A stretch of 64,000 nt of DNA from Bacteroidales bacterium (GTDB taxonomy: Bacteria > Bacteroidota > Bacteroidia > Bacteroidales > UBA12481). This document shows, piece by piece, positions 1-64,000 of the stretch. The DNA lies in assembly GCA_041662065.1 (NCBI GenBank), contig JBAZTE010000008.1, forward strand, positions 78,595 through 142,594, in the 5' to 3' direction. Every line of letters starts with the position of its first letter. Positions within the stretch are counted from its first letter, which is position 1. The notes under the pieces were generated by a model. That model was not told where the DNA came from and did no database searches. It saw only the letters and a program-made list of their open reading frames with translations. The position numbers and the translations under genes are program-made.

Positions 1-198
1 AATAGCCTGAAAACTGTCGGTTGCCTTAACAGGGTCTACAGTGAAATTTCCCTGGATACTTTCAATGTTGAGGCCTTTCTGTTTAATGGCTTTCAGATGT
101 TTCCCGCGTGCAAGAAAAGTCACGTCGAAGCCGGCCTTTGCCAGTTTCCCGCCAAAGTATCCGCCCACTCCTCCGGTTCCAATAATCGCTATTTTCAT
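1..198 (-). CDS. panE: 2-dehydropantoate 2-reductase (ketopantoate reductase)-like, first 66 codons only; the gene runs off the window start
   Basis: My own reverse-strand translation from ATG at 198-196 gives MKIAIIGTGGVGGYFGGKLAKAGFDVTFLARGKHLKAIKQKGLNIES... This is a GxGxxG Rossmann N-terminus typical of the ApbA/PanE family. It is absent from the ORF track because no stop lies inside the window. Confidence 0.55.
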   Translation of the reverse strand, partial: MKIAIIGTGGVGGYFGGKLAKAGFDVTFLARGKHLKAIKQKGLNIESIQGNFTVDPVKATDSFQAI

Positions 199-500
199 TT
201 TGAAATCGTAAAGAATCCGTGCTTACTATTGAAATGCAGTATACGGTTTTTTAGTTCTTTCATGCCCAGGATACCATCTATATCAAACAATACGGTGGTA
301 TCGTTACCTATTATATGGCTATTATTTTCAAGAGTTGTAATTGCTTTTTCATATTTTGCCTTGCTTACATATTGAATAACCTCCTGCTTAATGTTTTCTG
401 ATATAGTTTGAGCATAACCCAGGTGAAAACATAAATTAAATACAACAAAACAGGATAGTTGAATGCCTGTTCTTATTTTTGTTCTATTTTTCTGAGCCAT
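195..500 (-). CDS. small secreted protein of unknown function (101 aa)
   Basis: ORF track. The N-terminus has a basic n-region plus hydrophobic core ending ...HLGYAQ (signal-peptide-like). It lies about 30 nt downstream of promoter module copy 1 and overlaps the panE start by 4 nt. Confidence 0.5.
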   Translation of the reverse strand: MAQKNRTKIRTGIQLSCFVVFNLCFHLGYAQTISENIKQEVIQYVSKAKYEKAITTLENNSHIIGNDTTVLFDIDGILGMKELKNRILHFNSKHGFFTISK

Positions 501-530
501 GCGTTTATTGATCTATAACGAATCAAACCT

Positions 531-600
531 CAAAGAAAATGATTCCCCCTGTTTAATCAAAGGGGAAAGTGATTAGTGGTCTGATAATAAGATAAGCGGA
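531..600 (-). promoter_or_regulatory. operator+promoter module copy 1 (direct repeats + -33 TTTG / -7-like box)
   Basis: The reverse complement reads tCCGCTTATCTtattatcagaCCACTAATCACtttccccTTTGattaaacagggggaatcatTTTCTTTG. Repeat starts are 20 nt apart. It sits 30 nt upstream of ATG 500. Confidence 0.65.
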
Positions 601-665
601 CTCTACCCAACTTTAATTTTGGACCGCTTATTACTAACAATAGGGACAATTCGTGTGATGCGATA

Positions 666-3122
666 TCACCTCTGGTTCAGTGTTGCCTGTTCAATTGAAT
701 ATTCCTCCCCGCTTGATGACCGAAACCCCTCAGGAAACCCATTCCTGGCAATAATTCTGACGATATCATTGGATAGTGGATATTGCATCGTCAGGTTATA
801 TTCCCCGGATGAACCTCTTTCTGATTTGCAATAGATTACCTGACAGTTTTTACTATCAGGAATGAGATACAACATGGATAATTCATCAACATCATTCCAA
901 TCAATTATAGAAAACAGAAACGGAATAAACTCCTTTGGGTAAACCGGTTCGGCGATATCGTAATGCACATGATGAAACCTGATTGTTTTATCATTGATAT
1001 CCTGACTGAAGATCGTATCACTGCCGGCGATGAAGCGTATGGGGGACAAAATGTCTGTAAGCTCCAAAATAGATTCGGAATTATCATCCTTCTTATGGAT
1101 AGCGATACCTTTCCTGCTTTTTGAAAACCATAGTTTCAGCTGCCTGTTTCCCTCTTTAGAAACATAGGTTACCGTATCTTCCGGTATCCTAAAAGCGCAT
1201 CGCCCTTCGGTGAATGATTTCTTCTGATCCTTGATAATGGAAAACAGCCGCGCATCCGGATCATATTTTATATCTATTTCGTTTCCTTCCACCGGCATTT
1301 CAAAAACAGTCGTTTTCCCCTGAACCGGGATTACCTTCCGGAAAGTGTTGTTCTTAGTTTTGATCTCTACTTCCAGGTGAAGGGTAAAATAAGGCTCATC
1401 CTGCACCACCGTGATTTTCACAATACTTATACCCCGATTTATTTCCAGCTGTCCCTGTACGCTCAGAACCGGATTTTGTTTGCGGTTAAGCCATTGTTCT
1501 TCAAATTTTTTCAGATCCTGACCTGATACTTGCTCAAAGATTTCCAGGTATTCCTGCGTAGAGCTCAGCCTTGTACCTGCCATGGTACCCATCCGGAACA
1601 ATGCTTTTTGAAAATTTTCTCTACCGATCTCCGATTCAAGCATTCTGAATACCCATGAGGCTTTTGAATAAGCTGACCAATAGGTCGGAATGCTTGTGGA
1701 GGTGATGTTTATCAATGGCTCTTCGAATAAGTCAAAACAGTGCAGGTATTTTCTTTTTTGATTCTCCCAAGTTTTGGCATCCTTCTTTTGCTCCTGCAAA
1801 TATTCATAAGACAAGAAATTGGTAAAGCCCTCACTGATCCACAAATAATTTCCGGCAACTGTAGGTTTCGGAGCGCTGTGACAAACTTCATGCAAATACC
1901 CGATCCCATCGCTGCCAATGATTGCAGCATTCTGGGCGACAATCGAATGGCCGTCATTGAGCAAGCCCCCGTCCGTGAAATTGTCCAGAACCACGAAGTT
2001 GATCCTGTAACTTCCATAATTATTGAATTTCCTATTGATCCATTTCAGCAGGGTGTCAACCTCTGCAATCACAAAGTCACGTTCCTTCTGATCCTGCCGG
2101 GTGAAATAAAATCCGATACGGGTATTCCCGTTTACTATTTCCTTTTGATCCCAATTATTCCGGGCATAAAATGCGATGTCGTCCATCCAGGTACCATCCA
2201 GGATTGACTTTGTTTCCTTTTTCCCGTCCGGCAATGACTTTTCAGTCGCTTCGCCATATTGTAATAAGGTAAATTCATCCGGATAAGTGTAGGTGATTTC
2301 AAAATGAGTGCTATCACCTGAAAAGAAATTCCGTCCCGAATTGCCTGGCGGAGGAGATGGAACCGCAGCAAAACCGCCAAGCCGGATAAAGAAAGAATTG
2401 CTGTTCATGCTGATGAACTGGTTAAGTGTTCCGGGGGATTTCAGGCGCCCGGTAATATGGACTTGGCATTTCCCGATTGTGTCCATTATACAGTGGACCA
2501 GATATCCAAACCGCTCATAATCAGCTTTCCGTCCATTCAGAATAAAGCCGATGATCTCAAAATCCTTAGCAAGTTTGAACAGCAGGTGGTGCGACTGTAA
2601 GCTCATAGTGATATTGCAGTCAAACGAAAAAAAAGAGGCGCCAGGATTGACGTTTAGATTTAGCTTGTAATCAATGAAATCTGGTGTGAAATCATCCATC
2701 ACTCGCTCGGTGAGGAAATAGTTGCCTGCTTTGTTTTCCAGTTTGTAAACGCGGTAGATAAAGTCGAAATACTCGTCATGGTTATCGCCGTCATATGGAG
2801 TGTTGTTGGTTGGTATATGCAGAAGAACAGCATCAGTGTTCAATCTGATTATTTTCGTGGCATTGAAGTTTAAATGCCCCCGTCGCAGTTCATATTTCCA
2901 TGTATCCAATTCCCGTTGACAGAAATCTACCGTGAAGAAAGGTTTTATTGCCTCAACATCAGCCGATTTCAGAGCGTTATGAAAATTCTGCTCCCACAAA
3001 GCATACGATTGTGCGGAACTGTGAACAAAGGAACTTATAGCAAAGATCAGGATGAATGCCATCCGCTTAATCGAATGTGTTGTTTCCATTTGGCTTGCGT
3101 TTTTGGGTGCAAATAGAGACAA
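666..3122 (-). CDS. M1/gluzincin-like zinc metallopeptidase, secreted (818 aa)
   Basis: ORF track. It contains HEVCH followed by WISEGFTNF, i.e. HExxH plus a downstream Glu in an xEGF context as in M1-type aminopeptidases, although the spacing is shorter than the canonical X18. The N-terminus is signal-like (MAFILIFAISSFVHSSAQ). The exact start is uncertain (3122, 3089 or 3062). Confidence 0.6.
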   Translation of the reverse strand: MSLFAPKNASQMETTHSIKRMAFILIFAISSFVHSSAQSYALWEQNFHNALKSADVEAIKPFFTVDFCQRELDTWKYELRRGHLNFNATKIIRLNTDAVLLHIPTNNTPYDGDNHDEYFDFIYRVYKLENKAGNYFLTERVMDDFTPDFIDYKLNLNVNPGASFFSFDCNITMSLQSHHLLFKLAKDFEIIGFILNGRKADYERFGYLVHCIMDTIGKCQVHITGRLKSPGTLNQFISMNSNSFFIRLGGFAAVPSPPPGNSGRNFFSGDSTHFEITYTYPDEFTLLQYGEATEKSLPDGKKETKSILDGTWMDDIAFYARNNWDQKEIVNGNTRIGFYFTRQDQKERDFVIAEVDTLLKWINRKFNNYGSYRINFVVLDNFTDGGLLNDGHSIVAQNAAIIGSDGIGYLHEVCHSAPKPTVAGNYLWISEGFTNFLSYEYLQEQKKDAKTWENQKRKYLHCFDLFEEPLINITSTSIPTYWSAYSKASWVFRMLESEIGRENFQKALFRMGTMAGTRLSSTQEYLEIFEQVSGQDLKKFEEQWLNRKQNPVLSVQGQLEINRGISIVKITVVQDEPYFTLHLEVEIKTKNNTFRKVIPVQGKTTVFEMPVEGNEIDIKYDPDARLFSIIKDQKKSFTEGRCAFRIPEDTVTYVSKEGNRQLKLWFSKSRKGIAIHKKDDNSESILELTDILSPIRFIAGSDTIFSQDINDKTIRFHHVHYDIAEPVYPKEFIPFLFSIIDWNDVDELSMLYLIPDSKNCQVIYCKSERGSSGEYNLTMQYPLSNDIVRIIARNGFPEGFRSSSGEEYSIEQATLNQR

Positions 3123-3162
3123 ACCTCCTGGGGCAGAAAACTTTTCATAGACTATTTTAGTA

Positions 3163-4281
3163 CTAGTCCCTGGTATGATTTTTCAGTTTGGCAATCAATT
3201 CCTGCCTGTTGGTAACGTTTAGTTTCGAATTGATATTTCCGATGTGCGTTTTTACCGTACTCAGGCTGATGTACAATTGGGCGGCTATTTCGTTGTTTGA
3301 TTTGCCTTCACTGACCAGATGGGCTATTTTCTTTTCCTGTGCTGATAAATCAGATAACCCCTTGCTGGTTTCCTGTTTATTTCTCCTTCGTAGTTTTCGT
3401 AAAAGAACCAGGAGAGTCGCCAAAAGAGACAGGATGATCGTCGCTAGTAAGTAGTTTAATCTTTTTTGAAACAGGTACTTCTGGTGAATGATCGAGGCTG
3501 AAAATTTTGAGATTTCCTCTTTAAATTGTATGCAGTATGATTTGCCTGAATAATAGCCATCCAATTGCTTAAGAAGGTCATCATAGAATTCCGGATTACC
3601 TTTAAAATCTTCGTTTAATCCATCGACATTTCTTCTGATATGGGCAAAGGCCAGCAACCTTACTAATGGATCGGACAAGGAATCAGAACCATACTGTTTG
3701 AAATTATCCAGATAGTTTTTCTTTGCCTGGCCGATTGCGTCGGTATTTTGGTTTTCGCTCAATTCCTTGAGAAGGGAAAGCTCGTAACCGATTGATTTCC
3801 TCCAATGTTTGTCGGCCTGATTGGTATTCCGGGGATTGGAGAACCAAGCGCCGTTTTCCTTTGGAAAAAATAGGGTATCGGAATTGGAAAAAATGAAATT
3901 GTGATAATTTTTTTTCGTGCCAGTTTCTTGAAAATCAAGCCCATAAGAATTTTCGCCAAGGTTGCAATGAATCCGATACAGCATGTTCTCATTCGGCAAC
4001 AGCTTTCCGGCAATTTTGAAATAGCCAGTGCTGTCGGTTTTTGTCGAAATCAGAACTTGTTCAGGATAGATCGCATTCTCTTCATTATATCGCAACTGAC
4101 TCAGGTATACAGTCTTACTCGATTCCTTCGTGCTGATATACCCGGATATGGAATATTGGCAGTATCCCGTGCGGACAATCAGTAAAAATAATACCAGGAT
4201 TGAAGCGTATCGTCTGGTCGCGTTAAGCTTGGTGTTTACTAATACTGAGGGGAAAATTATCAGCCTATCAATATATTTCAT
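3163..4281 (-). CDS. membrane-anchored LuxR/GerE-family transcriptional regulator (372 aa)
   Basis: ORF track. The C-terminus LSAQEKKIAHLVSEGKSNNEIAAQLYISLSTVKTHIGNINSKLNVTNRQELIAKL is a GerE-type HTH. It is preceded by a hydrophobic segment (LLATIILSLLATLLVLL) followed by RKLRRRNK. The N-terminus carries a signal/anchor and an extracytoplasmic region of about 230 aa. Confidence 0.75.
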   Translation of the reverse strand: MKYIDRLIIFPSVLVNTKLNATRRYASILVLFLLIVRTGYCQYSISGYISTKESSKTVYLSQLRYNEENAIYPEQVLISTKTDSTGYFKIAGKLLPNENMLYRIHCNLGENSYGLDFQETGTKKNYHNFIFSNSDTLFFPKENGAWFSNPRNTNQADKHWRKSIGYELSLLKELSENQNTDAIGQAKKNYLDNFKQYGSDSLSDPLVRLLAFAHIRRNVDGLNEDFKGNPEFYDDLLKQLDGYYSGKSYCIQFKEEISKFSASIIHQKYLFQKRLNYLLATIILSLLATLLVLLRKLRRRNKQETSKGLSDLSAQEKKIAHLVSEGKSNNEIAAQLYISLSTVKTHIGNINSKLNVTNRQELIAKLKNHTRD

Positions 4282-4284
4282 CTA

Positions 4285-4399
4285 AGTTGTATGCCTATTC
4301 TACATTTTGTTCAAGTTTTCTGAACCATGCGTATGTTGATCTTCTACGAATTAACTTCAAAGAAAATGATTCCCCCTGTTTAATCAAAGGGGAAAGTTT
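4285..4399 (-). promoter_or_regulatory. operator-less paralogue of the copy-1 promoter/leader (promoter half only)
   Basis: By my hand alignment 4285-4399 matches 457-572 at about 85%, and the last 42 nt (4358-4399 vs 531-572) are identical. Where the two direct repeats should lie, the sequence is the 3' end of CDS 4380-5612. The copy of the small-ORF start (ATG 4328-4326) hits a stop after 5 codons. Confidence 0.55.
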
Positions 4400-5612
4400 G
4401 GTTTTTTAATACTTTTCTCAATTGTTCTATATGATTTCTTCCTTCCAAATAGTCTGGATTTAATTCTACTGATTTCTCATAGTTAATCAATGCTAAATCC
4501 TCTTGTTTGTTTTTCAAATAGGCATCGGCCAAAGTGCTATAGGTAATCCAGGAATCAGGCGATATTTTTATACCGATCTTAAAAACACTGATAGCTGCAC
4601 CATAGTTATTTTTTTCAATCCACGAATTTCCAATTTCATTAATCTTATTTGCAAATCTGCCTATTAGCCTGATATCTTTTTCGAAAAGTACACCTGTGAC
4701 ATTTTTATACCTTATTGAATCACTTAAGATATCTTCACTTTTATATAAATCCAGAGAACTATTTATTGCATTATAGTTATTCAAAAAATCCCGCCCCTTT
4801 TTATTCTCTGGAAATAAGTCGGGAATGACCAAACTGTAGTTCTTTTTTTTAAGTTCTTGATTTAAATTGAATTTCACAACTTGAGTATAATCTCGAAAGA
4901 AGTATAGATTTATAGTACCTTCCTTTAAATCATAAATGGTTGTATACATTGTACCTGCACCCCAATTTCTTTCCTGATGCATGGTATCCATTACAGATGA
5001 ACAAAAACTGATACTTGTGTCCTTTGGGCCTTCCAATAATCTCTTCCCTTTATAATATATAGGAATGTTTATTTCACTCTCATCTTTTATTTGGGAAGGG
5101 TAAAAGTTAGAGAGAACATAGGATTGATTATTTCCAGTAATAAGCGAATCTCCTTCAACAACAAGATATTTACCTGTTTTATCGATAAATAAAAACATGG
5201 ATGTCTCTAATCCCTTTAAACTATACTGCTTAAAATATTTTTTTACATCATCAACATTGGACAACTTTTTCATTATCTCTTTTAAAAAGTTCGCATCGAG
5301 GTTCTTTTTCCCCAGCGTATCGTTGATTGCTAAATAGTCCATCGAGAATCCATCAAACACCAAACCTGCTTGATTCATTCCCCCTTGTGGCCAAAAATTA
5401 TCATAGCCAACATAAACAACTCCGTATTCATTTAGTTTCCCCTGTTCAAACCAAATGCGAGTATTAGGATTCCAATAGTCTTCATTGTTACCAACCATTG
5501 TTTTGCCATTTATGGTTAATTTGAACATACTGCAACCAAGGGTGTTTTGGGCTAAAATAAAAACCAAAATGAATAGTGCAAAAATCATCATTATTATTTT
5601 TCTGTCTTTCAT
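4380..5612 (-). CDS. Ntn-hydrolase-like protein (choloylglycine hydrolase / linear-amide C-N hydrolase / C45 type) with C-terminal TPR (410 aa)
   Basis: ORF track. The signal peptide ends ...AQNTLG|CSMF, so Cys would be the first mature residue, as in Cys-Ntn hydrolases. There are NNEDYW and GMNQAGL segments and a TPR-like C-terminus (AYLKNKQEDLALINYEKSVELNPDY). Confidence 0.5.
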   Translation of the reverse strand: MKDRKIIMMIFALFILVFILAQNTLGCSMFKLTINGKTMVGNNEDYWNPNTRIWFEQGKLNEYGVVYVGYDNFWPQGGMNQAGLVFDGFSMDYLAINDTLGKKNLDANFLKEIMKKLSNVDDVKKYFKQYSLKGLETSMFLFIDKTGKYLVVEGDSLITGNNQSYVLSNFYPSQIKDESEINIPIYYKGKRLLEGPKDTSISFCSSVMDTMHQERNWGAGTMYTTIYDLKEGTINLYFFRDYTQVVKFNLNQELKKKNYSLVIPDLFPENKKGRDFLNNYNAINSSLDLYKSEDILSDSIRYKNVTGVLFEKDIRLIGRFANKINEIGNSWIEKNNYGAAISVFKIGIKISPDSWITYSTLADAYLKNKQEDLALINYEKSVELNPDYLEGRNHIEQLRKVLKNQTFPFD

Positions 5613-5828
5613 GATATCTGTTTTGTTAAGTGATTAATAGTTTCGAACAGAAGACGATTACAATGATTTTTTGTTTCCCCGGTTTGGAATTTTCGATTCC
5701 TTAATTGATTGTCATCTTGAAATCGTAAAGAATCCTTGAGAATGGGTATTGAATATCCGGTTTTCCTGCCAGGTACAACTGGAAATAATCGGATAGGCTG
5801 GTCAGGCCGAAACAAAGCCAAGCTTTTC

Positions 5829-7298
5829 CTACTCCAGAATAATCTTCCGGTAAAATACCTCGCCATCAATATCGAGTTTCAAGAAGTAAATTCCTGCCGG
5901 ATTACCAGCCACATCAATGGTGGCCGGTGAACTGCCATGGAGTGTGACGGAGAATATTTCTTTCCCGATCATGTTGGTTATTGAAACTTTTGCATTGCTA
6001 TATTCTGCTGTTCTAAAGGATAGATACATCTTATCCTTTGCCGGGTTGGGGAAACACCGAAAACTTTGTTCAAACGGTTGATTCAAAGCACTTGTCGAGT
6101 TCTCGACTTTTATTGAAAAGGAAGTGGAAGCAGAAGCCTCATCCGTATCGATTGCTTTTATGCTAATATTAATATTAACCGCTTCGGTAGGAATACCGGA
6201 AAAGCATCTTGTTTCAGGATCGTAGTTTAGCCATTCCGGCAAACGGTTGGTTACATAACAAGTGAATGTAGTGTTCCCGTCATCGTCAAAAAAGGTGCTG
6301 TCGGGAATTTGATAATTGAATGAAGAGCCCAGCATAGCTGGTTGATTGGGAATCTGGGTTCTCAGGTAGGGAACGAAATTGGTTTTACTGAGCGAATCGA
6401 TAAAATCAGCTTTGATCCAATAGATATCGGCTGCTGCATCAGGACCCCAGCCAGCCGGGCGGCTAAAAAAATAATACTTATGGTCGGGACTTACATAGGA
6501 GCCGTATTCAATATTGTTGGTATTGATGGATGGCCCCAGGTTTTTGGGATTTGTCCAGTTACCATTTCTGTTATAGCTGATATACTGATCTTCTTGTCCG
6601 TACCCACCGGCACGGATGGCTGAAAAAATGATATAACTTTCATCCGGTGCGATAAATGGATCCCAGGCGCCAGTCTGTTGAGAATCATGACGATTAATCA
6701 CTTCGGGCAATTTTTCAACTGCGGAATAATGCTCGTTCTCATATTTGCATCGATAAATGTCGAGACTGGAGTTGTTACGCGCGGAACAAAAATAGAGGGT
6801 CCCATTTGAAGTGACCGTGGGATGATACTCTTCAGAGGTTGTATTGATCGGTGAACCCAGTTTAACGGGCGCCGCCCATGTTTGATTTGCGCGTGCAGAC
6901 ACGTAGATATCGGCATTACTCGTAAAGAAAACCTGGCGATTATCAGGGGAATAGAACGGCTCTATCGGACGGCTGGTCGGGATGAAATCCGCAGTCACCG
7001 GATTTGTCCAGTTTCCATCCTCATATTGTGAATGCAAAATCTGAAAGGCACCATTTTGACCGACTCCGATTAAACATTCCCGGTTATCCGGCGAAAAAAC
7101 TATTTTGGTTTCCCTTCGGTTCCGGAGAGATACAAGCCCGGGAGCAAACTGGATTGCCGAGTTGCCGGGAGGAGTTTGCCCGAGATACAGGCTGTCGGGC
7201 GGTATCGCTTGTGCAACTGCAGGATTTGCCAGCGCTGAAAACAGGATGGCAATGAACAGGGTTTTCAGCACTGCGATCTTGATATTCTTGTATTGCAT
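5829..7298 (-). CDS. T9SS cargo protein: TolB-like beta-propeller + Ig-like (He_PIG-type) domain + T9SS C-terminal sorting domain (489 aa)
   Basis: ORF track. It has a signal peptide (...ANPAVAQA) and PD40-like segments (FSPDNRE, YSPDNRQ, VSPDHKY). The Ig-like segment reads LPEWLNYDPETRCFSGIPTE. The C-terminus FPNPAKDKMYLSF...GIYFLKLDIDGEVFYRKIILE is typical of type-A T9SS CTDs. It is a paralogue of 25301-26776 and 29638-31116. Confidence 0.8.
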   Translation of the reverse strand: MQYKNIKIAVLKTLFIAILFSALANPAVAQAIPPDSLYLGQTPPGNSAIQFAPGLVSLRNRRETKIVFSPDNRECLIGVGQNGAFQILHSQYEDGNWTNPVTADFIPTSRPIEPFYSPDNRQVFFTSNADIYVSARANQTWAAPVKLGSPINTTSEEYHPTVTSNGTLYFCSARNNSSLDIYRCKYENEHYSAVEKLPEVINRHDSQQTGAWDPFIAPDESYIIFSAIRAGGYGQEDQYISYNRNGNWTNPKNLGPSINTNNIEYGSYVSPDHKYYFFSRPAGWGPDAAADIYWIKADFIDSLSKTNFVPYLRTQIPNQPAMLGSSFNYQIPDSTFFDDDGNTTFTCYVTNRLPEWLNYDPETRCFSGIPTEAVNINISIKAIDTDEASASTSFSIKVENSTSALNQPFEQSFRCFPNPAKDKMYLSFRTAEYSNAKVSITNMIGKEIFSVTLHGSSPATIDVAGNPAGIYFLKLDIDGEVFYRKIILE

Positions 7299-7330
7299 AA
7301 CTTCAGGTTGTATTAATTGAATAATTGCCC

Positions 7331-7400
7331 CAAAGAAAATGATCCACCCTGTTCAATCAAAGAAGAAAGTGATTAGCGGTCAGAAAACAGGATATGCGGG
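7331..7400 (-). promoter_or_regulatory. operator+promoter module copy 3
   Basis: The reverse complement reads cCCGCATATCCtgttttctgaCCGCTAATCACtttcttcTTTGattgaacagggtggatcatTTTCTTTG. It lies 32 nt upstream of ATG 7298. Confidence 0.65.
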
Positions 7401-7508
7401 AAGGCGTGTTGCCGGAATTAATGCTCAATGGTTGATTGAACAAAATGGATCCAGTCCTCTTCCTGTATAGTATCGTCAATGAAATAGTTTTCCAGGAAAG
7501 TTTAGGGA

Positions 7509-8654
7509 CTAATCCGCCAACCTGTTCCCTCCAACCAGCACATCCTGCAGCAGGATCTGCCTTAACAGTCCGGGCTCTTCGAAAATGGGACTATGGGCAG
7601 ATTGCTTAAATGTGTAGAAGGCTTTCAGAGGGGCTTCGATCTGATTGAAATAGTTACGGGCAAGGGTATACGAAACGGTGTAATCGTATATCCCGCTTAG
7701 AAAATAAACAGGGATCTCCAGCTTCGTGATCTTTTTGGTAAGGTCGGTGACAACCAGTTGGTTCCAGAGGCCGGCGGTCTTGGTGTTAAATGCCTTGCCG
7801 CGCCATACGTTGATTCTTTCGCGAAACGTGTACGACTTTTCCCGCATCACCGGCCAAAATACACCGCTAATCACCGACCGCATCTCGTGCGTAGTGCCGA
7901 TGCCAAGCCGGTGCATCGGGGCGTCGCGCATTACGTAATACGACGGTGTGTTAATCTCCGTTACCGGGTATCTCGACAGGCGTTTCAGCATCTTTCTATC
8001 GCCGGTTTTGGTAAATTGATCAACCATGTAGTTGTACGCCAGCTTCTCCGATTCCAGCTGGTTGGAGATCTGCGACACTGCTATGTATGCGCGGAACAGT
8101 TCCGGCGCCCGCGCTGCCGCCTGGATGGCGTAAAATGTCCCCCCCGAATGTGCCATCAGGTAAATTTTTTCCTGGCCAAAACGCGTGCGCAGGTAGCGGG
8201 TCACCTCCAGGATGTCGGCGATCAGCTGCTCGAACGTCATGCTGCTCAGCGGGATATCCGGGTTGTACGACATGCCGGCTCCCCGCTGTTCCCACCAGCA
8301 TACGGTAAAATGGTTCTCGAGCACCAAAGGATATTGACGGCTCACGGCAAACTCGGGCATGCCGGGCCCCCCGTGCACAAATAGCAGCACCGGCCGCGTA
8401 CTGTCCCTGCCCATTATAAACATCCCCTGCTGCACCCCGTTGATGTTCACCTTTATCTTCTCCGATATACTCCCCTTCAACGGCTGGCCGTTAGCATCGC
8501 GGAACGGCGCGGGTTTGCCCGGATTGCGGGCCAGGATGGAACAGGCCGGTATAAACAAACCGGCCGACAGGATCGTCATTGCGATTTTCATAACACGTTG
8601 CCTGTAGTTTTTGATGGTTTTACCGGTGAATAGAAGTTTTTTCAAATTTTTCAT
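7509..8654 (-). CDS. alpha/beta hydrolase (prolyl aminopeptidase-like S33 fold), probably lipoprotein
   Basis: ORF track (7509-8711). It has HGGPG and a nucleophile elbow AHSGG. The start is uncertain: 8711 overlaps the upstream CDS, 8654 gives MKNLKK..., and 8591 gives MKIAMTILSAGLFIPAC (lipobox-like). The gene is GC-rich relative to its neighbours. Confidence 0.7.
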   Translation of the reverse strand: MKNLKKLLFTGKTIKNYRQRVMKIAMTILSAGLFIPACSILARNPGKPAPFRDANGQPLKGSISEKIKVNINGVQQGMFIMGRDSTRPVLLFVHGGPGMPEFAVSRQYPLVLENHFTVCWWEQRGAGMSYNPDIPLSSMTFEQLIADILEVTRYLRTRFGQEKIYLMAHSGGTFYAIQAAARAPELFRAYIAVSQISNQLESEKLAYNYMVDQFTKTGDRKMLKRLSRYPVTEINTPSYYVMRDAPMHRLGIGTTHEMRSVISGVFWPVMREKSYTFRERINVWRGKAFNTKTAGLWNQLVVTDLTKKITKLEIPVYFLSGIYDYTVSYTLARNYFNQIEAPLKAFYTFKQSAHSPIFEEPGLLRQILLQDVLVGGNRLAD

Positions 8655-8682
8655 AATGTGGCTCGCAAGGATTGGATCTTTT

Positions 8683-9351
8683 TCAGAATTGACCGAGCAG
8701 GACTCCTGCATAAGCCGAAAAGTCGCGCAGCTGCCGGTCGCCGATATAGCGGTTTCCGGCGCCTGTCACATAACGGTAGGTGACCCCGGCATGCAGCCGT
8801 ATGATCCTGCCTAACGCAACTTCGCCGTACAGTGCCGGTTCCAGTACAGGGAAGATCCTGAATCCGTCGTCGAACATGCCATCACCTTCAATTTTGGGCT
8901 TGCTCTGCAGAAATACCGCACCGGCGGCCATAAGCAGCGAAGTGCCAATAGTGATGGATTTTCCGGGCAGCAGAATGTACCCCACCTCCGGGCCGCCGTA
9001 CCCGATCTTCAGGTAACGGTTTGCCACGCCATCGGGATTATCTATCCATATCTGGTTGGCGATCCCGTACCCACCGCCGCCCACCGTAATCCGGTGGTTG
9101 AGGATGCACGATCCCCGCCCACCGGTCATGATGGCCAGCTGGTTGTTGAACCGGGTGAATTTCAGTGTCGGGCCACCGTAACCGGGATTCGTAATCAGGC
9201 TCGCCAGCCGCGAGGGAGACCTTTCCCCGGAAGCAGGGAGAAAGGTTTTAGCATTAACCTCTATTGGTTCCTGCGCGGTTAACGGAGCTGCCCGAAATAG
9301 CATGCATGGCATTAGGACCATGACAAAAAGCGAATGAAGAGTCCTGCACAT
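8683..9351 (-). CDS. glycine-rich secreted/outer-membrane protein of unknown function (222 aa)
   Basis: ORF track. It has a signal peptide (...RAAPLTAQE) and Gly-rich alternating segments (VGGGGYGIANQ, GYGGPEVGY). It is very GC-rich: 41 of 60 by hand count for 9061-9120. Confidence 0.55.
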   Translation of the reverse strand: MCRTLHSLFVMVLMPCMLFRAAPLTAQEPIEVNAKTFLPASGERSPSRLASLITNPGYGGPTLKFTRFNNQLAIMTGGRGSCILNHRITVGGGGYGIANQIWIDNPDGVANRYLKIGYGGPEVGYILLPGKSITIGTSLLMAAGAVFLQSKPKIEGDGMFDDGFRIFPVLEPALYGEVALGRIIRLHAGVTYRYVTGAGNRYIGDRQLRDFSAYAGVLLGQF

Positions 9352-9353
9352 TT

Positions 9354-9908
9354 TTATATCTTCAATCCTAATTTTAATAATAATCCAGAGTTAATATCTC
9401 CATTAAGATAGGGTTGTGAAAATATTTTCAAGCCAATTAAAACTCTATTAGTCAGTAAATAGGAGTTCTCAATAATTATATTGCACCCTAATGAATTACG
9501 CTTGTCAAATGAATAATCCAAGTCAACTAAAACTCCATTTTCATAATTGGCAGCTGATTGATAAGCGTCAGAAATTCCATAATAGGTCAACCCTGTCCCG
9601 ATTCTGAAATCAAATCGTCTGTTGTTTTTAAAAGGTGAAATATAAAAGTTTAAGTTTCCCTGAGTAAAAGAAGCTGTCTCGAGAGCTCCATAATTACTCC
9701 TTCCTAAATTAATCGATGCAGAGGTCGTAAAATATTGGTTTAATTTGTAATTAATCTCATTTTCATAATTAAAGGTCCTCATGTCACCTGAACTCAAAAG
9801 AGAAATCCCAGCTCCAGATCTGAAATCAAATTTATCGGATTTTTCTTGTCCAATCACCGGTAATGAAAAGGCAATCAGTGTACTAAATAACAGTGTTTTG
9901 AATCTCAT
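9354..9908 (-). CDS. small outer-membrane beta-barrel-like protein (184 aa)
   Basis: ORF track. It has a signal peptide (...SLPVIGQE), alternating hydrophobic/aromatic strands and the C-terminus LLKLGLKI. It is very AT-rich: 14 G+C of 60 for 9421-9480. Confidence 0.55.
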   Translation of the reverse strand: MRFKTLLFSTLIAFSLPVIGQEKSDKFDFRSGAGISLLSSGDMRTFNYENEINYKLNQYFTTSASINLGRSNYGALETASFTQGNLNFYISPFKNNRRFDFRIGTGLTYYGISDAYQSAANYENGVLVDLDYSFDKRNSLGCNIIIENSYLLTNRVLIGLKIFSQPYLNGDINSGLLLKLGLKI

Positions 9909-9945
9909 TTTTGCTTTTGTTTAATTGTTTAATTATTTAATGCCG

Positions 9946-10014
9946 CAAAGAAAATGATACCCTGAGTTTAATCAAAGGATAAAGTGATAGGCGGTCAGAT
10001 AAAAGGATTAGCGG
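9946..10014 (-). promoter_or_regulatory. operator+promoter module copy 4
   Basis: The reverse complement reads CCGCTAATCCttttatctgaCCGCCTATCACtttatccTTTGattaaactcagggtatcatTTTCTTTG. It lies 37 nt upstream of ATG 9908. Confidence 0.65.
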
Positions 10015-10019
10015 ATTCG

Positions 10020-11747
10020 CTACAAGGTCGGCAACCGGAATGCGGCCATTTCCTGAGCGTTGCGAACGACTACAATATCGCCAACCATCACCGGATGGTT
10101 CCAGGTTTTGCCCTTGATGGCCGGTATTCGTGCAAGCTCTCTGAACTGACCGGGGGTCGCTGATACCAGTGCCAGGTCACCCTTCTCGGTCAGCACCAGG
10201 ATTAAGTCCTGCTCTGCCAGTAATACTATGAAACCGCGATACGGGCTGCCCTTCCATTTTCGTGATCCGTCCCTGGTGTCGATACAGGCAATGCTGGGGC
10301 CATCAAAACCGTATGCAAACTCTTTATGGATGATAAAATCATTGAAATTCAGCTTCATCTTTTCCGACGTCCATACCTCTTTAGCTTTCCAGTTTCCTTG
10401 ATCATTTGTGACTTTAATCCGGCGGATGGCTTGGGTTTCACCGACAATCAGAAGGTCTCCGTCGCCAATCACAGCGGGTTGAAGAATGCGATCCTGCATT
10501 TCCCAATCATATTTCCAGAGTGGTTTGCCACCCTCCGGCTCGACACTTAGAGCACCGGTTTTACTCATCAGGAGTACCTGCTGAACACCAGCTATCGTGA
10601 CAAGATGCGGTGAACTGTAACTGCCTCCGCCGTCGTTGGCAAACCATGCCGGCTTGCCGGTTGCGATATCATAGCCCACGAGCTTGCCCGATAAAGAAAT
10701 GATCACGCGGTTGCCAACCACAAGCGGAGAACCAGCGAAGCCCCAGGGCAATACTTTCACATCGGCATCTGAAGCTGCATTTCGCGACCATATTACCCTG
10801 CCATCTCTTTCATCCAGTACATTAAGAATTCCTGTTCCACCCAGAGTATAAACAAGACCATTACTGAGTGTTGGAGTCGCACGTGGACCGGCTCCTGCGT
10901 GTGAATCCCAGAAGCGGGTAGAATCTCCATGACTCCAAACCGGTTCGCCGGTTTTCAGATTGTAGCAGGTAACCATCTCGTATTCACCGCGCTGTTCCTG
11001 CGTGAAGAGCAAAGTGCCATGGATTGCAAATGAGGAGCAACCGGGACCGACCGACCGCCGCCACATCTCAACCGGGGGTGATTTAACCCAATCCGTTGCG
11101 ATTTGCACAGCCGTGATCATGCCATCCCGGTTAGACCCCCGAAAGCCCGGCCATTCGGCTTTAGCTGCCATAGCTGCAGAATCCGGGGATACCGGTTTTA
11201 ATTTTGAGTTTGATTGGGCAAGAAACCGCTCCTCGGATGTCTTTGCCCATCTCCAAACTAACTCCTGATGGTTCGAACCATCCATTCCATCGGTACGGAG
11301 AAACACCCAGAACCCGGTAGCCACAAGTATGGTAGCAACCATAGTAACGCGACGGATTTTGTTGGAAAGGTTGCGCGTGGCAACCGCCCAAATCACGAAC
11401 GCAAGACTTAGTACAGGAACGGAAAAAAATATAAACATCAACCCCATATTTGAGGTCTGGATGGATATGTCAACGAACTGAGCTGTTATAAACAATGCCG
11501 CAATCATCAGGCCTATAGCACCCAGACGCTCGAACCATCGGGCACGGCTGAAAAAGCCCCACCAGATAATGAGTATAAAACCTCCTGCGACTCCGGTCAG
11601 AATTCCAACCTGCATAGCCAGGTCAGATGAAGTAACTGCAGTTAATCCGAACCGGATCAACCATTGCAAGGCTACAATAACGATTGCCGGCCAGAGCCTG
11701 AGTGGCTTCTGCTGCTTGTGTCCGGGGGTTGTTTTATCGGTTTTCAT
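10020..11747 (-). CDS. membrane protein with N-terminal TM bundle and PQQ-like (BamB-type) beta-propeller (575 aa)
   Basis: ORF track. There are about 5 hydrophobic segments in the first 170 aa. These are followed by repeated propeller-like motifs such as LFTQEQRGEYEMVTCYNLKTGEPVWS and LSGKLVGYDIATGKPAWF. Confidence 0.6.
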   Translation of the reverse strand: MKTDKTTPGHKQQKPLRLWPAIVIVALQWLIRFGLTAVTSSDLAMQVGILTGVAGGFILIIWWGFFSRARWFERLGAIGLMIAALFITAQFVDISIQTSNMGLMFIFFSVPVLSLAFVIWAVATRNLSNKIRRVTMVATILVATGFWVFLRTDGMDGSNHQELVWRWAKTSEERFLAQSNSKLKPVSPDSAAMAAKAEWPGFRGSNRDGMITAVQIATDWVKSPPVEMWRRSVGPGCSSFAIHGTLLFTQEQRGEYEMVTCYNLKTGEPVWSHGDSTRFWDSHAGAGPRATPTLSNGLVYTLGGTGILNVLDERDGRVIWSRNAASDADVKVLPWGFAGSPLVVGNRVIISLSGKLVGYDIATGKPAWFANDGGGSYSSPHLVTIAGVQQVLLMSKTGALSVEPEGGKPLWKYDWEMQDRILQPAVIGDGDLLIVGETQAIRRIKVTNDQGNWKAKEVWTSEKMKLNFNDFIIHKEFAYGFDGPSIACIDTRDGSRKWKGSPYRGFIVLLAEQDLILVLTEKGDLALVSATPGQFRELARIPAIKGKTWNHPVMVGDIVVVRNAQEMAAFRLPTL

Positions 11748-13245
11748 TTCTCTCCAGTTTTTGCTTTTGATAGATTTTCAGGCCGGTGAGACCAGACAGT
11801 AAATTACTGACCCGCTCAAATCCTTTTGATTTTAAGTAGTAGGCCGTTATGATTGAAAAAGTCCCGTGTTGGCAAACAACAAGAATATTCTTGTCCTTTG
11901 GGAGCTGAGTCAGCTGTTTTTCGATTTGGAAAAATGATGTTTCGTGTGAATTCGGCAGGCTTTTCAGATTCCTGCGCTGTGCTTGGAGCCGAACATCAAG
12001 AATATAGGTTTGTTGATCGAACAGAATGGATTCGTTCAGTTGCGCCGGTGTGATCATGTTCACCTGCAGTGTACGGCCTTCTGAGTAATCCAGGAGCACT
12101 TTGGAAAAGTACCGGATATCACGCTCCGAAGTGTCGCAACCCAGACTGATCCGGATAGTCTCCTGTGCCGCCTGGTCAGTCAGCCCGATGCTTTTCAGTA
12201 CATGTGAAGGTTTCTCTTCCTGCGTACTGCATGCCGATCCGCCTGATACAGCAATGCCATAAAAATCCAGCATGGCCATCAGCCCGGCACTGTTCATGTT
12301 CGGGAACGTTATACTGGCAGTGTTCGGCAAACAATCTTCTTCCGGAGAATTCAGTATACAATCCGGCTTGATCGACCTGATCTGATCAATCAACTGATTT
12401 TTTAAGACTCTGATCTTTTCTGCGCTGGCCAAATGTTTGGGAACCTCCTGGCACGCTGCGCCAAAGCCGGCAATATTGTGGAGACCTTCGGTGCCCGCAC
12501 GCATGCCGCTTTCCTGATGGCCGCCATGAATAAATGGTGCAAAGGGGCTGCCCTGTCTGACATATAGCGCCCCAACGCCCTTGGGGCCATATAACTTGTG
12601 CGCCGAGAATGAGGCGTAATCAATCCCCAGTTCGCCCACATCAACCGGAATCTTTCCAAACGCCTGTACACAATCCGAAAGTACCAGCACACCCTTTTGA
12701 TGCGCAATTTTCGTAATCGCCCGGACATCCTGTATGGTGCCGATTTCATTATTGGCCAACATACAGCAGATCAAAAAAGTATCCTGGTCAATCAGCTTCT
12801 CCAGTTCTTCCGGTGATACACGGCCCTGCCGGTCGACCGGACAGTATTCAACCACAATCCCGGTTGTTTTTAAAAATTCCAGTGTGTTGATCACGGAGGG
12901 ATGTTCCACCGGGGTTGAAATGATTTTATTCTTTAACGGATAAAAATGGTGGCTGACTGACTTTAACACCGCATTATTGGATTCAGTGGCACATCCGGTA
13001 AAGTAGATTTCATCAGGCTTCGCATGGATCGCCTTAGCCAGTTTCTGCCGGGCGTCCTCCATAATTTCGGCTGATTTTCTGGCAATTCCGTATAGTGCGG
13101 ATGGATTGCCGTAATCATGTTTCAGGACCTGATTCATTCTGCGCCGTACCTGGCTGCTCACGTGCGTCGTGGCATTATGATCAAGGTAAACATGACGCCG
13201 GAACCGCAGGCTATGTTTCAGAAATGCGAATTGTTTTATATCCAT
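11734..13245 (-). CDS. cysteine desulfurase (NifS/IscS class V aminotransferase) fused to a C-terminal rhodanese domain (503 aa)
   Basis: ORF track. It contains YLDHNATT, SFSAHKLYGPKGVGALY (PLP-Lys region) and GGSACS (catalytic Cys loop). The C-terminal ~100 aa carry a rhodanese-like active-site loop VVCQHGTFS. Confidence 0.8.
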   Translation of the reverse strand: MDIKQFAFLKHSLRFRRHVYLDHNATTHVSSQVRRRMNQVLKHDYGNPSALYGIARKSAEIMEDARQKLAKAIHAKPDEIYFTGCATESNNAVLKSVSHHFYPLKNKIISTPVEHPSVINTLEFLKTTGIVVEYCPVDRQGRVSPEELEKLIDQDTFLICCMLANNEIGTIQDVRAITKIAHQKGVLVLSDCVQAFGKIPVDVGELGIDYASFSAHKLYGPKGVGALYVRQGSPFAPFIHGGHQESGMRAGTEGLHNIAGFGAACQEVPKHLASAEKIRVLKNQLIDQIRSIKPDCILNSPEEDCLPNTASITFPNMNSAGLMAMLDFYGIAVSGGSACSTQEEKPSHVLKSIGLTDQAAQETIRISLGCDTSERDIRYFSKVLLDYSEGRTLQVNMITPAQLNESILFDQQTYILDVRLQAQRRNLKSLPNSHETSFFQIEKQLTQLPKDKNILVVCQHGTFSIITAYYLKSKGFERVSNLLSGLTGLKIYQKQKLERNENR

Positions 13246-13266
13246 GGGATTTCCTGTGCTGAAAAG

Positions 13267-14109
13267 TTAGGTGCGGGCGAGCAGATCAATCAGATTTTTG
13301 CACCCACCGCTTTTAATAAATTCGGTATGTTCGCCTATGCTATTAAAGCGCTGACCGCATATTTTATTGCATTGAAATTCATTACCTGTGAATTCCTGAA
13401 ACGCTTCCTGAATTTTGATGGCTTCAGTATTCGGGTACGGTGGATTCGCGGGATGTTTCTTGCAATAGGCAAGCGTTTTCATCCAAATAGCGGCACTCAG
13501 GGCACCGCATGCATTTCCGCTAAGCCCTAGGCCTCCTGCAAATCCGGCAACGATTACCATCTCTTCATCACTGGCACCCATTTTTTTTGCGACTTCCGAA
13601 GCACAACTCAGCGGTATATCCGGTATATCCTTCGGCACCGAAGAAAATCCTTTGCCGGCTGCATCGAGGGCTTCCGGAGCCCAGGTTGCTGCAAAATTCA
13701 TACACCCTATCGGTTTCCCTGTCAGAAAGAATTTTGCCATGCCCCATTTGGTTGTGGTATCGAACAGGGTTATGTCGCGGCAATTGACGGTTTTTTTCCT
13801 GATATAGAAGGATTCCATAAGGTGCTGGGTAGCCGTTATAGCTGCTGCAACTGCCTGCCCGTGATCCTGGTACCTTCGCCGGGCTTCTGCCCCAACTGCC
13901 AGGGAAGCCCCCCACAACATGCCGCACTGATACCCTCTTTGCATGATTCCACCACTGAACGGGTCGGCTGCATACTCCTCGGCTGGTTTAGGGTAGCCGT
14001 ATTCCCGGTTTAAAATATAAAAAAGTGCGGTTGAGCAGGGTCCTTTGGACCAGAATAACTTTCTCGTATCGCTTTTTCGGATTTTCATAATTTTTGAACA
14101 TTCAATCAA
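13267..14109 (-). CDS. C_GCAxxG_C_C family putative redox protein, two-domain (280 aa)
   Basis: ORF track. The signature NACGALSAAIWMKTLAYC (C-GCAxxG...C) is present, plus an N-terminal degenerate copy (YQCGMLWGASLAVG). Cys-rich C-terminal motifs are also present. Confidence 0.65.
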   Translation of the reverse strand: MIECSKIMKIRKSDTRKLFWSKGPCSTALFYILNREYGYPKPAEEYAADPFSGGIMQRGYQCGMLWGASLAVGAEARRRYQDHGQAVAAAITATQHLMESFYIRKKTVNCRDITLFDTTTKWGMAKFFLTGKPIGCMNFAATWAPEALDAAGKGFSSVPKDIPDIPLSCASEVAKKMGASDEEMVIVAGFAGGLGLSGNACGALSAAIWMKTLAYCKKHPANPPYPNTEAIKIQEAFQEFTGNEFQCNKICGQRFNSIGEHTEFIKSGGCKNLIDLLART

Positions 14110-15064
14110 TTAACGAAATCGCAATATTTCCAGTCTTTTGTTTTTCTTCAACATACCTATGAGCATCTCCAATTTGTGTAAATGTAAAAGTTCTGTCAAT
14201 TATGGGTTTGACAATACCTTTTTCTGCCAATTCTTTTATCATTATCAGATAATTACTTTTGTTTATTGACATGGCAAATATGACTCTTTTACCACCAACA
14301 AGTTTTGTCCAGATTGTTTGTATTAAAGGTGCAAATTTTATCATTGTTACAAGATAGAACCCATTGGGATTCAACAGATGTTTACATTCGGAAAATGAAC
14401 TTTTTGTTGCTGTGTCAAAAATAATATCGAACCTCTCCCTGATTTGAGTAAAGTCCTGTTTTGTATAATCTATTACTTCTACAGCTCCGTTTGATTTTAC
14501 AAACTCGACATTTTTGGAACTGCAAACTCCGGTTACTTCTGCTCCAAAATGATTAGCTAATTGAGTTGCGTAGGTGCCAATACTTCCGGAAGCACCGATA
14601 ATAAGCACTTTTTGTCCTCTTTTTATTTTACCTTTTTCTTTAAGAAAAAATAGTGCGGTTGATGCACCATCAACCAGGACGGCAGATTCCTCGTGGGTTA
14701 AATTATTTGGCCTTGGAGCAAGAGAACCATTTTCAGGCATACATTTATACTCCGCATAGGCACCAAGTCCAAATCCTGTAAATCCATATACTTCATCACC
14801 TTTGCTGAACTTTTTAACATTCTTTCCGATGGACTCGATCTGACCAGAAAATTCTGTTCCTAATATTTTCTTCCGGGGACTGTTAAAACCAAGAAAAAGC
14901 TTATCAACCCAAGATTCAGCTTTGCGCATCAAACAATCAGCTTTTGTAACGGATGTCGCAAATACTTTGATTAATACTTCATTGTCTTTGGGTACAGGCT
15001 TCTCTATTTCTTTAACTTTTAATACATCAGAGGAACCATACTTTTCATATACGATTGCTTTCAT
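14102..15064 (-). CDS. MDR-superfamily NAD(P)H:quinone oxidoreductase / zinc-type alcohol dehydrogenase-like (320 aa)
   Basis: ORF track. It has the N-terminus MKAIVYEKYG and a Rossmann motif GASGSIGTYATQLA. It is a paralogue of 15118-16065 and 18202-19149. Confidence 0.8.
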   Translation of the reverse strand: MKAIVYEKYGSSDVLKVKEIEKPVPKDNEVLIKVFATSVTKADCLMRKAESWVDKLFLGFNSPRKKILGTEFSGQIESIGKNVKKFSKGDEVYGFTGFGLGAYAEYKCMPENGSLAPRPNNLTHEESAVLVDGASTALFFLKEKGKIKRGQKVLIIGASGSIGTYATQLANHFGAEVTGVCSSKNVEFVKSNGAVEVIDYTKQDFTQIRERFDIIFDTATKSSFSECKHLLNPNGFYLVTMIKFAPLIQTIWTKLVGGKRVIFAMSINKSNYLIMIKELAEKGIVKPIIDRTFTFTQIGDAHRYVEEKQKTGNIAISLID

Positions 15065-15117
15065 ATTACGGTTATAACTGCTTTCATTTTATTCATATGA
15101 TTTCATTTGCTATTTTT

Positions 15118-16065
15118 TTATTTGATTTTTATTGCTACTCCGCCTTTCTTATGGCCTTTCCCAACATAGTGGTGAGCTTCGACAATCTCTTCAAATCCAA
15201 AGCATTTGTCAATAATTGGTTTTATATGCCCGGCTTCAACCAACTCTTTGATTAAATCAAGACGCTTTGAATCTAACAACAAATTACCATTATCAATCGA
15301 TACGTATTTTCCATTTGGTGCAAGAGCTTTTTTACATGCCTTTTTCAATTTTGATGTTTTACTTTTGCCAACTGCATCCAGTATAAAATCGTATTGTACT
15401 ACCGGGCTTATAGTATTCTCTTTGGTATAATCAATTACAATATCGGCTCCCAGAGATTTTACCAACTCCAAATTTGACGTGCTGCATACCCCTGTAACTT
15501 TAGCCCCCAAGTACTTGGCTAATTGAATTGCCATTGTTCCGGATGTTCCTGAAGCTCCATAAATAAGCACTTTTTGTCCAGGTTGGATATTTCCCTTTTC
15601 CATATATTGAAAGGCTAACAGTCCACCATAGGCCGCCACTGTCGCTTCTTCATAGGATAGATTATTTGGTTTTATTGCCAGACACCCATACGTCGAATCT
15701 GTTTCTTTCATGCATTTGTACTCAGCATAAGCACCCAGTCCAAATCCTGTAAGCCCATAAACCTGGTCACCTGTTCTAAATCTGGTAACGTGTTGACCAA
15801 CAGCTTCAATTTCTCCTGCCAGCACTAATCCTATGATGGATTTTCGCGGTTTTCTCAATCCGATCATTAAGCGAAAAGGAATTATAAGAGACAAAGACAC
15901 CTTCGAGCTACGAATGAAAATATCACTGGCTGTTACTGCTGTTGCAAATATTTTAATTAACACTTCATTATCCTTTGGGATAGGCTTTTCTACTTTCCTG
16001 ATTTGCAGGACCTCAGGTGGTCCGTATTTCGTACATATAATTGCTTTCATTTTAACCAATATCAT
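15118..16065 (-). CDS. MDR-superfamily NAD(P)H:quinone oxidoreductase-like (paralogue 2)
   Basis: ORF track. It contains GASGTSGTMAIQLA. The start is either 16065 (an ATGA overlap with the stop of 16062-16517) or 16050 ([15 protein letters not shown], matching its paralogues). Confidence 0.8.
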   Translation of the reverse strand: MILVKMKAIICTKYGPPEVLQIRKVEKPIPKDNEVLIKIFATAVTASDIFIRSSKVSLSLIIPFRLMIGLRKPRKSIIGLVLAGEIEAVGQHVTRFRTGDQVYGLTGFGLGAYAEYKCMKETDSTYGCLAIKPNNLSYEEATVAAYGGLLAFQYMEKGNIQPGQKVLIYGASGTSGTMAIQLAKYLGAKVTGVCSTSNLELVKSLGADIVIDYTKENTISPVVQYDFILDAVGKSKTSKLKKACKKALAPNGKYVSIDNGNLLLDSKRLDLIKELVEAGHIKPIIDKCFGFEEIVEAHHYVGKGHKKGGVAIKIK

Positions 16066-16517
16066 TTTTTGGTCAATTTTGGCTCTTGTACCTTATCTTT
16101 TACTGATATTCCCACACCGGTAACTGTTACTTCTCTTTTATTATAATTGACTAAGAGCAAAGGAACTGTAAATTTCTTTATTTGTTGTCTTGGCAGTATA
16201 AGTGCATCTGCATTGGGTAAATTATCAACAGCGTTATAATATGCGCTTTCATACAATTCAGTATTTGTTTTATGCTTGCCTATCGGAAAAAAAAGTAAAT
16301 AAAATCTCGATGTGGACGCACTTCCTGTTGTTGTTTGTAACACATTATAGTCTTTACTTTGCAGAGCTTCAATTTGTGCTGCATTGTTAATTGAGAATTC
16401 GTTACTTTGATTTTGATTAGTCCTGCTAAATATCGGAAGAGAAACGCTACAAGATGAAAGCACGATAATTACTAAACTTAGAATTAGCAGATTTTGGAAA
16501 ATTGTTTTTTTAATCAT
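16062..16517 (-). CDS. lipoprotein of unknown function (151 aa)
   Basis: ORF track. The signal peptide has a lipobox-like LSSC. Confidence 0.5.
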   Translation of the reverse strand: MIKKTIFQNLLILSLVIIVLSSCSVSLPIFSRTNQNQSNEFSINNAAQIEALQSKDYNVLQTTTGSASTSRFYLLFFPIGKHKTNTELYESAYYNAVDNLPNADALILPRQQIKKFTVPLLLVNYNKREVTVTGVGISVKDKVQEPKLTKK

Positions 16518-16549
16518 GATATTTATTTTAATAGTTTGTAATTTATTTT

Positions 16550-17173
16550 TTAAAATTTGAATCCAAAGTGAAGTCCCGGCTCAAACAAAAAATAGTTCGG
16601 CCATTTACTTTCCACCTGGGCAAAGGCTTCAGGAACGTTCGTATTAATTGGCCAGTGGGTTATTGCCACCGAGGGCTCTATGAAAAATCGGTTTTTAAAG
16701 AATTGAAAATGATAACCCAATCGATAGGTCATAAATAACTGGTAACCGTTTTGAATGTGTTTATTGTCTTCATCCATGTATCTTTGTAACATATTTCCAG
16801 CATCAATGGAGGTATACGCTCCTTTCCACCAAAAATGTTGAAACACTAAACCAATACCAAATGCCCTGACATATCCATTATATCCCTCCCCCGGTGCCTG
16901 AAAGGATTTTCCGTAGGGTATTCCCAGGGGCCAGCCATATTTCCATGTTTTTGCTTCAATTGAAATGACATTTTTAGGAGTAATCCGATATCCAAAGTGG
17001 AGTTGAACCAAATCAGGTGGATTAGTGTCACCAGGGATAAAATTTCCCAACTCCCAAAGAGTACTTCCTACAAAAAACTTCCGGTAAGTTGAATCTTTCG
17101 CTTGAGTTTGGCTATTAGCCTTTGTAAAAGCCAGGGCAAGAACCATCACTAATAAGAACAATTTTGAATTCAT
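16550..17173 (-). CDS. outer-membrane beta-barrel-like protein of unknown function (207 aa)
   Basis: ORF track. It has a signal peptide (...FTKANSQ), is rich in aromatic residues, and ends in Phe (HFGFKF) as is typical of OM barrels. Confidence 0.55.
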   Translation of the reverse strand: MNSKLFLLVMVLALAFTKANSQTQAKDSTYRKFFVGSTLWELGNFIPGDTNPPDLVQLHFGYRITPKNVISIEAKTWKYGWPLGIPYGKSFQAPGEGYNGYVRAFGIGLVFQHFWWKGAYTSIDAGNMLQRYMDEDNKHIQNGYQLFMTYRLGYHFQFFKNRFFIEPSVAITHWPINTNVPEAFAQVESKWPNYFLFEPGLHFGFKF

Positions 17174-17200
17174 AGCATTTTATTTAATTGAATAATGGAC

Positions 17201-17270
17201 GCGAAGAAAAGTATAACCCATTATCAATCAAAGGAGAAAGTGATAAGCGGTCAGATAATCGGATAAATGG
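17201..17270 (-). promoter_or_regulatory. operator+promoter module copy 5
   Basis: The reverse complement reads CCATTTATCCgattatctgaCCGCTTATCACtttctccTTTGattgataatgggttatacTTTTCTTCG. It lies 27 nt upstream of ATG 17173. The distal repeat is weaker. Confidence 0.6.
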
Positions 17271-17324
17271 TTTGGTTGGCAGTTATTTATTTTTCTTTTT
17301 GTTTTAGACCGCCTGGGGTTACCA

Positions 17325-18170
17325 TCACCGAACCAGGATCAACTCCCCCGTGTTCATTGTTTGAATCTTCATTCCCAACTTTTCCCTGATCGACCTGAAG
17401 TTGGCCTCTCCGGTGCAGTGACCGGTATAGAATACCAAATTCATCACTTGCATTTCTGCTGTCAATTTTGCAATGTAAGCCGGGGTCTCATCTTTCTTGC
17501 TGATGGGATTATGAATATGTAAGCCGCCGAAAACGGCTTTGATTTTTTCGTCTGGAAAGACGCTCCTGACCTTTTCAATGATATTCATGATCCCTGAATG
17601 GGAGCATCCGGAGAATATGACCAGCTCATCATGTTCAGTAAGCACCATCGCCAACTCATGTCTGAACATGTCTGGAATTAACTGTTTATCAAGCTTTTCA
17701 AACAGGGCTTTGTTTGCTTCGGGTTGAGGAAATCCAGATGGGAATCCTTCCACTAATAAAACGTCCTGGTCAATGGATGTATCTTTATCAATAAAATGAA
17801 TTCTTTCAGCATACTGATTAAAAAGCTTTTGATCCAGACCCACATAATAGGGAATCAGCGTTGAAATCTTTGTGTAAAATTTGTGGAATGCCAACCGGTG
17901 AAGATACACTTTTGCTTTCCGGTTCAGATTCAGAAAGTGCTTTAATCCACCTCCACGGTCAAAATGTCCATGGGAAATTATCACGTAATCAATCTCCGAC
18001 AGATCAATTCCCATTTTAATTGCATTTCGTATAAACAAATCGGATTGCCCGGTATCGAATAGTATTTTTCTTTCACCGAATTCTATGAACAGACTGATTC
18101 CGTGCTCTGATTTAACATTCCGGGAATTGGTTTGACAAACTGAATTTTCGGCAAGTACTGCTATTTTCAT
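17325..18170 (-). CDS. MBL-fold metallo-hydrolase (281 aa)
   Basis: ORF track. It carries the HxHxDH-type motif ISHGHFDRGGG and later His/Asp ligand positions. Confidence 0.75.
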   Translation of the reverse strand: MKIAVLAENSVCQTNSRNVKSEHGISLFIEFGERKILFDTGQSDLFIRNAIKMGIDLSEIDYVIISHGHFDRGGGLKHFLNLNRKAKVYLHRLAFHKFYTKISTLIPYYVGLDQKLFNQYAERIHFIDKDTSIDQDVLLVEGFPSGFPQPEANKALFEKLDKQLIPDMFRHELAMVLTEHDELVIFSGCSHSGIMNIIEKVRSVFPDEKIKAVFGGLHIHNPISKKDETPAYIAKLTAEMQVMNLVFYTGHCTGEANFRSIREKLGMKIQTMNTGELILVR

Positions 18171-18201
18171 TTTATTAAAAATTCCTGAAACTGATCAATA
18201 A

Positions 18202-19149
18202 TCAACGAGGTACAGTGATCACCACATTCCCTTTTTTGTGTTTTTTGTCAACATACCTGTGGCCTTCTACCATTTGTTCCAATGGATAGCTCCTGTCAAT
18301 AACCGTTTTTAAATGCCCCGCTTCGATCAATTCTCTAAGTGAGATCAGATCTTCTGACTTTAACTTGTTTGATCCGGAAAGCGTGGTAAGCGCGTTTAAA
18401 TGAATCCCTGTCTTGTTTAAAGTTCCTTTAACTTTAGATGTTGTAAGATGACCTATTGTATCAAAAACAACGTCATAAGTCTCCCCTTTTTGGAAAAAAT
18501 CTTCCTGGGTGTAATCAATGACCTGGTCTGCGCCCAGGGATTTTACCAACTCCAGATTTGCCGTGCTGCATACCCCGGTAACTTCGGCGCCGAAGTGTTT
18601 GGCCAGTTGTACTCCAAAAGTACCTAAGCTTCCTGAAGCACCATAAATCAGGACTTTTTGACCACGGTGAATATTTGCTATCCTGAGAATACGCAGGGCG
18701 GTTACTGCCCCATTCGGCACTGTAGCGGCTTCCTCATAGGTCATATTAGCCGGTTTTATTGCCATGAACGCGTCTTCAGGCAGGCAACAATACTCGGCAT
18801 AGCCACCAAAGTTCATTCCGGTTGCTGCAAAAATCGGATCACCCTTTTTAAACAGCTTCACATCCTTGCCCACTGCTACGATATCTCCGGACACCTCCAT
18901 CCCCAATATATTTTTTCTTGGTCCCGTGAAACCTATCATTATGCGCATCATGGGCTTGAAAAAGAAATCCCTGACAGGTCCTAACCCGGGCTTAAAACTT
19001 CGGATTTTAGTGTCCCCAATGTGAACAGTGGTAGCATGAACTTTTATGAGGACATCATGATCACCCGGTACTGGTTTTTCTACCTCCCGGAGTTGAAGAA
19101 CCTCTGGGGGTCCGTATTTGGTGCATATAATTGCTTTCATATCATCCAT
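18202..19149 (-). CDS. MDR-superfamily NAD(P)H:quinone oxidoreductase-like (paralogue 3)
   Basis: ORF track. It contains [17 protein letters not shown] and [14 protein letters not shown]. Confidence 0.8.
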
Positions 19150-19165
19150 TCATTGAATAATTCTT

Positions 19166-19235
19166 ACAAATAAAGTGATAAACTATTATCAATTAAAGGA
19201 TAAAGTGATAAACGGTCAGATAATAGGATAGGCGG
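19166..19235 (-). promoter_or_regulatory. operator+promoter module copy 6
   Basis: The reverse complement reads CCGCCTATCCtattatctgaCCGTTTATCACtttatccTTTAattgataatagtttatcacTTTATTTG. It lies 16 nt upstream of ATG 19149. The -33 box is TTTA rather than TTTG. Confidence 0.6.
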
Positions 19236-19245
19236 TGGTGCCTGT

Positions 19246-19362
19246 CTACAGCAGGTTAAACAGGCTTATATTGTCAATGTCCAGGTTTTTCAAAGAATTA
19301 GGATTTTGGCCAAAGAGTCCCAATGGGAGGATGTATACCAAAATAATCCAATATTTTTTCAT
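19246..19362 (-). CDS. possible 38-aa small secreted peptide (below ORF-track cutoff)
   Basis: My own translation gives MKKYWIILVYILPLGLFGQNPNSLKNLDIDNISLFNLL*. It has a basic-hydrophobic N-terminus. The stop (19246-19248) is 10 nt from the distal repeat of module copy 6. I could not recognise a promoter or conservation evidence, and the region is AT-rich, so it may be a chance ORF. Confidence 0.2.
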   Translation of the reverse strand: MKKYWIILVYILPLGLFGQNPNSLKNLDIDNISLFNLL

Positions 19363-19473
19363 TTTACCGAGCTTCTATTTAGGTTCACTTCCTATGAATG
19401 TGTAACATTCTCAGGTATCGAATAGGTATCACCTTTTTTAAAATCTCTGTCAGCGGTTCGTTGTTTGTTTTCG

Positions 19474-20190
19474 TTACATTCTGTCAAAAATTGGTCTTGG
19501 TATTCGCTTTAATATTGTCGCTATTAGTCCCCAACGTTTTGTTACATAAGCAATTTTCTTTTTCGTTTTAATTGCGTTATAAATCTGCCTTGTTGCTTTG
19601 TCTATGGCTGCAACCCAAAATTGTCCTTTACCTTTAGCCATATCAGTGTCCACAAAACCAGGTCTGATGTCTGTTACACTTATTGGAGTTTTTAGAAATG
19701 TTGATTTTTGTCTCAACGCTTCCAAATAATTAATTTGAAATGCTTTTGTTGCATTATATGATGGCGCTTGTCTGCTTCCACGAAGTCCACCAACTGAACT
19801 TATTGCTACTAAATGTCCGAATTTCTGCTTTTCAAAGAGGTTAAATGTCCAGTCAACAATACAAGTAAACCCGAGAACATTGGTGTCAATAGTTCGTTTT
19901 TCAATTGCAAAGTCTAAATTGGAATTTATTTCGCCAGTTCCTGAACTAATAACAAGCAAGTCTAGTCCACCGAGTTCGGTTGTCAATTCTTCTAATTTCT
20001 CAATGCTTAATTTAGTGTCTGCTATGTCAAATGTTTTTATTACAAAAGAATTTGGGTTTTCTTTTTTTAATTCGTCAAGTAGATTTGACCGTCTTCCAGT
20101 TATCCCAACTTTGTAGCCGTTGTCAACTAGCAATTTTGCAAGTCCTTTACCTATTCCAGATGTCGCACCAATTACTATAGCTTTTTTCAT
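19474..20190 (-). CDS. short-chain dehydrogenase/reductase (SDR) family oxidoreductase (238 aa)
   Basis: ORF track. It has the TGxxxGIG motif (GATSGIGKG) and a YxxxK motif (YNATK). Confidence 0.85.
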   Translation of the reverse strand: MKKAIVIGATSGIGKGLAKLLVDNGYKVGITGRRSNLLDELKKENPNSFVIKTFDIADTKLSIEKLEELTTELGGLDLLVISSGTGEINSNLDFAIEKRTIDTNVLGFTCIVDWTFNLFEKQKFGHLVAISSVGGLRGSRQAPSYNATKAFQINYLEALRQKSTFLKTPISVTDIRPGFVDTDMAKGKGQFWVAAIDKATRQIYNAIKTKKKIAYVTKRWGLIATILKRIPRPIFDRM

Positions 20191-20244
20191 TCTGTTTCCC
20201 TGAGTGATGTCTTTACAATGACCGCGTTGCCAGCAGTTTATTTG

Positions 20245-21072
20245 TCATTTCTTCACATTAGTATCAAATACATACTTCAAACCGTCATAAAAACTTGGAA
20301 AAGGTACATGACCTGCATTTTCATATGTCAAATAACAATATGTTACTTTATTCCCTAATTTGACTTTGACAAAATCTGAAAAATCTGCTATTTGCTGATG
20401 TAACTTGCCGTCCGGATCAATTGGGTCTTTAAGTCCATTTGTAATAAAAATCTTTTGGCCATTATATTGGTCTGTTTCAAATGCTTTTTGGCTTAATTCT
20501 TTAAAATCGTATTCGCAATCAGGAAATCCAACACTACAAGCTATATAGGAGTTGAACGATTTTGGTTTAGTTAAAAAGGCGTATATTGTAAATAAGCCAC
20601 TAAGTGATTTACCACAAAGAATTCTATTATTTGTTGTTTTATAATTTTTTTCGATATAAGGAATAAGTTCATTCCCAATAAAATTTAAAAATTCCTTAGC
20701 TCCGGGGTTTCCAGAATAAAAGTTTGTTTTAACAGGTAACATATCTCTTGCCCTATCAGTATTCTCAATAAACACAACAATCATTTCTGGAACAATTTCT
20801 TCAAAATAAGTCAAGCGATTAATAATCGATACTGTTTCTAACATCAAATCAGTGTCACCATCTAATCGATAGATAACCGGATAAGATTTGTTTGAATTAT
20901 TATAATCATTAGGCAGATGTATCAATATTTTTCTACTCTCATGAAGTATCTCGGATTTAATACTATCTCTAAATCCAATTTTAATATTAATATCTTGTCC
21001 ATAAGTTAATCCTGACTTTACTAAACAAAGCAGAATAATCACAATAAAATAATTTCTCATAATTTTTATCAT
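20245..21072 (-). CDS. secreted alpha/beta hydrolase of the 'putative esterase' (enterochelin-esterase-like) family (275 aa)
   Basis: ORF track. It has a signal peptide, YPVIYRLDGD, and a nucleophile elbow GKSLSG. It is a paralogue of 24367-25296 and of the pseudogene 21144-21978. Confidence 0.7.
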   Translation of the reverse strand: MIKIMRNYFIVIILLCLVKSGLTYGQDINIKIGFRDSIKSEILHESRKILIHLPNDYNNSNKSYPVIYRLDGDTDLMLETVSIINRLTYFEEIVPEMIVVFIENTDRARDMLPVKTNFYSGNPGAKEFLNFIGNELIPYIEKNYKTTNNRILCGKSLSGLFTIYAFLTKPKSFNSYIACSVGFPDCEYDFKELSQKAFETDQYNGQKIFITNGLKDPIDPDGKLHQQIADFSDFVKVKLGNKVTYCYLTYENAGHVPFPSFYDGLKYVFDTNVKK

Positions 21073-21143
21073 ATCGTTTTGTGTTTAAATTGCAGGCAAC
21101 CACTGCAACCCAGGTGGCCTGAGAACCATAGATTTGTTTTTTG

Positions 21144-21978
21144 TTATTTCTCATTTGAATTTTCAAGCGGTTTCCAATCTTTATAAATCATTTCAAAACC
21201 TGCACATATACTTTTAAATCCCAGTGAATTATGTGTTTCATTCTTATAGTGTATATAATCCCAGTTTAATCCCACTGGTGCGGATTTATCCAGCAGATCA
21301 ATAAATGGGAAGATCCCCATACCTTTTTCATTTGATAACGAGAGGAACAGTTTCTTTTTAATATCCTTGTGGCTATTAAAGAAATCTGGTATTTTCTTTA
21401 CATAGGATTGGTCTTCGTACCATAAACTTGGGTCGATGCAAATATACGAGTCGAACAGGCCGGGTTGGTTTACCAATGCATAAATGGCAAATAGTCCTCC
21501 GGCGGAATGTCCGATAATACATCGTTCTGAAGAGGCTTGATAGGTTGAATCAATGTAAGTTACTAACTCCGAACCAATGAAGTTAAGAAATTTGTCGGCT
21601 CCTCCGCCGGTAGGACACTCTTTAGAAGGGGATGGCAAATAATCTTTTTCCCTGTCAGTGGATACGATCCCAACAATGATCATCGGCGGCATGATTTTCA
21701 GCACCACAATAGTAATTGACTATTCCGTAAACGGCAAAGAGATTATTCCCAACATCTAAAACATAAACAACAGGAAATTTTTCTTCCGGGTTGTCCTTGT
21801 AATTAAATGATGGAATGACTATTACGGTTTTTCGTTCATTGAGAACTTTCGACTCATAGTGTATTTTGTCTCCGATGATTAAATCGCCATATTTTTCCTG
21901 GGCAAAGCAATTTCCGGATGGCAATATAGATATCAGTAAAAGGAAAACCAGAATATGGTTTGGTTTAATCGTTTTCAT
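21144..21978 (-). pseudogene. frameshifted esterase-family alpha/beta hydrolase (two ORFs: 21655-21978 and 21144-21707)
   Basis: The N-terminal ORF ends ...FPVVYVLDVGNNLFAVYGIVNYYCG. The C-terminal ORF, in the +1 frame, continues VLKIMPPMIIVGIVSTDREKDYLP...GHSAGG. Together they align colinearly with the paralogues (YPVLYMMDGE...IPEFIVVGIKNTNRDKDVYP). The frame switch is near 21705-21720. Confidence 0.7.
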
Positions 21979-22175
21979 TATCAGGTTACTTTCTGGTAAA
22001 ACATACGTGAGAGACGATTGAGCTTAGTTTTTGTTACGATGAGCGGATTTAATCACAAGAGCCAGTCTTTTATGAACTCAAAACATTCTTTGTTGTCTGT
22101 CAACCAGTCTAAGCAACTTCTTGTTAGTACATCCTCTTCAAATGCCCAAAGTGTTGATGTTTCCATGGAATCCGG

Positions 22176-23447
22176 TCATTTTTTCCGTTTCAGGTAAACC
22201 AGCACAATGACCGGATTATCCTCCTCTTTCAGTTGGTTGTATAGCGCTACCGACCTGTTTGATTTCTTGCTGAGATCGATCTTCCCTTTTTTTGCAAGCT
22301 CTTTCATCTCTTCCCTGTAATCCAGTGCGGTGACAGTGCAGATCCAGATATTCCCCTCACGGTTAGTGAATTGGGGATAAAATGAAATCCCACCGTCCAG
22401 ATCATTGGGTATTTTCAGCATGGATGGGTAGGGTGCATTGTCAGGAATATTGGCAGCTTTCAGAGAGCCAGTAGTGTTATCCTTTTTATTCACCCTTACC
22501 AGATAGCAAATGGATTGAAGCCTGGCCCTGAAAAGCAGGTAATCATCCGATTCGAAAACAGGCTGGTTCACGATATAATCCCCGGATAAGCTCTTGGTCC
22601 TCGAACTAAACAGCCCTTGCAGCCATTTAGGACCGGCGTATTTTCCCTTATTCAAAAAATAACGGGCTGCCATTCCTTCCGGAGATGCCTCAAAAAGGGT
22701 GTCCGAAGCATAAGCATCGAACAGGTATTTGTTTTTATACCATACTTCCGACCTTTCACCGGTAAAACTGATCTTGTTTGCAAAGGGTTGGGAGCGCCAC
22801 TCGGTAGTGTTTGCCAGAGGACTTAAGATCTTCTGGATCTCCGTACCTTTCCGGTCGAGCAACAAGGCCTCATAGTTCCCGGGAGGAATCACCTCAGGTG
22901 GTGGCCGTTTGGCTCCAATTTTCAGTATACGATTGGGCGATAGCATGATGGTCCGTTCCGAAAGTTTGCTTTTATCAGGTTTAATGTCCTCGATAAACTT
23001 GCCATCATAGCTGAAACACAATTCATTGTGAGTAAAATTACGATGGAAATAGATCCGTTTTTCTTCCGGCGATAAGGAAAAATCTGATCCCATCGACAAT
23101 TCTCCGGGTCCGTTACCAATGCCTCCGATCCGGTTCTTCAACTTCCCGGCAAGGTTGAATCTCAAAAGCCCGATTTCATGCGAAGCCAGAACGAAAAGTT
23201 CATCGGGTGTCATTTCCAGATTAACCACCCAGCCAATCGGGAAGTCTGGCAATCCCTGCAAAGGAATGTAAACTATACTGTCGGCGAAATCGCTCAATTT
23301 CATCTTCACTTGGGTTTTTATGCCAGCGACTACATCTATAGAAATGGGGGTCCTTTTATTTCGGGCGTTGTTTGTCTGCGCTGGGATGGTTTCCACCGCA
23401 GTCAGGCTCAGCAATAACAAAGCAGTAAAATGGAAGGCTCTTTTCAT
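22176..23447 (-). CDS. secreted 6-bladed beta-propeller-like protein (BF3164-like), function unknown (423 aa)
   Basis: ORF track. It has a signal peptide and an N-terminal segment LSDFADSIVYIPLQ, typical of the Bacteroidales 6-bladed beta-propeller family. The assignment is by recollection of the family, not by a search. Confidence 0.45.
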   Translation of the reverse strand: MKRAFHFTALLLLSLTAVETIPAQTNNARNKRTPISIDVVAGIKTQVKMKLSDFADSIVYIPLQGLPDFPIGWVVNLEMTPDELFVLASHEIGLLRFNLAGKLKNRIGGIGNGPGELSMGSDFSLSPEEKRIYFHRNFTHNELCFSYDGKFIEDIKPDKSKLSERTIMLSPNRILKIGAKRPPPEVIPPGNYEALLLDRKGTEIQKILSPLANTTEWRSQPFANKISFTGERSEVWYKNKYLFDAYASDTLFEASPEGMAARYFLNKGKYAGPKWLQGLFSSRTKSLSGDYIVNQPVFESDDYLLFRARLQSICYLVRVNKKDNTTGSLKAANIPDNAPYPSMLKIPNDLDGGISFYPQFTNREGNIWICTVTALDYREEMKELAKKGKIDLSKKSNRSVALYNQLKEEDNPVIVLVYLKRKK

Positions 23448-24334
23448 TTCTGTTTAATCGTTGGTATTTCAGAAGGCATTACCCATTTTTGCAGTTCTTC
23501 TTTGAACACTACCGCATCGGGGTAATTCCTGAGCACCAAAACGGTATCCATGGGTGGGGTTGTGTAGTGGTAGTGGCTTGGAATGATATAACGGCTCCCG
23601 ATCCCATCCTGCACAAATTTACGTTCCATGGGATCAGTGGTCAGGTAAAAATGTTGGATGAAAGCGATATCTATTTTTTTCTCTGGCAGCTGGTAAGCCC
23701 TGAATTCATCAAAGGTAAACTGTTGGATATCGATATCTCCGGTGTGAAAGAGTTTTACTCCGTTCACCGATACAATGAACCCATAATTCAGGAGTTCAGT
23801 TTGACCTGCCTCGGTGGCTCCGTGCGGCAGGTATATGGCCTCGATGTTTATCCCCTTCAACTCTTTGCAATCTGATTTACCCTTTGATGGATTGAATGTT
23901 ATGACGCGATCGGGAAAATCAGCTAATATCGATGTCAGTTGCGAAGTGGATGCAAATACGGCCTTTGGATTATTTTTCAGGTATTGTCGGGTCATACCAG
24001 CATCGAAATGGTCTCCATGGGCATGTGTGGCCAGGATCAGATCCACACTGTCAAAGGGTGGCTGATTAAGAGCTATTTTTTTCTGAATATCCACCGGTAA
24101 TTCATACTCCCCTTTGAACCCTTTAATCAGCGCATCAATGAGAATCTTTTTACTGCCTGCCTTGATAAGAAACCCTGCGTTACCTACAAATGTTATGCTT
24201 ACCTCATTAAGGATCCCAACGGAGTTTGGAGAATAAACACTTGATTTCAGGTTTTGATGCGCGGCTGTATTGGCCGGTTTGCCCAAGCCGATGATGCACA
24301 CCAGGATTAACAGGCAGATTAACTTATTTTTCAT
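23444..24334 (-). CDS. secreted MBL-fold metallo-hydrolase (296 aa)
   Basis: ORF track. It has a signal peptide and the motif ATHAHGDHFD. Confidence 0.75.
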   Translation of the reverse strand: MKNKLICLLILVCIIGLGKPANTAAHQNLKSSVYSPNSVGILNEVSITFVGNAGFLIKAGSKKILIDALIKGFKGEYELPVDIQKKIALNQPPFDSVDLILATHAHGDHFDAGMTRQYLKNNPKAVFASTSQLTSILADFPDRVITFNPSKGKSDCKELKGINIEAIYLPHGATEAGQTELLNYGFIVSVNGVKLFHTGDIDIQQFTFDEFRAYQLPEKKIDIAFIQHFYLTTDPMERKFVQDGIGSRYIIPSHYHYTTPPMDTVLVLRNYPDAVVFKEELQKWVMPSEIPTIKQK

Positions 24335-24366
24335 ATCGTTCCATTCTGTCTAGTAAATATCAACAT

Positions 24367-25296
24367 TTATCTAACCGGAAAATCTTCGGAAAAGCCATAT
24401 TTCCTTTTCTGTTCTGAATAGTGCTGTTTTACTTCCGGGTTTTCTTTATCGGTAATCTCCCCGGCGTATTTCCAATCGCGGAAAAGGCATTTTAGTCCTG
24501 CAAAGATGGAGCTTGCAGGAACGTGGCCCTCACCTTCCAGAACGTTTAACCGACAGGTTAAACCTGCTGGTTTATTGATGTCAATGACCTCTTTTAAAGC
24601 ACCATTCAACCGGATAATGGTCGGGAAATCATGCTCGCCCATCACCAGATACAGGAACTTTTCGCCACCCCTCCAGTTCTTTACCAGGCTGTCCCTGCCG
24701 GCGGTGAAAACCGGGATGGAAAGTGTTGCACTCGCAGCGATATAGGCATTAAACGCCCCCGGATTGCTGAACATCGCGTAAACAGTGGTAAACCCGGTAT
24801 TTGAAGTTCCGAAGAGTATTTTGTAATCTTCGGTCCGATAGGTTTTATTGATAAAAGGGATCAATTCATCGGAGATAAAACTCAGATACTGATTGGCCCT
24901 TCCGCCTGCTTTTGTGCCATCTCCATAAGTAACCTCAACAGGATAAACATCTTTGTCGCGGTTTGTGTTTTTGATCCCAACAACGATAAACTCAGGTATC
25001 TGGCCAAGGAATTCAAGGTAACGAATACTGCCGATAAGCCCCGGAGTTGCATTGAATTCCCCGTCCATCATATAAAGGACCGGATATTTTTTGCCTGATT
25101 TTTCATACTCCTCAGGTACAGAGACTAAGATCTCGCGATCCTCTCCGATCTTTTCGGAGTAGATTTTGTGATACTTCACCAGTATCAAATCATTTTGAGC
25201 GATACCCTGTGCATGACCCGTAGTAAATGCAACGACCAGGGTGATGGCTGTAAAAAGGTACAGCCGCATGGGTGAGAACCTGTTTGATATAGTCAT
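24367..25296 (-). CDS. secreted esterase-family alpha/beta hydrolase (309 aa)
   Basis: ORF track. It contains YPVLYMMDGE and the elbow GTSNTG, and is a paralogue of 20245-21072. Confidence 0.65.
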   Translation of the reverse strand: MTISNRFSPMRLYLFTAITLVVAFTTGHAQGIAQNDLILVKYHKIYSEKIGEDREILVSVPEEYEKSGKKYPVLYMMDGEFNATPGLIGSIRYLEFLGQIPEFIVVGIKNTNRDKDVYPVEVTYGDGTKAGGRANQYLSFISDELIPFINKTYRTEDYKILFGTSNTGFTTVYAMFSNPGAFNAYIAASATLSIPVFTAGRDSLVKNWRGGEKFLYLVMGEHDFPTIIRLNGALKEVIDINKPAGLTCRLNVLEGEGHVPASSIFAGLKCLFRDWKYAGEITDKENPEVKQHYSEQKRKYGFSEDFPVR

Positions 25297-25300
25297 GATA

Positions 25301-26776
25301 TTACTCCAGACAAAATTTTCGGTTTATGATCTCTCCATCAATGCTCAACCGCAGTACATAGATCCCCGGAGCTTTACCTGTGAGATCGATGGTTGCGGTG
25401 GATCCCCGATGCATGATTGAAGATACGACTATTTCACCTGCTATGCTTGATATCATAATATTTGCGTTCCGATAGGCTCCGGTTCCAAAGGAGAGATGAA
25501 GCTTATCCTTTACCGGATTGGGGAAGAGCCTGATATTCTGATTCAGGCCCTGATTATCAATCCCCGACGCAACATTGATTTTGAGAGAAAAGGTGGTTGA
25601 AGCCGACGCTTCAACGGCGTCGGTTGCCAAAACTGTGACGGTGAATGTTCCCGCTTCGGTCGGGGTGCCGGCAAGTGTAAGGGTTTCAGAATCAAATTCT
25701 AGTCCGGATGGCAAACGGCTGGTGATGTAGCAAGTCAGCGTGTTGTTCCCGTCATCGTCAATGAAGGTGCTGTCGGGGAGGACATAGTTAAAAAGTTCAC
25801 CCACTTTTCCGGTCTGATTTTTTGGTTTGCTTTTCAGATAGGGAACAAAATTGGTGTTCTTAAGTGTTTCAATGAAACTTGTTGACACCCAATAGATTGA
25901 TTTGTTTGAGCCAAAGGTCATGTATTTGCCGTCCGGAGTTATATCCCCTGCAGTTTCATCATATTGGGTATTGATCTTGTTTCCAAGGTTTTTGGGATTT
26001 GTCCAGCCTCCATCTGCTTTCTTGTAGGAGATATAAATATCATTCAACCCATAACCTCCGGTCCTGGTGGACTTAAATATCAGGTAACTTTCATCAGGAG
26101 AAACATAGGGGTCGCCCCAGGTTTGCGTGGTATTGGCCTTATTAATCGGGAAAGGAAGAATGACCCTGGGCTCGTACCTCCCGTTCTGATACTGGCAACG
26201 GGCAATGTCGCCACTGCTGGTCGAGAAATAGACCGAGGTATCCGAAACAATACTCGGATGATATTGGTCCTGCGATAAATTTGGCGGATTACCCATGCTT
26301 TTGGGATTACTCCATCCGGTGCCATTCTTTTCTGAATAGCTTAAATCAACTGAACCGACCTGGTTCGAAACTCCACTCGCAAACAGATAAATTCTGCTGC
26401 CATTGAGTGCAAAAATGGGTTCACCGGTGGTCTTGTTTGCCGTGAATGATGCTGGTGCCGGGGTTGACCACCTGTCATTTATATATTCCGCAATCATGGT
26501 ATATGGAGATCCGGGGTTAGGCCAAAACGCAACATAAAATACAGCTGATTTCCCATCGGGGGAGAAACTGATGCAGGGAACATTCCTGTTTGGTAACGTA
26601 ACGATCCCCGGTGCAAAAACAACGGCGGAATCCCCCGGCGGGGTTTGTCCCAGATATAAGCTATCCACAGGAATTGTCTGGGCTTGGCCCGGGTTTATCA
26701 TCAGCGAAAACAGGACAGGAAGGATACTGGTTTTCAAGGGTACTGAAATGTGTAAACAATTTTTTTTCATGGTCAT
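25301..26776 (-). CDS. T9SS cargo protein: TolB-like propeller + Ig-like domain + T9SS CTD (paralogue 2)
   Basis: ORF track. The signal peptide is MKKNCLHISVPLKTSILPVLFSLMINPGQAQ (alternative start 26770). It contains LPSGLEFDSETLTLAGTPTE, and the C-terminus reads FPNPVKDKLHLSF...GIYVLRLSIDGEIINRKFCLE. Confidence 0.8.
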   Translation of the reverse strand: MTMKKNCLHISVPLKTSILPVLFSLMINPGQAQTIPVDSLYLGQTPPGDSAVVFAPGIVTLPNRNVPCISFSPDGKSAVFYVAFWPNPGSPYTMIAEYINDRWSTPAPASFTANKTTGEPIFALNGSRIYLFASGVSNQVGSVDLSYSEKNGTGWSNPKSMGNPPNLSQDQYHPSIVSDTSVYFSTSSGDIARCQYQNGRYEPRVILPFPINKANTTQTWGDPYVSPDESYLIFKSTRTGGYGLNDIYISYKKADGGWTNPKNLGNKINTQYDETAGDITPDGKYMTFGSNKSIYWVSTSFIETLKNTNFVPYLKSKPKNQTGKVGELFNYVLPDSTFIDDDGNNTLTCYITSRLPSGLEFDSETLTLAGTPTEAGTFTVTVLATDAVEASASTTFSLKINVASGIDNQGLNQNIRLFPNPVKDKLHLSFGTGAYRNANIMISSIAGEIVVSSIMHRGSTATIDLTGKAPGIYVLRLSIDGEIINRKFCLE

Positions 26777-26804
26777 AAGAGGTGTTAATTTTTAGAAACA
26801 ACAG

Positions 26805-26876
26805 CCATAAAAGAAGAGGACATTCAGGCGTTAGCAAAAGAGATTGTGATAAGCGGCAGAATAAGGTGATAAGCGG
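26805..26876 (-). promoter_or_regulatory. operator+promoter module copy 7 (embedded in the 3' end of CDS 26824-27921)
   Basis: The reverse complement reads CCGCTTATCACcttattctgCCGCTTATCACaatctctTTTGctaacgcctgaatgtcctcTTCTTTTATGG. The two 11-mers are perfect copies, 20 nt apart. Confidence 0.65.
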
Positions 26877-27921
26877 TTAGGATATCGTTGACACCCGACG
26901 GCTGCTCCCGGGTCAGGCACATCCACAATTCTTTCTTAACCAGGTTAATGCAAACGACTCCCTTTTCAAAAAAGGCAAATCCGAGAACTCCGCTAATCGG
27001 GTACTTATAGGCCATAGCGAGTGCATCCAGGTTGGCGATGATAGTTTGCATGGGATGCAGCTGTTGGCCACAGAGGGTAAAATCATTCATGGTTCCGTAC
27101 ATAACCTCCATCTGTCCCCTTCCTGAGCCTGTGAGATCGGCGCCGCTGGTGATCGTTACCGTATTCAGTACCTTTTTGGAAGAGGAGCTGCTGAGGACAT
27201 TTGCTTCAGCGCCTGTATCAAGACAAAAAATAGCAGATTTACCCCCAATGTTAGCAGGCATGAATACTACTCCGTCTACTTCCTTGATCGGACTAATCAG
27301 GGTTGTTTTCAGGGTATCGGCCTCCGCACCGATCCTTTTGCCTGACCTGTCTATCCGGTGGAGCCGCAATTCGCTCCGGTTTACATCGATCACTATTTCC
27401 ATGTCCCTGAACAGGTTCAGCCCGAACAATCCGAGAATTTTCACTCCACGGCGGTTCTCGATATGCTTAAGACTGATCACATCGGCCGGAACATTTTCAA
27501 AATATAGATCGGAAATATCGATCCTGGGTACACGGGTTTGATAAAGTTTTTCCGCACTCCCTGTTATGCCGCATGTTTTCGCATCAACCTCCCACAGGCC
27601 CTTCCGGAAATAGGTGTGGTTCAGCACCAGACTGCTGGCACCGGTGTCGAATACAAAATTACCGGTTTGATCACCAACCCTTGCTTCGATCAGGAATAGC
27701 TTTCCGACACGTTTCAACGGTATGGTTAGCGACTGAAAATCTCCCATCGGTTCCACGCCTGTATTCGATGAATTCCCGGTCAGTAGGCCCTGGTTAACCG
27801 ATATGAGCCCGGGATCTGGAGCTCCAGCCAGATAGGAACGGAAGGAGGTCAGTATCAGCAATATGGTCAGAAGCAGCATAGGACGGATCATCTTCCGGGA
27901 AAGGAAAAATACTTTAACCAA
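26824..27921 (-). CDS. secreted aspartic protease with two retropepsin-like lobes (365 aa)
   Basis: ORF track. It has two catalytic-type motifs, FVFDTGASSLVL and FCLDTGAEANVL, and an N-terminal signal/anchor. The last ~18 codons are encoded by module copy 7. Confidence 0.65.
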   Translation of the reverse strand: MVKVFFLSRKMIRPMLLLTILLILTSFRSYLAGAPDPGLISVNQGLLTGNSSNTGVEPMGDFQSLTIPLKRVGKLFLIEARVGDQTGNFVFDTGASSLVLNHTYFRKGLWEVDAKTCGITGSAEKLYQTRVPRIDISDLYFENVPADVISLKHIENRRGVKILGLFGLNLFRDMEIVIDVNRSELRLHRIDRSGKRIGAEADTLKTTLISPIKEVDGVVFMPANIGGKSAIFCLDTGAEANVLSSSSSKKVLNTVTITSGADLTGSGRGQMEVMYGTMNDFTLCGQQLHPMQTIIANLDALAMAYKYPISGVLGFAFFEKGVVCINLVKKELWMCLTREQPSGVNDILTAYHLILPLITISFANA

Positions 27922-29604
27922 CTAACAAATTTTAACAAATTTGGATGATACAGTTTTATTGTCTTTAGCATGAACCTTTATAAAATATACTCCCGGCTTC
28001 AAATCGGAAACATTAATCATTGGATTTAGCGAGTTTAACAGCTGATTGTAAACTGTCACACCCAGCATATTAATAATCATAACCGATTCAATATCTGCTC
28101 CTGCATAATTCAATTGAAGGAAATTCCCGGACGGATTCGGATAACTTGTCAGGATGCTTTCATCCGTGTCAAGTACTGATGCTACAATGCCCAATGAACC
28201 GTCCAATGCGATATTTTGCCCTCTTACTTCCTGATTTGGCGTGGGATCTCCCTCCAACCACGTTGCGACAATTTGTTTATCAGGAAACAGCCCCACTTTA
28301 AAAAAACTTTTTGGCTTAGCTGATGTAGCAAAACTAACCGGGTGAGTCCAATTGGCTTCACCTTTTTCAACAGTGTACGAGCCCATATAGTAATGAACAA
28401 TATCATTGAATCCCAGAGCCGGGTATACACCAAAAGCAATGTAGAAATTATCATGATCCATAACACTTGCTTCAATTCTATGGAAATCAGTGGAATCAGC
28501 AAACAGCGCTTTTCCGGTGGTTCCCCAGGCAATTTTTCCATTTCGCTCCACTTTCTGTCCAAAAATGGTCTTCCGCCATTGTGCCGGATCCTGCGTTCTT
28601 TGCCAGATTATGATTGTACTGCTATCTGATGCTTGTCCAACAACCCTGGGATAGAAATGGTGTATGGCCGGCTCCGAAGTAAGTGCTATACCGTTATCTT
28701 CCCAAAGCGTATTACCTGCACCATCTATCCTTTGGGCATAAGAAATCTCTAAACCATCGTGGTCCCTGTCATCATGCCAGGTAACAACAACTTCCCTGGT
28801 ATCCGTAATCAAGGCATCATATTGATCCCAGAAGACAATGCCTCCCGCATCCGACACGGTTTTATCATCTTGAAAAATGGCATTCCCCTCCTTATCAAAC
28901 AATTGATACAGAAGATTAATATCATAATCAGGATAAGTACCTGTCTTTTTCGTAAAAAGAAGCACAATATTTTCTCCTGTTGAAAAGACTTGTGCGCGTT
29001 CCGCGTTTGGAATGGATTTCCCCTGAATCCCCCAGGGCAGGGTTTTGTCGGGCGTAATTCTCTGAAAGAAAGAACCAATGGATTCTCCGTACCATCCGGC
29101 AGAAACAATTATTTCGTTTTCACTATTATAGGAAGCTGAAATACGGGTTATCCAATTATCTGCCATGGTTTCCATGATACTCACCCCGTCATTTCCCCAC
29201 AAAGACTCACCTTCCTGATTCAATTTATAACAGACCAACCCCTGTTTCCCGTTATCTCTGAAATCGCTGAAAACGATGACCAGATTACCCTCGTCATCAC
29301 TTAACATGACCTGCTCTTCGGCATTGGAACCCTGAGGATGTGAGCTGATCAGCAAACCATTTACATCCCATAGATTTTTACCGTCGACATCCAGCAACTG
29401 AACATATAAATTGTAATTGTTATTGTCACCCGATTGATAAAACCAGCTCACAAACAGTCTGTCATGTGTTGTTTTCACCGACTTCACACTGGTCATAATT
29501 CCGGATCTCAGCACAAGATTCTCCTCCGGGTTGGCATTCCATTGACCTGACAAACAATGAGTAATCAGTAATGCTATACTTATTGTTAAAACAATTCTTT
29601 TCAT
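27922..29604 (-). CDS. T9SS C-terminal-sorting-domain protein, propeller-like N-terminal region (560 aa)
   Basis: ORF track. It has a signal peptide, and the C-terminus reads YPNPSGNFLQLNY...GVYFIKVHAKDNKTVSSKFVKIC. Confidence 0.75.
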   Translation of the reverse strand: MKRIVLTISIALLITHCLSGQWNANPEENLVLRSGIMTSVKSVKTTHDRLFVSWFYQSGDNNNYNLYVQLLDVDGKNLWDVNGLLISSHPQGSNAEEQVMLSDDEGNLVIVFSDFRDNGKQGLVCYKLNQEGESLWGNDGVSIMETMADNWITRISASYNSENEIIVSAGWYGESIGSFFQRITPDKTLPWGIQGKSIPNAERAQVFSTGENIVLLFTKKTGTYPDYDINLLYQLFDKEGNAIFQDDKTVSDAGGIVFWDQYDALITDTREVVVTWHDDRDHDGLEISYAQRIDGAGNTLWEDNGIALTSEPAIHHFYPRVVGQASDSSTIIIWQRTQDPAQWRKTIFGQKVERNGKIAWGTTGKALFADSTDFHRIEASVMDHDNFYIAFGVYPALGFNDIVHYYMGSYTVEKGEANWTHPVSFATSAKPKSFFKVGLFPDKQIVATWLEGDPTPNQEVRGQNIALDGSLGIVASVLDTDESILTSYPNPSGNFLQLNYAGADIESVMIINMLGVTVYNQLLNSLNPMINVSDLKPGVYFIKVHAKDNKTVSSKFVKIC

Positions 29605-29637
29605 GTTTGAAACATTATATAAATTCTAAATTCCGAT

Positions 29638-31116
29638 TTACTCCAAAATGATCTTTTTGCGTAGGAGAGTTCCGTCAATATTCAGACTTAAAAAATAGAT
29701 GCCTGCCGGATTGCCGGGTAAGTTTATCGTGGCCAATTGACTGTTATGGATTGTGGCAGTGTAAATTTCCCTGCCGATCTGGTCGGTTACAGAAATGATT
29801 GCGCTTTTATATCCGGTGGTTCCAAAAGATAAATTTACTGTTTCCCTGGCCGGATTGGGAAAAACCTGAATGCTCTTTTCCAGAGCCTGCTCATCTATAC
29901 CGGATGCATCAGTTACACGTAAGGTGAATGTGGCCATTGCGGAAGCTGCGGCCGGATCAGTAGCGGTCACCTTCACATAGAATGAGCCCGCTTCGGTTGG
30001 TGTACCAATAAAGCTGCATGAATCAGGATCAAAACTTAACCAGGAGGGCAGGGGATTTCCATTGCTCAGGCTGGCGGTATAGGTGAGCGTGTTGTTCCCG
30101 TTGTCATCAATAAAGGAGCTGTCAGAAATGGCAAAACTATTGGATCGCCCGGTTTTAAATGTCTGATTTTGCAAGGTGTATCTCACATAGGGGGTAAAGT
30201 TGGTTTGCCGCAGGCTATCAATAAGATTGTCAATGGCTACCCAATAGATAAAGTAGGACGACAATGCGTTTCCACCGCGCATGAAAAACAGGTATTTATT
30301 GTCTTTTGTGACGAACGGACAAGCTTCCCAGTTAGGATTCGGGGTATTAACCTGCGGGCCGAGAGTTTTAGGATTGGTCCAGCGGCCATTGTCTGTTTTA
30401 TAGCTGATAAACAGGTCGCTCGCCGAACCTTCGATGAAACGGCAGAAGATGATATAGGATTCGTCCCTCGAGATAAAAAAATCATTTTCAGTCGCTGTTG
30501 TATTTATTGGTTTACCAAGGTTTTGTAAGGTTGTGTCGCCATTCCTGATATACAGATTGCAAAGATCTGTGGCTGACCCGGTAGAGGTTGGCGAGCCGGC
30601 CGTATAATAGTTTTTCAAATTGGTTTCCTGGAAATAGTGAGTATTGCGGTTCATGGATAACAATCTTTGGGGGACAGTCCAGCCGGTACCATTTCTCAGT
30701 GAATAGAATGTACAGGATAACGTATTGTTATTCAGGTTCTTTTGCATGTACATAATGCTGTCGTTAGGGGAAAGAGAGGGCGCAACGTATCCCTCAAATA
30801 CCACGAACGGGCCCTGCCAGCTGGTGCCGGAATATTTGTAATATTTTATCCGCGACGAAGTTGCCGGCCAATTGTCCAGTTCACCATAATAGATCTCCTT
30901 GTTATCGGTGGTGATAGTAATCCTTTCGGCAGCCGCTAGTCCGGGGGTGACGGGCAACTGGAATACCTTTGGAGTTATTCCGGGAACCTGTTGACCCAGA
31001 TACATACTGGCCGGAGGTATGGACTGGGCAAAGCATGCACTTGCTAAAAACAAAAGGACGATGGGAAGAAGACTGGTTTTAAAGGGTAATGCAAAGCGTA
31101 GATTAGTGTTTCTCAT
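29638..31116 (-). CDS. T9SS cargo protein: TolB-like propeller + Ig-like domain + T9SS CTD (paralogue 3)
   Basis: The ORF-track ORF extends to 31248, but that extension translates the operator module (…HLILPLITFSF…). The real start is most likely ATG 31116 (MRNTNLRFALPFKTSLLPIVLLFLASACFAQ). It contains LPSWLSFDPDSCSFIGTPTE, and the C-terminus reads FPNPARETVNLSF...GIYFLSLNIDGTLLRKKIILE. Confidence 0.8.
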   Translation of the reverse strand: MRNTNLRFALPFKTSLLPIVLLFLASACFAQSIPPASMYLGQQVPGITPKVFQLPVTPGLAAAERITITTDNKEIYYGELDNWPATSSRIKYYKYSGTSWQGPFVVFEGYVAPSLSPNDSIMYMQKNLNNNTLSCTFYSLRNGTGWTVPQRLLSMNRNTHYFQETNLKNYYTAGSPTSTGSATDLCNLYIRNGDTTLQNLGKPINTTATENDFFISRDESYIIFCRFIEGSASDLFISYKTDNGRWTNPKTLGPQVNTPNPNWEACPFVTKDNKYLFFMRGGNALSSYFIYWVAIDNLIDSLRQTNFTPYVRYTLQNQTFKTGRSNSFAISDSSFIDDNGNNTLTYTASLSNGNPLPSWLSFDPDSCSFIGTPTEAGSFYVKVTATDPAAASAMATFTLRVTDASGIDEQALEKSIQVFPNPARETVNLSFGTTGYKSAIISVTDQIGREIYTATIHNSQLATINLPGNPAGIYFLSLNIDGTLLRKKIILE

Positions 31117-31151
31117 TTTTCCTTGAGTTGTTTGTTTTATAAATTCAGTCT

Positions 31152-31220
31152 CAAAGGAAATGGACAACCAACCTTTATCAAAGGAGAAAGTGATAAGCGG
31201 TAGTATAAGGTGATAACCGG
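31152..31220 (-). promoter_or_regulatory. operator+promoter module copy 8
   Basis: The reverse complement reads CCGGTTATCACcttatactaCCGCTTATCACtttctccTTTGataaaggttggttgtccaTTTCCTTTG. It lies 35 nt upstream of ATG 31116. Confidence 0.65.
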
Positions 31221-31278
31221 TTTTAATACCAAAAGTATGAACATGCAAATTGTTTTCATTTTCTTCAGCAGTTGGTAT

Positions 31279-32223
31279 CTATTTACTCTTTAAAAATTCA
31301 ATTGTCTCTCTAATTCCTTCACTATATGATTTCGGACTATAATTGAAATGCTTATTGAACTTTGATGAATCAAAATGATACTCATATTCGCTCTGGTAAA
31401 GCATCTCATAAGCCTCTGATATGGTCTTATTAAATAATCCGACCATTTTAATCAGTAATTTTGGCAATACAGAATACTTGGATGCAACTCCAATTTCCTT
31501 TGCCACTAAATTTATGAATGTTTTCCCATCTATTGCCGGATTATAAGTCGGCAAATGCCAGACTTGATTAAAAGCATTATTATTATTGGCAAGCAAGTAA
31601 AGTCCACTAGCACAGTCAATAGTATATGTGTACGAATGAGGTTGATTGACATTAACCATCCATTGAGCATTTTTGCCTTGCATCAATTTTTCAATTACCA
31701 TTAGATATGGAATACTTGTTTTAGTTGCATAAGGACCATATAAATCTGCAGCTCGGGCAATTATTGCATTCACATTATTTTGTGCAATTTCACTTTCTAA
31801 AAGTGTCGCAATCTTAGCGCGAATCTCTCCTTTTTTACTGCATGGATTGTATGGCGTTGTTTCTACCATTTTACCATCAACTTTGCCATACATATAAACA
31901 TTATCAAAAAATATCAACTTTGCTCCAATATTTTTGCAAGCATCAATTGTATTTTTCATAATCTTTGGCCATGTATTTTCCCAGACTTTCGTATCATAAG
32001 GAAGGCCAATACATAAATATACAATATCGGACTGCTTAACGCTCTCCAATGTTTCAGAATAAGATGTAATATCTGCTTTGACAGATTCTGCGCCTATGAT
32101 AGAAAACTTACTGCGTGAAACAAGTCTCACGTCTTGACCATTTTCTAATAATTTAAAAGCTAACGCATTTCCTATCGAACCGCCTGCTCCAAGAATTGTT
32201 TGTTTCATTTTCTCTGTTTTCAT
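31279..32223 (-). CDS. NAD-dependent epimerase/dehydratase-family (extended/atypical SDR) protein (314 aa)
   Basis: ORF track. It has the N-terminal Rossmann motif ILGAGGSIGNALAFKLL. Confidence 0.7.
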   Translation of the reverse strand: MKTEKMKQTILGAGGSIGNALAFKLLENGQDVRLVSRSKFSIIGAESVKADITSYSETLESVKQSDIVYLCIGLPYDTKVWENTWPKIMKNTIDACKNIGAKLIFFDNVYMYGKVDGKMVETTPYNPCSKKGEIRAKIATLLESEIAQNNVNAIIARAADLYGPYATKTSIPYLMVIEKLMQGKNAQWMVNVNQPHSYTYTIDCASGLYLLANNNNAFNQVWHLPTYNPAIDGKTFINLVAKEIGVASKYSVLPKLLIKMVGLFNKTISEAYEMLYQSEYEYHFDSSKFNKHFNYSPKSYSEGIRETIEFLKSK

Positions 32224-32237
32224 TTTTCCTATATCAA

Positions 32238-32726
32238 CTAATATTTTAATTTTTGTTCTAACACTTTGTCATGCGGTTCAATGAATCCAAATCGTCTATA
32301 AATTGGTTCTCCGTCTTGAGTCGCATGCAGATCAATCCGGTCAAGGTTCCTTTGTTTTGCTTCATCGATAAGCTTTTGGAAAAGAAGGGTCCCAATTCCA
32401 TTGTTTCTAAACTCTTTTAGGGTGAACATGTTTAAAATATACCCGGTCTTTCCATTTGGGATCTCAAAATTTCCAGGTTGCTCTCTGATTACCATTCCGC
32501 TGAACCCAATTGATTTGTTATCAAATTCGGCAATCCAAGAAATGAAGGAATCGTTTTCTATCGATTTTGTGAAATACTGTCTTAAAGATTTTCTTAGGCT
32601 TAATTCGAGTTTTTTGCCAGGAATACCTTGCACTTCTTGTAGGAAGATGATTCTGTATTCGATAATAGTTTCAATGTCTGAAATGGTAACCTTTTTTAAT
32701 GTAACCTTATTTTTATCGATTTCCAT
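32238..32726 (-). CDS. GNAT-family N-acetyltransferase (162 aa)
   Basis: ORF track. It has the acetyl-CoA binding-type segment RNNGIGTLLFQKLIDEA. Confidence 0.75.
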   Translation of the reverse strand: MEIDKNKVTLKKVTISDIETIIEYRIIFLQEVQGIPGKKLELSLRKSLRQYFTKSIENDSFISWIAEFDNKSIGFSGMVIREQPGNFEIPNGKTGYILNMFTLKEFRNNGIGTLLFQKLIDEAKQRNLDRIDLHATQDGEPIYRRFGFIEPHDKVLEQKLKY

Positions 32727-32820
32727 TTTTCAATAGTTTTAGTTGGTCTGTCATATGCTTATACCTAACTGGCTTGTAAGTACTAGCCATCATAAAATGA
32801 CTGTTTTAGCTCTATATATA

Positions 32821-33732
32821 TCAGGCCCCGCCGATACTGACAATGCGGTTACCGTGCTCCAACGTATTTCTTAAACTTTCCAGATCCTCCGAATTCATTG
32901 AGGGAATTCCTGTCTGCACCTGATGCGTGTATATCGACTTTAGTTTGTCCTCCCCGAAACGGTGATAAGGCAATAAATGTATTTCTTTAGCAGCAGCAGT
33001 TGTAAGAAATTGATCCAGAAGCGATATCTTATCTGGTTCATAATTTATTCCCGGTATAATTGGAATGCGAAAAACAACATGACTTTTCTGTTCAATAAGT
33101 TTATACGCATTTGATAATATTCTAACATTATCTATACCCGTATTCGTTTTATGTAATACCGGATCAATACCTTTAATATCAAAATAGAAAATATCAACAT
33201 ATCTGGTCAGTAATTTTAGTTTATTCCAATGCAATATCCCGGAAGTTTCCAGAACAATGTGATAACTCTCGTTTTTCAATGCCTCCAGCAGATTCACAAG
33301 AAAATCGTATTGTAATGTTGGCTCTCCGCCTGAAATTGTTACACCGCCACCCGAACGTGAGTAAAATGAGGTTTCTTTTCTGATTTCAACCATGATTTCT
33401 TCGACAGTCATTTGTCTGCCTATCATTTCCAAGGCTTGCGACATACAAACTTCTGTGCATTTTCCGCAATTGTCACAAACCGCCCAGTCAATTCTATGGG
33501 TACTTTTCAGATCAATCACTTTGAGGGGACAGGCTTGCTGACATTTTTTACATGAAATACATTTGGATGCATGAAAGGATATCTGCGGCCAGGGATATAT
33601 CGACTCAGGATTTTCACACCAGAGACATCTCAAGGTACAACCCTTGAAAAAAATAACCGTCCGTATGCCCGGTCCGTCGGACAGACAATAATTTTGAATA
33701 TTGAAGATAGTGCCTTTCATGATTGATTTCAT
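32821..33732 (-). CDS. glycyl-radical enzyme activating protein (radical SAM, with two auxiliary 4Fe-4S motifs) (303 aa)
   Basis: ORF track. It has GPGIRTVIFFKGCTLRCLWCENPES (CxxxCxxC) plus CISCKKCQQAC and CDNCGKCTEVC. It overlaps the GRE stop by 4 nt. Confidence 0.9.
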   Translation of the reverse strand: MKSIMKGTIFNIQNYCLSDGPGIRTVIFFKGCTLRCLWCENPESIYPWPQISFHASKCISCKKCQQACPLKVIDLKSTHRIDWAVCDNCGKCTEVCMSQALEMIGRQMTVEEIMVEIRKETSFYSRSGGGVTISGGEPTLQYDFLVNLLEALKNESYHIVLETSGILHWNKLKLLTRYVDIFYFDIKGIDPVLHKTNTGIDNVRILSNAYKLIEQKSHVVFRIPIIPGINYEPDKISLLDQFLTTAAAKEIHLLPYHRFGEDKLKSIYTHQVQTGIPSMNSEDLESLRNTLEHGNRIVSIGGA

Positions 33733-36203
33733 TTGTGATATTCGGTACGCGAAATAATTTCATCCTGGGTAAACTTGGTTAGCTCAACGAATCTGGCACT
33801 ATAGCCCGAAATTCTTACCAGCAAATCCTGATAATTTTCAGGGAACTGCTGTGCCAGTTTTAAGGTCTCAGCATCCACAACGGTTGCCTGAAGATTCTGT
33901 CCATTATAATCATAAAAATAGGCCAGTATCATATTTTTAAATCTTTTGATCTTGTCAGTGGAGTTAAAAAGAGATGGATTGAATCTTAGATTTACTGACA
34001 CCCCTGAAATGACTTTTGAAAAATTCAGCTTGCTCACTGATTTCAGAGTGGCTGTGTAACCTTTTTTTTCTCTTCCCCTTGCGCTTCCGGCACCTATGGA
34101 AAAAGGTTCCATTTGTTTCCTTCCATCAGGAGTTGCTCCGGTTACAAAACCAAGCACAACATGACCATTTTCAGAATGTACACCAATAGTGTGTTTGCCA
34201 TTCCTGAAAGTACTGTATTTTGAAGCCTCGGTGGAGCAGAAATTCGCCACATCCTGAGCAATCAGGTCAACACAGTCAATGTCATTTCCGTATTTTGAGA
34301 TTTTGTTGAGCAGATATAATCTGTCGTGTTCATAGCCATCAAAATTCTGGCGTAACATTTTTTTGAGTGATTTCAGAGAATATACCTGATCCTCAAAAAC
34401 GGCTTTTTTTACTGCTATAAGGGAATCTGCCAACGTTCCAAGTCCGAGTAATGATATCCCGGTCAGATTGGTTTTTGCTCCTCCTGATTTAACATCAAGA
34501 CCGCTTTTCATTGTTCCGTCAACAAGAGCAGATATCAGCGTATTAGGCAATAACTCTTTATGCGCTTTGTCCACCTTCATCAGTGTGATGGTGACATTTT
34601 TTATAACCTCCGATAAATAGCCCTTATATGATTCGTAAAAATCTTCATATGAATTGTAATCCTGATTCCTTTTAAGAAATAGTTCGAGCGTTCGGGGCAA
34701 TACCAAATGGGCAGCGCAAACTGAGCCATACGTTGAGGCAGGAATGGGTTGTACACACCCCGATAGGAGATAGTTTCTGGCATCCTCTAATGGAATACCG
34801 TTATTTATAAATCCCTGAATAATAGTCTCGTCATTAAAAATCTGAACGGTATTGGCGCCACTGCTCATGATACTCGTGACCAGATCCAGAAATTTGTCAG
34901 GAGTACCTTTATGGAGCCGTACTGCCGGATTAGGCTGAATCATCCTGCAATTGGAAAGAGCCTCAAGGAAAAGATACGAAACCTCATTTGTAGCATCTTC
35001 CCCATTACTGTCGACACCACCGATGGTCAGCGTTAGCCTGCCGCTATTCCCGTCTTCGAAAAAACTTGCCCCATTATGAAGTAAAAATTCTATTTCATTT
35101 ACTTTTAATACAAAGCATTCAATCAGTTCCAATGCCTGAACCCGGGTAATTCGGCCTTGTTTAATATCTTCTTGATAAAGAGGGTCCAAAACCTGGTCCC
35201 ATCTGCCAAAAGGTACTTCGTGTCCGCAGTCGTCATTCAAAACCGCAAGATACATGAACCACAGTGATTGAATCCCTTCATGAAAAGTGCGTGGAGGGTT
35301 TGCCGGGACATGGCGGCATATCTGAGCAACTTTCAATAACTCAGCTTTTCTTTGAGGAGATTCTGCCGTTTTCTCCATCGATTCAGCCAATGCTGCATAT
35401 CGGTTGGCTAATGTAATTACCCCGCGCATTGAATCGGCGAGGGCAATATAAAGATCATTGTTCCAAACTATTTTATATTTTTCGGCCTCACCAATGATTT
35501 GGTTCAGTCCTTTTTGTACTGTTTTTTCAATATTGGGATGGAACAGGAAAACTCCGCCTCCAAAAGCGTGTTCAGCTAAATAATTAAACTGATTCATCAG
35601 TGATTTCTCTTCTCTGGAAAGATAAGTTCGATAAAGGGAGTAAGCATTTTTTCCCTTCCAATAAGGAATTATGATATTTTCCAGATCAAGCTTTTCCTTT
35701 GTTCCGATAAGGAATCGCTGTGATGCCCGATTTTCCGGATTATCGAATTTCATATTAAATAACAACTTCGCTGAAGCCAGTTGCATCCCCAGAAATTTAT
35801 CGAACCTGTATATTAATCGGGAACTTGTATCGGTAATTGTAGTAAGTGTCCTTTTGAAAAGTTGATTATGTTTTCCTCCTGTTGACATCCCGTCAATATT
35901 GGTTTCCGGAGATAAAAACGCACCTTTTCTTTTTTCTGTGATGCCGCCCACCAAGAGCTCGTCATCGTAAATTTTGATTGGAATATCTTCCATTAGTGTC
36001 CGAAATGCAAGAGACCGTTTAAGTAATAGTGCTTTTTCACGGTTTTGCTCGAACACTTCGGTAAATACTCTTCCCCGGACAGACGAAATTTCACGAATTG
36101 TGGATTGTATGGTTTTTTTGAGCGCCCTTGTCCTGATTGTGGACATGGTATATTTATGTTTTTCGTAATTCATTTTGTCCTGGTGAATTTGTTGGAGCTC
36201 CAT
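33729..36203 (-). CDS. glycyl radical enzyme of the PFL2/glycerol-dehydratase-like class, substrate unknown (824 aa)
   Basis: ORF track. The glycyl radical motif is VRISGYSARF (Gly800, codon 33804-33806). The Cys loop is ARNYLLSGCVQP (Cys483, codon 34755-34757). The Cys-to-Gly distance (317 aa) is as in known GREs. Confidence 0.9.
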   Translation of the reverse strand: MELQQIHQDKMNYEKHKYTMSTIRTRALKKTIQSTIREISSVRGRVFTEVFEQNREKALLLKRSLAFRTLMEDIPIKIYDDELLVGGITEKRKGAFLSPETNIDGMSTGGKHNQLFKRTLTTITDTSSRLIYRFDKFLGMQLASAKLLFNMKFDNPENRASQRFLIGTKEKLDLENIIIPYWKGKNAYSLYRTYLSREEKSLMNQFNYLAEHAFGGGVFLFHPNIEKTVQKGLNQIIGEAEKYKIVWNNDLYIALADSMRGVITLANRYAALAESMEKTAESPQRKAELLKVAQICRHVPANPPRTFHEGIQSLWFMYLAVLNDDCGHEVPFGRWDQVLDPLYQEDIKQGRITRVQALELIECFVLKVNEIEFLLHNGASFFEDGNSGRLTLTIGGVDSNGEDATNEVSYLFLEALSNCRMIQPNPAVRLHKGTPDKFLDLVTSIMSSGANTVQIFNDETIIQGFINNGIPLEDARNYLLSGCVQPIPASTYGSVCAAHLVLPRTLELFLKRNQDYNSYEDFYESYKGYLSEVIKNVTITLMKVDKAHKELLPNTLISALVDGTMKSGLDVKSGGAKTNLTGISLLGLGTLADSLIAVKKAVFEDQVYSLKSLKKMLRQNFDGYEHDRLYLLNKISKYGNDIDCVDLIAQDVANFCSTEASKYSTFRNGKHTIGVHSENGHVVLGFVTGATPDGRKQMEPFSIGAGSARGREKKGYTATLKSVSKLNFSKVISGVSVNLRFNPSLFNSTDKIKRFKNMILAYFYDYNGQNLQATVVDAETLKLAQQFPENYQDLLVRISGYSARFVELTKFTQDEIISRTEYHK

Positions 36204-36245
36204 TGTTATTCTTGTCCTTTGCTTTTTACGCGGGAGAATCTTAAG

Positions 36246-37064
36246 CTATCTGCCTGGTACAATGGTAGTATCCCAAACATCGGAATAATAAATTCCGAAA
36301 TTCCCCAGTGCCCCGTTATCGAAATTGCCGATCGGGTTATAAGGTGTTGCCGAAATAAAACCAGGCAGGCCCATATCATTGATTTGTTCATAATAAGAAT
36401 AACTGACGGAATCAATGCATTGGAACTCCAGGCAAACGGTATCACCAAGCTGAAAATCATATTCATCAAGTGGCATGTTGACTTCAGCCCCGTCGAACGG
36501 CTGGTCATTGTTAATCGAAATACTTCCGGGCACTATCTTGCCATTTTTACTTACTTTAAACCGGTAGTAATTGGCTATTCCGGCCGGATCCTTCCACTTA
36601 GGGCTCAGGAGAAATACCAAGGGACTGTTTGGGCCGGGACCTCCGAAACCCATGACCACGTTCAGGCTGTCAAGGTTTACCCTTACCGGAACTTCAGTTT
36701 TCGCTAAGAAAATTTCTCCTGATGATAGGGTCACGCTGAGATTGAAAACATCACCCGGACTAACAGTTAAACCATTGGCAAAATAAAAACCCGGTGTATC
36801 CTCCGGTAAAGTTTTAATTAACCCTGATTTGTTCGTCAATTCAACTTTGGCGCCAATAATTTTTGGCAGGGACTCGGTATGGTAAAAATCGAGGGAATGA
36901 GTGAGGAAAACATTGCACTCGCCCCGACTGGCGTTCAATGTGGCATCTATCACTACCCGGGATGCTGAGTTCTTCAGGTCCAGCTTGATTACATCTTCGC
37001 ACGAAGTCAAAAATAGGACCGGAGCGAAAATCAGAAGAAACGGAATTATTAATAGTCTTTTCAT
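36246..37064 (-). CDS. DUF4249-type lipoprotein (usual partner of CarboxypepD_reg-type TonB-dependent receptors) (272 aa)
   Basis: ORF track. It has a lipobox LTSC, and its size and position directly after a TonB-dependent receptor fit. The family is assigned from memory of this gene pairing. Confidence 0.55.
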   Translation of the reverse strand: MKRLLIIPFLLIFAPVLFLTSCEDVIKLDLKNSASRVVIDATLNASRGECNVFLTHSLDFYHTESLPKIIGAKVELTNKSGLIKTLPEDTPGFYFANGLTVSPGDVFNLSVTLSSGEIFLAKTEVPVRVNLDSLNVVMGFGGPGPNSPLVFLLSPKWKDPAGIANYYRFKVSKNGKIVPGSISINNDQPFDGAEVNMPLDEYDFQLGDTVCLEFQCIDSVSYSYYEQINDMGLPGFISATPYNPIGNFDNGALGNFGIYYSDVWDTTIVPGR

Positions 37065-37070
37065 GTTTTG

Positions 37071-39407
37071 TTAGAATTTAAAGTTCCAGGTAATGGAGGG
37101 TACAATTCCAAAAAGTGACAGTCTCACGGCTTCGGTGGTTCCCGGCACAGTTTTACTTTCCCTGAACGAGATGCTGTAAGCGTTTTTCCGGTCATAGACA
37201 TTGTATACCGAAAAATTGATGTCGGAACCCCATCTTTTCTTTTGCTTAAACTGGTAGGTAATCCCCAGGTCAAGCCTGTGGTAGTCAGGCATCCTTGATC
37301 CGTTTCTTTCAGTATAAAGGTTGATGAGAACCCCATCCACCATGTATTTCCCACTAGGAAAAGTTACCGCATCGCCGGTATAATAGATCCAGTTTCCTGA
37401 TAAGGTCAGCCGTTGGGCGATCTGGTAAGAAGCCACGATTGAAATATTGTGGGTCCGGTCCTGCCGTGCTGAAAACCATTGACCAAAATTGATGCGTTCG
37501 AATTGCTTTTCAGATTTTGCCAGGGTATAACTGATCCAGCCTGTAAGTTTCCCGCTGGTTTTGCCTGCCGAGAATTCCAGTCCGTAAGCGCGACCCCTTC
37601 CAAATTCAAGCTCTCCTTCAATATTTGGGTTTAAAAAAGTATTGGCGCCGTTCTTATAATCTACCAGATTGCTGAGGATCTTATAGTATGCTTCCACACT
37701 AAGATCCCAGTTTTTCTTTGGCAGATTCTTGAAGTAGCCGACCGATACCTGATCGGCTGTAGTCGGTTTGATCAGAGGAGTGCTGGGGGTCCACAAATCG
37801 GTAGGTAAGCTGGATACTGAATTCGAAAGGATATGAAGGTACTGAAACATCCGGTTGTAACTTGCCTTGATCGAATTTGTGCTGTTAATCAGGTAGTTTG
37901 CAGTAATCCGGGGCTCAAACCCAATATAGGTATTGTAGAACTTCCCGGATGAATAGGCAACCGAGTCCAGGATTTCCTTATGATCATTATAAGTTTTTAC
38001 TGTGGTTGGTCCTATATTGTTAAACAGGCTCAACCTGAAACCATAATTCATGCTGAACGAATTGCTGATTTTCTGTTCATTGGACACATAGATGCCGCTC
38101 TCCAGGGCCTGCTGAGGCTCTATATGGAAAGAGGGCAGGGTTGTATTCGACTCATTGCCCGGAGTAAAGTTCCCGGCTTTAAACTGATGATAAGTCGAAT
38201 TCCATCCGAAGCGGACCTGGTTGCTGGTATTCGGATACCAGGTAAAATCCTGCTTCAGGCTGTAATCAAGGATCCCTGAGGTCAACTTGAATGAGAAATT
38301 CCCGGCAGCCGCCATGAATCCATAATTATAATCGCTGTAAATGGCTGAAGTATTTAAAAACAAAACCTGGTTAAAAGTATGGTTCCACCGGAGGGTGAGC
38401 GTATTATTACCGGAATCGAATCCGACCTGCTTTAGATCGAAAATGTCCTTTCCCATATAACCGGATAAAAAGAGCCGGTCCTTATCACCCAGGATATAAT
38501 TGGCCTTTAAATTTAAGTCGTAGAAGTAAAGGGTCAGGCCGTCAGCAAGGTTGCTTACCGCTTTTAGGGCCACATCGGCATAGGTGCGCCTGCCGCTGAT
38601 CATGATGGAAGACTTGTCTTTAACCAGAGGACCCTCCACGGTAAGGCGCGATGAAATCAGTCCGATGCCTCCGGTAACCCCCCATGACTTTGAGTTCCCG
38701 TCCCTCATCCGGATATCAAGAACAGATGAAACCCGGCCACCGTATGGAGCCGGAATACCCCCCTTGTACAGTTTTACATCTTTTATGGCATCGGAATTAA
38801 ACACCGAGAAAAAACCCAGAAGGTGGGATGCATTATATACCGGCGCTTCATCCAAAAGAATGTGATTCTGATCAGCTTCGCCTCCCCTGACAAAATAATT
38901 GCTGCCACCCTCACTGCTGGGGCTCACCCCTGGCAAGAGCTGAATAGCCTTAATAATATCCCTTTCGCCAAACAGCACAGGTACTAATTTCAATTGCTTG
39001 ATATCCAGCTTTATCGCACCCATTTCGAGACTCCTGACCGTATTTTTCATGCTTTTTCCGGTAATTTCCACGGTACCCAGCGAAGTGGCCTTTGGTTTGA
39101 GTTCCATATCCCTGTTAGTATCGGATTTCAGGTTCAGCTTCACTGCAACAGTCTCATAACCAAGATATGAGTATTGAATAGTATAATTTCCGGCCGGAAC
39201 TTTAACGGAATAAAATCCATATTGATTAGTAGTGGCCCCGGTATTCAGTTCAACAATCGCCACATTGGCAAATAAAAGGACTTCACCGTTCGCTGCATCC
39301 TTTATGTACCCGCTTAATGAGTACTGGACCTCTTTACCGGCGATCAGATTACAGGGGATCAGCCAAACAAAAGCGAACAGACAGAATAAGAGAAATTTTA
39401 ACTTCAT
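37071..39407 (-). CDS. TonB-dependent outer-membrane receptor with N-terminal CarboxypepD_reg-like domain
   Basis: ORF track (to 39458). The signal peptide MKLKFLLFCLFAFVWLIPCNLIAG argues for a start at 39407. It has a SGYIKDAANGEVLLFANV regulatory-like domain, a plug region (…RGGEADQNHILLDEAPVYN) and a C-terminal aromatic end ITWNFKF. Confidence 0.85.
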   Translation of the reverse strand: MKLKFLLFCLFAFVWLIPCNLIAGKEVQYSLSGYIKDAANGEVLLFANVAIVELNTGATTNQYGFYSVKVPAGNYTIQYSYLGYETVAVKLNLKSDTNRDMELKPKATSLGTVEITGKSMKNTVRSLEMGAIKLDIKQLKLVPVLFGERDIIKAIQLLPGVSPSSEGGSNYFVRGGEADQNHILLDEAPVYNASHLLGFFSVFNSDAIKDVKLYKGGIPAPYGGRVSSVLDIRMRDGNSKSWGVTGGIGLISSRLTVEGPLVKDKSSIMISGRRTYADVALKAVSNLADGLTLYFYDLNLKANYILGDKDRLFLSGYMGKDIFDLKQVGFDSGNNTLTLRWNHTFNQVLFLNTSAIYSDYNYGFMAAAGNFSFKLTSGILDYSLKQDFTWYPNTSNQVRFGWNSTYHQFKAGNFTPGNESNTTLPSFHIEPQQALESGIYVSNEQKISNSFSMNYGFRLSLFNNIGPTTVKTYNDHKEILDSVAYSSGKFYNTYIGFEPRITANYLINSTNSIKASYNRMFQYLHILSNSVSSLPTDLWTPSTPLIKPTTADQVSVGYFKNLPKKNWDLSVEAYYKILSNLVDYKNGANTFLNPNIEGELEFGRGRAYGLEFSAGKTSGKLTGWISYTLAKSEKQFERINFGQWFSARQDRTHNISIVASYQIAQRLTLSGNWIYYTGDAVTFPSGKYMVDGVLINLYTERNGSRMPDYHRLDLGITYQFKQKKRWGSDINFSVYNVYDRKNAYSISFRESKTVPGTTEAVRLSLFGIVPSITWNFKF

Positions 39408-39474
39408 GAATTTTTCAAATAAGTATTTAAGAAAGAAGGATATAGCAATTATTGCCATAAAAAAAATGAAACCG

Positions 39475-39543
39475 CAAAGGAAATGGACCTTCAGACTTTA
39501 ACAAAGGAAAATGTGATAAGCGGCAGTATAAGGTGATAGGCGG
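39475..39543 (-). promoter_or_regulatory. operator+promoter module copy 9 (between the LytTR gene stop and the TonB receptor)
   Basis: The reverse complement reads CCGCCTATCACcttatactgCCGCTTATCACattttccTTTGttaaagtctgaaggtccaTTTCCTTTG. The distal repeat ends 6 nt after the response-regulator stop codon (39550). Confidence 0.65.
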
Positions 39544-39549
39544 CTCTCC

Positions 39550-40272
39550 CTAAGCCAGATCTTTCAGTTTACCGGCAAACCTGCGGCTGATTTCCAGGGG
39601 TTGGGACAGGTTTTTTAAGTATGCCAGGTGAAGAGTGTTGGATTTCTTTTCAATACGATCGATATGGTCGATGTTAATAATGCACGACCGGTGAATCCTG
39701 ATAAAGTGATTGGCAGGAAGCTCTTCATTCCACTGTTTCAGTGTTTTCAATACGAGGGAGCACTTTCCTTCCAGGGTAGTGATCCTGGAATAATTCCCTA
39801 CCGGGCAAATATGGGTAATGGAACTGATTTTAATAAACGTTGATCTGGAATTTGTTAACCGCACATAAATGCTGTCGGAATATTCATAAACCTTGGTGGT
39901 CTTGTCAGATTCGGTTTTTGAAGTGAGAATACGGTCGAGCGAAGTCTTCAGCCGCTCTGGGCTTACCGGTTTCAGCAGGTAATCGGCAGCATTCACCTCA
40001 AAGGCCCGTATGGCATATTCGTCAAAGGCGGTCACAAAGATAATTTCGATGGAATTGTCGGTCATTTCCAGCAGATCAAAGCCGGTTTCCCCGTTGAGCT
40101 GAATATCGAGAAAGACCAACCCGGGCTTATACAGCCTGATCAATTCCACGGCGGTGCTGCACGAAGCGGCTTCTCCAATGATTTCGACACGCGGGTGCGA
40201 TTCAAGCAGTTTACGGAGGTTGACCCTCGCCAACCTTTCGTCATCGACAATAATGGCTTTCAGGGTTTTCAT
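39550..40272 (-). CDS. LytTR-family two-component response regulator (240 aa)
   Basis: ORF track. The receiver domain reads IIVDDERLARVNL...LVFLDIQL. The C-terminal LytTR-type segment reads FIRIHRSCIINIDHIDRIEK. Confidence 0.9.
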   Translation of the reverse strand: MKTLKAIIVDDERLARVNLRKLLESHPRVEIIGEAASCSTAVELIRLYKPGLVFLDIQLNGETGFDLLEMTDNSIEIIFVTAFDEYAIRAFEVNAADYLLKPVSPERLKTSLDRILTSKTESDKTTKVYEYSDSIYVRLTNSRSTFIKISSITHICPVGNYSRITTLEGKCSLVLKTLKQWNEELPANHFIRIHRSCIINIDHIDRIEKKSNTLHLAYLKNLSQPLEISRRFAGKLKDLA

Positions 40273-40274
40273 CT

Positions 40275-41414
40275 TTATGACTGATCAAATTCAATTTCAA
40301 TGGCGGCGGTCACCCACCCGTTATCGGCAGTAAGGGAAAAGGAATACTTATCGTTATAGAACAAGGCTAGGCGGTTCTTGATGTTCTCGATGCCGCTGCC
40401 CGTACCATTCGTGCCTGATTTATCCGTATTCAATTTACCGGTATTTATAACCTTAATCAAAAGCAGCTTGTGTTTCAATTCAGTCGTAAGACGGATAACC
40501 AGTTTTTGCTCATTCGACTTGATGCCATATTTCACGGCGTTTTCAACCAGCAGGTGAATCACAAATGAGGGGATTAATATTTCTCGCGTGGCTTCGGCGA
40601 CGGAAATCTCATATTCAAAATTCTCCTCAAAGCGTGTTTTCTGAATTTCGAGATACTTGACAACCGCTTCAACCTCTTTCCCCACAGAAATGGCCTGCTC
40701 CTGCTTGTTAAGGGTATACCGGTAATAATCCGACATATCTACCACCAGTTTCTTGGCTTTCTCTGTGTTTTCATCGATCAGCGCATGGATGGAATTCAGT
40801 ACATTAAATAAAAAGTGAGGGTTGATCTGGTAATGGAGCATTTTGAGTTGTACCTCTTTCGCCAGAGCCTCAGCTTTATGCATTTCATCTTTTTGTTTGG
40901 CAAACTTGAGCTGAAGGCGGGTAAGATAAAAGGTCGTACTTAGAAAAAGAATGGCTGCCATAAGCCCGGGCGAATATTTTTTCAGGACATCCAGTGTTAT
41001 CGGAGGTCGGTTGGTCCGGTACCAGAAAACAGTTTCGAGACCGGACGAAAAATAAATGAGAAGGGTTGGCCCGAAAATGGCAAAGACTAAAATCATGACA
41101 ATGAGCAGGGACACCCGTCTTTTTTTTATCGCCCATTTATAGGAAACGATCATCAGGAGAGCAAACGGTAATAAAGACAGAAACTCAAACAGTTGCTCCA
41201 ATAGTAAAATCTTGGTTTTGCCGGGGGTAGGCGGAAGCCAGGCCATCCAATCGAGGGTCCGGGTTATCTCGAGCAAAACCAGAACGATGAGCAGGTTGAA
41301 AAAATACGGGTACTTTTTGAAAAGCATGACAAACTTCCTAATATTCAGGCCAAATTTATGTATTTCCAAAACATTTAAAGGATTCTCGTTTGTGATAAGG
41401 GTAGTTTTTGACAT
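40275..41414 (-). CDS. membrane sensor histidine kinase of the LytS/YehU type (His_kinase + HATPase)
   Basis: ORF track (its TTG at 41417 is followed by ATG 41414). There are about 5 N-terminal TM segments. It has YQINPHFLFNVLNSIHALI (PF06580-type H region) and LLVENAVKYG (N-box). Confidence 0.85.
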   Translation of the reverse strand: MSKTTLITNENPLNVLEIHKFGLNIRKFVMLFKKYPYFFNLLIVLVLLEITRTLDWMAWLPPTPGKTKILLLEQLFEFLSLLPFALLMIVSYKWAIKKRRVSLLIVMILVFAIFGPTLLIYFSSGLETVFWYRTNRPPITLDVLKKYSPGLMAAILFLSTTFYLTRLQLKFAKQKDEMHKAEALAKEVQLKMLHYQINPHFLFNVLNSIHALIDENTEKAKKLVVDMSDYYRYTLNKQEQAISVGKEVEAVVKYLEIQKTRFEENFEYEISVAEATREILIPSFVIHLLVENAVKYGIKSNEQKLVIRLTTELKHKLLLIKVINTGKLNTDKSGTNGTGSGIENIKNRLALFYNDKYSFSLTADNGWVTAAIEIEFDQS

Positions 41415-41426
41415 CAAGACAGGAAA

Positions 41427-41759
41427 TCAAGACAGGAATTCACCGTCGATGATCAGTAATTTAACTGCTGTTTCGGCAATTGAACGGTGAGAGCTAAGTT
41501 CATCTGACACCACATAAGTCATTCCGGTGGTGAGGACAAATTTTTCACCGTTTTCCATCTCGCTTGTGAAATCTCCTTCCAGGCAATAGACTATATGCCC
41601 CTTATGACACCAGTGGTCGGCCACATAGCCTTTGGAATATTCCACGATCCTGATGCGTAATCCTTCAAATTGAACGGTTTGCCAAAAAGCAACTCCAGGT
41701 TCCCCCTGGTGTTCGGTCTTCGGAATGCTTGTCCAATCAATGGTCTGAAATGGTATCAT
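41427..41759 (-). CDS. small cupin-fold protein (110 aa), first gene of the kinase/regulator operon
   Basis: ORF track. Its size and beta-rich pattern, with VADHWCHKGHIVYCLEGD, resemble the single-domain cupin family with a DHCW-type motif. Confidence 0.55.
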   Translation of the reverse strand: MIPFQTIDWTSIPKTEHQGEPGVAFWQTVQFEGLRIRIVEYSKGYVADHWCHKGHIVYCLEGDFTSEMENGEKFVLTTGMTYVVSDELSSHRSIAETAVKLLIIDGEFLS

Positions 41760-41839
41760 CTTAACTGATTTTAACTGATGTTAAAGTTAAGTTTATCCAT
41801 ATTCAATTCGATCTGTTGTGTTGGGTGCCTACCGGCATC

Positions 41840-44800
41840 CTATATATCTTTGATACACCTGAATCCAATGGTGGAGGAACGCTCATACCCCTGTGATACA
41901 CGGAGCAGTTGTTGCCTGTTAATCAGTGGAAGTGGTCCACCTTTAACATACCACCAGCTGGAAAAGAGATCAAAATAACACCCCCCTTTAAGGATGACGT
42001 AATCGATTGTCCCTGATCGGTATAAATCATTCGTAAGCTGCCAGACAGATCCTGTTAAATCCAACAGTCCCAAGGGATTGGCGCCTTCTGGATAAGTTCC
42101 AACGGGATCCATCACTCCATTGCCTGGATTAGAATATTTTCCGCTCGAATCCGGCTCATTCCCCCAGGGCCACTTTATATTCTTACCTGCCTGGGCTGCG
42201 TATTGCCATTCCTTTTCGGTAGGGAGGCGTTTTCCGGCCCATTGAGCGTAAGCCCTGGCATCTTCATAAGAAACATAGGTAACGGGATAATCTCCCCGGC
42301 CCACTGGATAATTTCCCTTACTCCAATCCAACAGAAAGCGCTCGTCATCTTTGGGTTGATATCCCGATTCTTCCAAAAACTTCTTAAATTCCTTATTGGT
42401 TACCGGATGAATATCCATCAGAAAACTTTCCATCGAAAATGTTTTTCCCATATCGGCTACCGGGTGTTTTACAAACCAGTCGCCAACCTGGGCAGCCTTG
42501 AATAAAAACTTGCCGGCAGGAATAACCACCATACCGGGCTCACCTGGCTTACCGGGAACGGTTGGCTCCACTACACTTGCTATTCTGGGCTGCCTGTAGG
42601 GTATATTCAGGGTACATTGTTCAATAACCTGGTCTTCATTCAGGAGCTGTACAAGAAGATCACCTTCATATACCCCGATGTTATCCAGGAGTTTGACTTT
42701 AGCTTCTCGGGCGTTCAGCTGGATTGGCGGTAAATCCTGATCATCCCGGGCAATCACCCGGAAAGAGTTTCCGGCATTGGCAGTGAGTATTAGTAAATCC
42801 TGTTCTCCCCTTAATTCTGCTTTCATTACGGGGGATTCAAAGTTGCTCTTTCCTTGTGAAGAGAGATATTGGGCCGGCTTTTTTATTAGGGACAGTTCTC
42901 CCTCCACAATGGATTCATCAATGATCTGACTTCCGTCAAACAACTGAATGACAACATACCTGTCCTTGGGAATTTTGCTCTTATATGAATCCCCAGGGAC
43001 CAGGCCCTTCAATTCTTCCAGGGGTTCATTGCTGTAAGAAGGCAATCCTTCCCAAACCTTTATACAGTCACCCCGGTCAGCTGAAATTATCAGTTTACCT
43101 GAACCAGCGGATGAAACCTTAAGAATCTTCTCAAACTGCCCGATACAACCCGACTGACCTTCGTTATTGGTTTTCAGGTATGCCGGATTAAACTTTGCAA
43201 TATCTACGGGTGCAAACCATTTACCATCCATGTGCAGAGGTTCAATTTCCCGGTGGTTCCAAAGGTCAACCAAATGGGTTCCGGTTTCCGGATTAACTTC
43301 GAATAGAAGTCCCTGATATCCAGTGGGTAAAATACTGAACATCGTATAGATTATTTTGTTACCAAATTCCCAGGCGTTAACCCAGATGCTGTCTGTTACG
43401 GTAGGTAAAAGCGGGGTATAGTTACCCTCAATGAAATTATGGCTGCTTTCTCTTAGTATCCTGGCTGTACGTCCCAGGTAGCAATAACTGTCCTCAAGCC
43501 AATCAATATTTGGGTTAACAGATAAATGTATATCAACACCATAGCCATTGAAAAAAGCCAGGGAGAAATTCCTCAGCATGCTTTCTTTTTCAATTACTGT
43601 TTGCTGAAAGCATGCAAAATCCTGACGGATCAGCTTATTCAGATTTAAAACCGGGGGATACTCCAAAGCAGCATGCACACGTCCAACCACGCTGTTTTGC
43701 ATGTCTTTGGGCACGGGCATTCCTTCGGGAAATATTACGATCCCCATTTTATACTGATCAAGTTCCTTTTGCAATAAGCTGTCTCCTTCGCTTCTGGTAT
43801 CGTACATCAGGCCCCAGAGGTTGGCTGCCTGAATGGTTTTACCCAGTCCCTCCGCATGTTTTTCACTTCGCGTGCTGTTGTGCAGCTCTTTATATCCGGC
43901 GGGAAGATCCCAGGGGTTGTATGCTGTAATTATATGATTACCATGACTTAAGGCCTCGTCACTGATTTTTCGGAGCGTATCCGGACCTCCAGGCAGACTT
44001 CTAAGCAAATCGAACTGATTTCGCTGATCAATTCCCAGAACAGGAAAGCCATGCCAAAGCGTAATACAATCATCTCCACCGAACAGCTGACGCATCTTTT
44101 CCTCAAAGGCTCCAAAGGTATAGGCCCCTGTCTTGTAATCATAAAAATAGTTATACCAGACCTGTACAAAATGGGAAACATAGGCTTCGCGAATCCATTG
44201 TTGGTCTTCTCTTTGAATAAGGTGTTCATCAAACTGTCCGGGTTCAACATCGTAGAGCATACGATCCTTGAACATCAGCTTCAGGCCCGCCTGCCAGGTC
44301 CCGATGAATGAGTCCATCCACATACTGTACCGCAGTGATCCTCCGGGGTAAAGGGCCGTAGAAAACCTGCTTTTCCCGATTCGGCTGCTTTGATCGATAT
44401 CTCTCCGTGTTAAGGCAGCAATACTGTTTCCATTATCCACATTGACCACACTGAATCCCAGCTCCCAGGCATTATCAGGGACAATGACATTGAGTGGCTG
44501 GTAATCTGGCCTGAACAGGTGTGTCATAGAAAGTGAAGGCTTGCCGTAGGAGGTAATGTACACATGCCGGTCTGATTCACCGAACGGAACGATGTTTGAA
44601 ATTTGCAATGTATCATTCGTAAGGTTAAAAAAGGTAATTTCAAACTTTAGTCCCTTGCTGCAAGGTACCTGCAGGTAGGAGATTTTTACGCGATCAAAAA
44701 CACCTGAATTGTCGGTCGTTTGCCCGGCCAGAGTTGTTTTTTTCTCCCCATTTAGTTGGAATGAGATCAAAGGCAAAGGATAAGCAGCTTTCTGCCATCC

Positions 44801-44926
44801 GTTGAATCCGGCAATGGTAAATCCTTCATCCGTATTGACTGCAACTGATTTAAGGGCCTGCCCCATGGAACCGATGGCTGTCAACGCAAATAAAAAAGTC
44901 AAAAAAATACCTCTGATTACCCTCAT
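41840..44926 (-). CDS. secreted 1028-aa protein: large N-terminal domain of unknown function + C-terminal FGE-sulfatase (SUMF1/EgtB/PvdO-type) domain
   Basis: ORF track. It has a signal peptide (...IGSMGQA). The C-terminal ~230 aa contain MVVIPAGKF, HPVTNKEFKKFLEESGY, PVTYVSYEDARAYAQWAGKRLPTEKEWQYAA, GSVWQLTND and STIGFRC, which are hallmarks of the FGE-sulfatase fold. Confidence 0.75.
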   Translation of the reverse strand: MRVIRGIFLTFLFALTAIGSMGQALKSVAVNTDEGFTIAGFNGWQKAAYPLPLISFQLNGEKKTTLAGQTTDNSGVFDRVKISYLQVPCSKGLKFEITFFNLTNDTLQISNIVPFGESDRHVYITSYGKPSLSMTHLFRPDYQPLNVIVPDNAWELGFSVVNVDNGNSIAALTRRDIDQSSRIGKSRFSTALYPGGSLRYSMWMDSFIGTWQAGLKLMFKDRMLYDVEPGQFDEHLIQREDQQWIREAYVSHFVQVWYNYFYDYKTGAYTFGAFEEKMRQLFGGDDCITLWHGFPVLGIDQRNQFDLLRSLPGGPDTLRKISDEALSHGNHIITAYNPWDLPAGYKELHNSTRSEKHAEGLGKTIQAANLWGLMYDTRSEGDSLLQKELDQYKMGIVIFPEGMPVPKDMQNSVVGRVHAALEYPPVLNLNKLIRQDFACFQQTVIEKESMLRNFSLAFFNGYGVDIHLSVNPNIDWLEDSYCYLGRTARILRESSHNFIEGNYTPLLPTVTDSIWVNAWEFGNKIIYTMFSILPTGYQGLLFEVNPETGTHLVDLWNHREIEPLHMDGKWFAPVDIAKFNPAYLKTNNEGQSGCIGQFEKILKVSSAGSGKLIISADRGDCIKVWEGLPSYSNEPLEELKGLVPGDSYKSKIPKDRYVVIQLFDGSQIIDESIVEGELSLIKKPAQYLSSQGKSNFESPVMKAELRGEQDLLILTANAGNSFRVIARDDQDLPPIQLNAREAKVKLLDNIGVYEGDLLVQLLNEDQVIEQCTLNIPYRQPRIASVVEPTVPGKPGEPGMVVIPAGKFLFKAAQVGDWFVKHPVADMGKTFSMESFLMDIHPVTNKEFKKFLEESGYQPKDDERFLLDWSKGNYPVGRGDYPVTYVSYEDARAYAQWAGKRLPTEKEWQYAAQAGKNIKWPWGNEPDSSGKYSNPGNGVMDPVGTYPEGANPLGLLDLTGSVWQLTNDLYRSGTIDYVILKGGCYFDLFSSWWYVKGGPLPLINRQQLLRVSQGYERSSTIGFRCIKDI

Positions 44927-44983
44927 AATTTTCTGGTTTTTATTAAGCCGTCAAACGATTTCTTGAACGTTTATTCCACAGTA

Positions 44984-46216
44984 TCAGCGTATAGCATTAA
45001 ACATGGCCATAATATTCTCCGGGGGTACATTGGCCAGGATATTATGCACTTGCTGAAAAACAAATCCTCCGCCGGGAGAAAGAACCTCCACCTGTCTTTT
45101 TACGTGCTCGGATACCTGCCGGGGTGTTCCGTTTGGCAAAATCGACTGGGTATCGCAGCCGCCGCCCCAGAAAACAAGGTCTTTACCGAATTCGCGTTTA
45201 AGGCGTTCTGTCCCCATGTCGGTACAAATAAACTGAACAGGATTTATAGCATCCAATCCCGCTTCAATCATGTCGCCCAGCAAAGGATATACCCCTCCGC
45301 AACAATGCAGGCCTACTTTAATCCCGGGACAAAGCTCTTTTGCCTTGTTCCACAATAACTTATGGCGAGGCTTGAAAAACTCGCGGTAGATTTCCGGTGA
45401 AAATTGGGGACCTGTTTGTGTTCCCATATCATCACCAAAGCCGATAATATCTATATATGGGCCAACTGCGTTAAGATATTTCTCCAGGTTAGCGAGGTGG
45501 AGTTCCGTCAGTTTGTCCAGAAAAGTATGAATGCGATCGGGGGCAGACAGCAGCTGTACTAAGAAATTGTCTATCCGAAAAACAAATTGTCCATTCTCAA
45601 CCAGATTTCCTCCAAAAGTGCCATAAATGGCCCGGTCGGTACTTTCGCGTAATGCCTTTGCATGCTTCCTCCTGATCATCTGCCCCGCCCCGTCCAGTCC
45701 TGCGGGTGATGGGGGTGCTCCAAGACGAGCCCACATAACCTGTTTAAGGTAGTATTCAATCTTCTCAAAAGTATTATCTTCCTCATTATCACATAATGGA
45801 AAACAGGTCTGCTCAAAAAAGAGCATCCCCTTCTTTTGTATGCAAATAACCTGACCTTCATCACCGCGGACTACCCAACTATCGTTTTCTTTCTCCACTT
45901 CAATAAAAGCGGGTATTTTGCAGGGAGAACCATCCGGCAGATTCCAATCCTTCCAATAATCGTCGATTTTATAGTATCCATGTCCCACATTAACGACATC
46001 AGCTCCAATGATATCAAGCACGTCGTCCTCGATGCAGGCCAGTTGTTGAATAAAATCATAAACGTATAGTTTTGACGGTGGCAATCCCAGAAAACTCCGC
46101 AATTTCACATAAGCCTGTGCAGAAATACCACTTGAGCGGTGGCATCCGAAATCTATCGGAACCCTGTCAGGTTCAGAATGAGCGAAAGCGGCAAGAATTC
46201 TTTCTCTTGAGTTCAT
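44984..46216 (-). CDS. uroporphyrinogen-decarboxylase (URO-D)-family protein (MtaA/CmuA-like fold), function unknown
   Basis: The ORF-track ORF extends to 46486 and overlaps the upstream gene. The conserved N-terminus MNSRERILAAFAHSEPDRVPIDFG argues for ATG 46216. Confidence 0.65.
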   Translation of the reverse strand: MNSRERILAAFAHSEPDRVPIDFGCHRSSGISAQAYVKLRSFLGLPPSKLYVYDFIQQLACIEDDVLDIIGADVVNVGHGYYKIDDYWKDWNLPDGSPCKIPAFIEVEKENDSWVVRGDEGQVICIQKKGMLFFEQTCFPLCDNEEDNTFEKIEYYLKQVMWARLGAPPSPAGLDGAGQMIRRKHAKALRESTDRAIYGTFGGNLVENGQFVFRIDNFLVQLLSAPDRIHTFLDKLTELHLANLEKYLNAVGPYIDIIGFGDDMGTQTGPQFSPEIYREFFKPRHKLLWNKAKELCPGIKVGLHCCGGVYPLLGDMIEAGLDAINPVQFICTDMGTERLKREFGKDLVFWGGGCDTQSILPNGTPRQVSEHVKRQVEVLSPGGGFVFQQVHNILANVPPENIMAMFNAIR

Positions 46217-46370
46217 ATGGATAAACTGAAATTTAAGTGATACCTGATTTATTCTCCATTTCCTCCAAAGGTATGCTTCTGGTTTCAACAACAAAAAAAA
46301 AGTGGCGATCCTTTTGTTGCCGGAGCTCATCCAGTCTTCCTTGAAGCAAGGATCGTTCAACAAAAATGCT

Positions 46371-48407
46371 TTAATGCAATTCTTTATAACTAATGACAAC
46401 TGCAGCCGGCTTGCCGGTGATTTCAACGGATAGCCCCTTTTCCATGAGCGTTTTGCCTGACATTTTTTCGTTGCCTCCCAGGTCAAGGTTTGTTACCTGA
46501 TACTGAGCGTTTGGATTAAGATTGTGAAGGCGAAGAGTCATAGCATCTTCATTGCAGCTGTCGCGGCGAAACACCTGGATCATACCGTCACCCTGCCCGG
46601 GCCGGTCAAATTGCCATGCGATCCACTGATCGGGTTTGAGACTGTAGGCGGTCAGAGGATAATAGTCGCCCGACATGCAATCCGCAACCATTCGCCATTG
46701 ATTCACGAGTTGGCGGTACTCATCCCAATTGATGCCAGGTTTACGCACATCGACACAAATACAAAAGCTGGGGCTCATATGGCTCCTTACATAATAGGCC
46801 ATGTGTTCCTTATTTTGATACACGCCCTGTCCGTAAAATGGGAACCACGAAGACAGTCCATAGGTATGTCCCTGATTGCCGATTGCTAAGGACAGATCTC
46901 CATTAAAGTCCTGATAATCGCTACGCAGCAATGGCACCGCACGCCGCATCGTCTCCAGGTCATTTCGTCTTCCGCCGGATGCGCATGCATCAATCAACAT
47001 TCCTGGATGTCGGCGTCTTAATTCATCCCAGTAGGCCAGATAACCCTGAACATAAAGGTTTTCTGTTATGCCCTGCCGGTCAGGGGAATCATTTTTTCTC
47101 CAGTGATTCAAGGGATCAATATTATAGTCCTGACGGTATAAATCGATTCCCTGTGTGGTGATTAAAGAATCCACATGGCCGGTCACCCATTCAAGCACTT
47201 CCGGATTTCCCATATTCAACAAACAGCCATCCAGAATCCATTCCGGATGGTTTTTCGCAAGCCAGCTGTTCGGGTCACCTATCCGTTCGGGCTCAAACCA
47301 GACGATCAGCTTGGTACCGTTGGCGTGTACATAATCACTTACGGCCTTAATCCCATTTGGGAAACGGGTCTTGTCGGGTTCCCAGGTCCCGGTTTTCCCC
47401 CATTGTTCTTCGCAAGGATACCAGCCGGCATCCATCCACCAGTAATCAAGTTTGATATTCTCTCTTTTCAGTACGTCAATAAATTGCTTCTCACTAGCTT
47501 CGCTGACTTTGAGACCTGGGAAAAAGGCACCACTGCAAAAGGAGTACATCGGGATTGGAGGCCTGCCGTCAGCAATCCGGGGCAGGTTATGTGCTGTCAA
47601 CCATCGTCTCCAAAGATTTTGCGCCCGATCAACATCTGTTCCCTGCCAAAAATGTAGGGCAATCAGCGGAGCACGGATTTCCTCTCCAGGCTTAAGGTAT
47701 AAGTTTGCAAGCTCCTGACCTGCAATAGCATGTAATCCATTTTTGTCATTTCGATCGAACGAACTTGCCCATTGCCCGGGCCATCCAACCGCAAGAATTA
47801 CACCACCAGCCGGCATTTGAAGATTATAATAAGGCCAGCCACCGGGACCATTGGTGGCTCGTCCGCCACTTGGCGCAAAACTCGTTTTGGTATTTTTTTC
47901 AAGGGTTCGCCGGAAAGGTTCGTAGCCTTCGGCAACACACCAGTCACCCTTGTTTCCATGAAGTATAAACTCACCGTCGGTGTTTTTTCCGAATTGAACA
48001 TCCAGTCCCTGGATATCCTTCAGGATTGGGGTATTGGTCTTGCCTGAGTTTTTAAAATAGACGGTCCATTCAACCGCTGAAAAGTCAAAATACTCAACTG
48101 ATACACAGCGGACTTCAAGCCCGGTTTTAGGGTCTGCCCAGGCATAGGTAGTTCGGGTTCTGTTTGGATCAAGTTTTTCTGTTACGCTTTTCTTCTGCCA
48201 TGTTTTCAGAAAACCGGAAGATGGCCTTCCATCGTAAACAAATGAAAATGGTAACTCAGGGTTGGCTTGAACCAGATGTTCCTGTACCCACTTTGATTTG
48301 AGGGTCAGCTCCCCGCGAGTCGTCTTCACACCGGGTTCACCTCCGCATGATGTGAATAATACACCGCATATTAATGCGGCGAGGACTCCAAGTTTGTGTG
48401 TTTGCAT
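46371..48407 (-). CDS. lipoprotein glycoside hydrolase, GH36/alpha-galactosidase-like (678 aa)
   Basis: ORF track. It has a lipobox LFTSC. It also has KLDYWWMDAGWY and LIDACASGGRRND, matching the catalytic-region patterns of GH27/GH36-type alpha-galactosidases. Confidence 0.6.
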   Translation of the reverse strand: MQTHKLGVLAALICGVLFTSCGGEPGVKTTRGELTLKSKWVQEHLVQANPELPFSFVYDGRPSSGFLKTWQKKSVTEKLDPNRTRTTYAWADPKTGLEVRCVSVEYFDFSAVEWTVYFKNSGKTNTPILKDIQGLDVQFGKNTDGEFILHGNKGDWCVAEGYEPFRRTLEKNTKTSFAPSGGRATNGPGGWPYYNLQMPAGGVILAVGWPGQWASSFDRNDKNGLHAIAGQELANLYLKPGEEIRAPLIALHFWQGTDVDRAQNLWRRWLTAHNLPRIADGRPPIPMYSFCSGAFFPGLKVSEASEKQFIDVLKRENIKLDYWWMDAGWYPCEEQWGKTGTWEPDKTRFPNGIKAVSDYVHANGTKLIVWFEPERIGDPNSWLAKNHPEWILDGCLLNMGNPEVLEWVTGHVDSLITTQGIDLYRQDYNIDPLNHWRKNDSPDRQGITENLYVQGYLAYWDELRRRHPGMLIDACASGGRRNDLETMRRAVPLLRSDYQDFNGDLSLAIGNQGHTYGLSSWFPFYGQGVYQNKEHMAYYVRSHMSPSFCICVDVRKPGINWDEYRQLVNQWRMVADCMSGDYYPLTAYSLKPDQWIAWQFDRPGQGDGMIQVFRRDSCNEDAMTLRLHNLNPNAQYQVTNLDLGGNEKMSGKTLMEKGLSVEITGKPAAVVISYKELH

Positions 48408-48581
48408 AGTAGGGACGTGCCGATAAAAACTTCAATTGCTGCTGGTCAGAATGAATAACTATTTAAACCGTAAGGCTCAAATTTATATATAGTACGCATA
48501 ATGACCAATTTATTTGCCGGTCGATGGAGCCTGTTTTTGTAGAAACGGTATGAACCCTGGCAGTCCTTTACCTAAATGAAT

Positions 48582-48614
48582 AAACCACTTACCGTATTGA
48601 ATGGTAAGTGGTTT
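48582..48614 (-). terminator. hairpin immediately downstream of ssrA
   Basis: aaaccacttacc-gtattgaat-ggtaagtggttt forms a 12-bp perfect stem flanked by A/T runs on both sides. It lies 12 nt beyond the tmRNA 3' end. Confidence 0.6.
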
Positions 48615-48625
48615 ATTTTGATCCG

Positions 48626-49023
48626 TGGAGCTGGCGGGAATCGAACCCGCGTCCAAACAAGGAACCCATAGGGTTTCTACATGCTTATCCGAATATTGGT
48701 TTTCATGCCATGAGTGGTATCCGGCAACCGGTCATGGCCCTATCTCCTGAATTTCATCGCTGCCACGGAGCGGGGCAGAAACTATCCCTGTATTGGTCAG
48801 CACCACGGGATCCGGATGGAACAGGTCAGGACCTCCGGCGTGATGTCCCGTCCCAGCACCTGGTGCCGGGATTTATGCCTAATCTACTATTACTTCGATT
48901 AAGCGGCGAGAGCGTAATTAGATTCGCCAGTTGATGTTTTGCAAACCTGATTAACGAGTGTTTTTGCATAACTCGGCATGCTTTCCTACCAGTTCACCTT
49001 GCTGTCAAAACCAGGTCAGCCCC
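48626..49023 (-). ncRNA. ssrA: tmRNA (transfer-messenger RNA)
   Basis: On the reverse strand the 5' end reads GGGGCTGACCTGGTTTTGACAGCAAGG and the 3' end reads GGACGCGGGTTCGATTCCCGCCAGCTCCA (tRNA-Ala-like acceptor/T-arm). The internal tag reading frame GGC GAA TCT AAT TAC GCT CTC GCC GCT TAA gives GESNYALAA*. Confidence 0.92.
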
Positions 49024-49090
49024 GATAGTTAAGACTGCAAATATACAGCAAAAAATTGTATTTTCAGGGCCTTCAAATGTTAGCCCCTTC

Positions 49091-50305
49091 ATGAGACGCA
49101 TAAAAATAGGAGTTCTGCGCGAAACCAAGACCCCCCCCGACCGGAGGGTAGCCATCCCGCCTGCCTTAGCTGCTGAGATCCCCTTTCGTTTTCCTGGTAC
49201 CGAAGTCGTTGTTCAGCCAAGCCTGAATCGTTGCTTTCGGGATGAGGAGTTCGAGGCCGCCGGCATTACCCTTCAGGAGGACCTGTCGGATTGCGACTGG
49301 CTGATCGGCGTGAAAGAGGTTCATATTCCGCAACTGCTCGCCGGAAAGAAATACATGTTCTTTGCCCATGTTGCCAAACGACAATCCTATAACCGCCAGC
49401 TCCTCCGGGAAATCGTTAGTAAAAAAATCACCCTGGTTGATTATGAATACCTGAAGGATGAGAAGAATCTCCGCCTTATTGCCTTCGGCCGCTGGGCCGG
49501 AGTTGTGGGGGCCTTTAACGGATTGATGGCCTGGGGACTGAAAACAGGAAGATACAACCTGAAACCGGCACATCTTTGTCATGACCGCGCCGAAATGGAA
49601 TCCCAACTTAAAGGTCTCAGCACCGGACCCGTCCGCATATTGGTTACCGGTGGCGGCAGGGTGGCAATGGGTGCAATGGAATCACTCCGTACATCAGGCA
49701 TTCCTGAATTTTCGCCGGACGAATTTTTGGAAAACACTGAGAGATCACCGGTTTTTTGCCGCATTGATCCCTGGCATTATGCCATCCGCAAAAATGGTGA
49801 ACCATTTGATTATGATCATTTTTGCAAGAATCCAACTGAGTATAAGTCATGCTTTAACCGTTACTCCTCTTCCACAGATTTGCTGATCGGTGCCCATTTC
49901 TGGGATCCAGCATCTCCACAACTTTGGCAACCGGAGGAAATGAAAAGCCAGGATTTCAGGATCAGGGTTATTGCGGATATCAGTTGCGATATCAACGGGT
50001 CCATCCCTTCAACTATCAGGGCGACAACCATAGATGAACCTTTCTACGACTGGGACCGGCATCACCTGCAGGAACTGCCGCCATTTTCTGATGAAGAGGC
50101 TATTACCGTCATGTCGATCGATAATCTCCCTGGTGAACTGCCCAGGGATGCTTCACATGATTTTGCTGCAGTGCTGCTTGGAAAGGTTTTTCCATGTCTG
50201 CTGGGGGATGATCCCTGTCATGTGATCGACCGGGCTACCATTACCTGCGATGGCCGGCTGAATGAACATTTTAAATATCTGGAGTCGTTTATTGAAGGGG
50301 AATAA
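49091..50305 (+). CDS. alanine dehydrogenase/PNT-family NAD(P) oxidoreductase, saccharopine-dehydrogenase-like (404 aa)
   Basis: ORF track. The N-terminus MRRIKIGVLRETKTPPDRRVAIPP is typical of the AlaDH/PNT N-terminal domain, and a central GGGRVAMGA Rossmann motif is present. Confidence 0.65.
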   Translation: MRRIKIGVLRETKTPPDRRVAIPPALAAEIPFRFPGTEVVVQPSLNRCFRDEEFEAAGITLQEDLSDCDWLIGVKEVHIPQLLAGKKYMFFAHVAKRQSYNRQLLREIVSKKITLVDYEYLKDEKNLRLIAFGRWAGVVGAFNGLMAWGLKTGRYNLKPAHLCHDRAEMESQLKGLSTGPVRILVTGGGRVAMGAMESLRTSGIPEFSPDEFLENTERSPVFCRIDPWHYAIRKNGEPFDYDHFCKNPTEYKSCFNRYSSSTDLLIGAHFWDPASPQLWQPEEMKSQDFRIRVIADISCDINGSIPSTIRATTIDEPFYDWDRHHLQELPPFSDEEAITVMSIDNLPGELPRDASHDFAAVLLGKVFPCLLGDDPCHVIDRATITCDGRLNEHFKYLESFIEGE

Positions 50306-51098
50306 ATACCCCCGGAGCCCACATGATCAGATCCGGATTGCTGAAATACTCTTTGTTATAAACCAGCGGTTCCCCATTGTCCAAGCGAACGACAGAGCCA
50401 CCGGCTTCTTCAAGAATGATCTGGCCCGGTGCAGTGTCCCATTCCCAGCAAATGCCTGGTTTGGCATATATATGACCTACCCCTTCAGCCAGCAAAACAT
50501 GCTTATATGAGGATCCGGTTGGACGGATTTCCATTGACCAACCCCGGATTTTCAATTGATTGATAAATTCTTTTTCCCGATCACCGGAGTGCGAACGGCT
50601 GATTAATGCAACAATTTTTTTGGTCTTGCGGTAGTCTGAATGATGTAAGGGTAATCGTTGAAGTAGTCCGTTTGGGTTCAGTTTCCAACTCCCTTTTCCC
50701 TTTACTGCATAATAGATCAGATCTTTTGCCGGGATGGCTATAATCCCGAAAATGGGCCTGTCCCTATGCAGTAACGCCAGGTTGATGGCAAATTCATCAT
50801 TCTGGGCGATAAATTCCTTCGTCCCGTCGAGAGGATCCAATATCCACGAATATTCATTGTCTTTTCTGATGTTGAAATCATCTTTGTCACCTTCTTCACT
50901 GATGACCGGAATACCGGGAAATTCCTTCGCCAGAAAATGCGTTATGTACTGATTGGATGCCAGATCTGCTTCAGTGACCGGAGAAAGGTCCGCTTTTTCA
51001 GAGATGGAAAGTTGTGGGTCCCGGTAATAGGTCAGGAGGATTTCAGCGGCTCTTTTAATGCCGCCGATCAGGTTGTTTACCTGATTGTCATTCAGCAC
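50289..51098 (-). CDS. cysQ: 3'(2'),5'-bisphosphate nucleotidase (inositol monophosphatase family)
   Basis: ORF track. It carries the motifs ISEEGD, WILDPLDGTKEF and WEWDTAPG. Confidence 0.7.
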   Translation of the reverse strand: MLNDNQVNNLIGGIKRAAEILLTYYRDPQLSISEKADLSPVTEADLASNQYITHFLAKEFPGIPVISEEGDKDDFNIRKDNEYSWILDPLDGTKEFIAQNDEFAINLALLHRDRPIFGIIAIPAKDLIYYAVKGKGSWKLNPNGLLQRLPLHHSDYRKTKKIVALISRSHSGDREKEFINQLKIRGWSMEIRPTGSSYKHVLLAEGVGHIYAKPGICWEWDTAPGQIILEEAGGSVVRLDNGEPLVYNKEYFSNPDLIMWAPGVFIPLQ

Positions 51099-51750
51099 GA
51101 TTGAAACAGTTTTTTAAGTTCAGGATTGTTTTTTCGGGTTGCGGTGAGGTGAAAACAGTATTTCCGGCAACCAGTATATCTACTCCGCAATCAATCAGCA
51201 AGGGGGCATTCTGTTCATCAACCCCTCCATCAACTTCAATCAGAAATGCAGCACCGGCGGACTTTCTCATCAGGTTGAGCTTTCTAATCTTATCATAAAC
51301 CATCGGGATAAACTTCTGGCCGCCAAATCCGGGGTTAACCGACATGATCAGGACAAGATCCACATCAGGCAGGATATTCTCCAGCAGCGATACCGGTGTA
51401 TGCGGGTTCAAGGCGATGCCGGCCTTTATGCCGCTTTGCTTGATCACCTGAATGAGCCGGTTGACATGATTGCTGGCCTCAATATGAAACGTCAGTATGT
51501 CGGCACCCAGTTGGACGAAATGGGAGATATATTTTTCCGGGTCACGGATCATCAGATGCACGTCGAGTGGTTTTATGGCATGCCTCCGGATAGCTTCCAG
51601 CACCGGTGTACCAATGGAGAAGTTGGGAACAAAGTTCCCGTCCATGATGTCCACATGAAACCAATCGGCCTGGCTCTGGTTGACCATGCTGATATCGCGT
51701 TGAAGATTGCCGAAATCGGCAGCAAGCAGGGAGGCGGCGATGAGGTGCAT
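51088..51750 (-). CDS. rpe: ribulose-phosphate 3-epimerase
   Basis: The ORF-track ORF extends to 51834 through a heptamer-repeat region. The conserved start MHLIAASLLAADFGNL...HVDIMDGNFVPN places the ATG at 51750. It also contains MSVNPGFGGQKF. Confidence 0.9.
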   Translation of the reverse strand: MHLIAASLLAADFGNLQRDISMVNQSQADWFHVDIMDGNFVPNFSIGTPVLEAIRRHAIKPLDVHLMIRDPEKYISHFVQLGADILTFHIEASNHVNRLIQVIKQSGIKAGIALNPHTPVSLLENILPDVDLVLIMSVNPGFGGQKFIPMVYDKIRKLNLMRKSAGAAFLIEVDGGVDEQNAPLLIDCGVDILVAGNTVFTSPQPEKTILNLKNCFNRAE

Positions 51751-51798
51751 TTTTAGATAGACTTTGGGGCTATGAGACGTTAAGGCTATGAGACTTTG

Positions 51799-51840
51799 AG
51801 ACGATAGACGATAGACGATAGACGAAAGACGCAAGACGTT
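51799..51840. repeat. tandem heptamer array AGACGAT x6 (3 perfect, 3 degenerate)
   Basis: The array reads agacgat agacgat agacgat agacgaa agacgca agacgtt. It is preceded by a duplicated ggctatgagac (51767-51777 and 51784-51794). It lies 49-90 nt upstream of the rpe start. Confidence 0.85.
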
Positions 51841-51884
51841 CGTACAAACTTACAAAGTACCGTTCACATCTCAAAATCGGAGAA

Positions 51885-52015
51885 GTGTCATCCCCGCGAA
51901 GGCGGGGACCCCGTCACCCTGGTAGGATCTCCGCAGGCGGGGACCCCGTCACCCTGGTAGGATCTCCGCAGGCGGGGACCCCGTCACACTGGTAGGATTT
52001 CCGCAGGCGGGGACC
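51885..52015. repeat. array of GC-rich hairpins: 35-nt unit ggcggggaccccgtcaccctggtaggatctccgca x3.3
   Basis: The units are 51901-51935, 51936-51970 and 51971-52005 (2 mismatches), plus a partial unit at 52006-52015. They are preceded by the hairpin tccccgc-gaa-ggcgggga. Unit junctions form ggatctccgc/gcggggacc stems. The array lies between the rpoD stop and the rpe start. Confidence 0.85.
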
Positions 52016-52045
52016 GCTACGCTCAACACTGAGATACAAGCGTCT

Positions 52046-52909
52046 CTACCCCAGATAATTCCTCAGAATCCGGTTCCTCGTCGTGCTCTTCAGCTTCTGT
52101 ATTGATTTTTCCTTGATCTGGCGGACCCGTTCCCTGGTCAGGTTGAATTTCTCACCGATCTCATCCAGGGAATGCGGTGTTATCCCATGTAACCCGTAAA
52201 ATAGACGGATAATCTCTGCTTCCCGCTCTCCGATATGCTTCAGTGCCCTTTCGATCTCCAGGTCAAGCGAGGTTTTCATCAGGTTATCTTCCGGACTCAG
52301 GGCATCGGCGTTCAGGAGCACATCGTAAAGATTGCTCTCGTCATTCGGTGAGAGCGGGGCATCCATGGAAACATGCCGCCCATGATTATTCAAGTATCTC
52401 TGGATATCCTCCTGGTCGATTTCCATTGTTTCGGCAATTTCATCTTCCGAGGGCATTCGCCCGAGATTTTGCTCCATTTTTGAGATCGCCCGGTTCAGTT
52501 TGTTCATTAACCCTATCTTGTTGAGGGGTAACCTCACCAGCCTCGATTGCTCGGCAATGGCCTGAAGAATCGATTGCCTGATCCACCATACCGCATAGGA
52601 TATAAACTTGAATCCCTTGGTTTCATCAAATCTTTCAGCAGCCTTGATCAGTCCGATATTTCCTTCATTGATCAGATCAGGAAGTGTAAGGCCCTGATTT
52701 TGATATTGTTTGCTCACAGAAACTACAAATCGAAGATTGGCAAGGATCAACCTCTCCATCGCCTTGGGGTCACCTTCATGAATCCGGCGAGCCAATTCAA
52801 CCTCCTCTGTAGGATTGATGAGATCCCTGCGGCTAATCTCCTGCAGGTATTTGTCCAACGAGGGGAGATCCCGATTGGTCACCTGCCTGGTGATTTTTAA
52901 TTGTCGCAT
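52046..52909 (-). CDS. rpoD: primary RNA polymerase sigma factor (Bacteroidota sigma-A, 287 aa)
   Basis: ORF track. Regions 2-4 are recognisable: LRFVVSVSKQYQNQGLTLPDLINEGNIGLIKAAERFD, FISYAVWWIRQSI and LDEIGEKFNLTRERVRQIKEKSI. Confidence 0.9.
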   Translation of the reverse strand: MRQLKITRQVTNRDLPSLDKYLQEISRRDLINPTEEVELARRIHEGDPKAMERLILANLRFVVSVSKQYQNQGLTLPDLINEGNIGLIKAAERFDETKGFKFISYAVWWIRQSILQAIAEQSRLVRLPLNKIGLMNKLNRAISKMEQNLGRMPSEDEIAETMEIDQEDIQRYLNNHGRHVSMDAPLSPNDESNLYDVLLNADALSPEDNLMKTSLDLEIERALKHIGEREAEIIRLFYGLHGITPHSLDEIGEKFNLTRERVRQIKEKSIQKLKSTTRNRILRNYLG

Positions 52910-53148
52910 GGTGTCAGGTGGTTAGTTCTTCTTACTGTTTAATCTTTACGGTAACGAATTATAAATGTTGCATATGGTAACTAAAAACACCTGTTTTTTT
53001 TATTGTTGTAAAAAAATTCATAATTTTGTACCGGTTACAATAATCCATTGACAGGTAACCAACGGAGTTAGTCGGATAATTCGTTTGAAGAATCTTGAAA
53101 ATTTCCCCGAACCAATTTTTGATGTGGTTAATTACAAAAGGATAATTT

Positions 53149-54888
53149 ATGTATGATATTCTCGAACTCAACAACAAGTTGTTGACCGAACTCAGAGATA
53201 TAGCCAAAGAGCTGGGTATTAAGAAGGTTGAGTCGTTTAAAAAGCAGGATTTGATTTATCAGGTCCTGGATCAGCAGGCGATTCAGGCTTCGGAAAACAA
53301 AGCCAAGAAAACTGCCGTAAAAGTGAATAGGGATGAGGTTCAGGCCCCGGATACCGATGCGGTTGAGGTCCAGAAAGGCCCTCGCAAAAGAATAACCATT
53401 GAAAAGAAGGAGCCGGGCCCGTTGTTTTCCACCAGGCCTGAGAATAAGCCGGCAAAAGAGGAGGAAGAATCCGATTCAAAACCTTCGGTAACGGTAACAC
53501 CCCCCGCTCCCCCTGCCTTTATCAAACCAGTGGTGGCTCAGCAAGCTACCCCGGTCGCGAATACCCCAACAACCAACGCCGGCGCATCCTCGAACCAGGT
53601 GCCGCCCGCTCCGGCTTACAGCAGGAACTCACGAAGGGAAAAGGATCCTGAAGAGAATAAACCGGCGCCGGTAAAAGCCCGTGAAATCACGATCCGCGAA
53701 AAAGCACCAGAAGATCAGAAAGCCAAAGAAACTGAAGAAGCTAAAAAGATAGCCGAGCTCTACGATTTCGACGGGTATATCACCAGCACCGGTGTCCTGG
53801 AAATCATGCAGGAGGGCTATGGATTTCTTCGCTCGGCCGACTATAACTACCTGAACTCTCCCGATGATATCTATGTGTCCCAATCGCAGATCAAACTGTT
53901 CGCCCTTAAAACGGGGGATACGGTTACCGGATCGGTAAGGCCGCCAAAAGAGGGGGAGAAATTTTTTCCACTGATCAAAGTGATGCAAATCAACGGCCGT
54001 AATCCGGAATTTGTCCGCGACCGCGTACCTTTCGATTATCTTACCCCGCTGTTCCCGGACCAGAAATTCGATATTACCAGTCATCCCGACTGTACCGTTT
54101 CAACCCGTATCGTTGATATGTTTTGTCCGATCGGCAAAGGCCAGCGCGGACTGATCGTAGCCCAGCCTAAAACCGGGAAAACAATTCTCCTGAAAGATAT
54201 CGCAAATGCCATCGCAGCCAATCACCCTGAAGTATACCTGATGGTCCTTCTGGTGGACGAACGGCCTGAGGAAGTTACAGATATGGCCCGCGGGGTAAAC
54301 GCTGAAGTGATCTCCAGTACATTCGATGAACCGGCTGAGAAACACGTCAGGGTCGCTACGATCGTTCTTGAAAAGGCAAAAAGACTGGTGGAATGCGGAC
54401 ACGATGTCGTTATTCTGCTCGATTCCATTACAAGGCTCGCACGTGCTTATAATACCGTACAACCGGCTTCGGGAAAAGTCCTGTCGGGTGGGGTCGACGC
54501 TAATGCCCTCCACAAACCGAAACGTTTCTTCGGAGCGGCAAGGAACATCGAAAACGGCGGGAGCCTTACCATTCTGGCCACCGCACTGATCGATACCGGA
54601 TCTAAAATGGATGAGGTAATCTTTGAAGAATTCAAAGGCACCGGAAACATGGAATTGCAGCTCGACCGTAAACTGGCCAATAAACGGATCTGGCCGGCTG
54701 TGGATATCCAGGCATCGAGCACCCGTCGCGAAGACCTCCTGCACTCCAAGGATTTCCTGAATAAAATGTGGGTTCTCCGTAATTACCTGTCGGATATGAA
54801 CCCGGCCGAAGCGCTGGAATTCATGCGCGATAAAATTAACGGAACCCGTACCAACGAAGAGTTCCTAATATCGATGAACTCAGAGTAA
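53149..54888 (+). CDS. rho: transcription termination factor Rho with long low-complexity N-terminal insertion (579 aa)
   Basis: ORF track. It has the Rho_N segment [18 protein letters not shown], the Walker A motif AQPKTGKT, and [12 protein letters not shown]. Residues ~45-205 are a Pro/Ala/Glu/Lys-rich insertion. Confidence 0.95.
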
Positions 54889-54955
54889 CCAGGCACATTC
54901 GGAGTTGTGTCATTCCCGCGGAGATGACAGGGCAACCGATGTTGCTTTCTGAAAA

Positions 54956-54977
54956 GGGAGGAGCCGTTGCTCCTCCC
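54956..54977 (+). terminator. perfect 9-bp GC-rich hairpin downstream of rho (no U-tract)
   Basis: The hairpin gggaggagc-cgtt-gctcctccc lies 68 nt after the rho stop. Without a T-run, function as an intrinsic terminator is uncertain. Confidence 0.35.
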
Positions 54978-54990
54978 CTACGGTTGCTAT

Positions 54991-55048
54991 CGATCTTTCT
55001 TTTGTCCGCCGATCTTTCTTTCGTCCCCCGATCTTCTTCTTCGCTTCA
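54991..55048. repeat. three tandem ~19-nt repeats upstream of nifJ
   Basis: The repeats are cgatctttcttttgtccgc, cgatctttctttcgtcccc and cgatcttcttcttcgcttca, followed by a cgcttca-cgcttca duplication. They lie ~100-160 nt upstream of the nifJ ATG. Confidence 0.75.
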
Positions 55049-55149
55049 CGCTTCACGAATTTTATGGTATAAATCATGAATTTTTACCTCTTTATTTCCT
55101 ACTTTTGCCCCCGATTTATGAAGGTTGTCTTTATCTAAATACTATCAAC

Positions 55150-58100
55150 ATGTCAAAAAAGAAATTTATCACCTGTGATGGTAACCAGGCAGCTTCGCAC
55201 ATAGCCTATATGTTCAGCGAAGTGGCTGCTATTTACCCGATCACTCCATCCTCAACGATGGCTGAAAACGTTGACGAATGGGCAGCTCATGGCCGGAAAA
55301 ATATTTTTGGCGAAACTGTCCGCGTCGCTGAAATGCAATCGGAAGGTGGAGCCTCAGGTGCCGTACACGGAAGTTTGCAGTCAGGTGCATTAACATCAAC
55401 CTATACCTGCTCACAGGGTCTGTTGCTGATGATCCCGAATATGTACAAGATGGCCGGAGAACTTTTGCCAGCTGTATTCCATGTAAGTGCAAGGACAGTT
55501 GCTGCTCACGCATTATCAATTTTTGGCGATCATAGCGACGTGTATGCTACCCGTCAAACCGGGTTTGCCATGCTGGCTACCGGAAGTGTACAGGAAATCA
55601 TGGACCTTGCTGCTGTGGCCCACCTTGCTGCAATCAAGTCAAGAGTTCCTTTTATGCATTTCTTCGATGGATTCCGTTCATCGGCTGAAGTTCAGAAAAT
55701 CGAAGTCCTCGACCAGGAACAGCTCGCCCCCTTACTCGATTATAAAGCTTTGCAGGAATTCAGGGATCGCGCTTTGAACCCCGAGCATCCTGTAACCAGG
55801 GGAACCGCTCAGAATCCGGATATATTCTTCCAGGCTAAGGAGGCTTCGAACCCATTCTATGATAAGGTTCCGGATATCGTTGAGGATTATATGCAGAAAG
55901 TCAGCAAACTCACCGGACGCGAATATCATCCGTTCACCTATTATGGTGCTCCGGATGCAGAAAATATCATCCTGGCGATGGCCAGTATTACTGAAACCAC
56001 CAAGGAAGTTATTGATTACCTGATTTCAAAAGGGGAAAAAGTGGGTTTGATCACATGCCACCTGTATCGTCCTTTCTCAGCTAAGTATTTCTGGAAAGTA
56101 TTCCCGAAATCGGTGAAAAGAATTGCCGTTCTCGACCGTTCCAAAGAGCCTGGCGCCCCGGGCGAACCGCTGTACCTCGATGTCAGGAACCTTTTCTACG
56201 AAGAAAAAAATTCTCCGTTGATCATCGGCGGACGTTATGGCTTAAGCTCCAAGGATACCACCCCGGCCATGGTTCTTTCGGTATTCGAAAACCTGAAAAT
56301 GACCGAGCCGAAAAACGATTTTACTTTGGGTATCGTTGATGATGTGACCTTTAAGTCGCTCCCGCTGCTTCCCGATATCGACCTGGCTCCGAAAGGAACA
56401 TTCCAGGCTAAATTTTACGGTTTGGGTGCCGATGGTACCGTCGGTGCCAACAAGAACTCGATCAAGATTATCGGCGAAAACACCGAGAAATACTGCCAGG
56501 CCTATTTTGCTTATGACAGTAAAAAATCAGGCGGTTTTACCACCTCACACCTTCGCTTCGGGGATACTCCGATCCGGTCGCCTTACCTTGTGAATTCCCC
56601 CGACTTTGTTGCCTGCCATGTTCCTTCCTATCTGGATAAATATGATATGCTGAAAGGATTGAAAAATGGCGGTAAATTCCTGTTTAACTCGATCTGGGAT
56701 ACCGAAGAAACAAAAAAGCGGCTTCCTGATCATATCAAGAAAACCCTTGCGGAGAAAAACATCCGGTTCTTTACCATCAATGCAACCGAAATCGCTGAAG
56801 AGATCGGCCTGGGCGGAAGAACCAATACGATTATGCAATCGGCTTTCTTCAAGATCGCTGATGTGATTCCTTATGATCTCGCTGTTACCCAGATGAAAGG
56901 GGCTATCAAGAAGTCGTTTGGGATGAAAGGCGAACACATCGTGAATATGAACTATGCAGCCATCGACCGTGGTACTGAATACATTGAGGTAGCGGTTCCG
57001 GCTGAATGGAAGAATATCGTTCTGAAAAAAGTCAAGGACGATCGCGACATACCGGATTTTATCAAAAACGTAGTAGAACCGATCAATGGACAGAAGGGTG
57101 ATGATTTGCCGGTCAGCGCATTTGTCGGCCGTGAAGATGGTACTTTCCCGTCGGGAACCACCCGGTTTGAAAAGCGGGGTATTGCGGTAAACGTTCCTGA
57201 ATGGCAGGTTAATACCTGTACCCAGTGTAACCAGTGCGCCTATGTTTGTCCTCACGCCTGTATTCGTCCTTTCCTGATGACTGCCGAGGAACTTGCCGGA
57301 GCTCCGGCTGGAACCACCGCAGCTAAAGGCACCGGTGGTACCAAGGAGTACCAGTTCCGCATGCAGGTCAGCGTTTTGGATTGCACCGGGTGCGGAAACT
57401 GCGCCGATGTTTGTCCATCCAAAGAGAAGTCACTTATTATGAAGCCGCTGGGAACCCAGATGGAAGAAGTCGACCGTTGGACTTATATGCATGAGAAAGT
57501 CGGGTACAAAGACACCGTTCTCGGCAAAGAAAAATCAGTGAAAAATTCACAGTTCGCCCAGCCGCTGTTTGAATTCTCAGGTGCCTGCGCAGGATGTGGT
57601 GAAACACCTTATATCAAGCTGATCACCCAACTTTATGGCGACCGGATGATCGTCTCCAATGCTACCGGGTGTTCTTCAATCTATGGGGGATCCGCTCCTT
57701 CCACTCCTTATACTACCAATAACCTTGGTAAGGGACCGGCATGGGGCAACTCCCTGTTTGAAGATAATGCCGAATATGGTTATGGAATGGCTATTGGTGT
57801 AAATAAGCTGCGTGACCGCATCGCCAAAAAGATGACAGAAACGATGGCTGCCGTCAATGAAACAACCCGCGAGGCTTTCGGCGAATGGATCGCATCAAAG
57901 GAAAATGCCGCCGCCTCCAAAGTGGCTTCTGAAAAAGTCATTGCTGCTCTTAAGAATGAAAAGCATGCCATTGCCCCTGAGATCATAGCCCTTGAGCAAT
58001 ACCTGATCAAGAAATCGGTCTGGATCTTTGGTGGCGACGGATGGGCTTATGATATCGGATACGGTGGTCTCGATCATGTTCTTGCTTCAGGTGAAGATGT

Positions 58101-58674
58101 TAATGTTCTGGTTGTTGATACCGAAGTTTACTCCAACACAGGCGGACAGTCGTCGAAGTCAACCCCGATCGCTGCCATTGCCAAATTTGCTGCCTCAGGT
58201 AAAAGGATCCGGAAAAAGGATCTTGGAATGATGGCCATGTCCTACGGATATGTTTATGTCGCACAGGTAGCTATGGGAGCAAGTCAGAACCAGTTCCTGA
58301 AAGCCCTGAAAGAAGCCGAAGCTTATCCGGGACCATCCCTGATCATTGCTTACTCACCCTGTATCAACCACGGTTTACGCGCTGGAATGGGACAGTCACA
58401 GCTCGAAGAGGAAATGGCTGTTGAGAGCGGCTATTGGGCAAACTTCCGTTATAATCCATTGATGGAGAATGAAGGGAAGAACCCGTTCGAACTCGATTCC
58501 AAAGAGCCGGATTGGACGAAATTCAAGAGCTTCCTCATGGGTGAAGTACGGTTCTCCTCGTTGAAGAAAGCATTCCCGGAAGTCGCTGAGGAACTTTACG
58601 CATCGGCTGAGAAAAATGCAAAATGGAGATACCGGAGCTATCAGAGAATGGCTAAGGCGGATTTCTCGAAATAG
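55150..58674 (+). CDS. nifJ: pyruvate:ferredoxin (flavodoxin) oxidoreductase (1174 aa)
   Basis: The ORF-track ORF begins at 54967 in repeat DNA. The conserved start is MSKKKFITCDGNQAASHIAYMFSEVAAIYPITPSS (ATG 55150). It has two ferredoxin-type motifs, CTQCNQCAYVCP and CTGCGNCADVCP, and the TPP region GGDGWAYDIGYGGLDHV. Confidence 0.95.
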   Translation: MSKKKFITCDGNQAASHIAYMFSEVAAIYPITPSSTMAENVDEWAAHGRKNIFGETVRVAEMQSEGGASGAVHGSLQSGALTSTYTCSQGLLLMIPNMYKMAGELLPAVFHVSARTVAAHALSIFGDHSDVYATRQTGFAMLATGSVQEIMDLAAVAHLAAIKSRVPFMHFFDGFRSSAEVQKIEVLDQEQLAPLLDYKALQEFRDRALNPEHPVTRGTAQNPDIFFQAKEASNPFYDKVPDIVEDYMQKVSKLTGREYHPFTYYGAPDAENIILAMASITETTKEVIDYLISKGEKVGLITCHLYRPFSAKYFWKVFPKSVKRIAVLDRSKEPGAPGEPLYLDVRNLFYEEKNSPLIIGGRYGLSSKDTTPAMVLSVFENLKMTEPKNDFTLGIVDDVTFKSLPLLPDIDLAPKGTFQAKFYGLGADGTVGANKNSIKIIGENTEKYCQAYFAYDSKKSGGFTTSHLRFGDTPIRSPYLVNSPDFVACHVPSYLDKYDMLKGLKNGGKFLFNSIWDTEETKKRLPDHIKKTLAEKNIRFFTINATEIAEEIGLGGRTNTIMQSAFFKIADVIPYDLAVTQMKGAIKKSFGMKGEHIVNMNYAAIDRGTEYIEVAVPAEWKNIVLKKVKDDRDIPDFIKNVVEPINGQKGDDLPVSAFVGREDGTFPSGTTRFEKRGIAVNVPEWQVNTCTQCNQCAYVCPHACIRPFLMTAEELAGAPAGTTAAKGTGGTKEYQFRMQVSVLDCTGCGNCADVCPSKEKSLIMKPLGTQMEEVDRWTYMHEKVGYKDTVLGKEKSVKNSQFAQPLFEFSGACAGCGETPYIKLITQLYGDRMIVSNATGCSSIYGGSAPSTPYTTNNLGKGPAWGNSLFEDNAEYGYGMAIGVNKLRDRIAKKMTETMAAVNETTREAFGEWIASKENAAASKVASEKVIAALKNEKHAIAPEIIALEQYLIKKSVWIFGGDGWAYDIGYGGLDHVLASGEDVNVLVVDTEVYSNTGGQSSKSTPIAAIAKFAASGKRIRKKDLGMMAMSYGYVYVAQVAMGASQNQFLKALKEAEAYPGPSLIIAYSPCINHGLRAGMGQSQLEEEMAVESGYWANFRYNPLMENEGKNPFELDSKEPDWTKFKSFLMGEVRFSSLKKAFPEVAEELYASAEKNAKWRYRSYQRMAKADFSK

Positions 58675-58710
58675 TCGGAATCCCCCGTATTTATTCAATT
58701 TGGGACGTAC

Positions 58711-58738
58711 GTAGAGACGGATAATTATCCGTCTCTAC
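58711..58738. repeat. REP-like perfect palindrome GTAGAGACGGAT-AATT-ATCCGTCTCTAC
   Basis: This 28-nt perfect palindrome lies 37 nt after the nifJ stop and is flanked by cgtac...acgcc. It shares the arms GTAGAGACG/CGTCTCTAC with 59058-59085. Confidence 0.8.
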
Positions 58739-58963
58739 ACGCCGTCCGATTTATGTTTCTACACGCCATTGCATATTTTTTATAAAATAAACCGGAAAAC
58801 ATTTGGTTTTGAGCAAAATAGTTTTGACATTTGGGGTGTTACAAGTAATGCGTTCTGATTTAAGATTTTCTTTTCTCTATATCTGCGCCGAAATAGGTGT
58901 AGGCCCTCAGAAAACCACGGTTTTCTGACATAATGTTATCTAAATTGAGTTATCCGGTTAAAG

Positions 58964-59000
58964 TTGCAAAAACCCCGATTTCCTCCAGGAGATCGGGGTT
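58964..59000 (-). terminator. intrinsic terminator for pckA
   Basis: The reverse strand reads aaccccgat-ctcctggaggaa-atcggggtt followed by TTTTTGC. It lies ~100 nt downstream of the pckA stop. Confidence 0.65.
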
Positions 59001-59057
59001 TAGCAATTTAATGGGGTCAACCGGACATCTTTCCACCGGGTCCCGCATAACGTACCT

Positions 59058-59085
59058 GTAGAGACGTGCCGCGGCACGTCTCTAC
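59058..59085. repeat. REP-like perfect palindrome GTAGAGACGTGCCG-CGGCACGTCTCTAC
   Basis: This 28-nt perfect palindrome lies 19 nt downstream of the pckA stop and is flanked by cgtacct...acgac. It has the same arm ends as 58711-58738. Confidence 0.8.
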
Positions 59086-59103
59086 ACGACAAATCCGGTA
59101 CGG

Positions 59104-60750
59104 TTATTTACCCGGGCATTGTTGTACCATGCTGGCCGGTAAATTATTGCTGCCGTATGCTTTGTCGAAATGATCGCTGAACTGTTTGGCAAGTTTCACT
59201 GCAGCAGCGTGATAGGCTTCATGGTAGTCCCAGGTGTTAATCGGGTTGAGGATATCCGAGGGAACACCCGGACAGCTGACGGGCACCTGCAGGTGGAATA
59301 CCGGATCCTCAGTATACTGAACCGTATCCAGCTCGCCATTCAGGGCTGCATTTACCATCCGCCGGGTCAGAGTAAGGTCAATCCTTTTCCCAACACCGTA
59401 ACCGCCTCCGCTCCATCCGGTATTGATAAGGAAAACCCTGGTCTGGAACTGTTCCATCTTTTCTCCTAGTAAGGATGCATAAATATGAGGCTTGCATGGC
59501 ATGAAAGGAGCACCGAAAAACCGGGAGAAAGCTACCTGAGGTTCGGTAACCCCGGTCTCCGTTCCGGCAAGCTTCGAAGTGTAGCCCATCATAAACCATA
59601 ACATGGCCTGTTCTTTATTCAGCCGCGAAACCGGAGGCAACACCCCATAGGCGTCGGCAGTGAGGAAAAGAATGGTCTTCGGGTGACCGGCAACAGAGGA
59701 GGGTTTGATATTTTTCAGGTAACTAAGCTGGAACGAGGCCCTGGAATTTTCCGTAAAACGGTTGTCGTAGAAATCAAAACGGCCATCAGGATAGACCATT
59801 GCATTTTCAACCATGGCTCCGTGATCAAGGTAATTGGTCTTGTGCATCACGGCGTCATAAATATCCGGCTCCTTTTTTGGGTTGATATCGATCATCTTGG
59901 CATAACAACCGAATTCAAAATTGGCGATGCCATCATCGCTCCAGCCGTGCTCGTCATCCCCAAGCAACGCCCTGGCCGGATCGGCCGACAAGGTGGTTTT
60001 TCCTGTGCCCGATAAACCGAGCAGCAGGGCTGAGTCACCTTTATCGCCTTCATTTGCTGAACAGTGTAACGGGAGGATTCCCCTCAGCGGGAGGAGGTAA
60101 TTCATTACGGTGAAAAGCATTTTCTTCATGCTGCCCATATAGGCTGAACCAATGACCATCCCGATCCGGCGGTCATAATCCATCGCAACAATCAGATCGG
60201 AGGTGCTTCCGTTCGCACACTTCCGCAATCTTCCGTCGTATTTTTTGCCGTCCAGTTTATGGTAAGGCAGCGCCAGTAAAAGAAAGCTGTCGCCAGCATA
60301 GCAGCTGGAACTGATGTCGGATGGAACCGGACGGAACATGTTATCAATAAATAAGGTATGCAATGCCCTGTAAGTCACAACCTTAACTGGTAGCGCATAT
60401 TTACTGTCGGCCCCGATAACCCGGTCTGTTTCATATAGCTGGGGTACCAAACCAAGCTGTTCGACCGCATAGGCAAATATCTCATCAAAAGTTCCCTCAT
60501 CAATCGGAAGATTGTTCGGAGCCGTCCAGTCGATGTTTTTTTCGCTGGAAGCCCTTTTAACCATGTAGGTGTCCTTGGGACTGCGACCGGTCGATTCCGG
60601 CGCGGTCCAGGTTGCCAGCGCCCCGGATTCAGTTACCAGCGCCTCCCGCAATTCGACCGACAGGCGAATCATCTCTTTTCGTGCAATATTGGATAAAACT
60701 TTTGGATGCTTTTTCAGCATCTCTGCCACCATGTTTTTTGGATCTTTCAT
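59104..60750 (-). CDS. pckA: phosphoenolpyruvate carboxykinase (ATP)
   Basis: ORF track. It has the kinase-1a P-loop GLSGTGKTTLS, along with RSPKD and DEHGW motifs. The start may lie a few codons downstream (MVAEML). Confidence 0.93.
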   Translation of the reverse strand: MKDPKNMVAEMLKKHPKVLSNIARKEMIRLSVELREALVTESGALATWTAPESTGRSPKDTYMVKRASSEKNIDWTAPNNLPIDEGTFDEIFAYAVEQLGLVPQLYETDRVIGADSKYALPVKVVTYRALHTLFIDNMFRPVPSDISSSCYAGDSFLLLALPYHKLDGKKYDGRLRKCANGSTSDLIVAMDYDRRIGMVIGSAYMGSMKKMLFTVMNYLLPLRGILPLHCSANEGDKGDSALLLGLSGTGKTTLSADPARALLGDDEHGWSDDGIANFEFGCYAKMIDINPKKEPDIYDAVMHKTNYLDHGAMVENAMVYPDGRFDFYDNRFTENSRASFQLSYLKNIKPSSVAGHPKTILFLTADAYGVLPPVSRLNKEQAMLWFMMGYTSKLAGTETGVTEPQVAFSRFFGAPFMPCKPHIYASLLGEKMEQFQTRVFLINTGWSGGGYGVGKRIDLTLTRRMVNAALNGELDTVQYTEDPVFHLQVPVSCPGVPSDILNPINTWDYHEAYHAAAVKLAKQFSDHFDKAYGSNNLPASMVQQCPGK

Positions 60751-60880
60751 AAGCCTGAGTTTAGTTGGACTATTTTCATAATAAACAAAGATAAAAATTG
60801 ATCGTTATGTTATATCGGCATATGTTGATGTATTAATCTGCCATGCATAGAATTGTTTTATATTTGCAGGCAAACAGCGG

Positions 60881-61315
60881 ATGGCAAGACTTATAGGCAT
60901 AGATTATGGCCGGAAACGGACCGGATTGGCAGTAACCGATCCGGAAAAGCGGATTGCAGGAGTGCTGGGCACCGTAGAATCCTACGAGATTTATAACTAC
61001 CTCGAAAAATATCTTCAAAAGGAAACCGTTGAAGGTTTTGTGATCGGTTTTCCACGCCAGATGAACTTTCAGCCTTCCGAATCGGCCCCGCTGGTTCAGG
61101 CTTTTGCAAAAGGATTGATGAAAAAGTTTCCCGCGATCCCGGTCTTTTGGGTCGATGAGAGGTTCACGTCCAAGATGGCCTTGCAGTCGATGATCGATGG
61201 TGGTTCATCCAAAGCCGACCGCAGGGATAAAGGGAATATTGATGCAGTGAGTGCAGCCATTATTCTGGAATCATGGTTGCAACAAAAAATTAATGAGCGA
61301 GAACGAAAATTATGA
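60881..61315 (+). CDS. ruvX: Holliday junction resolvase-like protein RuvX/YqgF
   Basis: ORF track. It contains MARLIGIDYGRKRTGLAVTD and is 144 aa long. Confidence 0.9.
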   Translation: MARLIGIDYGRKRTGLAVTDPEKRIAGVLGTVESYEIYNYLEKYLQKETVEGFVIGFPRQMNFQPSESAPLVQAFAKGLMKKFPAIPVFWVDERFTSKMALQSMIDGGSSKADRRDKGNIDAVSAAIILESWLQQKINERERKL

Positions 61316-61872
61316 TACTACCTGTTTATGCATTCGGATCCCCGGTACTTAGAAAAATAACAGTCGATATCAAGGGCGATTACCCGGGTCTGAATGAATT
61401 GATTGATAACATGTTCGAAACCATGCATGCTGCGGATGGGGTAGGGTTGGCCGCTCCGCAAGTGGGTGTCTCAATCCGGCTCTTTGTTATGGATGCCCGC
61501 GTATATGCTGAACATGAACCCTCCCTGTCAGATTTCAAAAAAGTATTCATTAATGCCCACATCATGGAGAAAGGGGGCGAGGAGGAGCTCATTGAGGAAG
61601 GCTGCCTGAGTATCCCAAATATTCATGAGGATATCCTCCGGCCCGGAAAAATCCGCATAAGGTATGTGAATGAGGATTTTACACAGGTTGATGAGTGGTA
61701 TGAAGGAATGGCGGCCCGTATTATCCAGCATGAATATGATCACCTCGATGGAATCATGTTCCCTGATTTGGTTAATCCGTTGAAAAAGACATTGCTGAAA
61801 AGCAAACTTAGAGATATCTCCAAAGGCAAGGTGACCGTAAAGTATAAAATGATTTTCCCCAATAAAAAATAA
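61312..61872 (+). CDS. def: peptide deformylase
   Basis: ORF track. It carries the motifs GVGLAAPQ, EGCLSIP and QHEYDHLDG. Confidence 0.95.
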   Translation: MILPVYAFGSPVLRKITVDIKGDYPGLNELIDNMFETMHAADGVGLAAPQVGVSIRLFVMDARVYAEHEPSLSDFKKVFINAHIMEKGGEEELIEEGCLSIPNIHEDILRPGKIRIRYVNEDFTQVDEWYEGMAARIIQHEYDHLDGIMFPDLVNPLKKTLLKSKLRDISKGKVTVKYKMIFPNKK

Positions 61873-61875
61873 ACT

Positions 61876-62403
61876 ATGCGTTTTCAACAATCAATCTTAA
61901 TTGTCCTTTCCGTAATCCTTCTTGCAGGCTGCGGCGTGAATTCGGAAAAGAAAAAGGCCATGGAAAAAATTGCCGCCTCCGAGGCAAAAATCTTTGGTGA
62001 TTCTGCGGCTACCATCCCGGATCAGAAAACCGGAATGGAAATGATCCAGGCTTATGCCGATTTTGCCAATGCATACCCAAAAGATACCCTATCAGCTGAA
62101 TATTTGTTCAAAGGGGCCGAAATTGCCATGAATATGAACCAGTCGGGCATGGCCATCGGCTATTACAACCGGATCCTCCTGAACTATCCGGCATTCAAGA
62201 AAAATGCGTACTGCGTTTTTTTGCAGGCATATATACTCGAAAACCAGATGAATCAGTATGATCAGGCTAAGGAACGTTATCAGGAATTCATTGATAAGTA
62301 TCCCGATCATGTGTTGGCAAAAGATGCCAGGGCGTCGATAGAAAACATGGGAAAACCCATCGAGGACCTCATCAAGGAGTGGGATCAGAAAAATCTGAAA
62401 TAA
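61876..62403 (+). CDS. TPR-repeat lipoprotein (175 aa)
   Basis: ORF track. It has a lipobox LLAGC and TPR-like helices (AEYLFKGAEIAMNMNQSGMAIGYYNRILLNYP). Confidence 0.65.
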   Translation: MRFQQSILIVLSVILLAGCGVNSEKKKAMEKIAASEAKIFGDSAATIPDQKTGMEMIQAYADFANAYPKDTLSAEYLFKGAEIAMNMNQSGMAIGYYNRILLNYPAFKKNAYCVFLQAYILENQMNQYDQAKERYQEFIDKYPDHVLAKDARASIENMGKPIEDLIKEWDQKNLK

Positions 62404-62426
62404 TTTTTCCACCGAGGACCAAAAAA

Positions 62427-62459
62427 AGCGTCTATTCTCAGTAATAGGCGCTTTTTTTT
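62427..62459 (+). terminator. intrinsic terminator after the TPR lipoprotein gene
   Basis: The hairpin agcgtctatt-ctcagt-aataggcgct is followed by TTTTTTTT. Confidence 0.75.
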
Positions 62460-64000
62460 ATGGGTGGAGAAATCCTGATCTGCTTGGCGGGACTAATCGC
62501 CGGCATTCTGTTTTCATGCGGAATCCCGGACAGTCATTTATTGAATTATTTGCTACCGATTGTGGCGGCCATTCTGGCGTCAATGCTATGGAAACCTGCC
62601 ATATTCAGGCCCGACCGTTATAAATGGCTGGCCTCTTTAACCGGTTTTGCCTGCTTTTTTCTGGCCGGTTGGACCATCACATCCACCAATCGTTTTCAAC
62701 CGGGTGAAATCGGAAGGCAATCCGAAATCGTTGCCAAAATCATCAGCTACCGCGAAGTAACGGATAAAATGGCGCAGCTGGTGGTGGAAGTCAGGCAGGA
62801 GCGTATCGGAAAAGAATGGCAAAAAAGGACCGGCAAAATAGTACTCCTCCTTAAACCTGAACGACCCGTGAGGTTCCGTCCGGGAGATTTATGGCAATTC
62901 GGACCGGTCAAGCTGTCCCGGGTATCGTCCATTCCTTCTAAAAACGGCTTTGTGCCGAGCCGTTACTGGCTTTCGAGAGGGGTAAGGTATGAAGCCCGAC
63001 TATCCGGCGGGATGGGAAACCTGGTCAAGTCCCGCAAACTGCCTTCTCTCCGGATGTTTTTCGCTGGATGGCAGCAGTACCTTGCCAACCGGATCGACGG
63101 CATTAATCTTTCGGCGCCAAGCCGTTCGCTTGTCAAAGCTATGATCCTGGGTGACCGCAGCGACGTTTCAAACACGACCATCACCGATTTTTCGCGCGCC
63201 GGGATCATCCATGTTCTTTCAGTTTCCGGACTACACGTGGGTATTATCTACTTTATCATGTCCTGGATGCTTAAGAAAGTGGTCTTTATCGGCGCCAGGT
63301 TCCGGTCGGTAACTTGTCTGCTGGTGGTATGGCTCTACGCCGGAATCACCGGATTCAGCCCTTCCGCATTGCGGTCAGCCGGAATGATTTCCCTCTTTGA
63401 GTTTGCCAGGATCGGCCGGCGTGGTACGCCGGGCCTTGAAGTTTTAACTGGTACTGCACTGATCCACTGTCTGATAGATCCCTATACGGTATTCAGTGCC
63501 GGTGCCCAAATGTCCTATCTTGCGGTGGCCGGGATCTTTATCTGGAACCCGATATTCAATCCGGTATTGATGAAACATAAACGGGTCCCCGCCTATTTTG
63601 CCGGAACACTGGCCATTTCACTGTCAGCCCAGTGCCTGATCATTCCTGTCCTGCTTTTTTGGTTTGGCTGGTTTCCACTCTATTTTCTGATCGGCAACAT
63701 GATTTTGCTGCCCCTGTTGGTGGCGGGTTTTTACCTGGGACTGTTCATCACGGTTTTGGATTTTCCGGGATGGTCGGTGCAGTTTCTTTGTACAATCATG
63801 GATGCCTTAACCGGTCTGGCCATAAAAGGAGCGGGATGGCTGGGAAACCTGCCGGGAAATCTGGTCAAACCAGATGGGCTGGTATGGACAGATATGGTAC
63901 TGTATTATCTGGTACTGATCTCAGTGAGAACCTACTCTGGTCGTCCTCAACTGCATATTGTCAAGAGGATGCTTGCCGGGGCCGGGATATTGTTAACCGT
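62460..64000 (+). CDS. comEC: ComEC/Rec2-family membrane protein, N-terminal ~513 codons (runs off the window end)
   Basis: My own translation in frame 3 from ATG 62460 has no stop to 64000. It gives MGGEILICLAGLIAGILF...KAMILGDRSDVSNTTITDFSRAGIIHVLSVSGLHVGIIYF..., a competence-domain signature, followed by many TM segments. It is not in the ORF track because it has no stop. The start is uncertain because it abuts the terminator T-run. Confidence 0.8.
   Translation, partial: MGGEILICLAGLIAGILFSCGIPDSHLLNYLLPIVAAILASMLWKPAIFRPDRYKWLASLTGFACFFLAGWTITSTNRFQPGEIGRQSEIVAKIISYREVTDKMAQLVVEVRQERIGKEWQKRTGKIVLLLKPERPVRFRPGDLWQFGPVKLSRVSSIPSKNGFVPSRYWLSRGVRYEARLSGGMGNLVKSRKLPSLRMFFAGWQQYLANRIDGINLSAPSRSLVKAMILGDRSDVSNTTITDFSRAGIIHVLSVSGLHVGIIYFIMSWMLKKVVFIGARFRSVTCLLVVWLYAGITGFSPSALRSAGMISLFEFARIGRRGTPGLEVLTGTALIHCLIDPYTVFSAGAQMSYLAVAGIFIWNPIFNPVLMKHKRVPAYFAGTLAISLSAQCLIIPVLLFWFGWFPLYFLIGNMILLPLLVAGFYLGLFITVLDFPGWSVQFLCTIMDALTGLAIKGAGWLGNLPGNLVKPDGLVWTDMVLYYLVLISVRTYSGRPQLHIVKRMLAGAGILLT

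What the first reader, a model, noticed from the sequence alone, without database searches (positions are those of the whole stretch)
531..39543. A ~70-nt operator+promoter module, eight full copies and one operator-less copy, heads almost every operon of a 39-kb island: putative LytTR regulon
Read in the direction of the minus-strand genes, eight intergenic regions share one architecture. It runs: distal repeat, 9 nt, proximal repeat CCGCTTATCAC (repeat starts exactly 20 nt apart, two helical turns), TTTCTCCTTTGAT (TTTG = Bacteroidota -33 box), ~19 nt, (C)ATTTyCTTTG (TAnnTTTG-like -7 box with one mismatch), then usually 16-37 nt to the ATG. The reverse-complemented copies are as follows. 600-531: tccgcttatcttattatcagaccactaatcactttcccctttgattaaacagggggaatcattttctttg. 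7400-7331: cccgcatatcctgttttctgaccgctaatcactttcttctttgattgaacagggtggatcattttctttg. 10014-9946: ccgctaatccttttatctgaccgcctatcactttatcctttgattaaactcagggtatcattttctttg. 17270-17201: ccatttatccgattatctgaccgcttatcactttctcctttgattgataatgggttatacttttcttcgc. 19235-19166: ccgcctatcctattatctgaccgtttatcactttatcctttaattgataatagtttatcactttatttgt. 26876-26805: ccgcttatcaccttattctgccgcttatcacaatctcttttgctaacgcctgaatgtcctcttcttttatgg. 31220-31152: ccggttatcaccttatactaccgcttatcactttctcctttgataaaggttggttgtccatttcctttg. 39543-39475: ccgcctatcaccttatactgccgcttatcacattttcctttgttaaagtctgaaggtccatttcctttg. A ninth copy (4358-4399) keeps only the promoter half. Every copy is co-oriented with the gene run that follows it. 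Together they would drive most genes from 195 to 39407, though a few internal gaps of 70-216 nt (upstream of 4380-5612, 20245-21072, 21144-21978 and 32238-32726) could hold additional promoters. These include three T9SS propeller proteins, OM barrels, esterases, MBL hydrolases, quinone oxidoreductases, the NifS-rhodanese/C_GCAxxG_C_C/PQQ-propeller run, and the TonB receptor-GRE run. Direct repeats of 9-11 bp with a ~20-21-bp period abutting the -35-equivalent box are the classical operator geometry of LytTR regulators (AgrA, ComE, PlnC/D, AlgR). A LytTR pair is encoded in the island. I know of no described Bacteroidota LytTR regulon of this kind.
Basis: partly seen in the sequence, partly recalled or inferred. 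Interest (0 to 1): 0.9.

Follow-up and report, generated by a model that had tools for sequence, protein, structure and literature searches.

The report
Conserved LytTR operator-promoter regulon in Bacteroidales
Eight copies of one ~70-base control element sit in front of eight gene clusters next to a LytTR-type two-component regulator, and the same element follows that regulator's gene in many related uncultured Bacteroidales. It is therefore very probably the regulator's binding site plus promoter: an ordinary kind of switch, but apparently the first one mapped for this abundant regulator family in this phylum.

Summary
Eight 69-72-nt modules, all on the minus strand, share two 11-nt direct repeats (CCRCYWATCAY) that start 20 nt apart. 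Next come a -33 TTTG, a 19-nt spacer and a -7-like TTnCTTTG, then 16-37 nt to an ATG. Leave-one-out PWM scores are 32-42 bits, against a maximum of about 9 in shuffles, and there are no other hits on either strand of the 64 kb.

Comparative genomics supports the LytTR-regulon reading. In loci fetched only by similarity to the response regulator, 12 of 13 orthologues (67% identity or more) have the module just after the regulator's stop codon. Only 1 of 58 paralogues (53% or less) does (Fisher p = 1e-11). Across 61 distinct modules from many Bacteroidales MAGs, all are intergenic and point towards the next gene. They precede the same gene families as in the window: T9SS PD40/He_PIG propellers, esterases, quinone oxidoreductases, TonB receptors, small outer-membrane proteins, and sometimes the kinase/regulator operon itself.

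The half-site core matches the experimentally defined E. coli BtsR (YehT) site, CC[G/A]CT[C/T]A at 20-21-nt spacing. Binding, transcription start sites and the inducing signal are untested. I found no paper describing such a regulon in Bacteroidota. Verdict: a real, new member of a known kind, of moderate interest.

The parts
39475..39543 (-). Module 8: distal repeat CCGCCTATCAC, proximal repeat CCGCTTATCAC, -33 TTTG, -7 TTCCTTTG. It starts 7 nt after the regulator's stop codon and heads the operon TonB receptor - DUF4249 - glycyl-radical enzyme - activase - GNAT - epimerase (31279-39458).
   Evidence: Pfam
31152..31220 (-). Module 7. Heads the operon T9SS PD40/He_PIG propeller c - T9SS 560-aa protein - aspartyl protease (26824-31116).
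   Evidence: Pfam
26805..26876 (-). Module 6, which overlaps the 3' end of the aspartyl-protease ORF and has a weak -7 box. Heads T9SS propeller b - esterase - MBL - DUF5128, and possibly esterase (frameshifted) - esterase - SDR (19474-26776).
   Evidence: Pfam
19166..19235 (-). Module 5 (-33 box is TTTA). Heads quinone oxidoreductase - MBL hydrolase (17325-19149).
   Evidence: Pfam
17201..17270 (-). Module 4 (-7 box ends TTCG). Heads small OM protein unk207 - DUF6567 - QOR - QOR - C_GCAxxG_C_C - NifS/rhodanese - PQQ-like propeller (10020-17173).
   Evidence: Pfam
9946..10014 (-). Module 3. Heads unk184 - unk222 (signal peptides and C-terminal aromatic residues; putative small OM barrels) - alpha/beta hydrolase (7509-9908).
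   Evidence: Pfam
7331..7400 (-). Module 2. Heads T9SS PD40/He_PIG propeller a (5829-7298), possibly reading on into the TPR gene.
   Evidence: Pfam
531..600 (-). Module 1. Heads the 101-aa secreted protein gene (195-500) and whatever lies beyond the left edge of the window.
4275..4399 (-). Operator-less copy: a ~125-nt duplicate of module 1's promoter half, 5' UTR and first codons. It overlaps the end of the TPR gene and lies upstream of the LuxR-type gene (3163-4281) and the M1 peptidase.
39550..40272 (-). Response regulator: receiver domain (DD at 10-11, D55, T82, K101) plus a LytTR DNA-binding domain. This is the proposed activator.
   Evidence: PF00072 3e-20, PF04397 7.5e-19; 32% identity to E. 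coli BtsR over the full length
40275..41417 (-). Histidine kinase: about four N-terminal membrane segments with no large periplasmic domain, then PF06580 His_kinase and a GHKL ATPase. This is the proposed sensor.
41427..41759 (-). 110-aa cupin gene, 9 nt upstream of the kinase and probably the first gene of the two-component operon. No module lies upstream of it.

Best explanation
The ~70-nt element is a cis-regulatory cassette. It combines an operator for the adjacent LytTR-family response regulator (39550-40272) with an activator-dependent promoter for the primary Bacteroidota sigma factor.

Proposed mechanism:
1. The membrane-embedded PF06580 kinase (40275-41417) senses an unknown, probably membrane- or envelope-associated, signal. 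It phosphorylates the regulator on Asp55. This step is inferred.
2. Two phosphorylated regulator molecules bind the two direct repeats CCRCYWATCAY. The repeats start 20 nt apart, centred near -69 and -49. The proximal repeat ends 7 nt before the -33 TTTG. Binding is inferred; the geometry is read from the sequence and is conserved.
3. The bound regulator recruits RNA polymerase to a promoter with a good -33 box but a systematically imperfect -7 box (TTnCTTTG instead of TAnnTTTG). Basal activity should therefore be low, and transcription should start a few nt after CTTTG. This step is inferred.

In this genome the cassette heads eight co-oriented operons of about 33 genes. They encode T9SS-secreted PD40/He_PIG propellers, small outer-membrane proteins, esterases and alpha/beta and MBL hydrolases, quinone oxidoreductases, a NifS-rhodanese/C_GCAxxG/PQQ-propeller run, and a TonB receptor with a glycyl-radical enzyme.

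The regulon is conserved in related uncultured Bacteroidales. Its physiological role is unknown. Judging by gene content and the sensor-less kinase, my best guess is an envelope or xenobiotic (electrophile, ester or lactone) response.
For: The eight copies are exact, and the PWM cleanly separates them from everything else in the window.

The module follows the regulator's stop codon in the window and in L002 (79% identical regulator), L003/L004 (87%), L005 (69%) and L203-L205 (73%).

In 71 metagenome loci fetched by regulator protein alone, 12 of 13 with 67% identity or more have the module 18-40 nt after the end of the match. Only 1 of 58 with 53% identity or less does (Fisher p = 1.3e-11). 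The 661,704 bp of paralogue loci contain one module. A second LytTR regulator in L002 (30% identity) has none.

More distant relatives (46-47% identity) carry their own direct repeats with a 20-nt period just after the stop codon. L142 has a related half-site (TTACCACTT[T/A]TCGCA) and L139 a different one (AACTCA[T/C]CGAT).

Of 61 distinct modules, only 6 are spanned by an open frame of 100 codons or more on either strand (5 at 150 or more), and in every case it is on the module's own strand. In the one case checked (window copy 7) it is the upstream extension of the downstream gene. By contrast, 77% of random positions in the same loci are spanned by a frame of 150 codons or more. The first ATG lies 49-107 nt after the operator in most copies.

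Column conservation is about 0 bits upstream of the distal repeat and high over the repeats, the -33 box and the -7 box. The -7 TTTG lies exactly 65 nt from the operator start in 46 of 53 non-window modules. That includes 19 of 22 from protein-fetched loci, which the search pattern could not have biased. The octamer starts TT rather than TA in 47 of 48.

Downstream genes in other genomes belong to the same families as in the window. In L003/L004, L023 and, more weakly, L203, a module also precedes a kinase gene, followed in L003/L004 and L203 by the regulator gene, which implies autoregulation.

Published LytTR sites are two repeats of 9-11 nt separated by 11-13 nt (PMC4847170). The E. coli YehT/BtsR site oligo carries CC[G/A]CT[C/T]A at offsets 10, 30 and 51, and it shares the 11-mer CTGACCGCTTA with module 4.

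The Bacteroidota promoter consensus, -33 TTTG and -7 TAnnTTTG, is taken from PMC7366714.
Against: There is no experimental evidence for binding, for the transcription start site or for induction.

I therefore have no whole-genome count of modules for any genome. The claim that the module is not scattered rests on about 1.6 Mb of fetched loci.

Thirty-one of the 53 non-window modules came from loci found with a pattern derived from the module itself, which inflates conservation at the pattern columns. The 22 copies from protein-fetched loci are free of this bias.

Some within-genome similarity plainly reflects duplication rather than selection. Examples are copy 9 and copy 1, and the shared -33/-7 spacers among copies 1-3, 4-5 and 7-8.

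The window's own two-component operon has no module upstream.

The repeat period is 20 nt, not the most common LytTR value of 21.

Co-localisation cannot strictly exclude a different, unlinked factor that co-occurs with this clade.
Confidence: 0.8

Rival explanations
1. The repeats are an operator, but for a different transcription factor. Candidates are the island's LuxR-type protein (3163-4281), its TPR partner, or an unlinked global regulator. The position next to the LytTR gene would then be incidental synteny.
For: Binding has not been tested. A LuxR-type gene lies in the island, and a LuxR-domain protein of 895 aa lies downstream of a module in L062.
Against: The module tracks the LytTR orthologue clade (12 of 13 against 1 of 58) and abuts its stop codon in every separately fetched orthologue locus. 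The fetched orthologue loci show no LuxR-type gene among the called genes near the modules. GerE/LuxR domains usually bind inverted repeats (general knowledge), whereas these are direct repeats with the LytTR spacing and a BtsR-like half-site.
Confidence: 0.07
2. The element is just a shared promoter cassette that spread by segmental duplication. The repeats would be passenger sequence or an UP-like element with no dedicated regulator.
For: Copy 9 shows that promoter-plus-5'-end segments do get duplicated. Groups of window copies share spacer sequence. The -33/-7 spacer is partly conserved among many MAG modules.
Against: The repeats are the most conserved part of the element across species whose regulators are only 67-87% identical, while flanks and the spacer diverge. 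The one duplicate that lost the repeats (copy 9) shows they are separable. The link to one regulator clade would be unexplained. The systematically imperfect -7 box fits dependence on an activator.
Confidence: 0.04
3. The element is a mobile or repetitive sequence (MITE, REP or BIME-like) that happens to lie between genes.
For: It is short, repeated and multi-copy within a 39-kb region. In copies 1 and 9 the -33/-7 spacer can form a hairpin that was flagged as terminator-like.
Against: There are no terminal inverted repeats. All 61 modules point towards the next gene. No module lies inside a long reading frame on the opposite strand, and the 5-6 same-strand frames that span a module look like upstream extensions of the downstream gene. 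The distance to the start codon is fixed. Modules sit upstream of orthologous gene families in different species, and none occurs in 662 kb of unrelated Bacteroidota loci except one next to a 50%-identical regulator.
Confidence: 0.01
4. The regulator binds the repeats but acts mainly as a repressor or dual regulator, or the TTnCTTTG box is read by an alternative sigma factor rather than the primary one.
For: E. coli BtsR is annotated as a dual regulator. The -7 box deviates from TAnnTTTG in 47 of 48 cases.
Against: The operator lies wholly upstream of the -33 box, which is the usual activator position, not over the core promoter. The -33 TTTG, the 19-nt spacing and the TTTG end of the -7 box match the primary-sigma consensus.
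Confidence: 0.08

Closest known systems
E. coli BtsS/BtsR (YehU/YehT) pyruvate-responsive LytS/LytTR two-component system and its site in the yjiY (btsT) promoter
   Same: Both have a kinase with the PF06580 His_kinase domain and a regulator with receiver plus LytTR domains (32% identity over the full length, E = 2e-38). Both operators are direct repeats with core CC[G/A]CT[C/T]A at 20-21-nt spacing. The E. coli site oligo shares the 11-mer CTGACCGCTTA with module 4.
   Different: I recall BtsR as having essentially one target gene, a CstA-type transporter; this was not checked here. Here there are eight operons and no such transporter. BtsS is 561 aa and, from memory, carries 5TM-LYT and GAF sensor domains. 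The kinase here is 380 aa with about four membrane segments and no such Pfam domains. The promoter is the Bacteroidota -33/-7 type. The regulator is a homologue, not an orthologue.
Lactobacillus plantarum pln regulon (PlnC/PlnD) and related peptide-pheromone LytTR regulons (AgrA, ComE, BlpR)
   Same: In both, several operons each carry the same pair of direct repeats at a fixed distance from the core promoter. [quoted passage not shown] Both use an activator bound just upstream of the -35 equivalent. Autoregulation of the two-component operon is seen in some related genomes.
   Different: No peptide pheromone gene, HPK10-type kinase or ABC exporter was found here. The half-site sequence is unrelated to the Agr/Com/Pln sites as I recall them. 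The targets are secreted propellers, hydrolases and oxidoreductases rather than bacteriocins, competence genes or toxins.
LytTR Regulatory Systems (HdrRM/BrsRM type; PMC6193735)
   Same: Both involve a LytTR DNA-binding domain acting on direct repeats.
   Different: From memory, those systems pair a receiver-less LytTR protein with a membrane inhibitor; I saw only the title and abstract of PMC6193735. Here there is a classical receiver domain and a histidine kinase.
Bacteroidota primary-sigma promoters (-33 TTTG, -7 TAnnTTTG)
   Same: The module has a -33 TTTG and, 19 nt later, an octamer ending in TTTG, followed by a short leader.
   Different: The second position of the octamer is T instead of the consensus A in 47 of 48 modules. 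This is a conserved weakening, consistent with dependence on an activator.

Membership tests
LytTR-family two-component regulon (regulator plus direct-repeat operator) | Response regulator with a C-terminal LytTR DNA-binding domain (PF04397) and a receiver domain with the phospho-acceptor Asp | tested here: met
   PF00072 at 3e-20 and PF04397 at 7.5e-19. D55 aligns with the Asp of the LFLDIQ motif in E. coli BtsR. The closest solved LytTR domain is 3d6w at E = 4.6e-4.
LytTR-family two-component regulon (regulator plus direct-repeat operator) | Cognate histidine kinase encoded next to the regulator | tested here: met
   A PF06580 His_kinase at 3.2e-26 with a GHKL domain lies 2 nt upstream of the regulator gene. 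The same pairing is found in L002, L003, L005 and L203.
LytTR-family two-component regulon (regulator plus direct-repeat operator) | Operator made of two direct repeats of 9-11 nt separated by 11-13 nt (PMC4847170) | tested here: met
   Repeat starts are exactly 20 nt apart in all eight window copies and in the PWM-matched copies elsewhere. Read as a 9-nt core CCRCYWATC, the spacer is 11 nt. Read as 11-nt repeats, the spacer is 9 nt. So the geometry sits at the short end of the published range.
LytTR-family two-component regulon (regulator plus direct-repeat operator) | Operator lies immediately upstream of the -35-equivalent promoter element of the regulated genes | tested here: inconclusive
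   The proximal repeat ends 7 nt before a conserved -33 TTTG, and a -7-like box lies at a fixed +65. This geometry is met relative to predicted boxes, but no transcription start site has been mapped.
LytTR-family two-component regulon (regulator plus direct-repeat operator) | Operator co-occurs with the orthologous regulator across genomes and is absent with paralogues | tested here: met
   12 of 13 orthologue loci against 1 of 58 paralogue loci, p = 1.3e-11. The four separately fetched orthologue loci agree.
LytTR-family two-component regulon (regulator plus direct-repeat operator) | The regulator physically binds the repeats and activates transcription | not testable with these tools
   Needs EMSA, DAP-seq or a reporter assay.
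Peptide-pheromone quorum-sensing LytTR systems (Agr/Com/Pln/Blp) | Small secreted peptide precursor, HPK10-type kinase and a dedicated exporter in the locus | tested here: not met
   The kinase is PF06580-type. Pfam found no exporter in the island. The only small signal-peptide ORF (19362-19246) is the remnant of a TonB-receptor N-terminus.
BtsS/BtsR (YehU/YehT) orthologous group | Kinase with 5TM-LYT and GAF sensor domains, and a CstA-type pyruvate transporter as target | tested here: not met
   The kinase is 380 aa and its only Pfam hits are PF06580 and HATPase_c_5. There is no CstA-type gene in the island. The regulator is only 32% identical to BtsR. It shares the half-site core but is not an orthologue.
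MITE/REP-type repeated element | Copies in both orientations, inside or between genes, with terminal inverted repeats or a palindromic core, and independent of gene starts | tested here: not met
   All 61 modules point towards the next gene. Only 6 are spanned by an open frame of 100 codons or more on either strand, always on the module's own strand and apparently the upstream extension of the downstream gene. By contrast, 77% of random positions are spanned by a frame of 150 codons or more. The repeats are direct, not inverted.

The most novel reading that the evidence does not exclude
This could be the first defined regulon of the abundant but uncharacterised PF06580-kinase/LytTR two-component family in Bacteroidota. 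It would be a clade-wide programme that switches on a fixed toolkit through one portable operator-promoter cassette. The toolkit comprises T9SS-secreted PD40/He_PIG propellers, small novel outer-membrane proteins, esterases, MBL hydrolases, quinone oxidoreductases and a TonB-receptor/glycyl-radical-enzyme module. It would respond to a signal sensed within the membrane. That would make it a previously unrecognised envelope, xenobiotic or cell-cell response, and the first link between LytTR signalling and T9SS cargo expression.
Probability: 0.35. Interest if true: 0.7.

Novelty: new member of a known kind. Interest (0 to 1): 0.55.

Why it matters
LytTR regulators paired with PF06580 kinases appear to be very numerous in Bacteroidota: the protein search returned 7,363 related regulators with E of 1e-20 or better. 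Yet I found no paper that defines a binding site or a target set for any of them.

This window and its relatives supply a precise, testable operator: CCRCYWATCAY twice, 20 nt apart, at a fixed distance from the -33 and -7 boxes. They also supply a conserved list of target gene families. That turns 'what do these systems control?' into direct experiments, such as EMSA or DAP-seq with one protein, reporter fusions, and co-expression in metatranscriptomes.

The finding also assigns a common regulatory context to several families of unknown function (the unk207 family, DUF6567, DUF5128, He_PIG propellers). It suggests that the BtsR-type half-site is ancient within the LytTR family. Finally, the cassette is a candidate inducible promoter part for Bacteroidales.

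Tried and rejected
1. Whole-genome distribution. Many of the rows listed are chance matches in other phyla, with PWM scores of 20 bits or less and no promoter boxes. No per-genome count was obtained.

2. MITE/REP reading. Rejected on orientation, intergenic position and fixed distance to gene starts.

3. Peptide-pheromone reading. There are no NVEALA-type or other small precursor genes. The 38-aa signal-peptide ORF at 19362-19246 is the N-terminal remnant of a TonB-receptor gene, because its L123 homologue continues into a CarboxypepD_reg-like sequence.

4. The sigma-70 promoter scan is uninformative, with counts equal to shuffles. The terminator scan flagged only the hairpin inside copies 1 and 9. 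This is not a general feature of the module.

5. Rfam found only a tmRNA, and nothing in the leaders or gaps of the island.

6. Pfam (E up to 1) and NCBIfam gave nothing for the small proteins unk207, unk222, unk184 and unk101. The glycyl-radical enzyme falls below every equivalog cut-off, so its substrate is unknown.

7. I looked for degenerate modules in the remaining internal gaps (upstream of 4380-5612, 20245-21072, 21144-21978 and 32238-32726). None appeared. Single half-site matches with two mismatches occur only inside genes, at what looks like chance level.

8. I tested whether another LytTR regulator in a related genome carries the module (L002, 30% identity). It does not.

9. I did not attempt structure prediction or a homologue search for the unk207 family, because the result would not change the verdict on the regulatory element.

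Full report

Yes. All eight quoted sequences are found letter for letter at the quoted minus-strand coordinates. The ninth, promoter-only copy is at 4358-4399. When the copies are anchored on the proximal repeat they align without gaps: an 11-nt distal repeat, 9 nt, an 11-nt proximal repeat, 7 nt, TTTG, 19 nt, then an octamer ending in TTTG.

A 31-nt PWM of the two-repeat operator scores the eight copies at 42.6-47.2 bits, or 31.8-41.8 bits when each copy is left out of its own matrix. The next best position on either strand of the 64-kb window scores 9.7. The maximum over 50 shuffled windows averaged 1.0, with a largest value of 8.9. A degenerate pattern finds 7 copies against 0.00 expected.

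All copies lie between minus-strand genes and point at the next gene. The CTTTG-to-ATG distance is 16-37 nt. Two subfamilies are visible. Copies 1-5 read ...ATCCTnTTATCTGACCGC..., and copies 6-8 read ...ATCACCTTATaCTgCCGC....

**2. Gene context**

- three PD40/He_PIG/Por_Secre_tail proteins, plus a fourth T9SS cargo protein;
- PF00756 esterases, one of them frameshifted;
- MBL-fold and alpha/beta hydrolases;
- four Zn-ADH-type quinone oxidoreductases and an SDR;
- a C_GCAxxG_C_C - NifS/rhodanese - PQQ-like propeller run;
- a TonB-type receptor - DUF4249 - glycyl-radical enzyme - activase run.

Three small proteins without any family (207, 184 and 222 aa) have signal peptides and C-terminal aromatic residues. 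This fits small outer-membrane barrels.

Immediately upstream of module 8 lie a 110-aa cupin and a 380-aa kinase. The kinase has about four N-terminal membrane segments followed by PF06580 and a GHKL domain. Next comes a 240-aa Response_reg+LytTR regulator whose stop codon is 7 nt from the module.

To the right of the island lie a tmRNA gene and core genes: the primary sigma factor, Rho, PFOR, PEPCK, RuvX and Def.

**3. Does the module go with the regulator?**

This was the key test. The regulator has very many close relatives in metagenomes. The loci I fetched for regulators 69-87% identical (L002, L003/L004, L005, L203-L205) all carry a module on the same strand directly after the regulator's stop codon. 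Some carry further copies nearby.

A scan of metagenome contigs with the regulator protein alone, which uses no motif information, returned a gradient of relatives:
- Among the 13 with 67% identity or more, 12 have a module 18-40 nt after the end of the match. The thirteenth has one about 1 kb downstream.
- Among the 58 with 53% identity or less, one (50% identity) has a degenerate module and one (53%) has a sub-threshold trace.
- The 661,704 bp of these paralogue loci contain a single module on either strand (Fisher p = 1.3e-11).

A second LytTR regulator in L002 (30% identity) has no module.

Two more distant relatives have their own direct repeats with a 20-nt period just after the stop codon. 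L142 has a related half-site (TTACCACTT[T/A]TCGCA) and L139 a different one (AACTCA[T/C]CGAT). This is what one expects if each regulator reads the repeats next to its own gene.

**4. Is it a regulatory element rather than a repeat family?**

PWM rescoring of the returned loci was cleanly bimodal, however. Scores of 23 bits or more came only from Bacteroidales, Bacteroidia or Porphyromonadaceae MAGs. Nearly all of these also carried the -33 and -7 boxes, although the -7 box was not part of the pattern. Scores of 20 bits or less came mostly from other phyla and had no boxes.

Pooling all sources gives 61 distinct modules:
- Only 6 are spanned by an open frame of 100 codons or more on either strand (5 at 150 or more), and always on the module's own strand. 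In the case checked (window copy 7) this frame is the upstream extension of the downstream gene. By contrast, 77% of random positions in the same loci are spanned by a frame of 150 codons or more.
- In most, a co-oriented ORF begins 49-107 nt after the operator.
- Column information content is about 0 bits upstream of the distal repeat. It rises to 1-2 bits over both repeats and part of the inter-repeat spacer. It is 1.5-2 bits over CTTTGA, 0.2-1.0 bits in the -33/-7 spacer, 1.1-2.0 bits over TTTCTTTG, and low downstream.
- The -7 TTTG lies exactly 65 nt from the operator start in 46 of 53 non-window modules. That includes 19 of 22 from loci fetched by protein only.
- The octamer begins TT rather than the consensus TA in 47 of 48. 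The consensus is taken from PMC7366714.

**5. Is the regulon conserved?**

Genes downstream of modules in other genomes are homologues of the window's island genes. They include:
- the T9SS propeller (about 70-76% identical), esterase, MBL and DUF5128;
- TonB receptor plus DUF4249;
- the 207-aa and 222-aa small proteins and the 400-aa alpha/beta hydrolase;
- quinone oxidoreductases;
- the C_GCAxxG - NifS/rhodanese - PQQ run and the aspartyl protease.

A Pfam census of 83 such proteins gives PD40/He_PIG/Por_Secre_tail (7-8 proteins), Esterase (7), Zn-ADH (6), CarboxypepD_reg receptors (5), alpha/beta hydrolases (4), His_kinase (3) and Response_reg (2). PQQ-like, SDR, redoxin and Rce1-like families also appear.

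In L003/L004 and, more weakly, L203, a module precedes the kinase-regulator operon itself. In L023 a module-headed operon includes a kinase gene. This implies positive autoregulation, which the window lacks.

**6. Comparison with known systems**

PMC4847170 states that LytTR sites are two direct or inverted repeats of 9-11 nt separated by 11-13 nt, with no common consensus. It also prints the E. coli YehT (BtsR) site oligo. In that oligo CC[G/A]CT[C/T]A occurs at offsets 10, 30 and 51, giving periods of 20 and 21 nt. Its middle repeat with its 5' flank, CTGACCGCTTA, is identical to module 4.

The window regulator aligns with BtsR over its full length at 32% identity. So the system works like BtsS/BtsR and like the multi-operon pln, agr and com regulons.

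It is not an orthologue of BtsS/BtsR. The kinase lacks the BtsS sensor domains and there is no CstA-type target. It is not a peptide-pheromone system either, because there is no precursor, no HPK10-type kinase and no exporter. The one small signal-peptide ORF is a TonB-receptor remnant.

**7. Mechanism, and what is shown versus inferred**

Shown by sequence and comparison:
- the architecture of the element;
- its conservation;
- its exclusive association with one regulator clade;
- its position and orientation relative to genes;
- the shared target families.

Inferred:
- the kinase phosphorylates Asp55 in response to a membrane or envelope signal;
- two regulator molecules bind the repeats, centred at about -69 and -49;
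- they recruit primary-sigma RNA polymerase to a promoter weakened at the second position of its -7 box;
- transcription starts a few nt after CTTTG.

The physiological role is unknown. The gene content (secreted propellers, outer-membrane proteins, esterases, lactamase-fold hydrolases, quinone reductases, redoxins) and the sensor-less kinase suggest an envelope or xenobiotic response. That is a guess.

**8. Novelty and score**

Five full-text searches found no paper that defines a LytTR operator or regulon in Bacteroidota or Bacteroidetes. The hits are incidental mentions only. One of them states that the role of a LytTR mutation in Flavobacterium johnsoniae is unknown.

The mechanism is the textbook LytTR one, so this is a new member of a known kind, not a new kind. 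It is a solid, experimentally testable regulon prediction for a large, uncharacterised regulator family. I score interest at 0.55, with 0.8 confidence that the element is this regulator's operator plus promoter.

**9. Limits**

- No genome-wide count was obtained.
- Thirty-one of the 53 non-window modules came from loci found with a motif-derived pattern.
- All related genomes are uncultured MAGs.
- Part of the similarity among copies within one genome reflects duplication.

Noticed in passing
window 48623-49023 (-): A tmRNA gene (Rfam RF00023, 158.7 bits) lies just right of the co-oriented gene block. GC content is 0.385-0.49 (mostly 0.39-0.46) from 1 to 48 kb, against 0.48 in the core-gene region to the right. 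tmRNA 3' ends are classic island insertion sites, but I saw no integrase.
   Followed up: partly
window 4275-4399 (-) versus 476-564 region of copy 1: The 'ninth copy' is a ~125-nt segmental duplicate, with few mismatches, of module 1's promoter half, 5' UTR and first ~15 codons. The duplicated ATG now opens a 5-codon ORF. The segment lies upstream of the LuxR-type gene and overlaps the stop codon of the TPR gene. This shows how the cassette can spread or decay.
   Followed up: yes
window 19246-19362 (-): A 38-aa ORF with a signal peptide (MKKYWIILVYILPLGLFGQNPNSL...) lies in the 324-nt gap upstream of module 5. Its homologue in L123 (7768 onward) continues into a CarboxypepD_reg-type TonB-receptor N-terminus. 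It is therefore a gene remnant, not a pheromone.
   Followed up: yes
window 21144-21978 (-): A PF00756 esterase gene is split into two overlapping ORFs (21655-21978 and 21144-21707). This is a probable frameshift, pseudogene or sequencing error. Intact 286-aa homologues head module-driven operons in L033 and L034.
   Followed up: partly
L142 (after 3967), L139 (after 10714), L140 (9464), L137 (about 2129): Regulators 46-53% identical to the window's carry their own direct repeats with a 20-nt period right after the stop codon. Examples are TTACCACTT[T/A]TCGCA and AACTCA[T/C]CGAT, and L140 and L137 have degenerate versions of the module. 'Regulator gene, then its operator, then the target operon' may be a general layout for this family in Bacteroidota.
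   Followed up: partly
L003 7498, L004 5498, L023 (7603 and 6677, minus strand), L203 8844: In L003/L004 and L203 a module precedes the kinase-regulator operon itself (autoregulation). In L023 two module-headed operons run into a kinase gene. L003/L004 have two tandem kinases. The window's two-component operon has no module upstream.
   Followed up: partly
modules in L019, L040, L064, L074, L086, L091, L095, L109, L111 (positions +42 to +60 of the module): The -33/-7 spacer is partly conserved among many MAG modules (GATTGAGCATGTTGCATTA, 0.2-1.0 bit per column). This is more than expected for a neutral spacer. It could reflect recent duplication, an extended promoter element or a second binding site. 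It remains unexplained.
   Followed up: no
window 545-564 and 4372-4391 (-): In copies 1 and 9 the sequence between the -33 and -7 boxes forms a 7-bp GC-rich hairpin (CCCTTTGATTAAACAGGGGG) followed by a T-rich run. The scan flagged it as terminator-like. Other copies do not share it.
   Followed up: partly
window 624-634 (+): A single inverted half-site (CCGCTTATTAC on the plus strand) lies 24 nt upstream of module 1's distal repeat. It may be chance.
   Followed up: no
L005 10733-10783: Here the module has a third, weaker repeat (CCTTTATCC) a further 20 nt upstream. That gives three repeats in phase, as in the E. coli yjiY site.
   Followed up: no
window 3163-5612 (-) and L062 1844-4531: The island encodes a TPR protein (410 aa) followed by a LuxR/GerE-domain protein (372 aa). 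In L062 an 895-aa protein with a homologous GerE domain lies second in a module-driven operon. This is a possible second-tier regulator of the regulon.
   Followed up: partly
window 33729-36203 (-): The glycyl-radical enzyme scores below the cut-off of every NCBIfam equivalog (CutC, HypD, sulfopropanediol dehydratase, PFL and others). Its substrate is therefore unknown. It is co-transcribed with a TonB-type receptor and DUF4249.
   Followed up: partly

Follow-up and report, generated by a model that had tools for sequence, protein, structure and literature searches.

The Cys-loop motif is the usual basis on which the function of a glycyl radical enzyme (GRE) is predicted. No characterised 1,2-eliminase or isomerase departs from the CXE motif (PMC13450708, a 2026 review), as the initial annotation of the locus analysed here had held for the 1,2-eliminating enzymes with their Glu two positions after the thiyl Cys, and the E-to-Q mutants of CutC (E491Q) and HypD are inactive (PMC7079210). 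The phenylacetate decarboxylase PhdB displays an AGCVQ loop in a curated alignment (PMC6181972, Suppl. Fig. 10) and its Gln484 is essential by mutagenesis, the variant Q484E being inactive (PMC7079210), so that a C-x-Q loop is not unprecedented.

A GRE with such a loop is encoded together with its activase on the reverse strand of the window, i.e. the whole stretch of 64,000 nucleotides that was analysed:

33729..36203, reverse strand: GRE open reading frame of 824 aa, PFL2-type fold; probably 814 aa from Met11 (36173)
33804..33806, reverse strand: Gly800, the glycyl radical site in RISGYSARF, read from the sequence and invariant across the clade
34749..34757, reverse strand: thiyl loop Cys483 (TGT)-Val484-Gln485 (CAA), read from the sequence and by alignment to Cys433-Val-Glu435 of glycerol dehydratase (GD)
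35748..35900, reverse strand: insertion of about 50 residues (residues 102-152) with three predicted helices, missing in GD
32821..33732, reverse strand: GRE-activating radical SAM enzyme of 303 aa (TIGR02494, 323 bits, cut-off 174)
33616-33639, reverse strand: CX3CX2C motif of the activase (CTLRCLWC, residues 32-39), read from the sequence

The gene at 33729-36203 encodes an intact, oxygen-sensitive GRE of the PFL-like branch with barrel and glycyl domain, both radical motifs and an adjoining activase, and the 824-aa enzyme with a canonical glycyl motif around Gly800 described in the initial annotation agrees with the length of the reading frame, with RISGYSARF, which represents the RVxG[FWY] glycyl motif of the superfamily, and with both Pfam domains (PFL-like PF02901, 7e-151; Gly_radical PF01228, 2e-23). 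Met11 is the probable true start, because homologues begin about nine residues ahead of the MST motif, and an identical protein on another contig (P0001) has 814 aa; residue numbering throughout follows the longest reading frame of 824 aa, as before. The AlphaFold2 model (pLDDT 86) reaches a TM of 0.88 to propanediol dehydratase (PD) and GD, and dN/dS versus relatives is 0.10-0.12, by which a pseudogene reading was ruled out. The insertion corresponds to a gap in the phmmer alignment (query residues 101-153 versus GD residues 89-98) and is modelled with helices at residues 111-153 (pLDDT 70-83). The activase carries two ferredoxin-like Cys clusters, and its start shares 4 nt with the stop of the GRE; it is found next to the GRE in 19 of the 24 locus groups according to a BLAST cluster that took in a few ferredoxin-domain proteins, e.g. 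HgcB-like ones.

The loop codons on the reverse strand read GGG TGT GTA CAA CCC, with Cys483 at 34755-34757, Val484 at 34752-34754 and Gln485 at 34749-34751. As phmmer places the GCVQP of the query over the GCVEP of GD 1r8w (Cys433/Glu435), Cys483 is the thiyl Cys and Gln485 stands at the position of the CXE Glu, in line with the earlier assignment of Gln485 as a replacement of the catalytic Glu. A sequencing slip can be dismissed, because P0001 is identical and Gln, encoded by CAA or CAG, occurs in 28 of the 38 non-identical clade members. The exceptional standing given to the Gln in the initial annotation is partly undercut by PhdB, a characterised GRE with Gln at this place, though a decarboxylase and not an eliminase.

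The clade is delimited by a drop in score from 699 bits (44% identity) to 474 bits (35%), with the same break in an exhaustive search of 1.84 billion representatives. With only 13 carriers, from at least seven phyla, among 185,579 GTDB species, the family is rare, horizontally scattered and uncharacterised. The GRE of the window scores below every curated NCBIfam cut-off, including those of the TIGR01774 subfamily model (540 versus 678), CutC TIGR04394 (436 versus 1050), HypD (404 versus 1100) and HpsG (407 versus 1000).

The initial annotation had put forward, as a check, whether GCVQ defines a clade. Residue 485 is Glu in the remaining 10 of the 38 sequences, with the other active-site residues and the gene neighbourhoods unchanged. 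All deep branches of the neighbour-joining tree, a tree drawn without support values, carry Gln and at least four independent lineages carry Glu, so Gln is, as judged from this tree, the ancestral state, from which Glu appears to have been reached at least four times. One Glu variant, P0002, is 88% identical to the window protein, and none of the other signature residues co-varies with the swaps across the 38 sequences. The genomic context is likewise shared between variants: in L007 (Gln) and L008 (Glu) alike, hgcA-like, hgcB-like and marR genes come after the GRE; L006 and L042 (Gln) and L023 (Glu) all have a CC-motif arsR directly upstream; and the window (Gln) and P0002 (Glu) each have an SDR nearby. 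Gln485 is thus, on comparative grounds, not the determinant of clade function, while the Glu variants might have shifted in function despite the common context.

The remaining active site was assigned by alignment to 1r8w, by the published active-site alignment (PMC6181972, Suppl. Fig. 10) and by conservation within the clade:

35544..35546, reverse strand: Leu220 on strand S1, at the position of GD His164 by the 1r8w alignment and of CutC Asp216 by the curated column
35217..35219, reverse strand: Glu329 on strand S2, clade-invariant, at the position of GD Ser282; candidate relocated acid/base
35037..35039, reverse strand: Arg389 on strand S3, clade-invariant, at the position of GD Tyr339; candidate anchor of an anionic group
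34716..34718, reverse strand: Cys496, a second Cys, on strand S6, clade-invariant, at the position of GD Asp447 and PhdB Trp495
34170..34178, reverse strand: His676-Ser677-Glu678 on strand S8, corresponding to GD Tyr640-Pro-Ser642 and PhdB Tyr691-Ser-Val693

Leu220 is invariant in the clade and appears to replace the general acid or leaving-group residue of the eliminases, and Glu329, Arg389, Cys496, His676 and Glu678 are candidate substrate-contacting positions. The signature of the clade, GGVFLF on S1, G[H/M]E on S2, EDGNxxR on S3, YGSxCA on S6 and HSE on S8, is invariant or nearly so, the HSE being altered only by Thr for Ser677 in two of the 38 members. The expectation that the Gln announces a different chemistry or substrate therefore stands in one part only: substrate or chemistry of the window enzyme very probably differs from those of the characterised eliminases, but Gln485, with its at least four swaps to Glu, does not mark this difference, and the stronger evidence for a new chemistry would lie in Leu220, Glu329, Arg389, Cys496, His676 and Glu678.

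With respect to gene context, the window itself presents, in order, a cupin, a histidine kinase, a LytTR regulator, a TonB-dependent receptor, DUF4249, the GRE, the activase, a GNAT and, two genes downstream, an SDR. Histidine kinase, LytTR regulator and cupin are the only window neighbours that recur elsewhere, namely in P0003; GNAT, SDR, TonB-dependent receptor and DUF4249 did not cluster with neighbours of relatives. A tblastn search of the window with ArsR, MarR, HgcA, MddA-like, ArsM, rhodanese and C_GCAxxG queries gave one weak MBL-fold match only, and the HgcA cap-helix motif was not found in it. The GNAT was considered as the arsinothricin-resistance protein ArsN and rejected, since NCBIfam gave a weak rimI match only. 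A promoter and terminator scan around the operon, conducted with sigma-70 rules inapplicable to Bacteroidota, remained at or below shuffle expectation.

The relatives reside in a different setting. Nine locus groups contain an ArsR regulator with a vicinal Cys pair and five a MarR regulator with CC, and the associated ArsR proteins carry only the C-terminal Cys pair, an arrangement like that of the methylarsenite-selective SpArsR (PMC11868830). L001 encodes a bona fide HgcA (391 bits, cut-off 275) with HgcB (112 bits, cut-off 99), an HgcA-like gene with the NVWCAAGK motif directly follows the GRE in L007 and L008, and L024 has a shortened HgcA-like copy of which the motif region was not recovered. 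In L002, ArsR, MddA-like, ArsM (287 bits versus a cut-off of 263), DVU_1555-type, rhodanese and MBL genes run up to the GRE and activase. MddA-like genes are found in four locus groups, three class I methyltransferases in L043, a B12-radical SAM methyltransferase in L013, and a DGC-domain gene with arsR and glutathione synthesis genes in L044. Hints of stress responses among the relatives also come from BigR-like scores, though weak ones, and from genes for rhodanese, for an MBL-fold protein and for SDR or ADH enzymes. No paper naming both hgcA and glycyl radical was found in the literature searched, nor any GRE link to Hg or As, the top organoarsenical matches being without GREs, and a broader search of the GRE literature returned nothing relevant.

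The reading that we favour, with a probability of roughly 55%, is a functional PFL2-class GRE of a functional class apart from the known eliminases, isomerases, decarboxylases, formate-lyases and X-succinate synthases, with a likely role in the handling of thiophilic metal(loid)s or of their methylated forms. The GRE would be co-transcribed with its own activase, which would place the radical on Gly800, from where it would move to Cys483. The substrate, gripped by Arg389, Glu329, His676, Glu678 and Cys496, may then undergo a lyase-type bond cleavage before the hydrogen atom is returned from Cys483, with proton transfers probably taken over by Glu329, Glu678 or His676 from the loop Glu and His164/Asp216 that serve the eliminases. 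Residue 485 would act solely as a hydrogen-bonding partner, which would account for the free interchange of Gln and Glu in the family. In the relatives, the cassette would be under control of an ArsR or MarR with a vicinal Cys pair, and these regulators together with hgcAB, arsM, mddA-like and methyltransferase genes point to thiophilic metal(loid)s, either as such or in methylated form, as the most likely physiological theme, rather than carbon catabolism. Against this role stands that the window itself is without metal(loid) or methylation genes, that the context is drawn from relatives 44-77% identical, and that the mixed neighbourhoods would equally suit sulfide/persulfide or electrophile stress.

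The kinship with PD, GD and CutC (about 30% identity, TM 0.88 for the nearest sequences and structures) invites the view that the enzyme is a 1,2-eliminase, i.e. a dehydratase or C-X lyase, with a new substrate and a general base moved to Glu329 or Glu678, the aldehyde or ketone product of which is then reduced by a nearby SDR or ADH. Two invariant Glu and a His in the putative pocket are in agreement with this view, as are the SDR of the window and the locus of P0002, which has a fusion of activase and SDR, with two Zn-ADH-like genes upstream. However, both catalytic positions are altered, Glu to Gln and His164/Asp216 to an invariant Leu, the GRE stays under the TIGR01774 cut-off, and aldehyde dehydrogenase or microcompartment shell genes are absent from all listed loci, among which only the window and L041 have SDR or ADH genes, a link confined to the closest Bacteroidota-type relatives; such an eliminase is rather unlikely. 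Even more doubtful is that the enzyme works as an oxygen-independent lyase or demethylase on carbon-metal(loid) bonds: induced by the two-cysteine ArsR or MarR sensors, it would hold methylarsenite, methylmercury or a related organometal(loid) on Cys496, and its Cys483 thiyl radical would cleave the C-As or C-Hg bond, with the alkyl group leaving as methane or another hydrocarbon. This reading would account for the repeated adjacency of hgcAB and arsM to relatives and is consistent with the SpArsR-like Cys pair, with the invariant second Cys plus His and Glu in the pocket and with the searched literature, in which no paper links GREs to Hg or As. The support derives entirely from gene context, with the window devoid of such neighbours; moreover, the catalytic Cys might be poisoned by a soft metal bound close by, it is not obvious why methylation and demethylation should be encoded in the same operon, as they would be in L002, and the chemistry has no precedent among GREs.

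The two other alternatives take their departure from the loop. PhdB is the sole characterised C-x-Q GRE, its Gln is essential, and in both cases the cassette is a stand-alone pair of GRE and activase genes with a regulator and no pathway genes follow it, features that could suggest an arylacetate decarboxylase that yields a volatile hydrocarbon, e.g. toluene. The active-site segments of PhdB, in contrast, diverge everywhere outside the loop and read DDMGGM on S1 versus GGGVFL in the window, VH versus HE on S2, TDGTWEAR versus YGSVCAAH on S6 and SAYSV versus GVHSE on S8, the Cys-to-Gly spacing is 333 versus 317, and Glu, not accepted by PhdB in place of its Gln, is tolerated in the window clade, all of which makes a PhdB-like activity very improbable. 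That the Glu-to-Gln exchange is a lesion in a decaying or catalytically dead paralogue could be argued from the loss of activity of CutC and HypD upon the same exchange (PMC7079210), but is hardly credible for a full-length reading frame with intact motifs, its own activase and a dN/dS of about 0.1, in a clade where Gln is probably ancestral and is conserved across phyla.

Cumulatively, a new functional class of PFL2-type GRE is the best reading, perhaps connected with stress from thiophilic metal(loid)s or from methylation. The position of Glu or Gln can apparently be functionally neutral once the rest of the pocket is rebuilt, and the Cys-loop motif alone can therefore mislead annotation. 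Its unusual yet conserved pocket, in which a His/Glu pair and an Arg are joined by a second Cys, and its dedicated activase make the family well suited to the discovery of a new GRE reaction. Should the link to hgcAB, arsM and Cys-pair regulators be true, the native purpose of HgcAB-type loci would become testable, as would the means by which methylated As and Hg are cleaved or otherwise dealt with in anaerobes, without recourse to O2-dependent enzymes.

Among the known systems, GD 1r8w and PD (5i2g, 9rco-9rcr) are the best matches in sequence and fold (Foldseek TM 0.87-0.88), with phmmer E-values of 7e-117 for 1r8w, 5e-107 for 9rco and 2e-106 for 5i2a. They have in common with the window GRE a barrel of 10 strands, the loops of Gly and Cys and the type of activase, whereas from GD to the window Glu435 is replaced by Gln485, His164 by Leu220, Ser282 by Glu329, Tyr339 by Arg389, Asp447 by Cys496, Tyr640 by His676 and Ser642 by Glu678. 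Versus GD, the window GRE has the N-terminal insertion and a Cys-Gly segment shorter by about 14 residues, and genes of a diol or aldehyde pathway are absent from the window. CutC, likewise of the PFL2 class, obtains the highest phmmer score (434 bits), and its Glu491, Asp216 and Thr502 fall into the columns of Gln485, Leu220 and Cys496 in the curated alignment. Compared with the set of eliminases and isomerases (GD, PD, CutC, HypD, IslA, HpsG, HplG, YbiW and PflD), the window GRE is without the CXE Glu, the polar S1 residue and a score at a curated cut-off.

The other GRE classes differ already in their loops or on S1. Pyruvate and 2-ketobutyrate formate-lyases have adjacent Cys-Cys in contrast to the single Cys of GCVQ (TIGR01255, 165 bits versus 994), and the X-succinate synthases combine a C-M-[AS] loop with small subunits, for which no genes lie near the window GRE; its activase scores 206 bits against BssD with a cut-off of 496. 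HPAD and IAD possess CXE and a carboxylate-binding Arg on S1, whereas the GGGVFL of the window is without Arg, and the scores for these arylacetate decarboxylases are 259 versus a cut-off of 1150 for HPAD and 309 versus 1100 for IAD. PhdB (A0A2P6WDZ5) was compared by its published active-site segments and Cys-to-Gly spacing; orthology was rejected on those segments, and its numbering Cys482/Gly815 occurs in none of the best 150 representatives. It is nevertheless the only characterised GRE with a C-V-Q loop, AGCVQ beside the SGCVQ of the window, and like the window GRE it is a single subunit in a stand-alone cassette with its activase. The essential Trp495 and Tyr691 of PhdB, plus His327, are Cys496, His676 and Glu329 in the window, and while PhdB rejects Q484E, the window clade alternates naturally between Gln and Glu.

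The glycyl radical enzyme (GRE) and its activase are encoded one after the other on the minus strand, the start of the second gene overlapping the stop of the first by 4 nt (residue numbers count from the longest ORF):

33729-36203, minus: GRE, 824 aa, Pfam PFL-like (7e-151) and Gly_radical (2e-23)
34760-34746, minus-strand read: thiyl loop, GGG TGT GTA CAA CCC
34755-34757, minus: Cys483, codon TGT
34749-34751, minus: Gln485, codon CAA
33804-33806, minus: Gly800, within RISGYSARF
32821-33732, minus: GRE activase, next gene

The ORF read and a phmmer alignment to glycerol dehydratase (GD, 1r8w), with query ARNYLLSGCVQP over ARDYGIIGCVEP and Gln485 at the Glu435 position, bear out the initial annotation of a GRE with a GCVQ thiyl loop and Gln at the eliminase Glu site, and the alignment of the loop identifies Cys483 as the thiyl Cys. 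The activase scores 323 bits against TIGR02494 (cut-off 174) and carries CX3CX2C at residues 32-39. The longest GRE ORF starts at 36203; homologues and the database copy P0001, an identical protein from another contig, start at ATG 36173 (Met11), which suggests that Met11 is the real start and that residue numbers may shift by 10. This start-codon ambiguity covers window 36171-36203. Near the N-terminus the clade has a helical insertion of its own, about 50 residues long (residues 102-152, window 35748-35900), and other PFL2-type GREs run about 14 residues longer from Cys loop to Gly loop.

The clade formed by this GRE and its relatives is a rare, scattered family. A word-indexed search recovered 25 clusters at 44% identity or more and at least 699 bits before a drop to 35% and 474 bits, and the same score break appeared in an exhaustive HMMER search of 1.84 billion representatives. 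The window GRE falls under every curated NCBIfam cut-off (540 versus 678 for the broad PFL2-3 subfamily model). Clade members occur in 13 of 185,579 GTDB species, with hosts among Chloroflexia, Prolixibacter, Spirochaetes and Treponema, Desulfobacterales and Desulfosudis, Polyangiaceae, Schekmanbacteria and Bacillota, and at just 18 loci of the metagenome collection. In one Spirochaete MAG (L015:657-10902 and L025) three GRE paralogues stand in tandem with two activases, the first GRE alone belonging to the clade.

The active site was mapped from the 1r8w alignment and the published strand map (PMC6181972), and the residue roles proposed below come from alignment rather than measured geometry.

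Active-site elements of the clade, by barrel strand, and the residues replaced in the window GRE (CutC, choline TMA-lyase; PhdB, phenylacetate decarboxylase)
S1: clade (V/G)GG(V/I)FLF; GD His164 / CutC Asp216 to Leu220
S2: clade G(H/M)E; GD Ser282 to Glu329
S3: clade EDGN(S/T)(G/A)R; GD Tyr339 to Arg389
Thiyl loop: clade GCV(Q/E); GD Glu435 to Gln485
S6: clade YGSxCA; GD Asp447 / PhdB Trp495 to Cys496
S8: clade GxHSE; GD Tyr640 to His676, GD Ser642 to Glu678

These signature residues are (near-)invariant through the clade and missing from eliminase outgroups. The two catalytic residues of eliminases are thus lost, and new polar groups appear: Glu at two positions, plus a His, an Arg and a further Cys. 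The best-supported reading, to which we give a probability of roughly 0.55, makes the enzyme a PFL2-type GRE of a new functional class, in which Cys483 would abstract hydrogen, proton handling may have moved to Glu329, Glu678 or His676, Arg389 would anchor an anionic group and residue 485 would serve as a hydrogen-bonding side chain.

An eliminase for a new substrate, its base relocated, stays a rival, possible if clearly behind the new functional class: the best solved matches of an AlphaFold2 model computed from the clade alignment (pLDDT 86) are propanediol and glycerol dehydratases (TM 0.88, about 30% identity), whereas the loss of the catalytic residues, together with the PhdB mismatches, leads us to read the enzyme as neither eliminase nor PhdB orthologue. 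PhdB shares the C-x-Q loop, but its DDMGGM, VH, TDGTWEAR and SAYSV elements find no match in the window GRE, Cys496 and His676 stand where it has the essential Trp495 and Tyr691, and its Cys-to-Gly spacing is 333 residues versus 317; the mismatched elements and the spacing rule out an orthologue, and a PhdB-like decarboxylase is very improbable. A dead GRE paralogue is barely credible, dN/dS against relatives being 0.10-0.12. Features of formate-lyases, X-succinate synthases and HPAD/IAD are absent from the window GRE, and these identities were rejected.

In the window the gene lies within a same-strand run:

41427-41759, minus: cupin, first of the run
40275-41417, minus: histidine kinase
39550-40272, minus: LytTR regulator
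37071-39458, minus: TonB-dependent receptor
36246-37064, minus: DUF4249, followed by GRE and activase
32238-32726, minus: GNAT, after the activase
31279-32223, minus: SDR-type epimerase, two genes downstream of the activase, last of the run

Histidine kinase, LytTR regulator and cupin also stand upstream of P0003, an 87% identical relative. T9SS sorting domains, PFOR, Rho, RpoD and PEPCK in the window mark it as chromosomal DNA of an anaerobic, Bacteroidota-type organism. Genes further upstream than the two-component system (41840-48407) encode a URO-D-like protein, a melibiase/GH36-type glycosidase and a protein of 1028 aa whose C-terminal part is an FGE-sulfatase domain; the downstream stretch 22176-31248 encodes an esterase, an MBL-fold protein and several T9SS-sorted He_PIG/PD40 proteins. 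The 64-kb window holds no ars, mer or hgc genes, and the metal(loid) link considered next is drawn from relatives' loci, such context being absent here.

Across at least 24 locus groups of relatives, the sole consistent neighbour of the GRE is the activase. ArsR-family regulators occur in nine groups, usually directly upstream, MddA-like methyltransferases in four and MarR with a C-terminal CC in five (L001, L007, L008, L013, L014).

ArsR genes: L001:8638-8946, L006:1879-2187, L015:270-578, L019:7371-7676, L023:9643-9942, L037:84-398, L042:7658-7954, L002:4569-4931, L044:5222-5551
hgcAB or hgcAB-like pairs, four locus groups: L007:2658-4078, L008:10600-11996, L024:3043-3713, L001:823-2248
Apparent eight-gene same-strand run: L002:4569-12387, Desulfosudis oleivorans MAG

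Vicinal Cys pairs, one or more, are present in every such ArsR, mostly close to the C-terminal end or right at it (GCC, NCC, QCC, SCCPDE, SCCKQ, NCCKD, CCPPDCC); the ArsR of L044 has two internal pairs. ArsR and MarR are unrelated families, and both, with their vicinal Cys pairs, resemble two-coordinate sensors of thiophilic ligands; SpArsR, an ArsR left with a Cys pair only, responds to methylarsenite and not arsenite (PMC11868830). Bona fide hgcA (391 bits) and hgcB (112 bits), both above the NCBIfam cut-off, sit 6 kb from arsR, GRE and activase in L001/L011. HgcA-like and HgcB-like genes directly follow the GRE in L007/L021 and L008, with the NVWCAAGK cap-helix motif and scores below cut-off; the HgcA-like copies in L007 and L008 have extra N-terminal membrane helices. 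L024 has a shortened HgcA-like gene, from which no motif was recovered, and then an HgcB-like gene. ArsM exceeds its cut-off in L002/L016, where the run reads ArsR, MddA-like, ArsM, DVU_1555-type C_GCAxxG_C_C protein, rhodanese, MBL, GRE, activase. Three class I methyltransferases (L043), a B12-radical SAM methyltransferase (L013), a DGC-domain protein with ArsR and glutathione synthesis genes (L044) and a MATE efflux pump (L019) were found elsewhere; aldehyde dehydrogenase and microcompartment genes were found at no clade locus examined.

On the best-supported reading the cassette would, in many hosts, be wired to thiophilic metal(loid) sensors, and methylation genes share its loci. A rival reading, a lyase that cleaves C-As or C-Hg bonds anaerobically, would suit these neighbours and is unlikely. 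The neighbourhoods are heterogeneous and could equally be read as sulfide or electrophile stress. A literature search found no link between GREs and hgcA or organoarsenic metabolism, and published surveys of hgcAB neighbourhoods name ArsR, arsM and MarR and no GRE. The point of interest is the whole GRE family with its unexpected neighbours, more than Gln485 alone.

Among GREs, a Gln at the second position after the thiyl Cys is not without precedent. CXE is kept in all eliminases and isomerases, and Gln484 is listed as essential in phenylacetate decarboxylase (PMC13450708, a 2026 review). PhdB carries -CXQ- (Cys482, Gln484) and is inactive as Q484E, Q484A or Q484L, and E-to-Q kills CutC and HypD (PMC7079210). 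A curated active-site alignment sets PhdB AGCVQ against eliminase IGCVE, MGCVE and SGCVE (PMC6181972 Suppl. Fig. 10), so that a characterised GRE already has Gln here; two further uncharacterised lineages outside the clade have C-x-Q as well (P0192, GCFQP; P0233, GCMQP). The initial annotation took Gln as a sign of different chemistry or substrate: different chemistry is probably right, and Gln is neither unprecedented nor decisive.

The initial annotation proposed checking whether GCVQ defines a clade: among 38 non-identical full-length members residue 485 is Gln in 28 and Glu in 10. In a neighbour-joining tree every deep branch has Gln, and the Glu members fall into four separate lineages of the crown (P0002; P0005; P0007/L009/L010/L012/L022/L023; L008/L024); the closest outgroups have Glu or Ser. 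In the 38 members the switch comes with no change at any other active-site position, and three matched pairs keep their context:

L007 (Gln) and L008 (Glu): GRE, then hgcA-like, hgcB-like and marR in both
L006, L042 (Gln) and L023 (Glu): arsR directly upstream in all
Window (Gln) and P0002 (Glu, 88% identical): SDR nearby in both

P0002 is the closest relative with Glu; at its locus, L041, the activase carries an SDR domain fused at its C-terminus (4986-6563) and two Zn-ADH-like genes lie upstream; in the window the SDR is a separate gene. As the switch leaves the rest of the active site and the context unchanged, residue 485 is no obligate acid/base group in the clade, where it is swappable, in contrast to CutC and HypD, in which it is fixed as Glu, and PhdB, in which it is fixed as Gln.

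What the first reader, a model, noticed from the sequence alone, without database searches (positions are those of the whole stretch)
39475..41759. cupin - LytS-type kinase - LytTR regulator operon sits directly upstream of module copy 9: candidate cognate sensor/regulator
The three genes 41759->39550 are tightly packed (gaps of 12 and 2 nt). The regulator stop (39550) is only 6 nt from the distal repeat of module copy 9, so the two-component system is physically linked to one of its presumed targets. No module copy precedes the cupin gene itself (41760-41839), so autoregulation is not evident. The kinase has about 5 TM segments and no obvious extracytoplasmic domain, which suggests a membrane- or cupin-mediated signal. 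The small cupin as first gene may be a ligand-binding accessory. The only other regulator in the island is the membrane LuxR-type protein, whose HTH class normally binds inverted rather than 20-nt-spaced direct repeats.
Basis: inference. Interest (0 to 1): 0.7.

Follow-up and report, generated by a model that had tools for sequence, protein, structure and literature searches.

The report
Two-component regulator beside its own target promoters
A membrane sensor kinase and its LytTR-type DNA-binding partner sit right next to one of about nine near-identical promoter cassettes that they very probably switch on, and this pairing is kept across many related Bacteroidia; the small cupin gene in front of them is only a chance neighbour.

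Summary
The three genes exist as described. They are a DHCW-type cupin (41759-41427), a PF06580 histidine kinase and a REC+LytTR response regulator (40272-39550). The regulator's stop lies 6 nt from the distal repeat of module 9.

The main inference holds and is now backed in both directions.
- In 12 of 13 loci carrying an orthologue of this regulator (52-91% identity), the same module starts 3-40 nt after the regulator's stop. It was found in none of 71 loci with more distant LytTR regulators.
- A blind DNA-pattern scan of metagenomes gave 85 matches. In 29 of the 76 with enough upstream sequence, an orthologue of this regulator ends just upstream. The downstream genes belong to the same families as the window's module targets.
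- The module has fixed geometry: 12-nt repeat, 8 nt, 12-nt repeat, 7 nt, TTTG, 19 nt, TTyCTTTG. The repeat core ACCRCTNA equals the E. coli BtsR site core.

The secondary claims fail.
- The cupin is absent from every orthologous locus, even at 87-89% regulator identity (the 91% contig ends within the kinase gene).
- The kinase most likely starts at ATG 41327, so the cupin-kinase gap is 99 nt, not 12.
- The kinase has four transmembrane helices, not five, and lacks the LytS 5TMR-LYT and GAF domains.

This is an uncharacterised but ordinary kind of system. The signal is unknown.

The parts
41427..41759 (-). DHCW-motif cupin gene (110 aa). It is a neighbour, not part of the conserved system.
   Evidence: NCBIfam NF038084 scores 164 bits. 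The cupin is absent from all orthologous loci. Its homologues lie in unrelated contexts.
41413..41438 (-). Perfect 13-nt tandem duplication, TTCCTGTCTTGAT twice. It spans the cupin stop codon (41429-41427) and supplies the TTG (41417) and ATG (41414) that extend the kinase ORF.
   Evidence: Read directly from the sequence.
41351..41358 (-). TAAATTTG, a match to the Bacteroidetes -7 box TAnnTTTG. It begins 31 nt (and ends 24 nt) upstream of the conserved kinase start and is a candidate own promoter for the kinase-regulator pair.
   Evidence: Similar TAnnTTTG boxes lie at the same place in orthologues L003, L007 and L008. Taken alone the evidence is weak: the chance of a match in a 60-nt zone is about 2-4%.
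40275..41327 (-). Sensor histidine kinase of 350 aa counted from the conserved Met (the long ORF reaches 41414/41417). It has a four-helix membrane domain with outside loops of 6 and 10 residues, then an H-box (NPHFLFN) and a GHKL ATPase.
   Evidence: Pfam PF06580 scores 91.8 bits and HATPase_c_5 21.9 bits. The AlphaFold model has pLDDT 83-90 in the membrane domain.
39550..40272 (-). Response regulator with a REC domain (D10, D11, D56, T81 and K101 invariant in orthologues) and a LytTR DNA-binding domain.
   Evidence: Pfam Response_reg scores 72.9 bits and LytTR 68.2 bits. The best NCBIfam match is BtsR at 159.6 bits, below its cut-off of 246. Identity to E. coli BtsR is 32% over the full length.
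39466..39547 (-). Module copy 9. Distal repeat GCCGCCTATCAC (39544-39533), 8 nt, proximal repeat GCCGCTTATCAC (39524-39513), 7 nt, TTTG (39505-39502), 19 nt, TTCCTTTG (39482-39475).
   Evidence: The module is conserved at this position in 12 of 13 orthologous loci.
37071..39407 (-). TonB-dependent transporter (CarboxypepD_reg plus Plug domains). It is the first gene driven by module 9. The start at 39407 follows the gene call on the window's own contig copy.
   Evidence: It is the most frequent gene family downstream of regulator-adjacent modules (23 of 66).
36246..37064 (-). DUF4249 lipoprotein, the putative lid of the transporter.
   Evidence: Pfam PF14054. The lid role was proposed in bioRxiv 10.1101/2023.03.17.533168.
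31142..31223 (-). Module copy 8, upstream of a PD40/He_PIG protein with a T9SS sorting tail.
26797..26879 (-). Module copy 7, upstream of an operon encoding a PD40/He_PIG/T9SS protein, an esterase, an MBL hydrolase and a DUF5128 protein.
19156..19238 (-). Module copy 6, upstream of a zinc-ADH-like gene and an MBL gene.
17193..17273 (-). Module copy 5. Downstream lie a 207-aa unknown protein, DUF6567, two ADH-like genes, a C_GCAxxG_C_C gene, a cysteine desulfurase-rhodanese gene and a PQQ_2 gene.
9936..10018 (-). Module copy 4, upstream of two unknown proteins and an alpha/beta hydrolase.
7320..7400 (-). Module copy 3, upstream of a PD40/He_PIG/T9SS protein.
4353..4397 (-). Copy 2. It is the promoter half only (TTTG, 19 nt, TTTCTTTG) with no direct repeats, and it lies upstream of the membrane LuxR-type gene.
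525..602 (-). Module copy 1, upstream of a small ORF with a signal-peptide-like start (ATG at 500).

Best explanation
The kinase (40275-41327) and the LytTR response regulator (39550-40272) form a two-gene signalling unit, probably with its own promoter.

The kinase is a four-helix membrane sensor with no outside domain. It therefore most likely senses something in or at the membrane (inferred). It would phosphorylate Asp56 of the regulator (inferred from conserved residues).

Two regulator molecules would then bind the two 12-nt direct repeats (consensus ACCRCTTATCAY, 20-nt period). The repeats sit 7 nt upstream of the -33 TTTG of a weak Bacteroidetes-type promoter (-7 box TTyCTTTG instead of TAnnTTTG). 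Binding would activate that promoter (inferred from geometry).

About eight such operator-promoter cassettes drive a 40-kb island. Its genes encode a TonB-dependent transporter with its DUF4249 lid, T9SS-secreted PD40/He_PIG proteins, esterases, MBL hydrolases, quinone-reductase-like dehydrogenases and unknown proteins.

The first cassette directly follows the regulator gene, an arrangement conserved across Bacteroidia. A second, orphan kinase paralogue elsewhere in the same genome is itself behind a cassette. The response may therefore be reinforced through an inducible kinase rather than through autoregulation of the pair.

The cupin is not part of the system.
For: Regulator to motif:
- Of 13 distinct loci with a regulator orthologue (52-91% identity), 12 carry the module starting 3-40 nt after the stop. 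These are L001-L003, L005-L008, L011, L081, L083, L183 and the window. The gene downstream of that module differs between loci.
- L004 has a split kinase and a degenerate module.
- None of 71 loci with more distant LytTR regulators (38-53% identity), many of them Bacteroidota, has the module.

Motif to regulator:
- The DNA pattern alone retrieved 85 sites from metagenomes. Of the 76 with at least 300 nt upstream, 29 have a regulator orthologue of 58-73% identity ending mostly 29-41 nt upstream.
- Downstream genes are homologues of the window's module targets: transporter 23, the 207-aa unknown 9, PD40/He_PIG 13, ADH 3, MBL 1.

Architecture:
- Tandem direct repeats about two helical turns apart are the known LytTR operator type (PMC4847170).
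- The geometry 12-8-12-7-TTTG-19-TTyCTTTG is fixed in the window's copies and in the ungapped consensus of 113 unique modules.

Specificity:
- The regulator's best characterised relative is BtsR.
- The E. coli BtsR site oligonucleotide reads ACCGCTTA-N13-ACCACTCA (PMC4847170 Table 1). This is the same ACCRCTNA core.
- An Acidobacteriota homologue (51% identity) has three ACCRCTAAT repeats at a 20-nt period upstream of its operon.

Other points:
- The catalytic and phospho-acceptor residues are conserved.
- Orphan kinase paralogues (62% identity) lie behind modules in L184 (same assembly) and L081.
Against: - No binding, expression or phosphotransfer data exist. Everything rests on sequence and co-occurrence.
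- Bacteroidia genomes carry many kinase/LytTR pairs (a second pair lies about 9 kb upstream in L083). A paralogue with similar specificity therefore cannot be formally excluded.
- Adjacency could partly reflect inherited synteny.
- The metagenome consensus is biased by the search pattern.
- Activation rather than repression is inferred only from the position upstream of -33 and the imperfect -7 box.
- The regulator is only 32% identical to BtsR, so the shared core could be partly coincidental.
- The signal is unknown.
Confidence: 0.8

Rival explanations
1. Cupin, kinase and regulator form one operon, and the cupin is a ligand-binding co-sensor for the kinase.
For: All three genes are on the same strand. 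With the longest ATG ORF the gap is only 12 nt. No convincing terminator lies between them; there is only a weak 5-bp hairpin at 41447-41431. One cupin homologue (L090) has a kinase/LytTR pair next door, but in convergent orientation.
Against: - The cupin is absent upstream of the kinase in every orthologous locus, including those at 87% and 89% regulator identity.
- Cupin homologues of 81-84% identity lie in five unrelated contexts.
- Orthologous kinases start at the Met equivalent to 41327.
- The upstream start codons arise from a 13-nt duplication.
- A -7-type box lies in the gap.
Confidence: 0.08
2. The modules are controlled by a different regulator, either another LytTR paralogue or the membrane LuxR-type protein at 3163-4281. 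The regulator gene lies next to module 9 only through inherited gene order.
For: Many paralogous kinase/LytTR pairs exist in these genomes. The LuxR-type gene lies in the island, behind a promoter-only copy of the module.
Against: - Adjacency of regulator and module is kept while the downstream gene changes between a transporter, a PD40 protein, the 207-aa unknown and others.
- The LuxR-type protein has no homologue in any of the 93 module-bearing loci.
- Direct repeats at a 20-nt period fit LytTR regulators, not LuxR-type HTH proteins (PMC4847170).
- Loci of more distant LytTR paralogues never carry the module.
Confidence: 0.1
3. The modules are copies of a small mobile or duplicated promoter cassette with no dedicated regulator. 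The repeats would be structural parts of the cassette.
For: Copies within the window are very alike, even in the spacer between -33 and -7 (GATTAAACAGGGGGAATCA in copies 1, 2 and 3). One copy (4353-4397) is a truncated promoter half.
Against: - Across genera the repeats and the promoter boxes are conserved while the spacer varies (consensus of 113 modules).
- There are no terminal inverted repeats or target-site duplications.
- Modules always lie in the sense orientation, directly upstream of genes from a recurrent set of families.
- The modules are tightly linked to one regulator orthologue group.
Confidence: 0.04

Closest known systems
BtsS/BtsR (YehU/YehT) pyruvate-sensing LytS/LytTR system of E. 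coli
   Same: - The regulator has the same REC+LytTR architecture and is 32% identical over its full length. BtsR is its best NCBIfam match.
- The kinase core is homologous, with 30% identity over the H-box and ATPase.
- The operator consists of two direct repeats about two helical turns apart with the same core: E. coli ACCGCTTA-N13-ACCACTCA (PMC4847170 Table 1) against ACCRCTTATCAY at a 20-nt period here.
   Different: - The BtsR score of 159.6 bits is below the equivalog cut-off of 246.
- The sensor domain is unrelated: four TM helices against the seven-TM 5TMR-LYT plus GAF input of BtsS (PMC10653868).
- The period is 20 nt rather than 21 nt.
- There are at least 8 target promoters instead of one, and no CstA/BtsT-type transporter among the targets.
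- The promoter is of the Bacteroidetes type.
AgrC/AgrA, ComD/ComE and PlnB/PlnC-type LytTR systems of Firmicutes
   Same: A LytTR regulator binds tandem direct repeats just upstream of the promoter and activates it. The target promoter lies next to the regulator's own locus.
   Different: Those systems are peptide quorum sensors with 6-7 TM kinases of another kinase family, and they autoregulate their own operon. Here there is no peptide gene, no autoregulated operon and a PF06580 kinase.
Intramembrane-sensing histidine kinases (BceS/LiaS type)
   Same: The membrane input is very short with minimal outside loops, which suggests sensing in the membrane or through a partner protein. The orphan kinase paralogue L184 lies between MacB/FtsX-type ABC exporter genes.
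   Different: The kinase family differs (PF06580 rather than HisKA_3). There are four TM helices rather than two. No conserved transporter partner was shown here.
TonB-dependent transporter plus DUF4249 lid pairs of Bacteroides (BT2172/BT2173)
   Same: The conserved first target operon is a non-SusC transporter followed by a DUF4249 lipoprotein (bioRxiv 10.1101/2023.03.17.533168).
   Different: The regulation of such pairs has not been described in the papers found. Their substrate is unknown.

Membership tests
LytTR-family response regulator | [quoted passage not shown] | tested here: met
   Pfam Response_reg scores 72.9 bits. D10, D11, D56, T81 and K101 are invariant in 10 orthologues.
LytTR-family response regulator | C-terminal LytTR DNA-binding domain (PF04397) | tested here: met
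   68.2 bits against a cut-off of 22.6, covering residues 143-239.
LytTR-family response regulator | Operator made of two 9-11-nt direct repeats about two helical turns apart, next to the promoter | tested here: met
   12-nt repeats at a 20-nt period lie 7 nt upstream of -33. They are linked to the regulator in both search directions. Physical binding cannot be tested with these tools.
BtsS/BtsR (YehU/YehT) equivalog | Regulator reaches the NCBIfam BtsR equivalog score | tested here: not met
   159.6 bits against a cut-off of 246. Identity to E. coli BtsR is 32%.
BtsS/BtsR (YehU/YehT) equivalog | Kinase with a 5TMR-LYT membrane domain and a GAF domain | tested here: not met
   No Pfam hit other than His_kinase and GHKL. 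Only residues 151-335 align to BtsS. The model has four TM helices.
BtsS/BtsR (YehU/YehT) equivalog | Target is a CstA-family pyruvate transporter (btsT) | tested here: not met
   No gene behind a module in the window has a CstA domain.
LytS-type histidine kinase | PF06580 His_kinase dimerisation/phospho-acceptor domain plus a GHKL ATPase | tested here: met
   PF06580 scores 91.8 bits. HATPase_c_5 scores 21.9 bits, just under its cut-off of 22. The NPHFLFN H-box and the N and G boxes are invariant in 30 homologues.
LytS-type histidine kinase | 5TMR-LYT input domain | tested here: not met
DHCW-motif cupin (NF038084) | Score above the family cut-off | tested here: met
   164.1 bits against a cut-off of 70. 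The function of the family is unknown.
Bacteroidetes primary-sigma promoter (-33 TTTG, -7 TAnnTTTG; established knowledge, Bayley et al. 2000, recalled not re-read) | TTTG, a spacer of about 19 nt, then TAnnTTTG | tested here: inconclusive
   TTTG and the 19-nt spacer are present in 7 of 8 copies. The -7 box reads TTyCTTTG, with T instead of A at position 2. This fits a weak, activator-dependent promoter. Transcription start sites were not mapped.

The most novel reading that the evidence does not exclude
This may be the founding example of a Bacteroidia-wide, so far undescribed regulon.

A four-helix membrane kinase and a BtsR-like LytTR regulator would control, through a rigid operator-promoter cassette, three kinds of target: a TonB transporter with its DUF4249 lid, T9SS-secreted beta-propeller/Ig proteins, and a set of hydrolases and reductases. 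The regulator would also induce a second, orphan sensor kinase, giving a feed-forward loop instead of classical autoregulation.

The operator core ACCRCTNA is shared with E. coli BtsR and an Acidobacteriota homologue. That would mean LytTR recognition specificity has been conserved across phyla despite about 30% protein identity.
Probability: 0.45. Interest if true: 0.55.

Novelty: new member of a known kind. Interest (0 to 1): 0.45.

Why it matters
Kinase/LytTR pairs of this short-sensor type are very numerous in Bacteroidota. I found no characterised example in the literature searched.

This locus offers a precise operator, a fixed promoter geometry, a conserved core regulon and a conserved regulator-operator adjacency. 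That makes the system directly testable by gel shift, DAP-seq or a reporter assay. It also gives a handle on the regulation of the uncharacterised transporter/DUF4249 pairs and of a family of T9SS cargo proteins.

It does not reveal a new regulatory principle.

Tried and rejected
- A PDB sequence search with the regulator returned only receiver-domain hits and nothing useful for the LytTR domain.
- Kraxenberger et al. 2012, the source of the BtsR motif, is not held. The motif wording ACC[G/A]CT[C/T]A with a 13-bp spacer is from my memory. The site sequence itself was taken from the oligonucleotide table of PMC4847170.
- Searches for 'DHCW motif cupin' and for LytTR in Bacteroidota gave nothing relevant to function.
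- The half-site-like ACCCTTATCAC at 41395-41385 upstream of the kinase was considered as an autoregulatory site. I rejected it because there is no partner repeat and no conservation in orthologues.
- TAnnTTTG is not enriched in the window overall: 48 sites, about as many as chance predicts. The box upstream of the kinase is therefore only weak evidence on its own.
- The sigma-70 consensus scan is uninformative for this phylum.
- The L062 core-pair hit lies inside a coding region and was dismissed as chance.
Full report
**What is there**

On the minus strand the window carries three ORFs.
- 41759-41427 encodes a 110-aa protein. It matches NCBIfam NF038084, 'DHCW motif cupin fold protein', at 164 bits against a cut-off of 70.
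- An ORF from 41417 (TTG) or 41414 (ATG) to 40275 carries Pfam His_kinase PF06580 (91.8 bits) and a GHKL ATPase domain.
- 40272-39550 encodes Response_reg plus LytTR (72.9 and 68.2 bits).

The regulator's stop is 6 nt from CCGCCTATCAC (39543-39533). A second copy, CCGCTTATCAC, lies 20 nt further on at 39523-39513. The motif is far above chance in the window: 12 matches with at most 1 mismatch against 0.64 expected.

A profile built from the copies finds eight full modules and one promoter-only copy. All are on the minus strand and all lie below 39547, with none upstream of the cupin. The rest of the window above 49 kb is housekeeping: rpe, a primary sigma factor, rho, PFOR, PEPCK and def.

**Anatomy of the module**

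In the window the geometry is nearly invariant. It runs 12-nt repeat, 8 nt, 12-nt repeat, 7 nt, TTTG, 19 nt, TTyCTTTG, with the downstream gene starting 13-40 nt later.

TTTG followed 19 nt later by xxxxTTTG is the layout of the Bacteroidetes primary-sigma promoter (-33 TTTG, -7 TAnnTTTG; established knowledge). Here the -7 box has T instead of A at its second position. An activator-dependent promoter would be expected to look like this.

Two direct repeats about two helical turns apart, abutting the -33 element, are the standard operator layout for LytTR regulators. PMC4847170 describes repeats of 9-11 nt with spacers of 11-13 nt.

**Test 1: from the regulator to the motif**

A search of 185,579 species-representative genomes with an alignment of regulator orthologues returned 80 loci. 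Further loci came from exact-protein look-ups.
- All loci whose regulator is 52-91% identical carry a module beginning 3-40 nt after the regulator's stop. These are L001-L003, L005-L008, L011, L081, L083 and L183. In L007 and L008 the distal repeat overlaps the last codons.
- The one exception, L004, has a split kinase gene, a truncated second regulator copy and a degenerate module. It looks like a decaying locus.
- None of the 71 loci with more distant LytTR regulators has a module. These are 38-53% identical and come from Cytophagales, Chitinophagaceae, Flavobacteriales, Ignavibacteria, Acidobacteriota and others.
- The gene behind the regulator-adjacent module differs between loci. It is a TonB-dependent transporter plus DUF4249 in the window, L003, L005, L006 and L011. 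It is a PD40/He_PIG/T9SS protein in L001, L002, L081 and L083, and other genes in L007 and L008. The conserved unit is therefore regulator plus operator, not a frozen gene block.

**Test 2: from the motif to the regulator**

The pattern CCRCTNATCAY-N9-CCRCTNATCAY-N7-TTTG, scanned blindly over 241 million metagenome records, gave 85 sites in 80 returned loci.
- Of the 76 sites with at least 300 nt of upstream sequence, 29 have an orthologue of this regulator (58-73% identity) ending just upstream, mostly 29-41 nt away.
- The first downstream genes are homologues of the window's own module targets: transporter 23, the 207-aa unknown protein 9, PD40/He_PIG 13, ADH-like 3, MBL 1.
- Across all module-bearing loci the recurrent families are the transporter/DUF4249 pair, PD40/He_PIG, zinc-ADH-like, the 207-aa protein, MBL, esterase, DUF5128, cysteine desulfurase-rhodanese and C_GCAxxG.
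- The cupin, the LuxR-type protein, the FGE-sulfatase protein and the glycyl-radical enzyme never recur.
- The ungapped consensus of 113 unique modules is aACCaCTTATCAtaTTATctGACCgCTnATCAtaTTttcCTTTGAT-(19)-TTtCTTTG. The positions fixed by the search pattern are of course biased.

**Specificity lead**

The regulator's best characterised relative is E. coli BtsR. NCBIfam gives 159.6 bits, below the equivalog cut-off of 246, and identity is 32% over the full length.

The BtsR binding-site oligonucleotide printed in PMC4847170 reads ...GACCGCTTACATCCCTAAAATAACCACTCAG..., that is ACCGCTTA-N13-ACCACTCA. This is the same ACCRCTNA core as here, at a 21-nt rather than a 20-nt period.

An Acidobacteriota homologue (L009, 51% identity) has three ACCRCTAAT repeats at a 20-nt period upstream of its small-ORF-kinase-regulator operon.

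These resemblances support the view that this clade of LytTR domains reads ACCRCTNA. They are a lead, not proof.

**The kinase**

Orthologous kinases are almost all 350-357 aa. They begin at the Met that is residue 31 of the window's long ORF, ATG 41327. Only the 87%-identity relative L081 has a short extension.

The window's upstream TTG and ATG lie at the end of the second copy of a perfect 13-nt tandem duplication, TTCCTGTCTTGAT twice (41438-41413). The first copy contains the cupin stop codon.

The 99 nt between the cupin stop and ATG 41327 contain TAAATTTG (41358-41351). Several orthologues have a TAnnTTTG box at the equivalent place.

Hydropathy of ten orthologues and an AlphaFold model agree on four membrane helices: 7-30, 37-68, 72-101 and 112-165. 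The model was built from 30 sequences and has pLDDT 83-90 in the membrane part. The outside loops are 6 and 10 residues long, and the fourth helix continues into the H-box helix.

There is no 5TMR-LYT or GAF domain. Only the catalytic core aligns with BtsS. The kinase is therefore of the LytS/YehU catalytic family but is not a LytS-type sensor. It looks like an intramembrane or partner-dependent sensor.

**The cupin**

The cupin is not present next to the kinase in any orthologous locus. At 87% regulator identity the upstream gene is a second kinase, at 89% a CitMHS transporter, and at 79% a divergent DUF4185 gene.

Cupin homologues of 81-84% identity lie in five unrelated neighbourhoods. Only one (L090) happens to have a convergent kinase/LytTR pair beside it.

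The triad is therefore a lineage-specific juxtaposition.

**An extra finding**

The same assembly contains an orphan paralogue of the kinase, 62% identical and with no adjacent regulator. It lies between MacB/FtsX exporter genes and has a module directly upstream (L184 7509-7587).

In L081 a comparable paralogue, also behind a module, sits immediately upstream of the kinase-regulator pair.

However, the regulon includes a second sensor kinase, which suggests feed-forward reinforcement.

**Mechanism proposed**

*Shown:*
- domain content;
- conserved catalytic residues;
- fixed operator-promoter geometry;
- two-way co-occurrence of regulator and module.

*Inferred:*
- the kinase phosphorylates D56;
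- two regulator molecules bind the repeats and recruit RNA polymerase to a weak promoter;
- about eight operons respond together;
- basal expression of the transporter operon may also come from read-through, since no terminator separates the regulator from module 9.

The signal is unknown. The regulon's content includes an outer-membrane uptake pair, secreted propeller proteins, esterases, MBL hydrolases, quinone-reductase-like enzymes and, in relatives, peroxiredoxins. This content suggests a response to an external organic compound or to envelope stress, but that is speculation.

**Verdict**

The headline inference is well supported. The cupin part and the 'LytS-type, about 5 TM, tightly packed operon' details are not.

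This is a new, uncharacterised member of a known kind of system, and it now has a precisely defined operator and core regulon.

Noticed in passing
window 41413-41438: There is a perfect 13-nt tandem duplication, TTCCTGTCTTGAT twice, at the cupin/kinase junction. The first copy holds the cupin stop codon. The second supplies the TTG/ATG that lengthen the kinase ORF by 29-30 codons.
   Followed up: partly
L184 7509-7587 and 7637-8728 (same assembly as the window); L081 7494-7571 and 7599-8726: An orphan paralogue of the kinase (62% identity, no partner regulator) lies directly behind a module. In L184 it sits between MacB/FtsX ABC exporter genes. This suggests a regulator-induced second sensor.
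   Followed up: partly
window 4353-4397: This is a promoter-only copy of the module: TTTG, 19 nt, TTTCTTTG, nearly identical to copy 1 but without the direct repeats. It lies upstream of the membrane LuxR-type gene (3163-4281).
   Followed up: partly
L009 8291-8340: An Acidobacteriota homologue of the system (regulator 51% identical) has three ACCRCTAAT repeats at a 20-nt period. They lie upstream of a small secreted-protein gene followed by the kinase and regulator.
   Followed up: partly
window 32821-36203: A glycyl-radical enzyme (PFL-like, 824 aa) and its radical-SAM activase lie in the operon behind module 9, after the transporter/DUF4249 pair. They do not recur in any other module-bearing locus. 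Their substrate is unknown: the enzyme scores below all NCBIfam equivalog cut-offs.
   Followed up: no
window 5829-7298, 25301-26776, 29638-31248: Three paralogous proteins with PD40 repeats, a He_PIG Ig domain and a T9SS sorting tail each sit directly behind a module. The same family is the second most common module target in other genomes.
   Followed up: partly
window 20245-21707: Two adjacent 'Putative esterase' ORFs are present. The second (21144-21707, GTG start) covers only part of the domain and is followed by a 470-nt gap up to 22176. It may be a disrupted gene.
   Followed up: no
L004 8930-11403: In this orthologous locus the kinase is split into two ORFs, a truncated second regulator copy follows the first, and the module is degenerate. 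It looks like a decaying copy of the system.
   Followed up: no
window 41840-48407: Upstream of the cupin, on the same strand, lie a 1028-aa protein with a C-terminal FGE-sulfatase domain, a URO-D/MtaA-like protein and a GH36/melibiase-like protein. None has a module and none recurs with the regulator.
   Followed up: no
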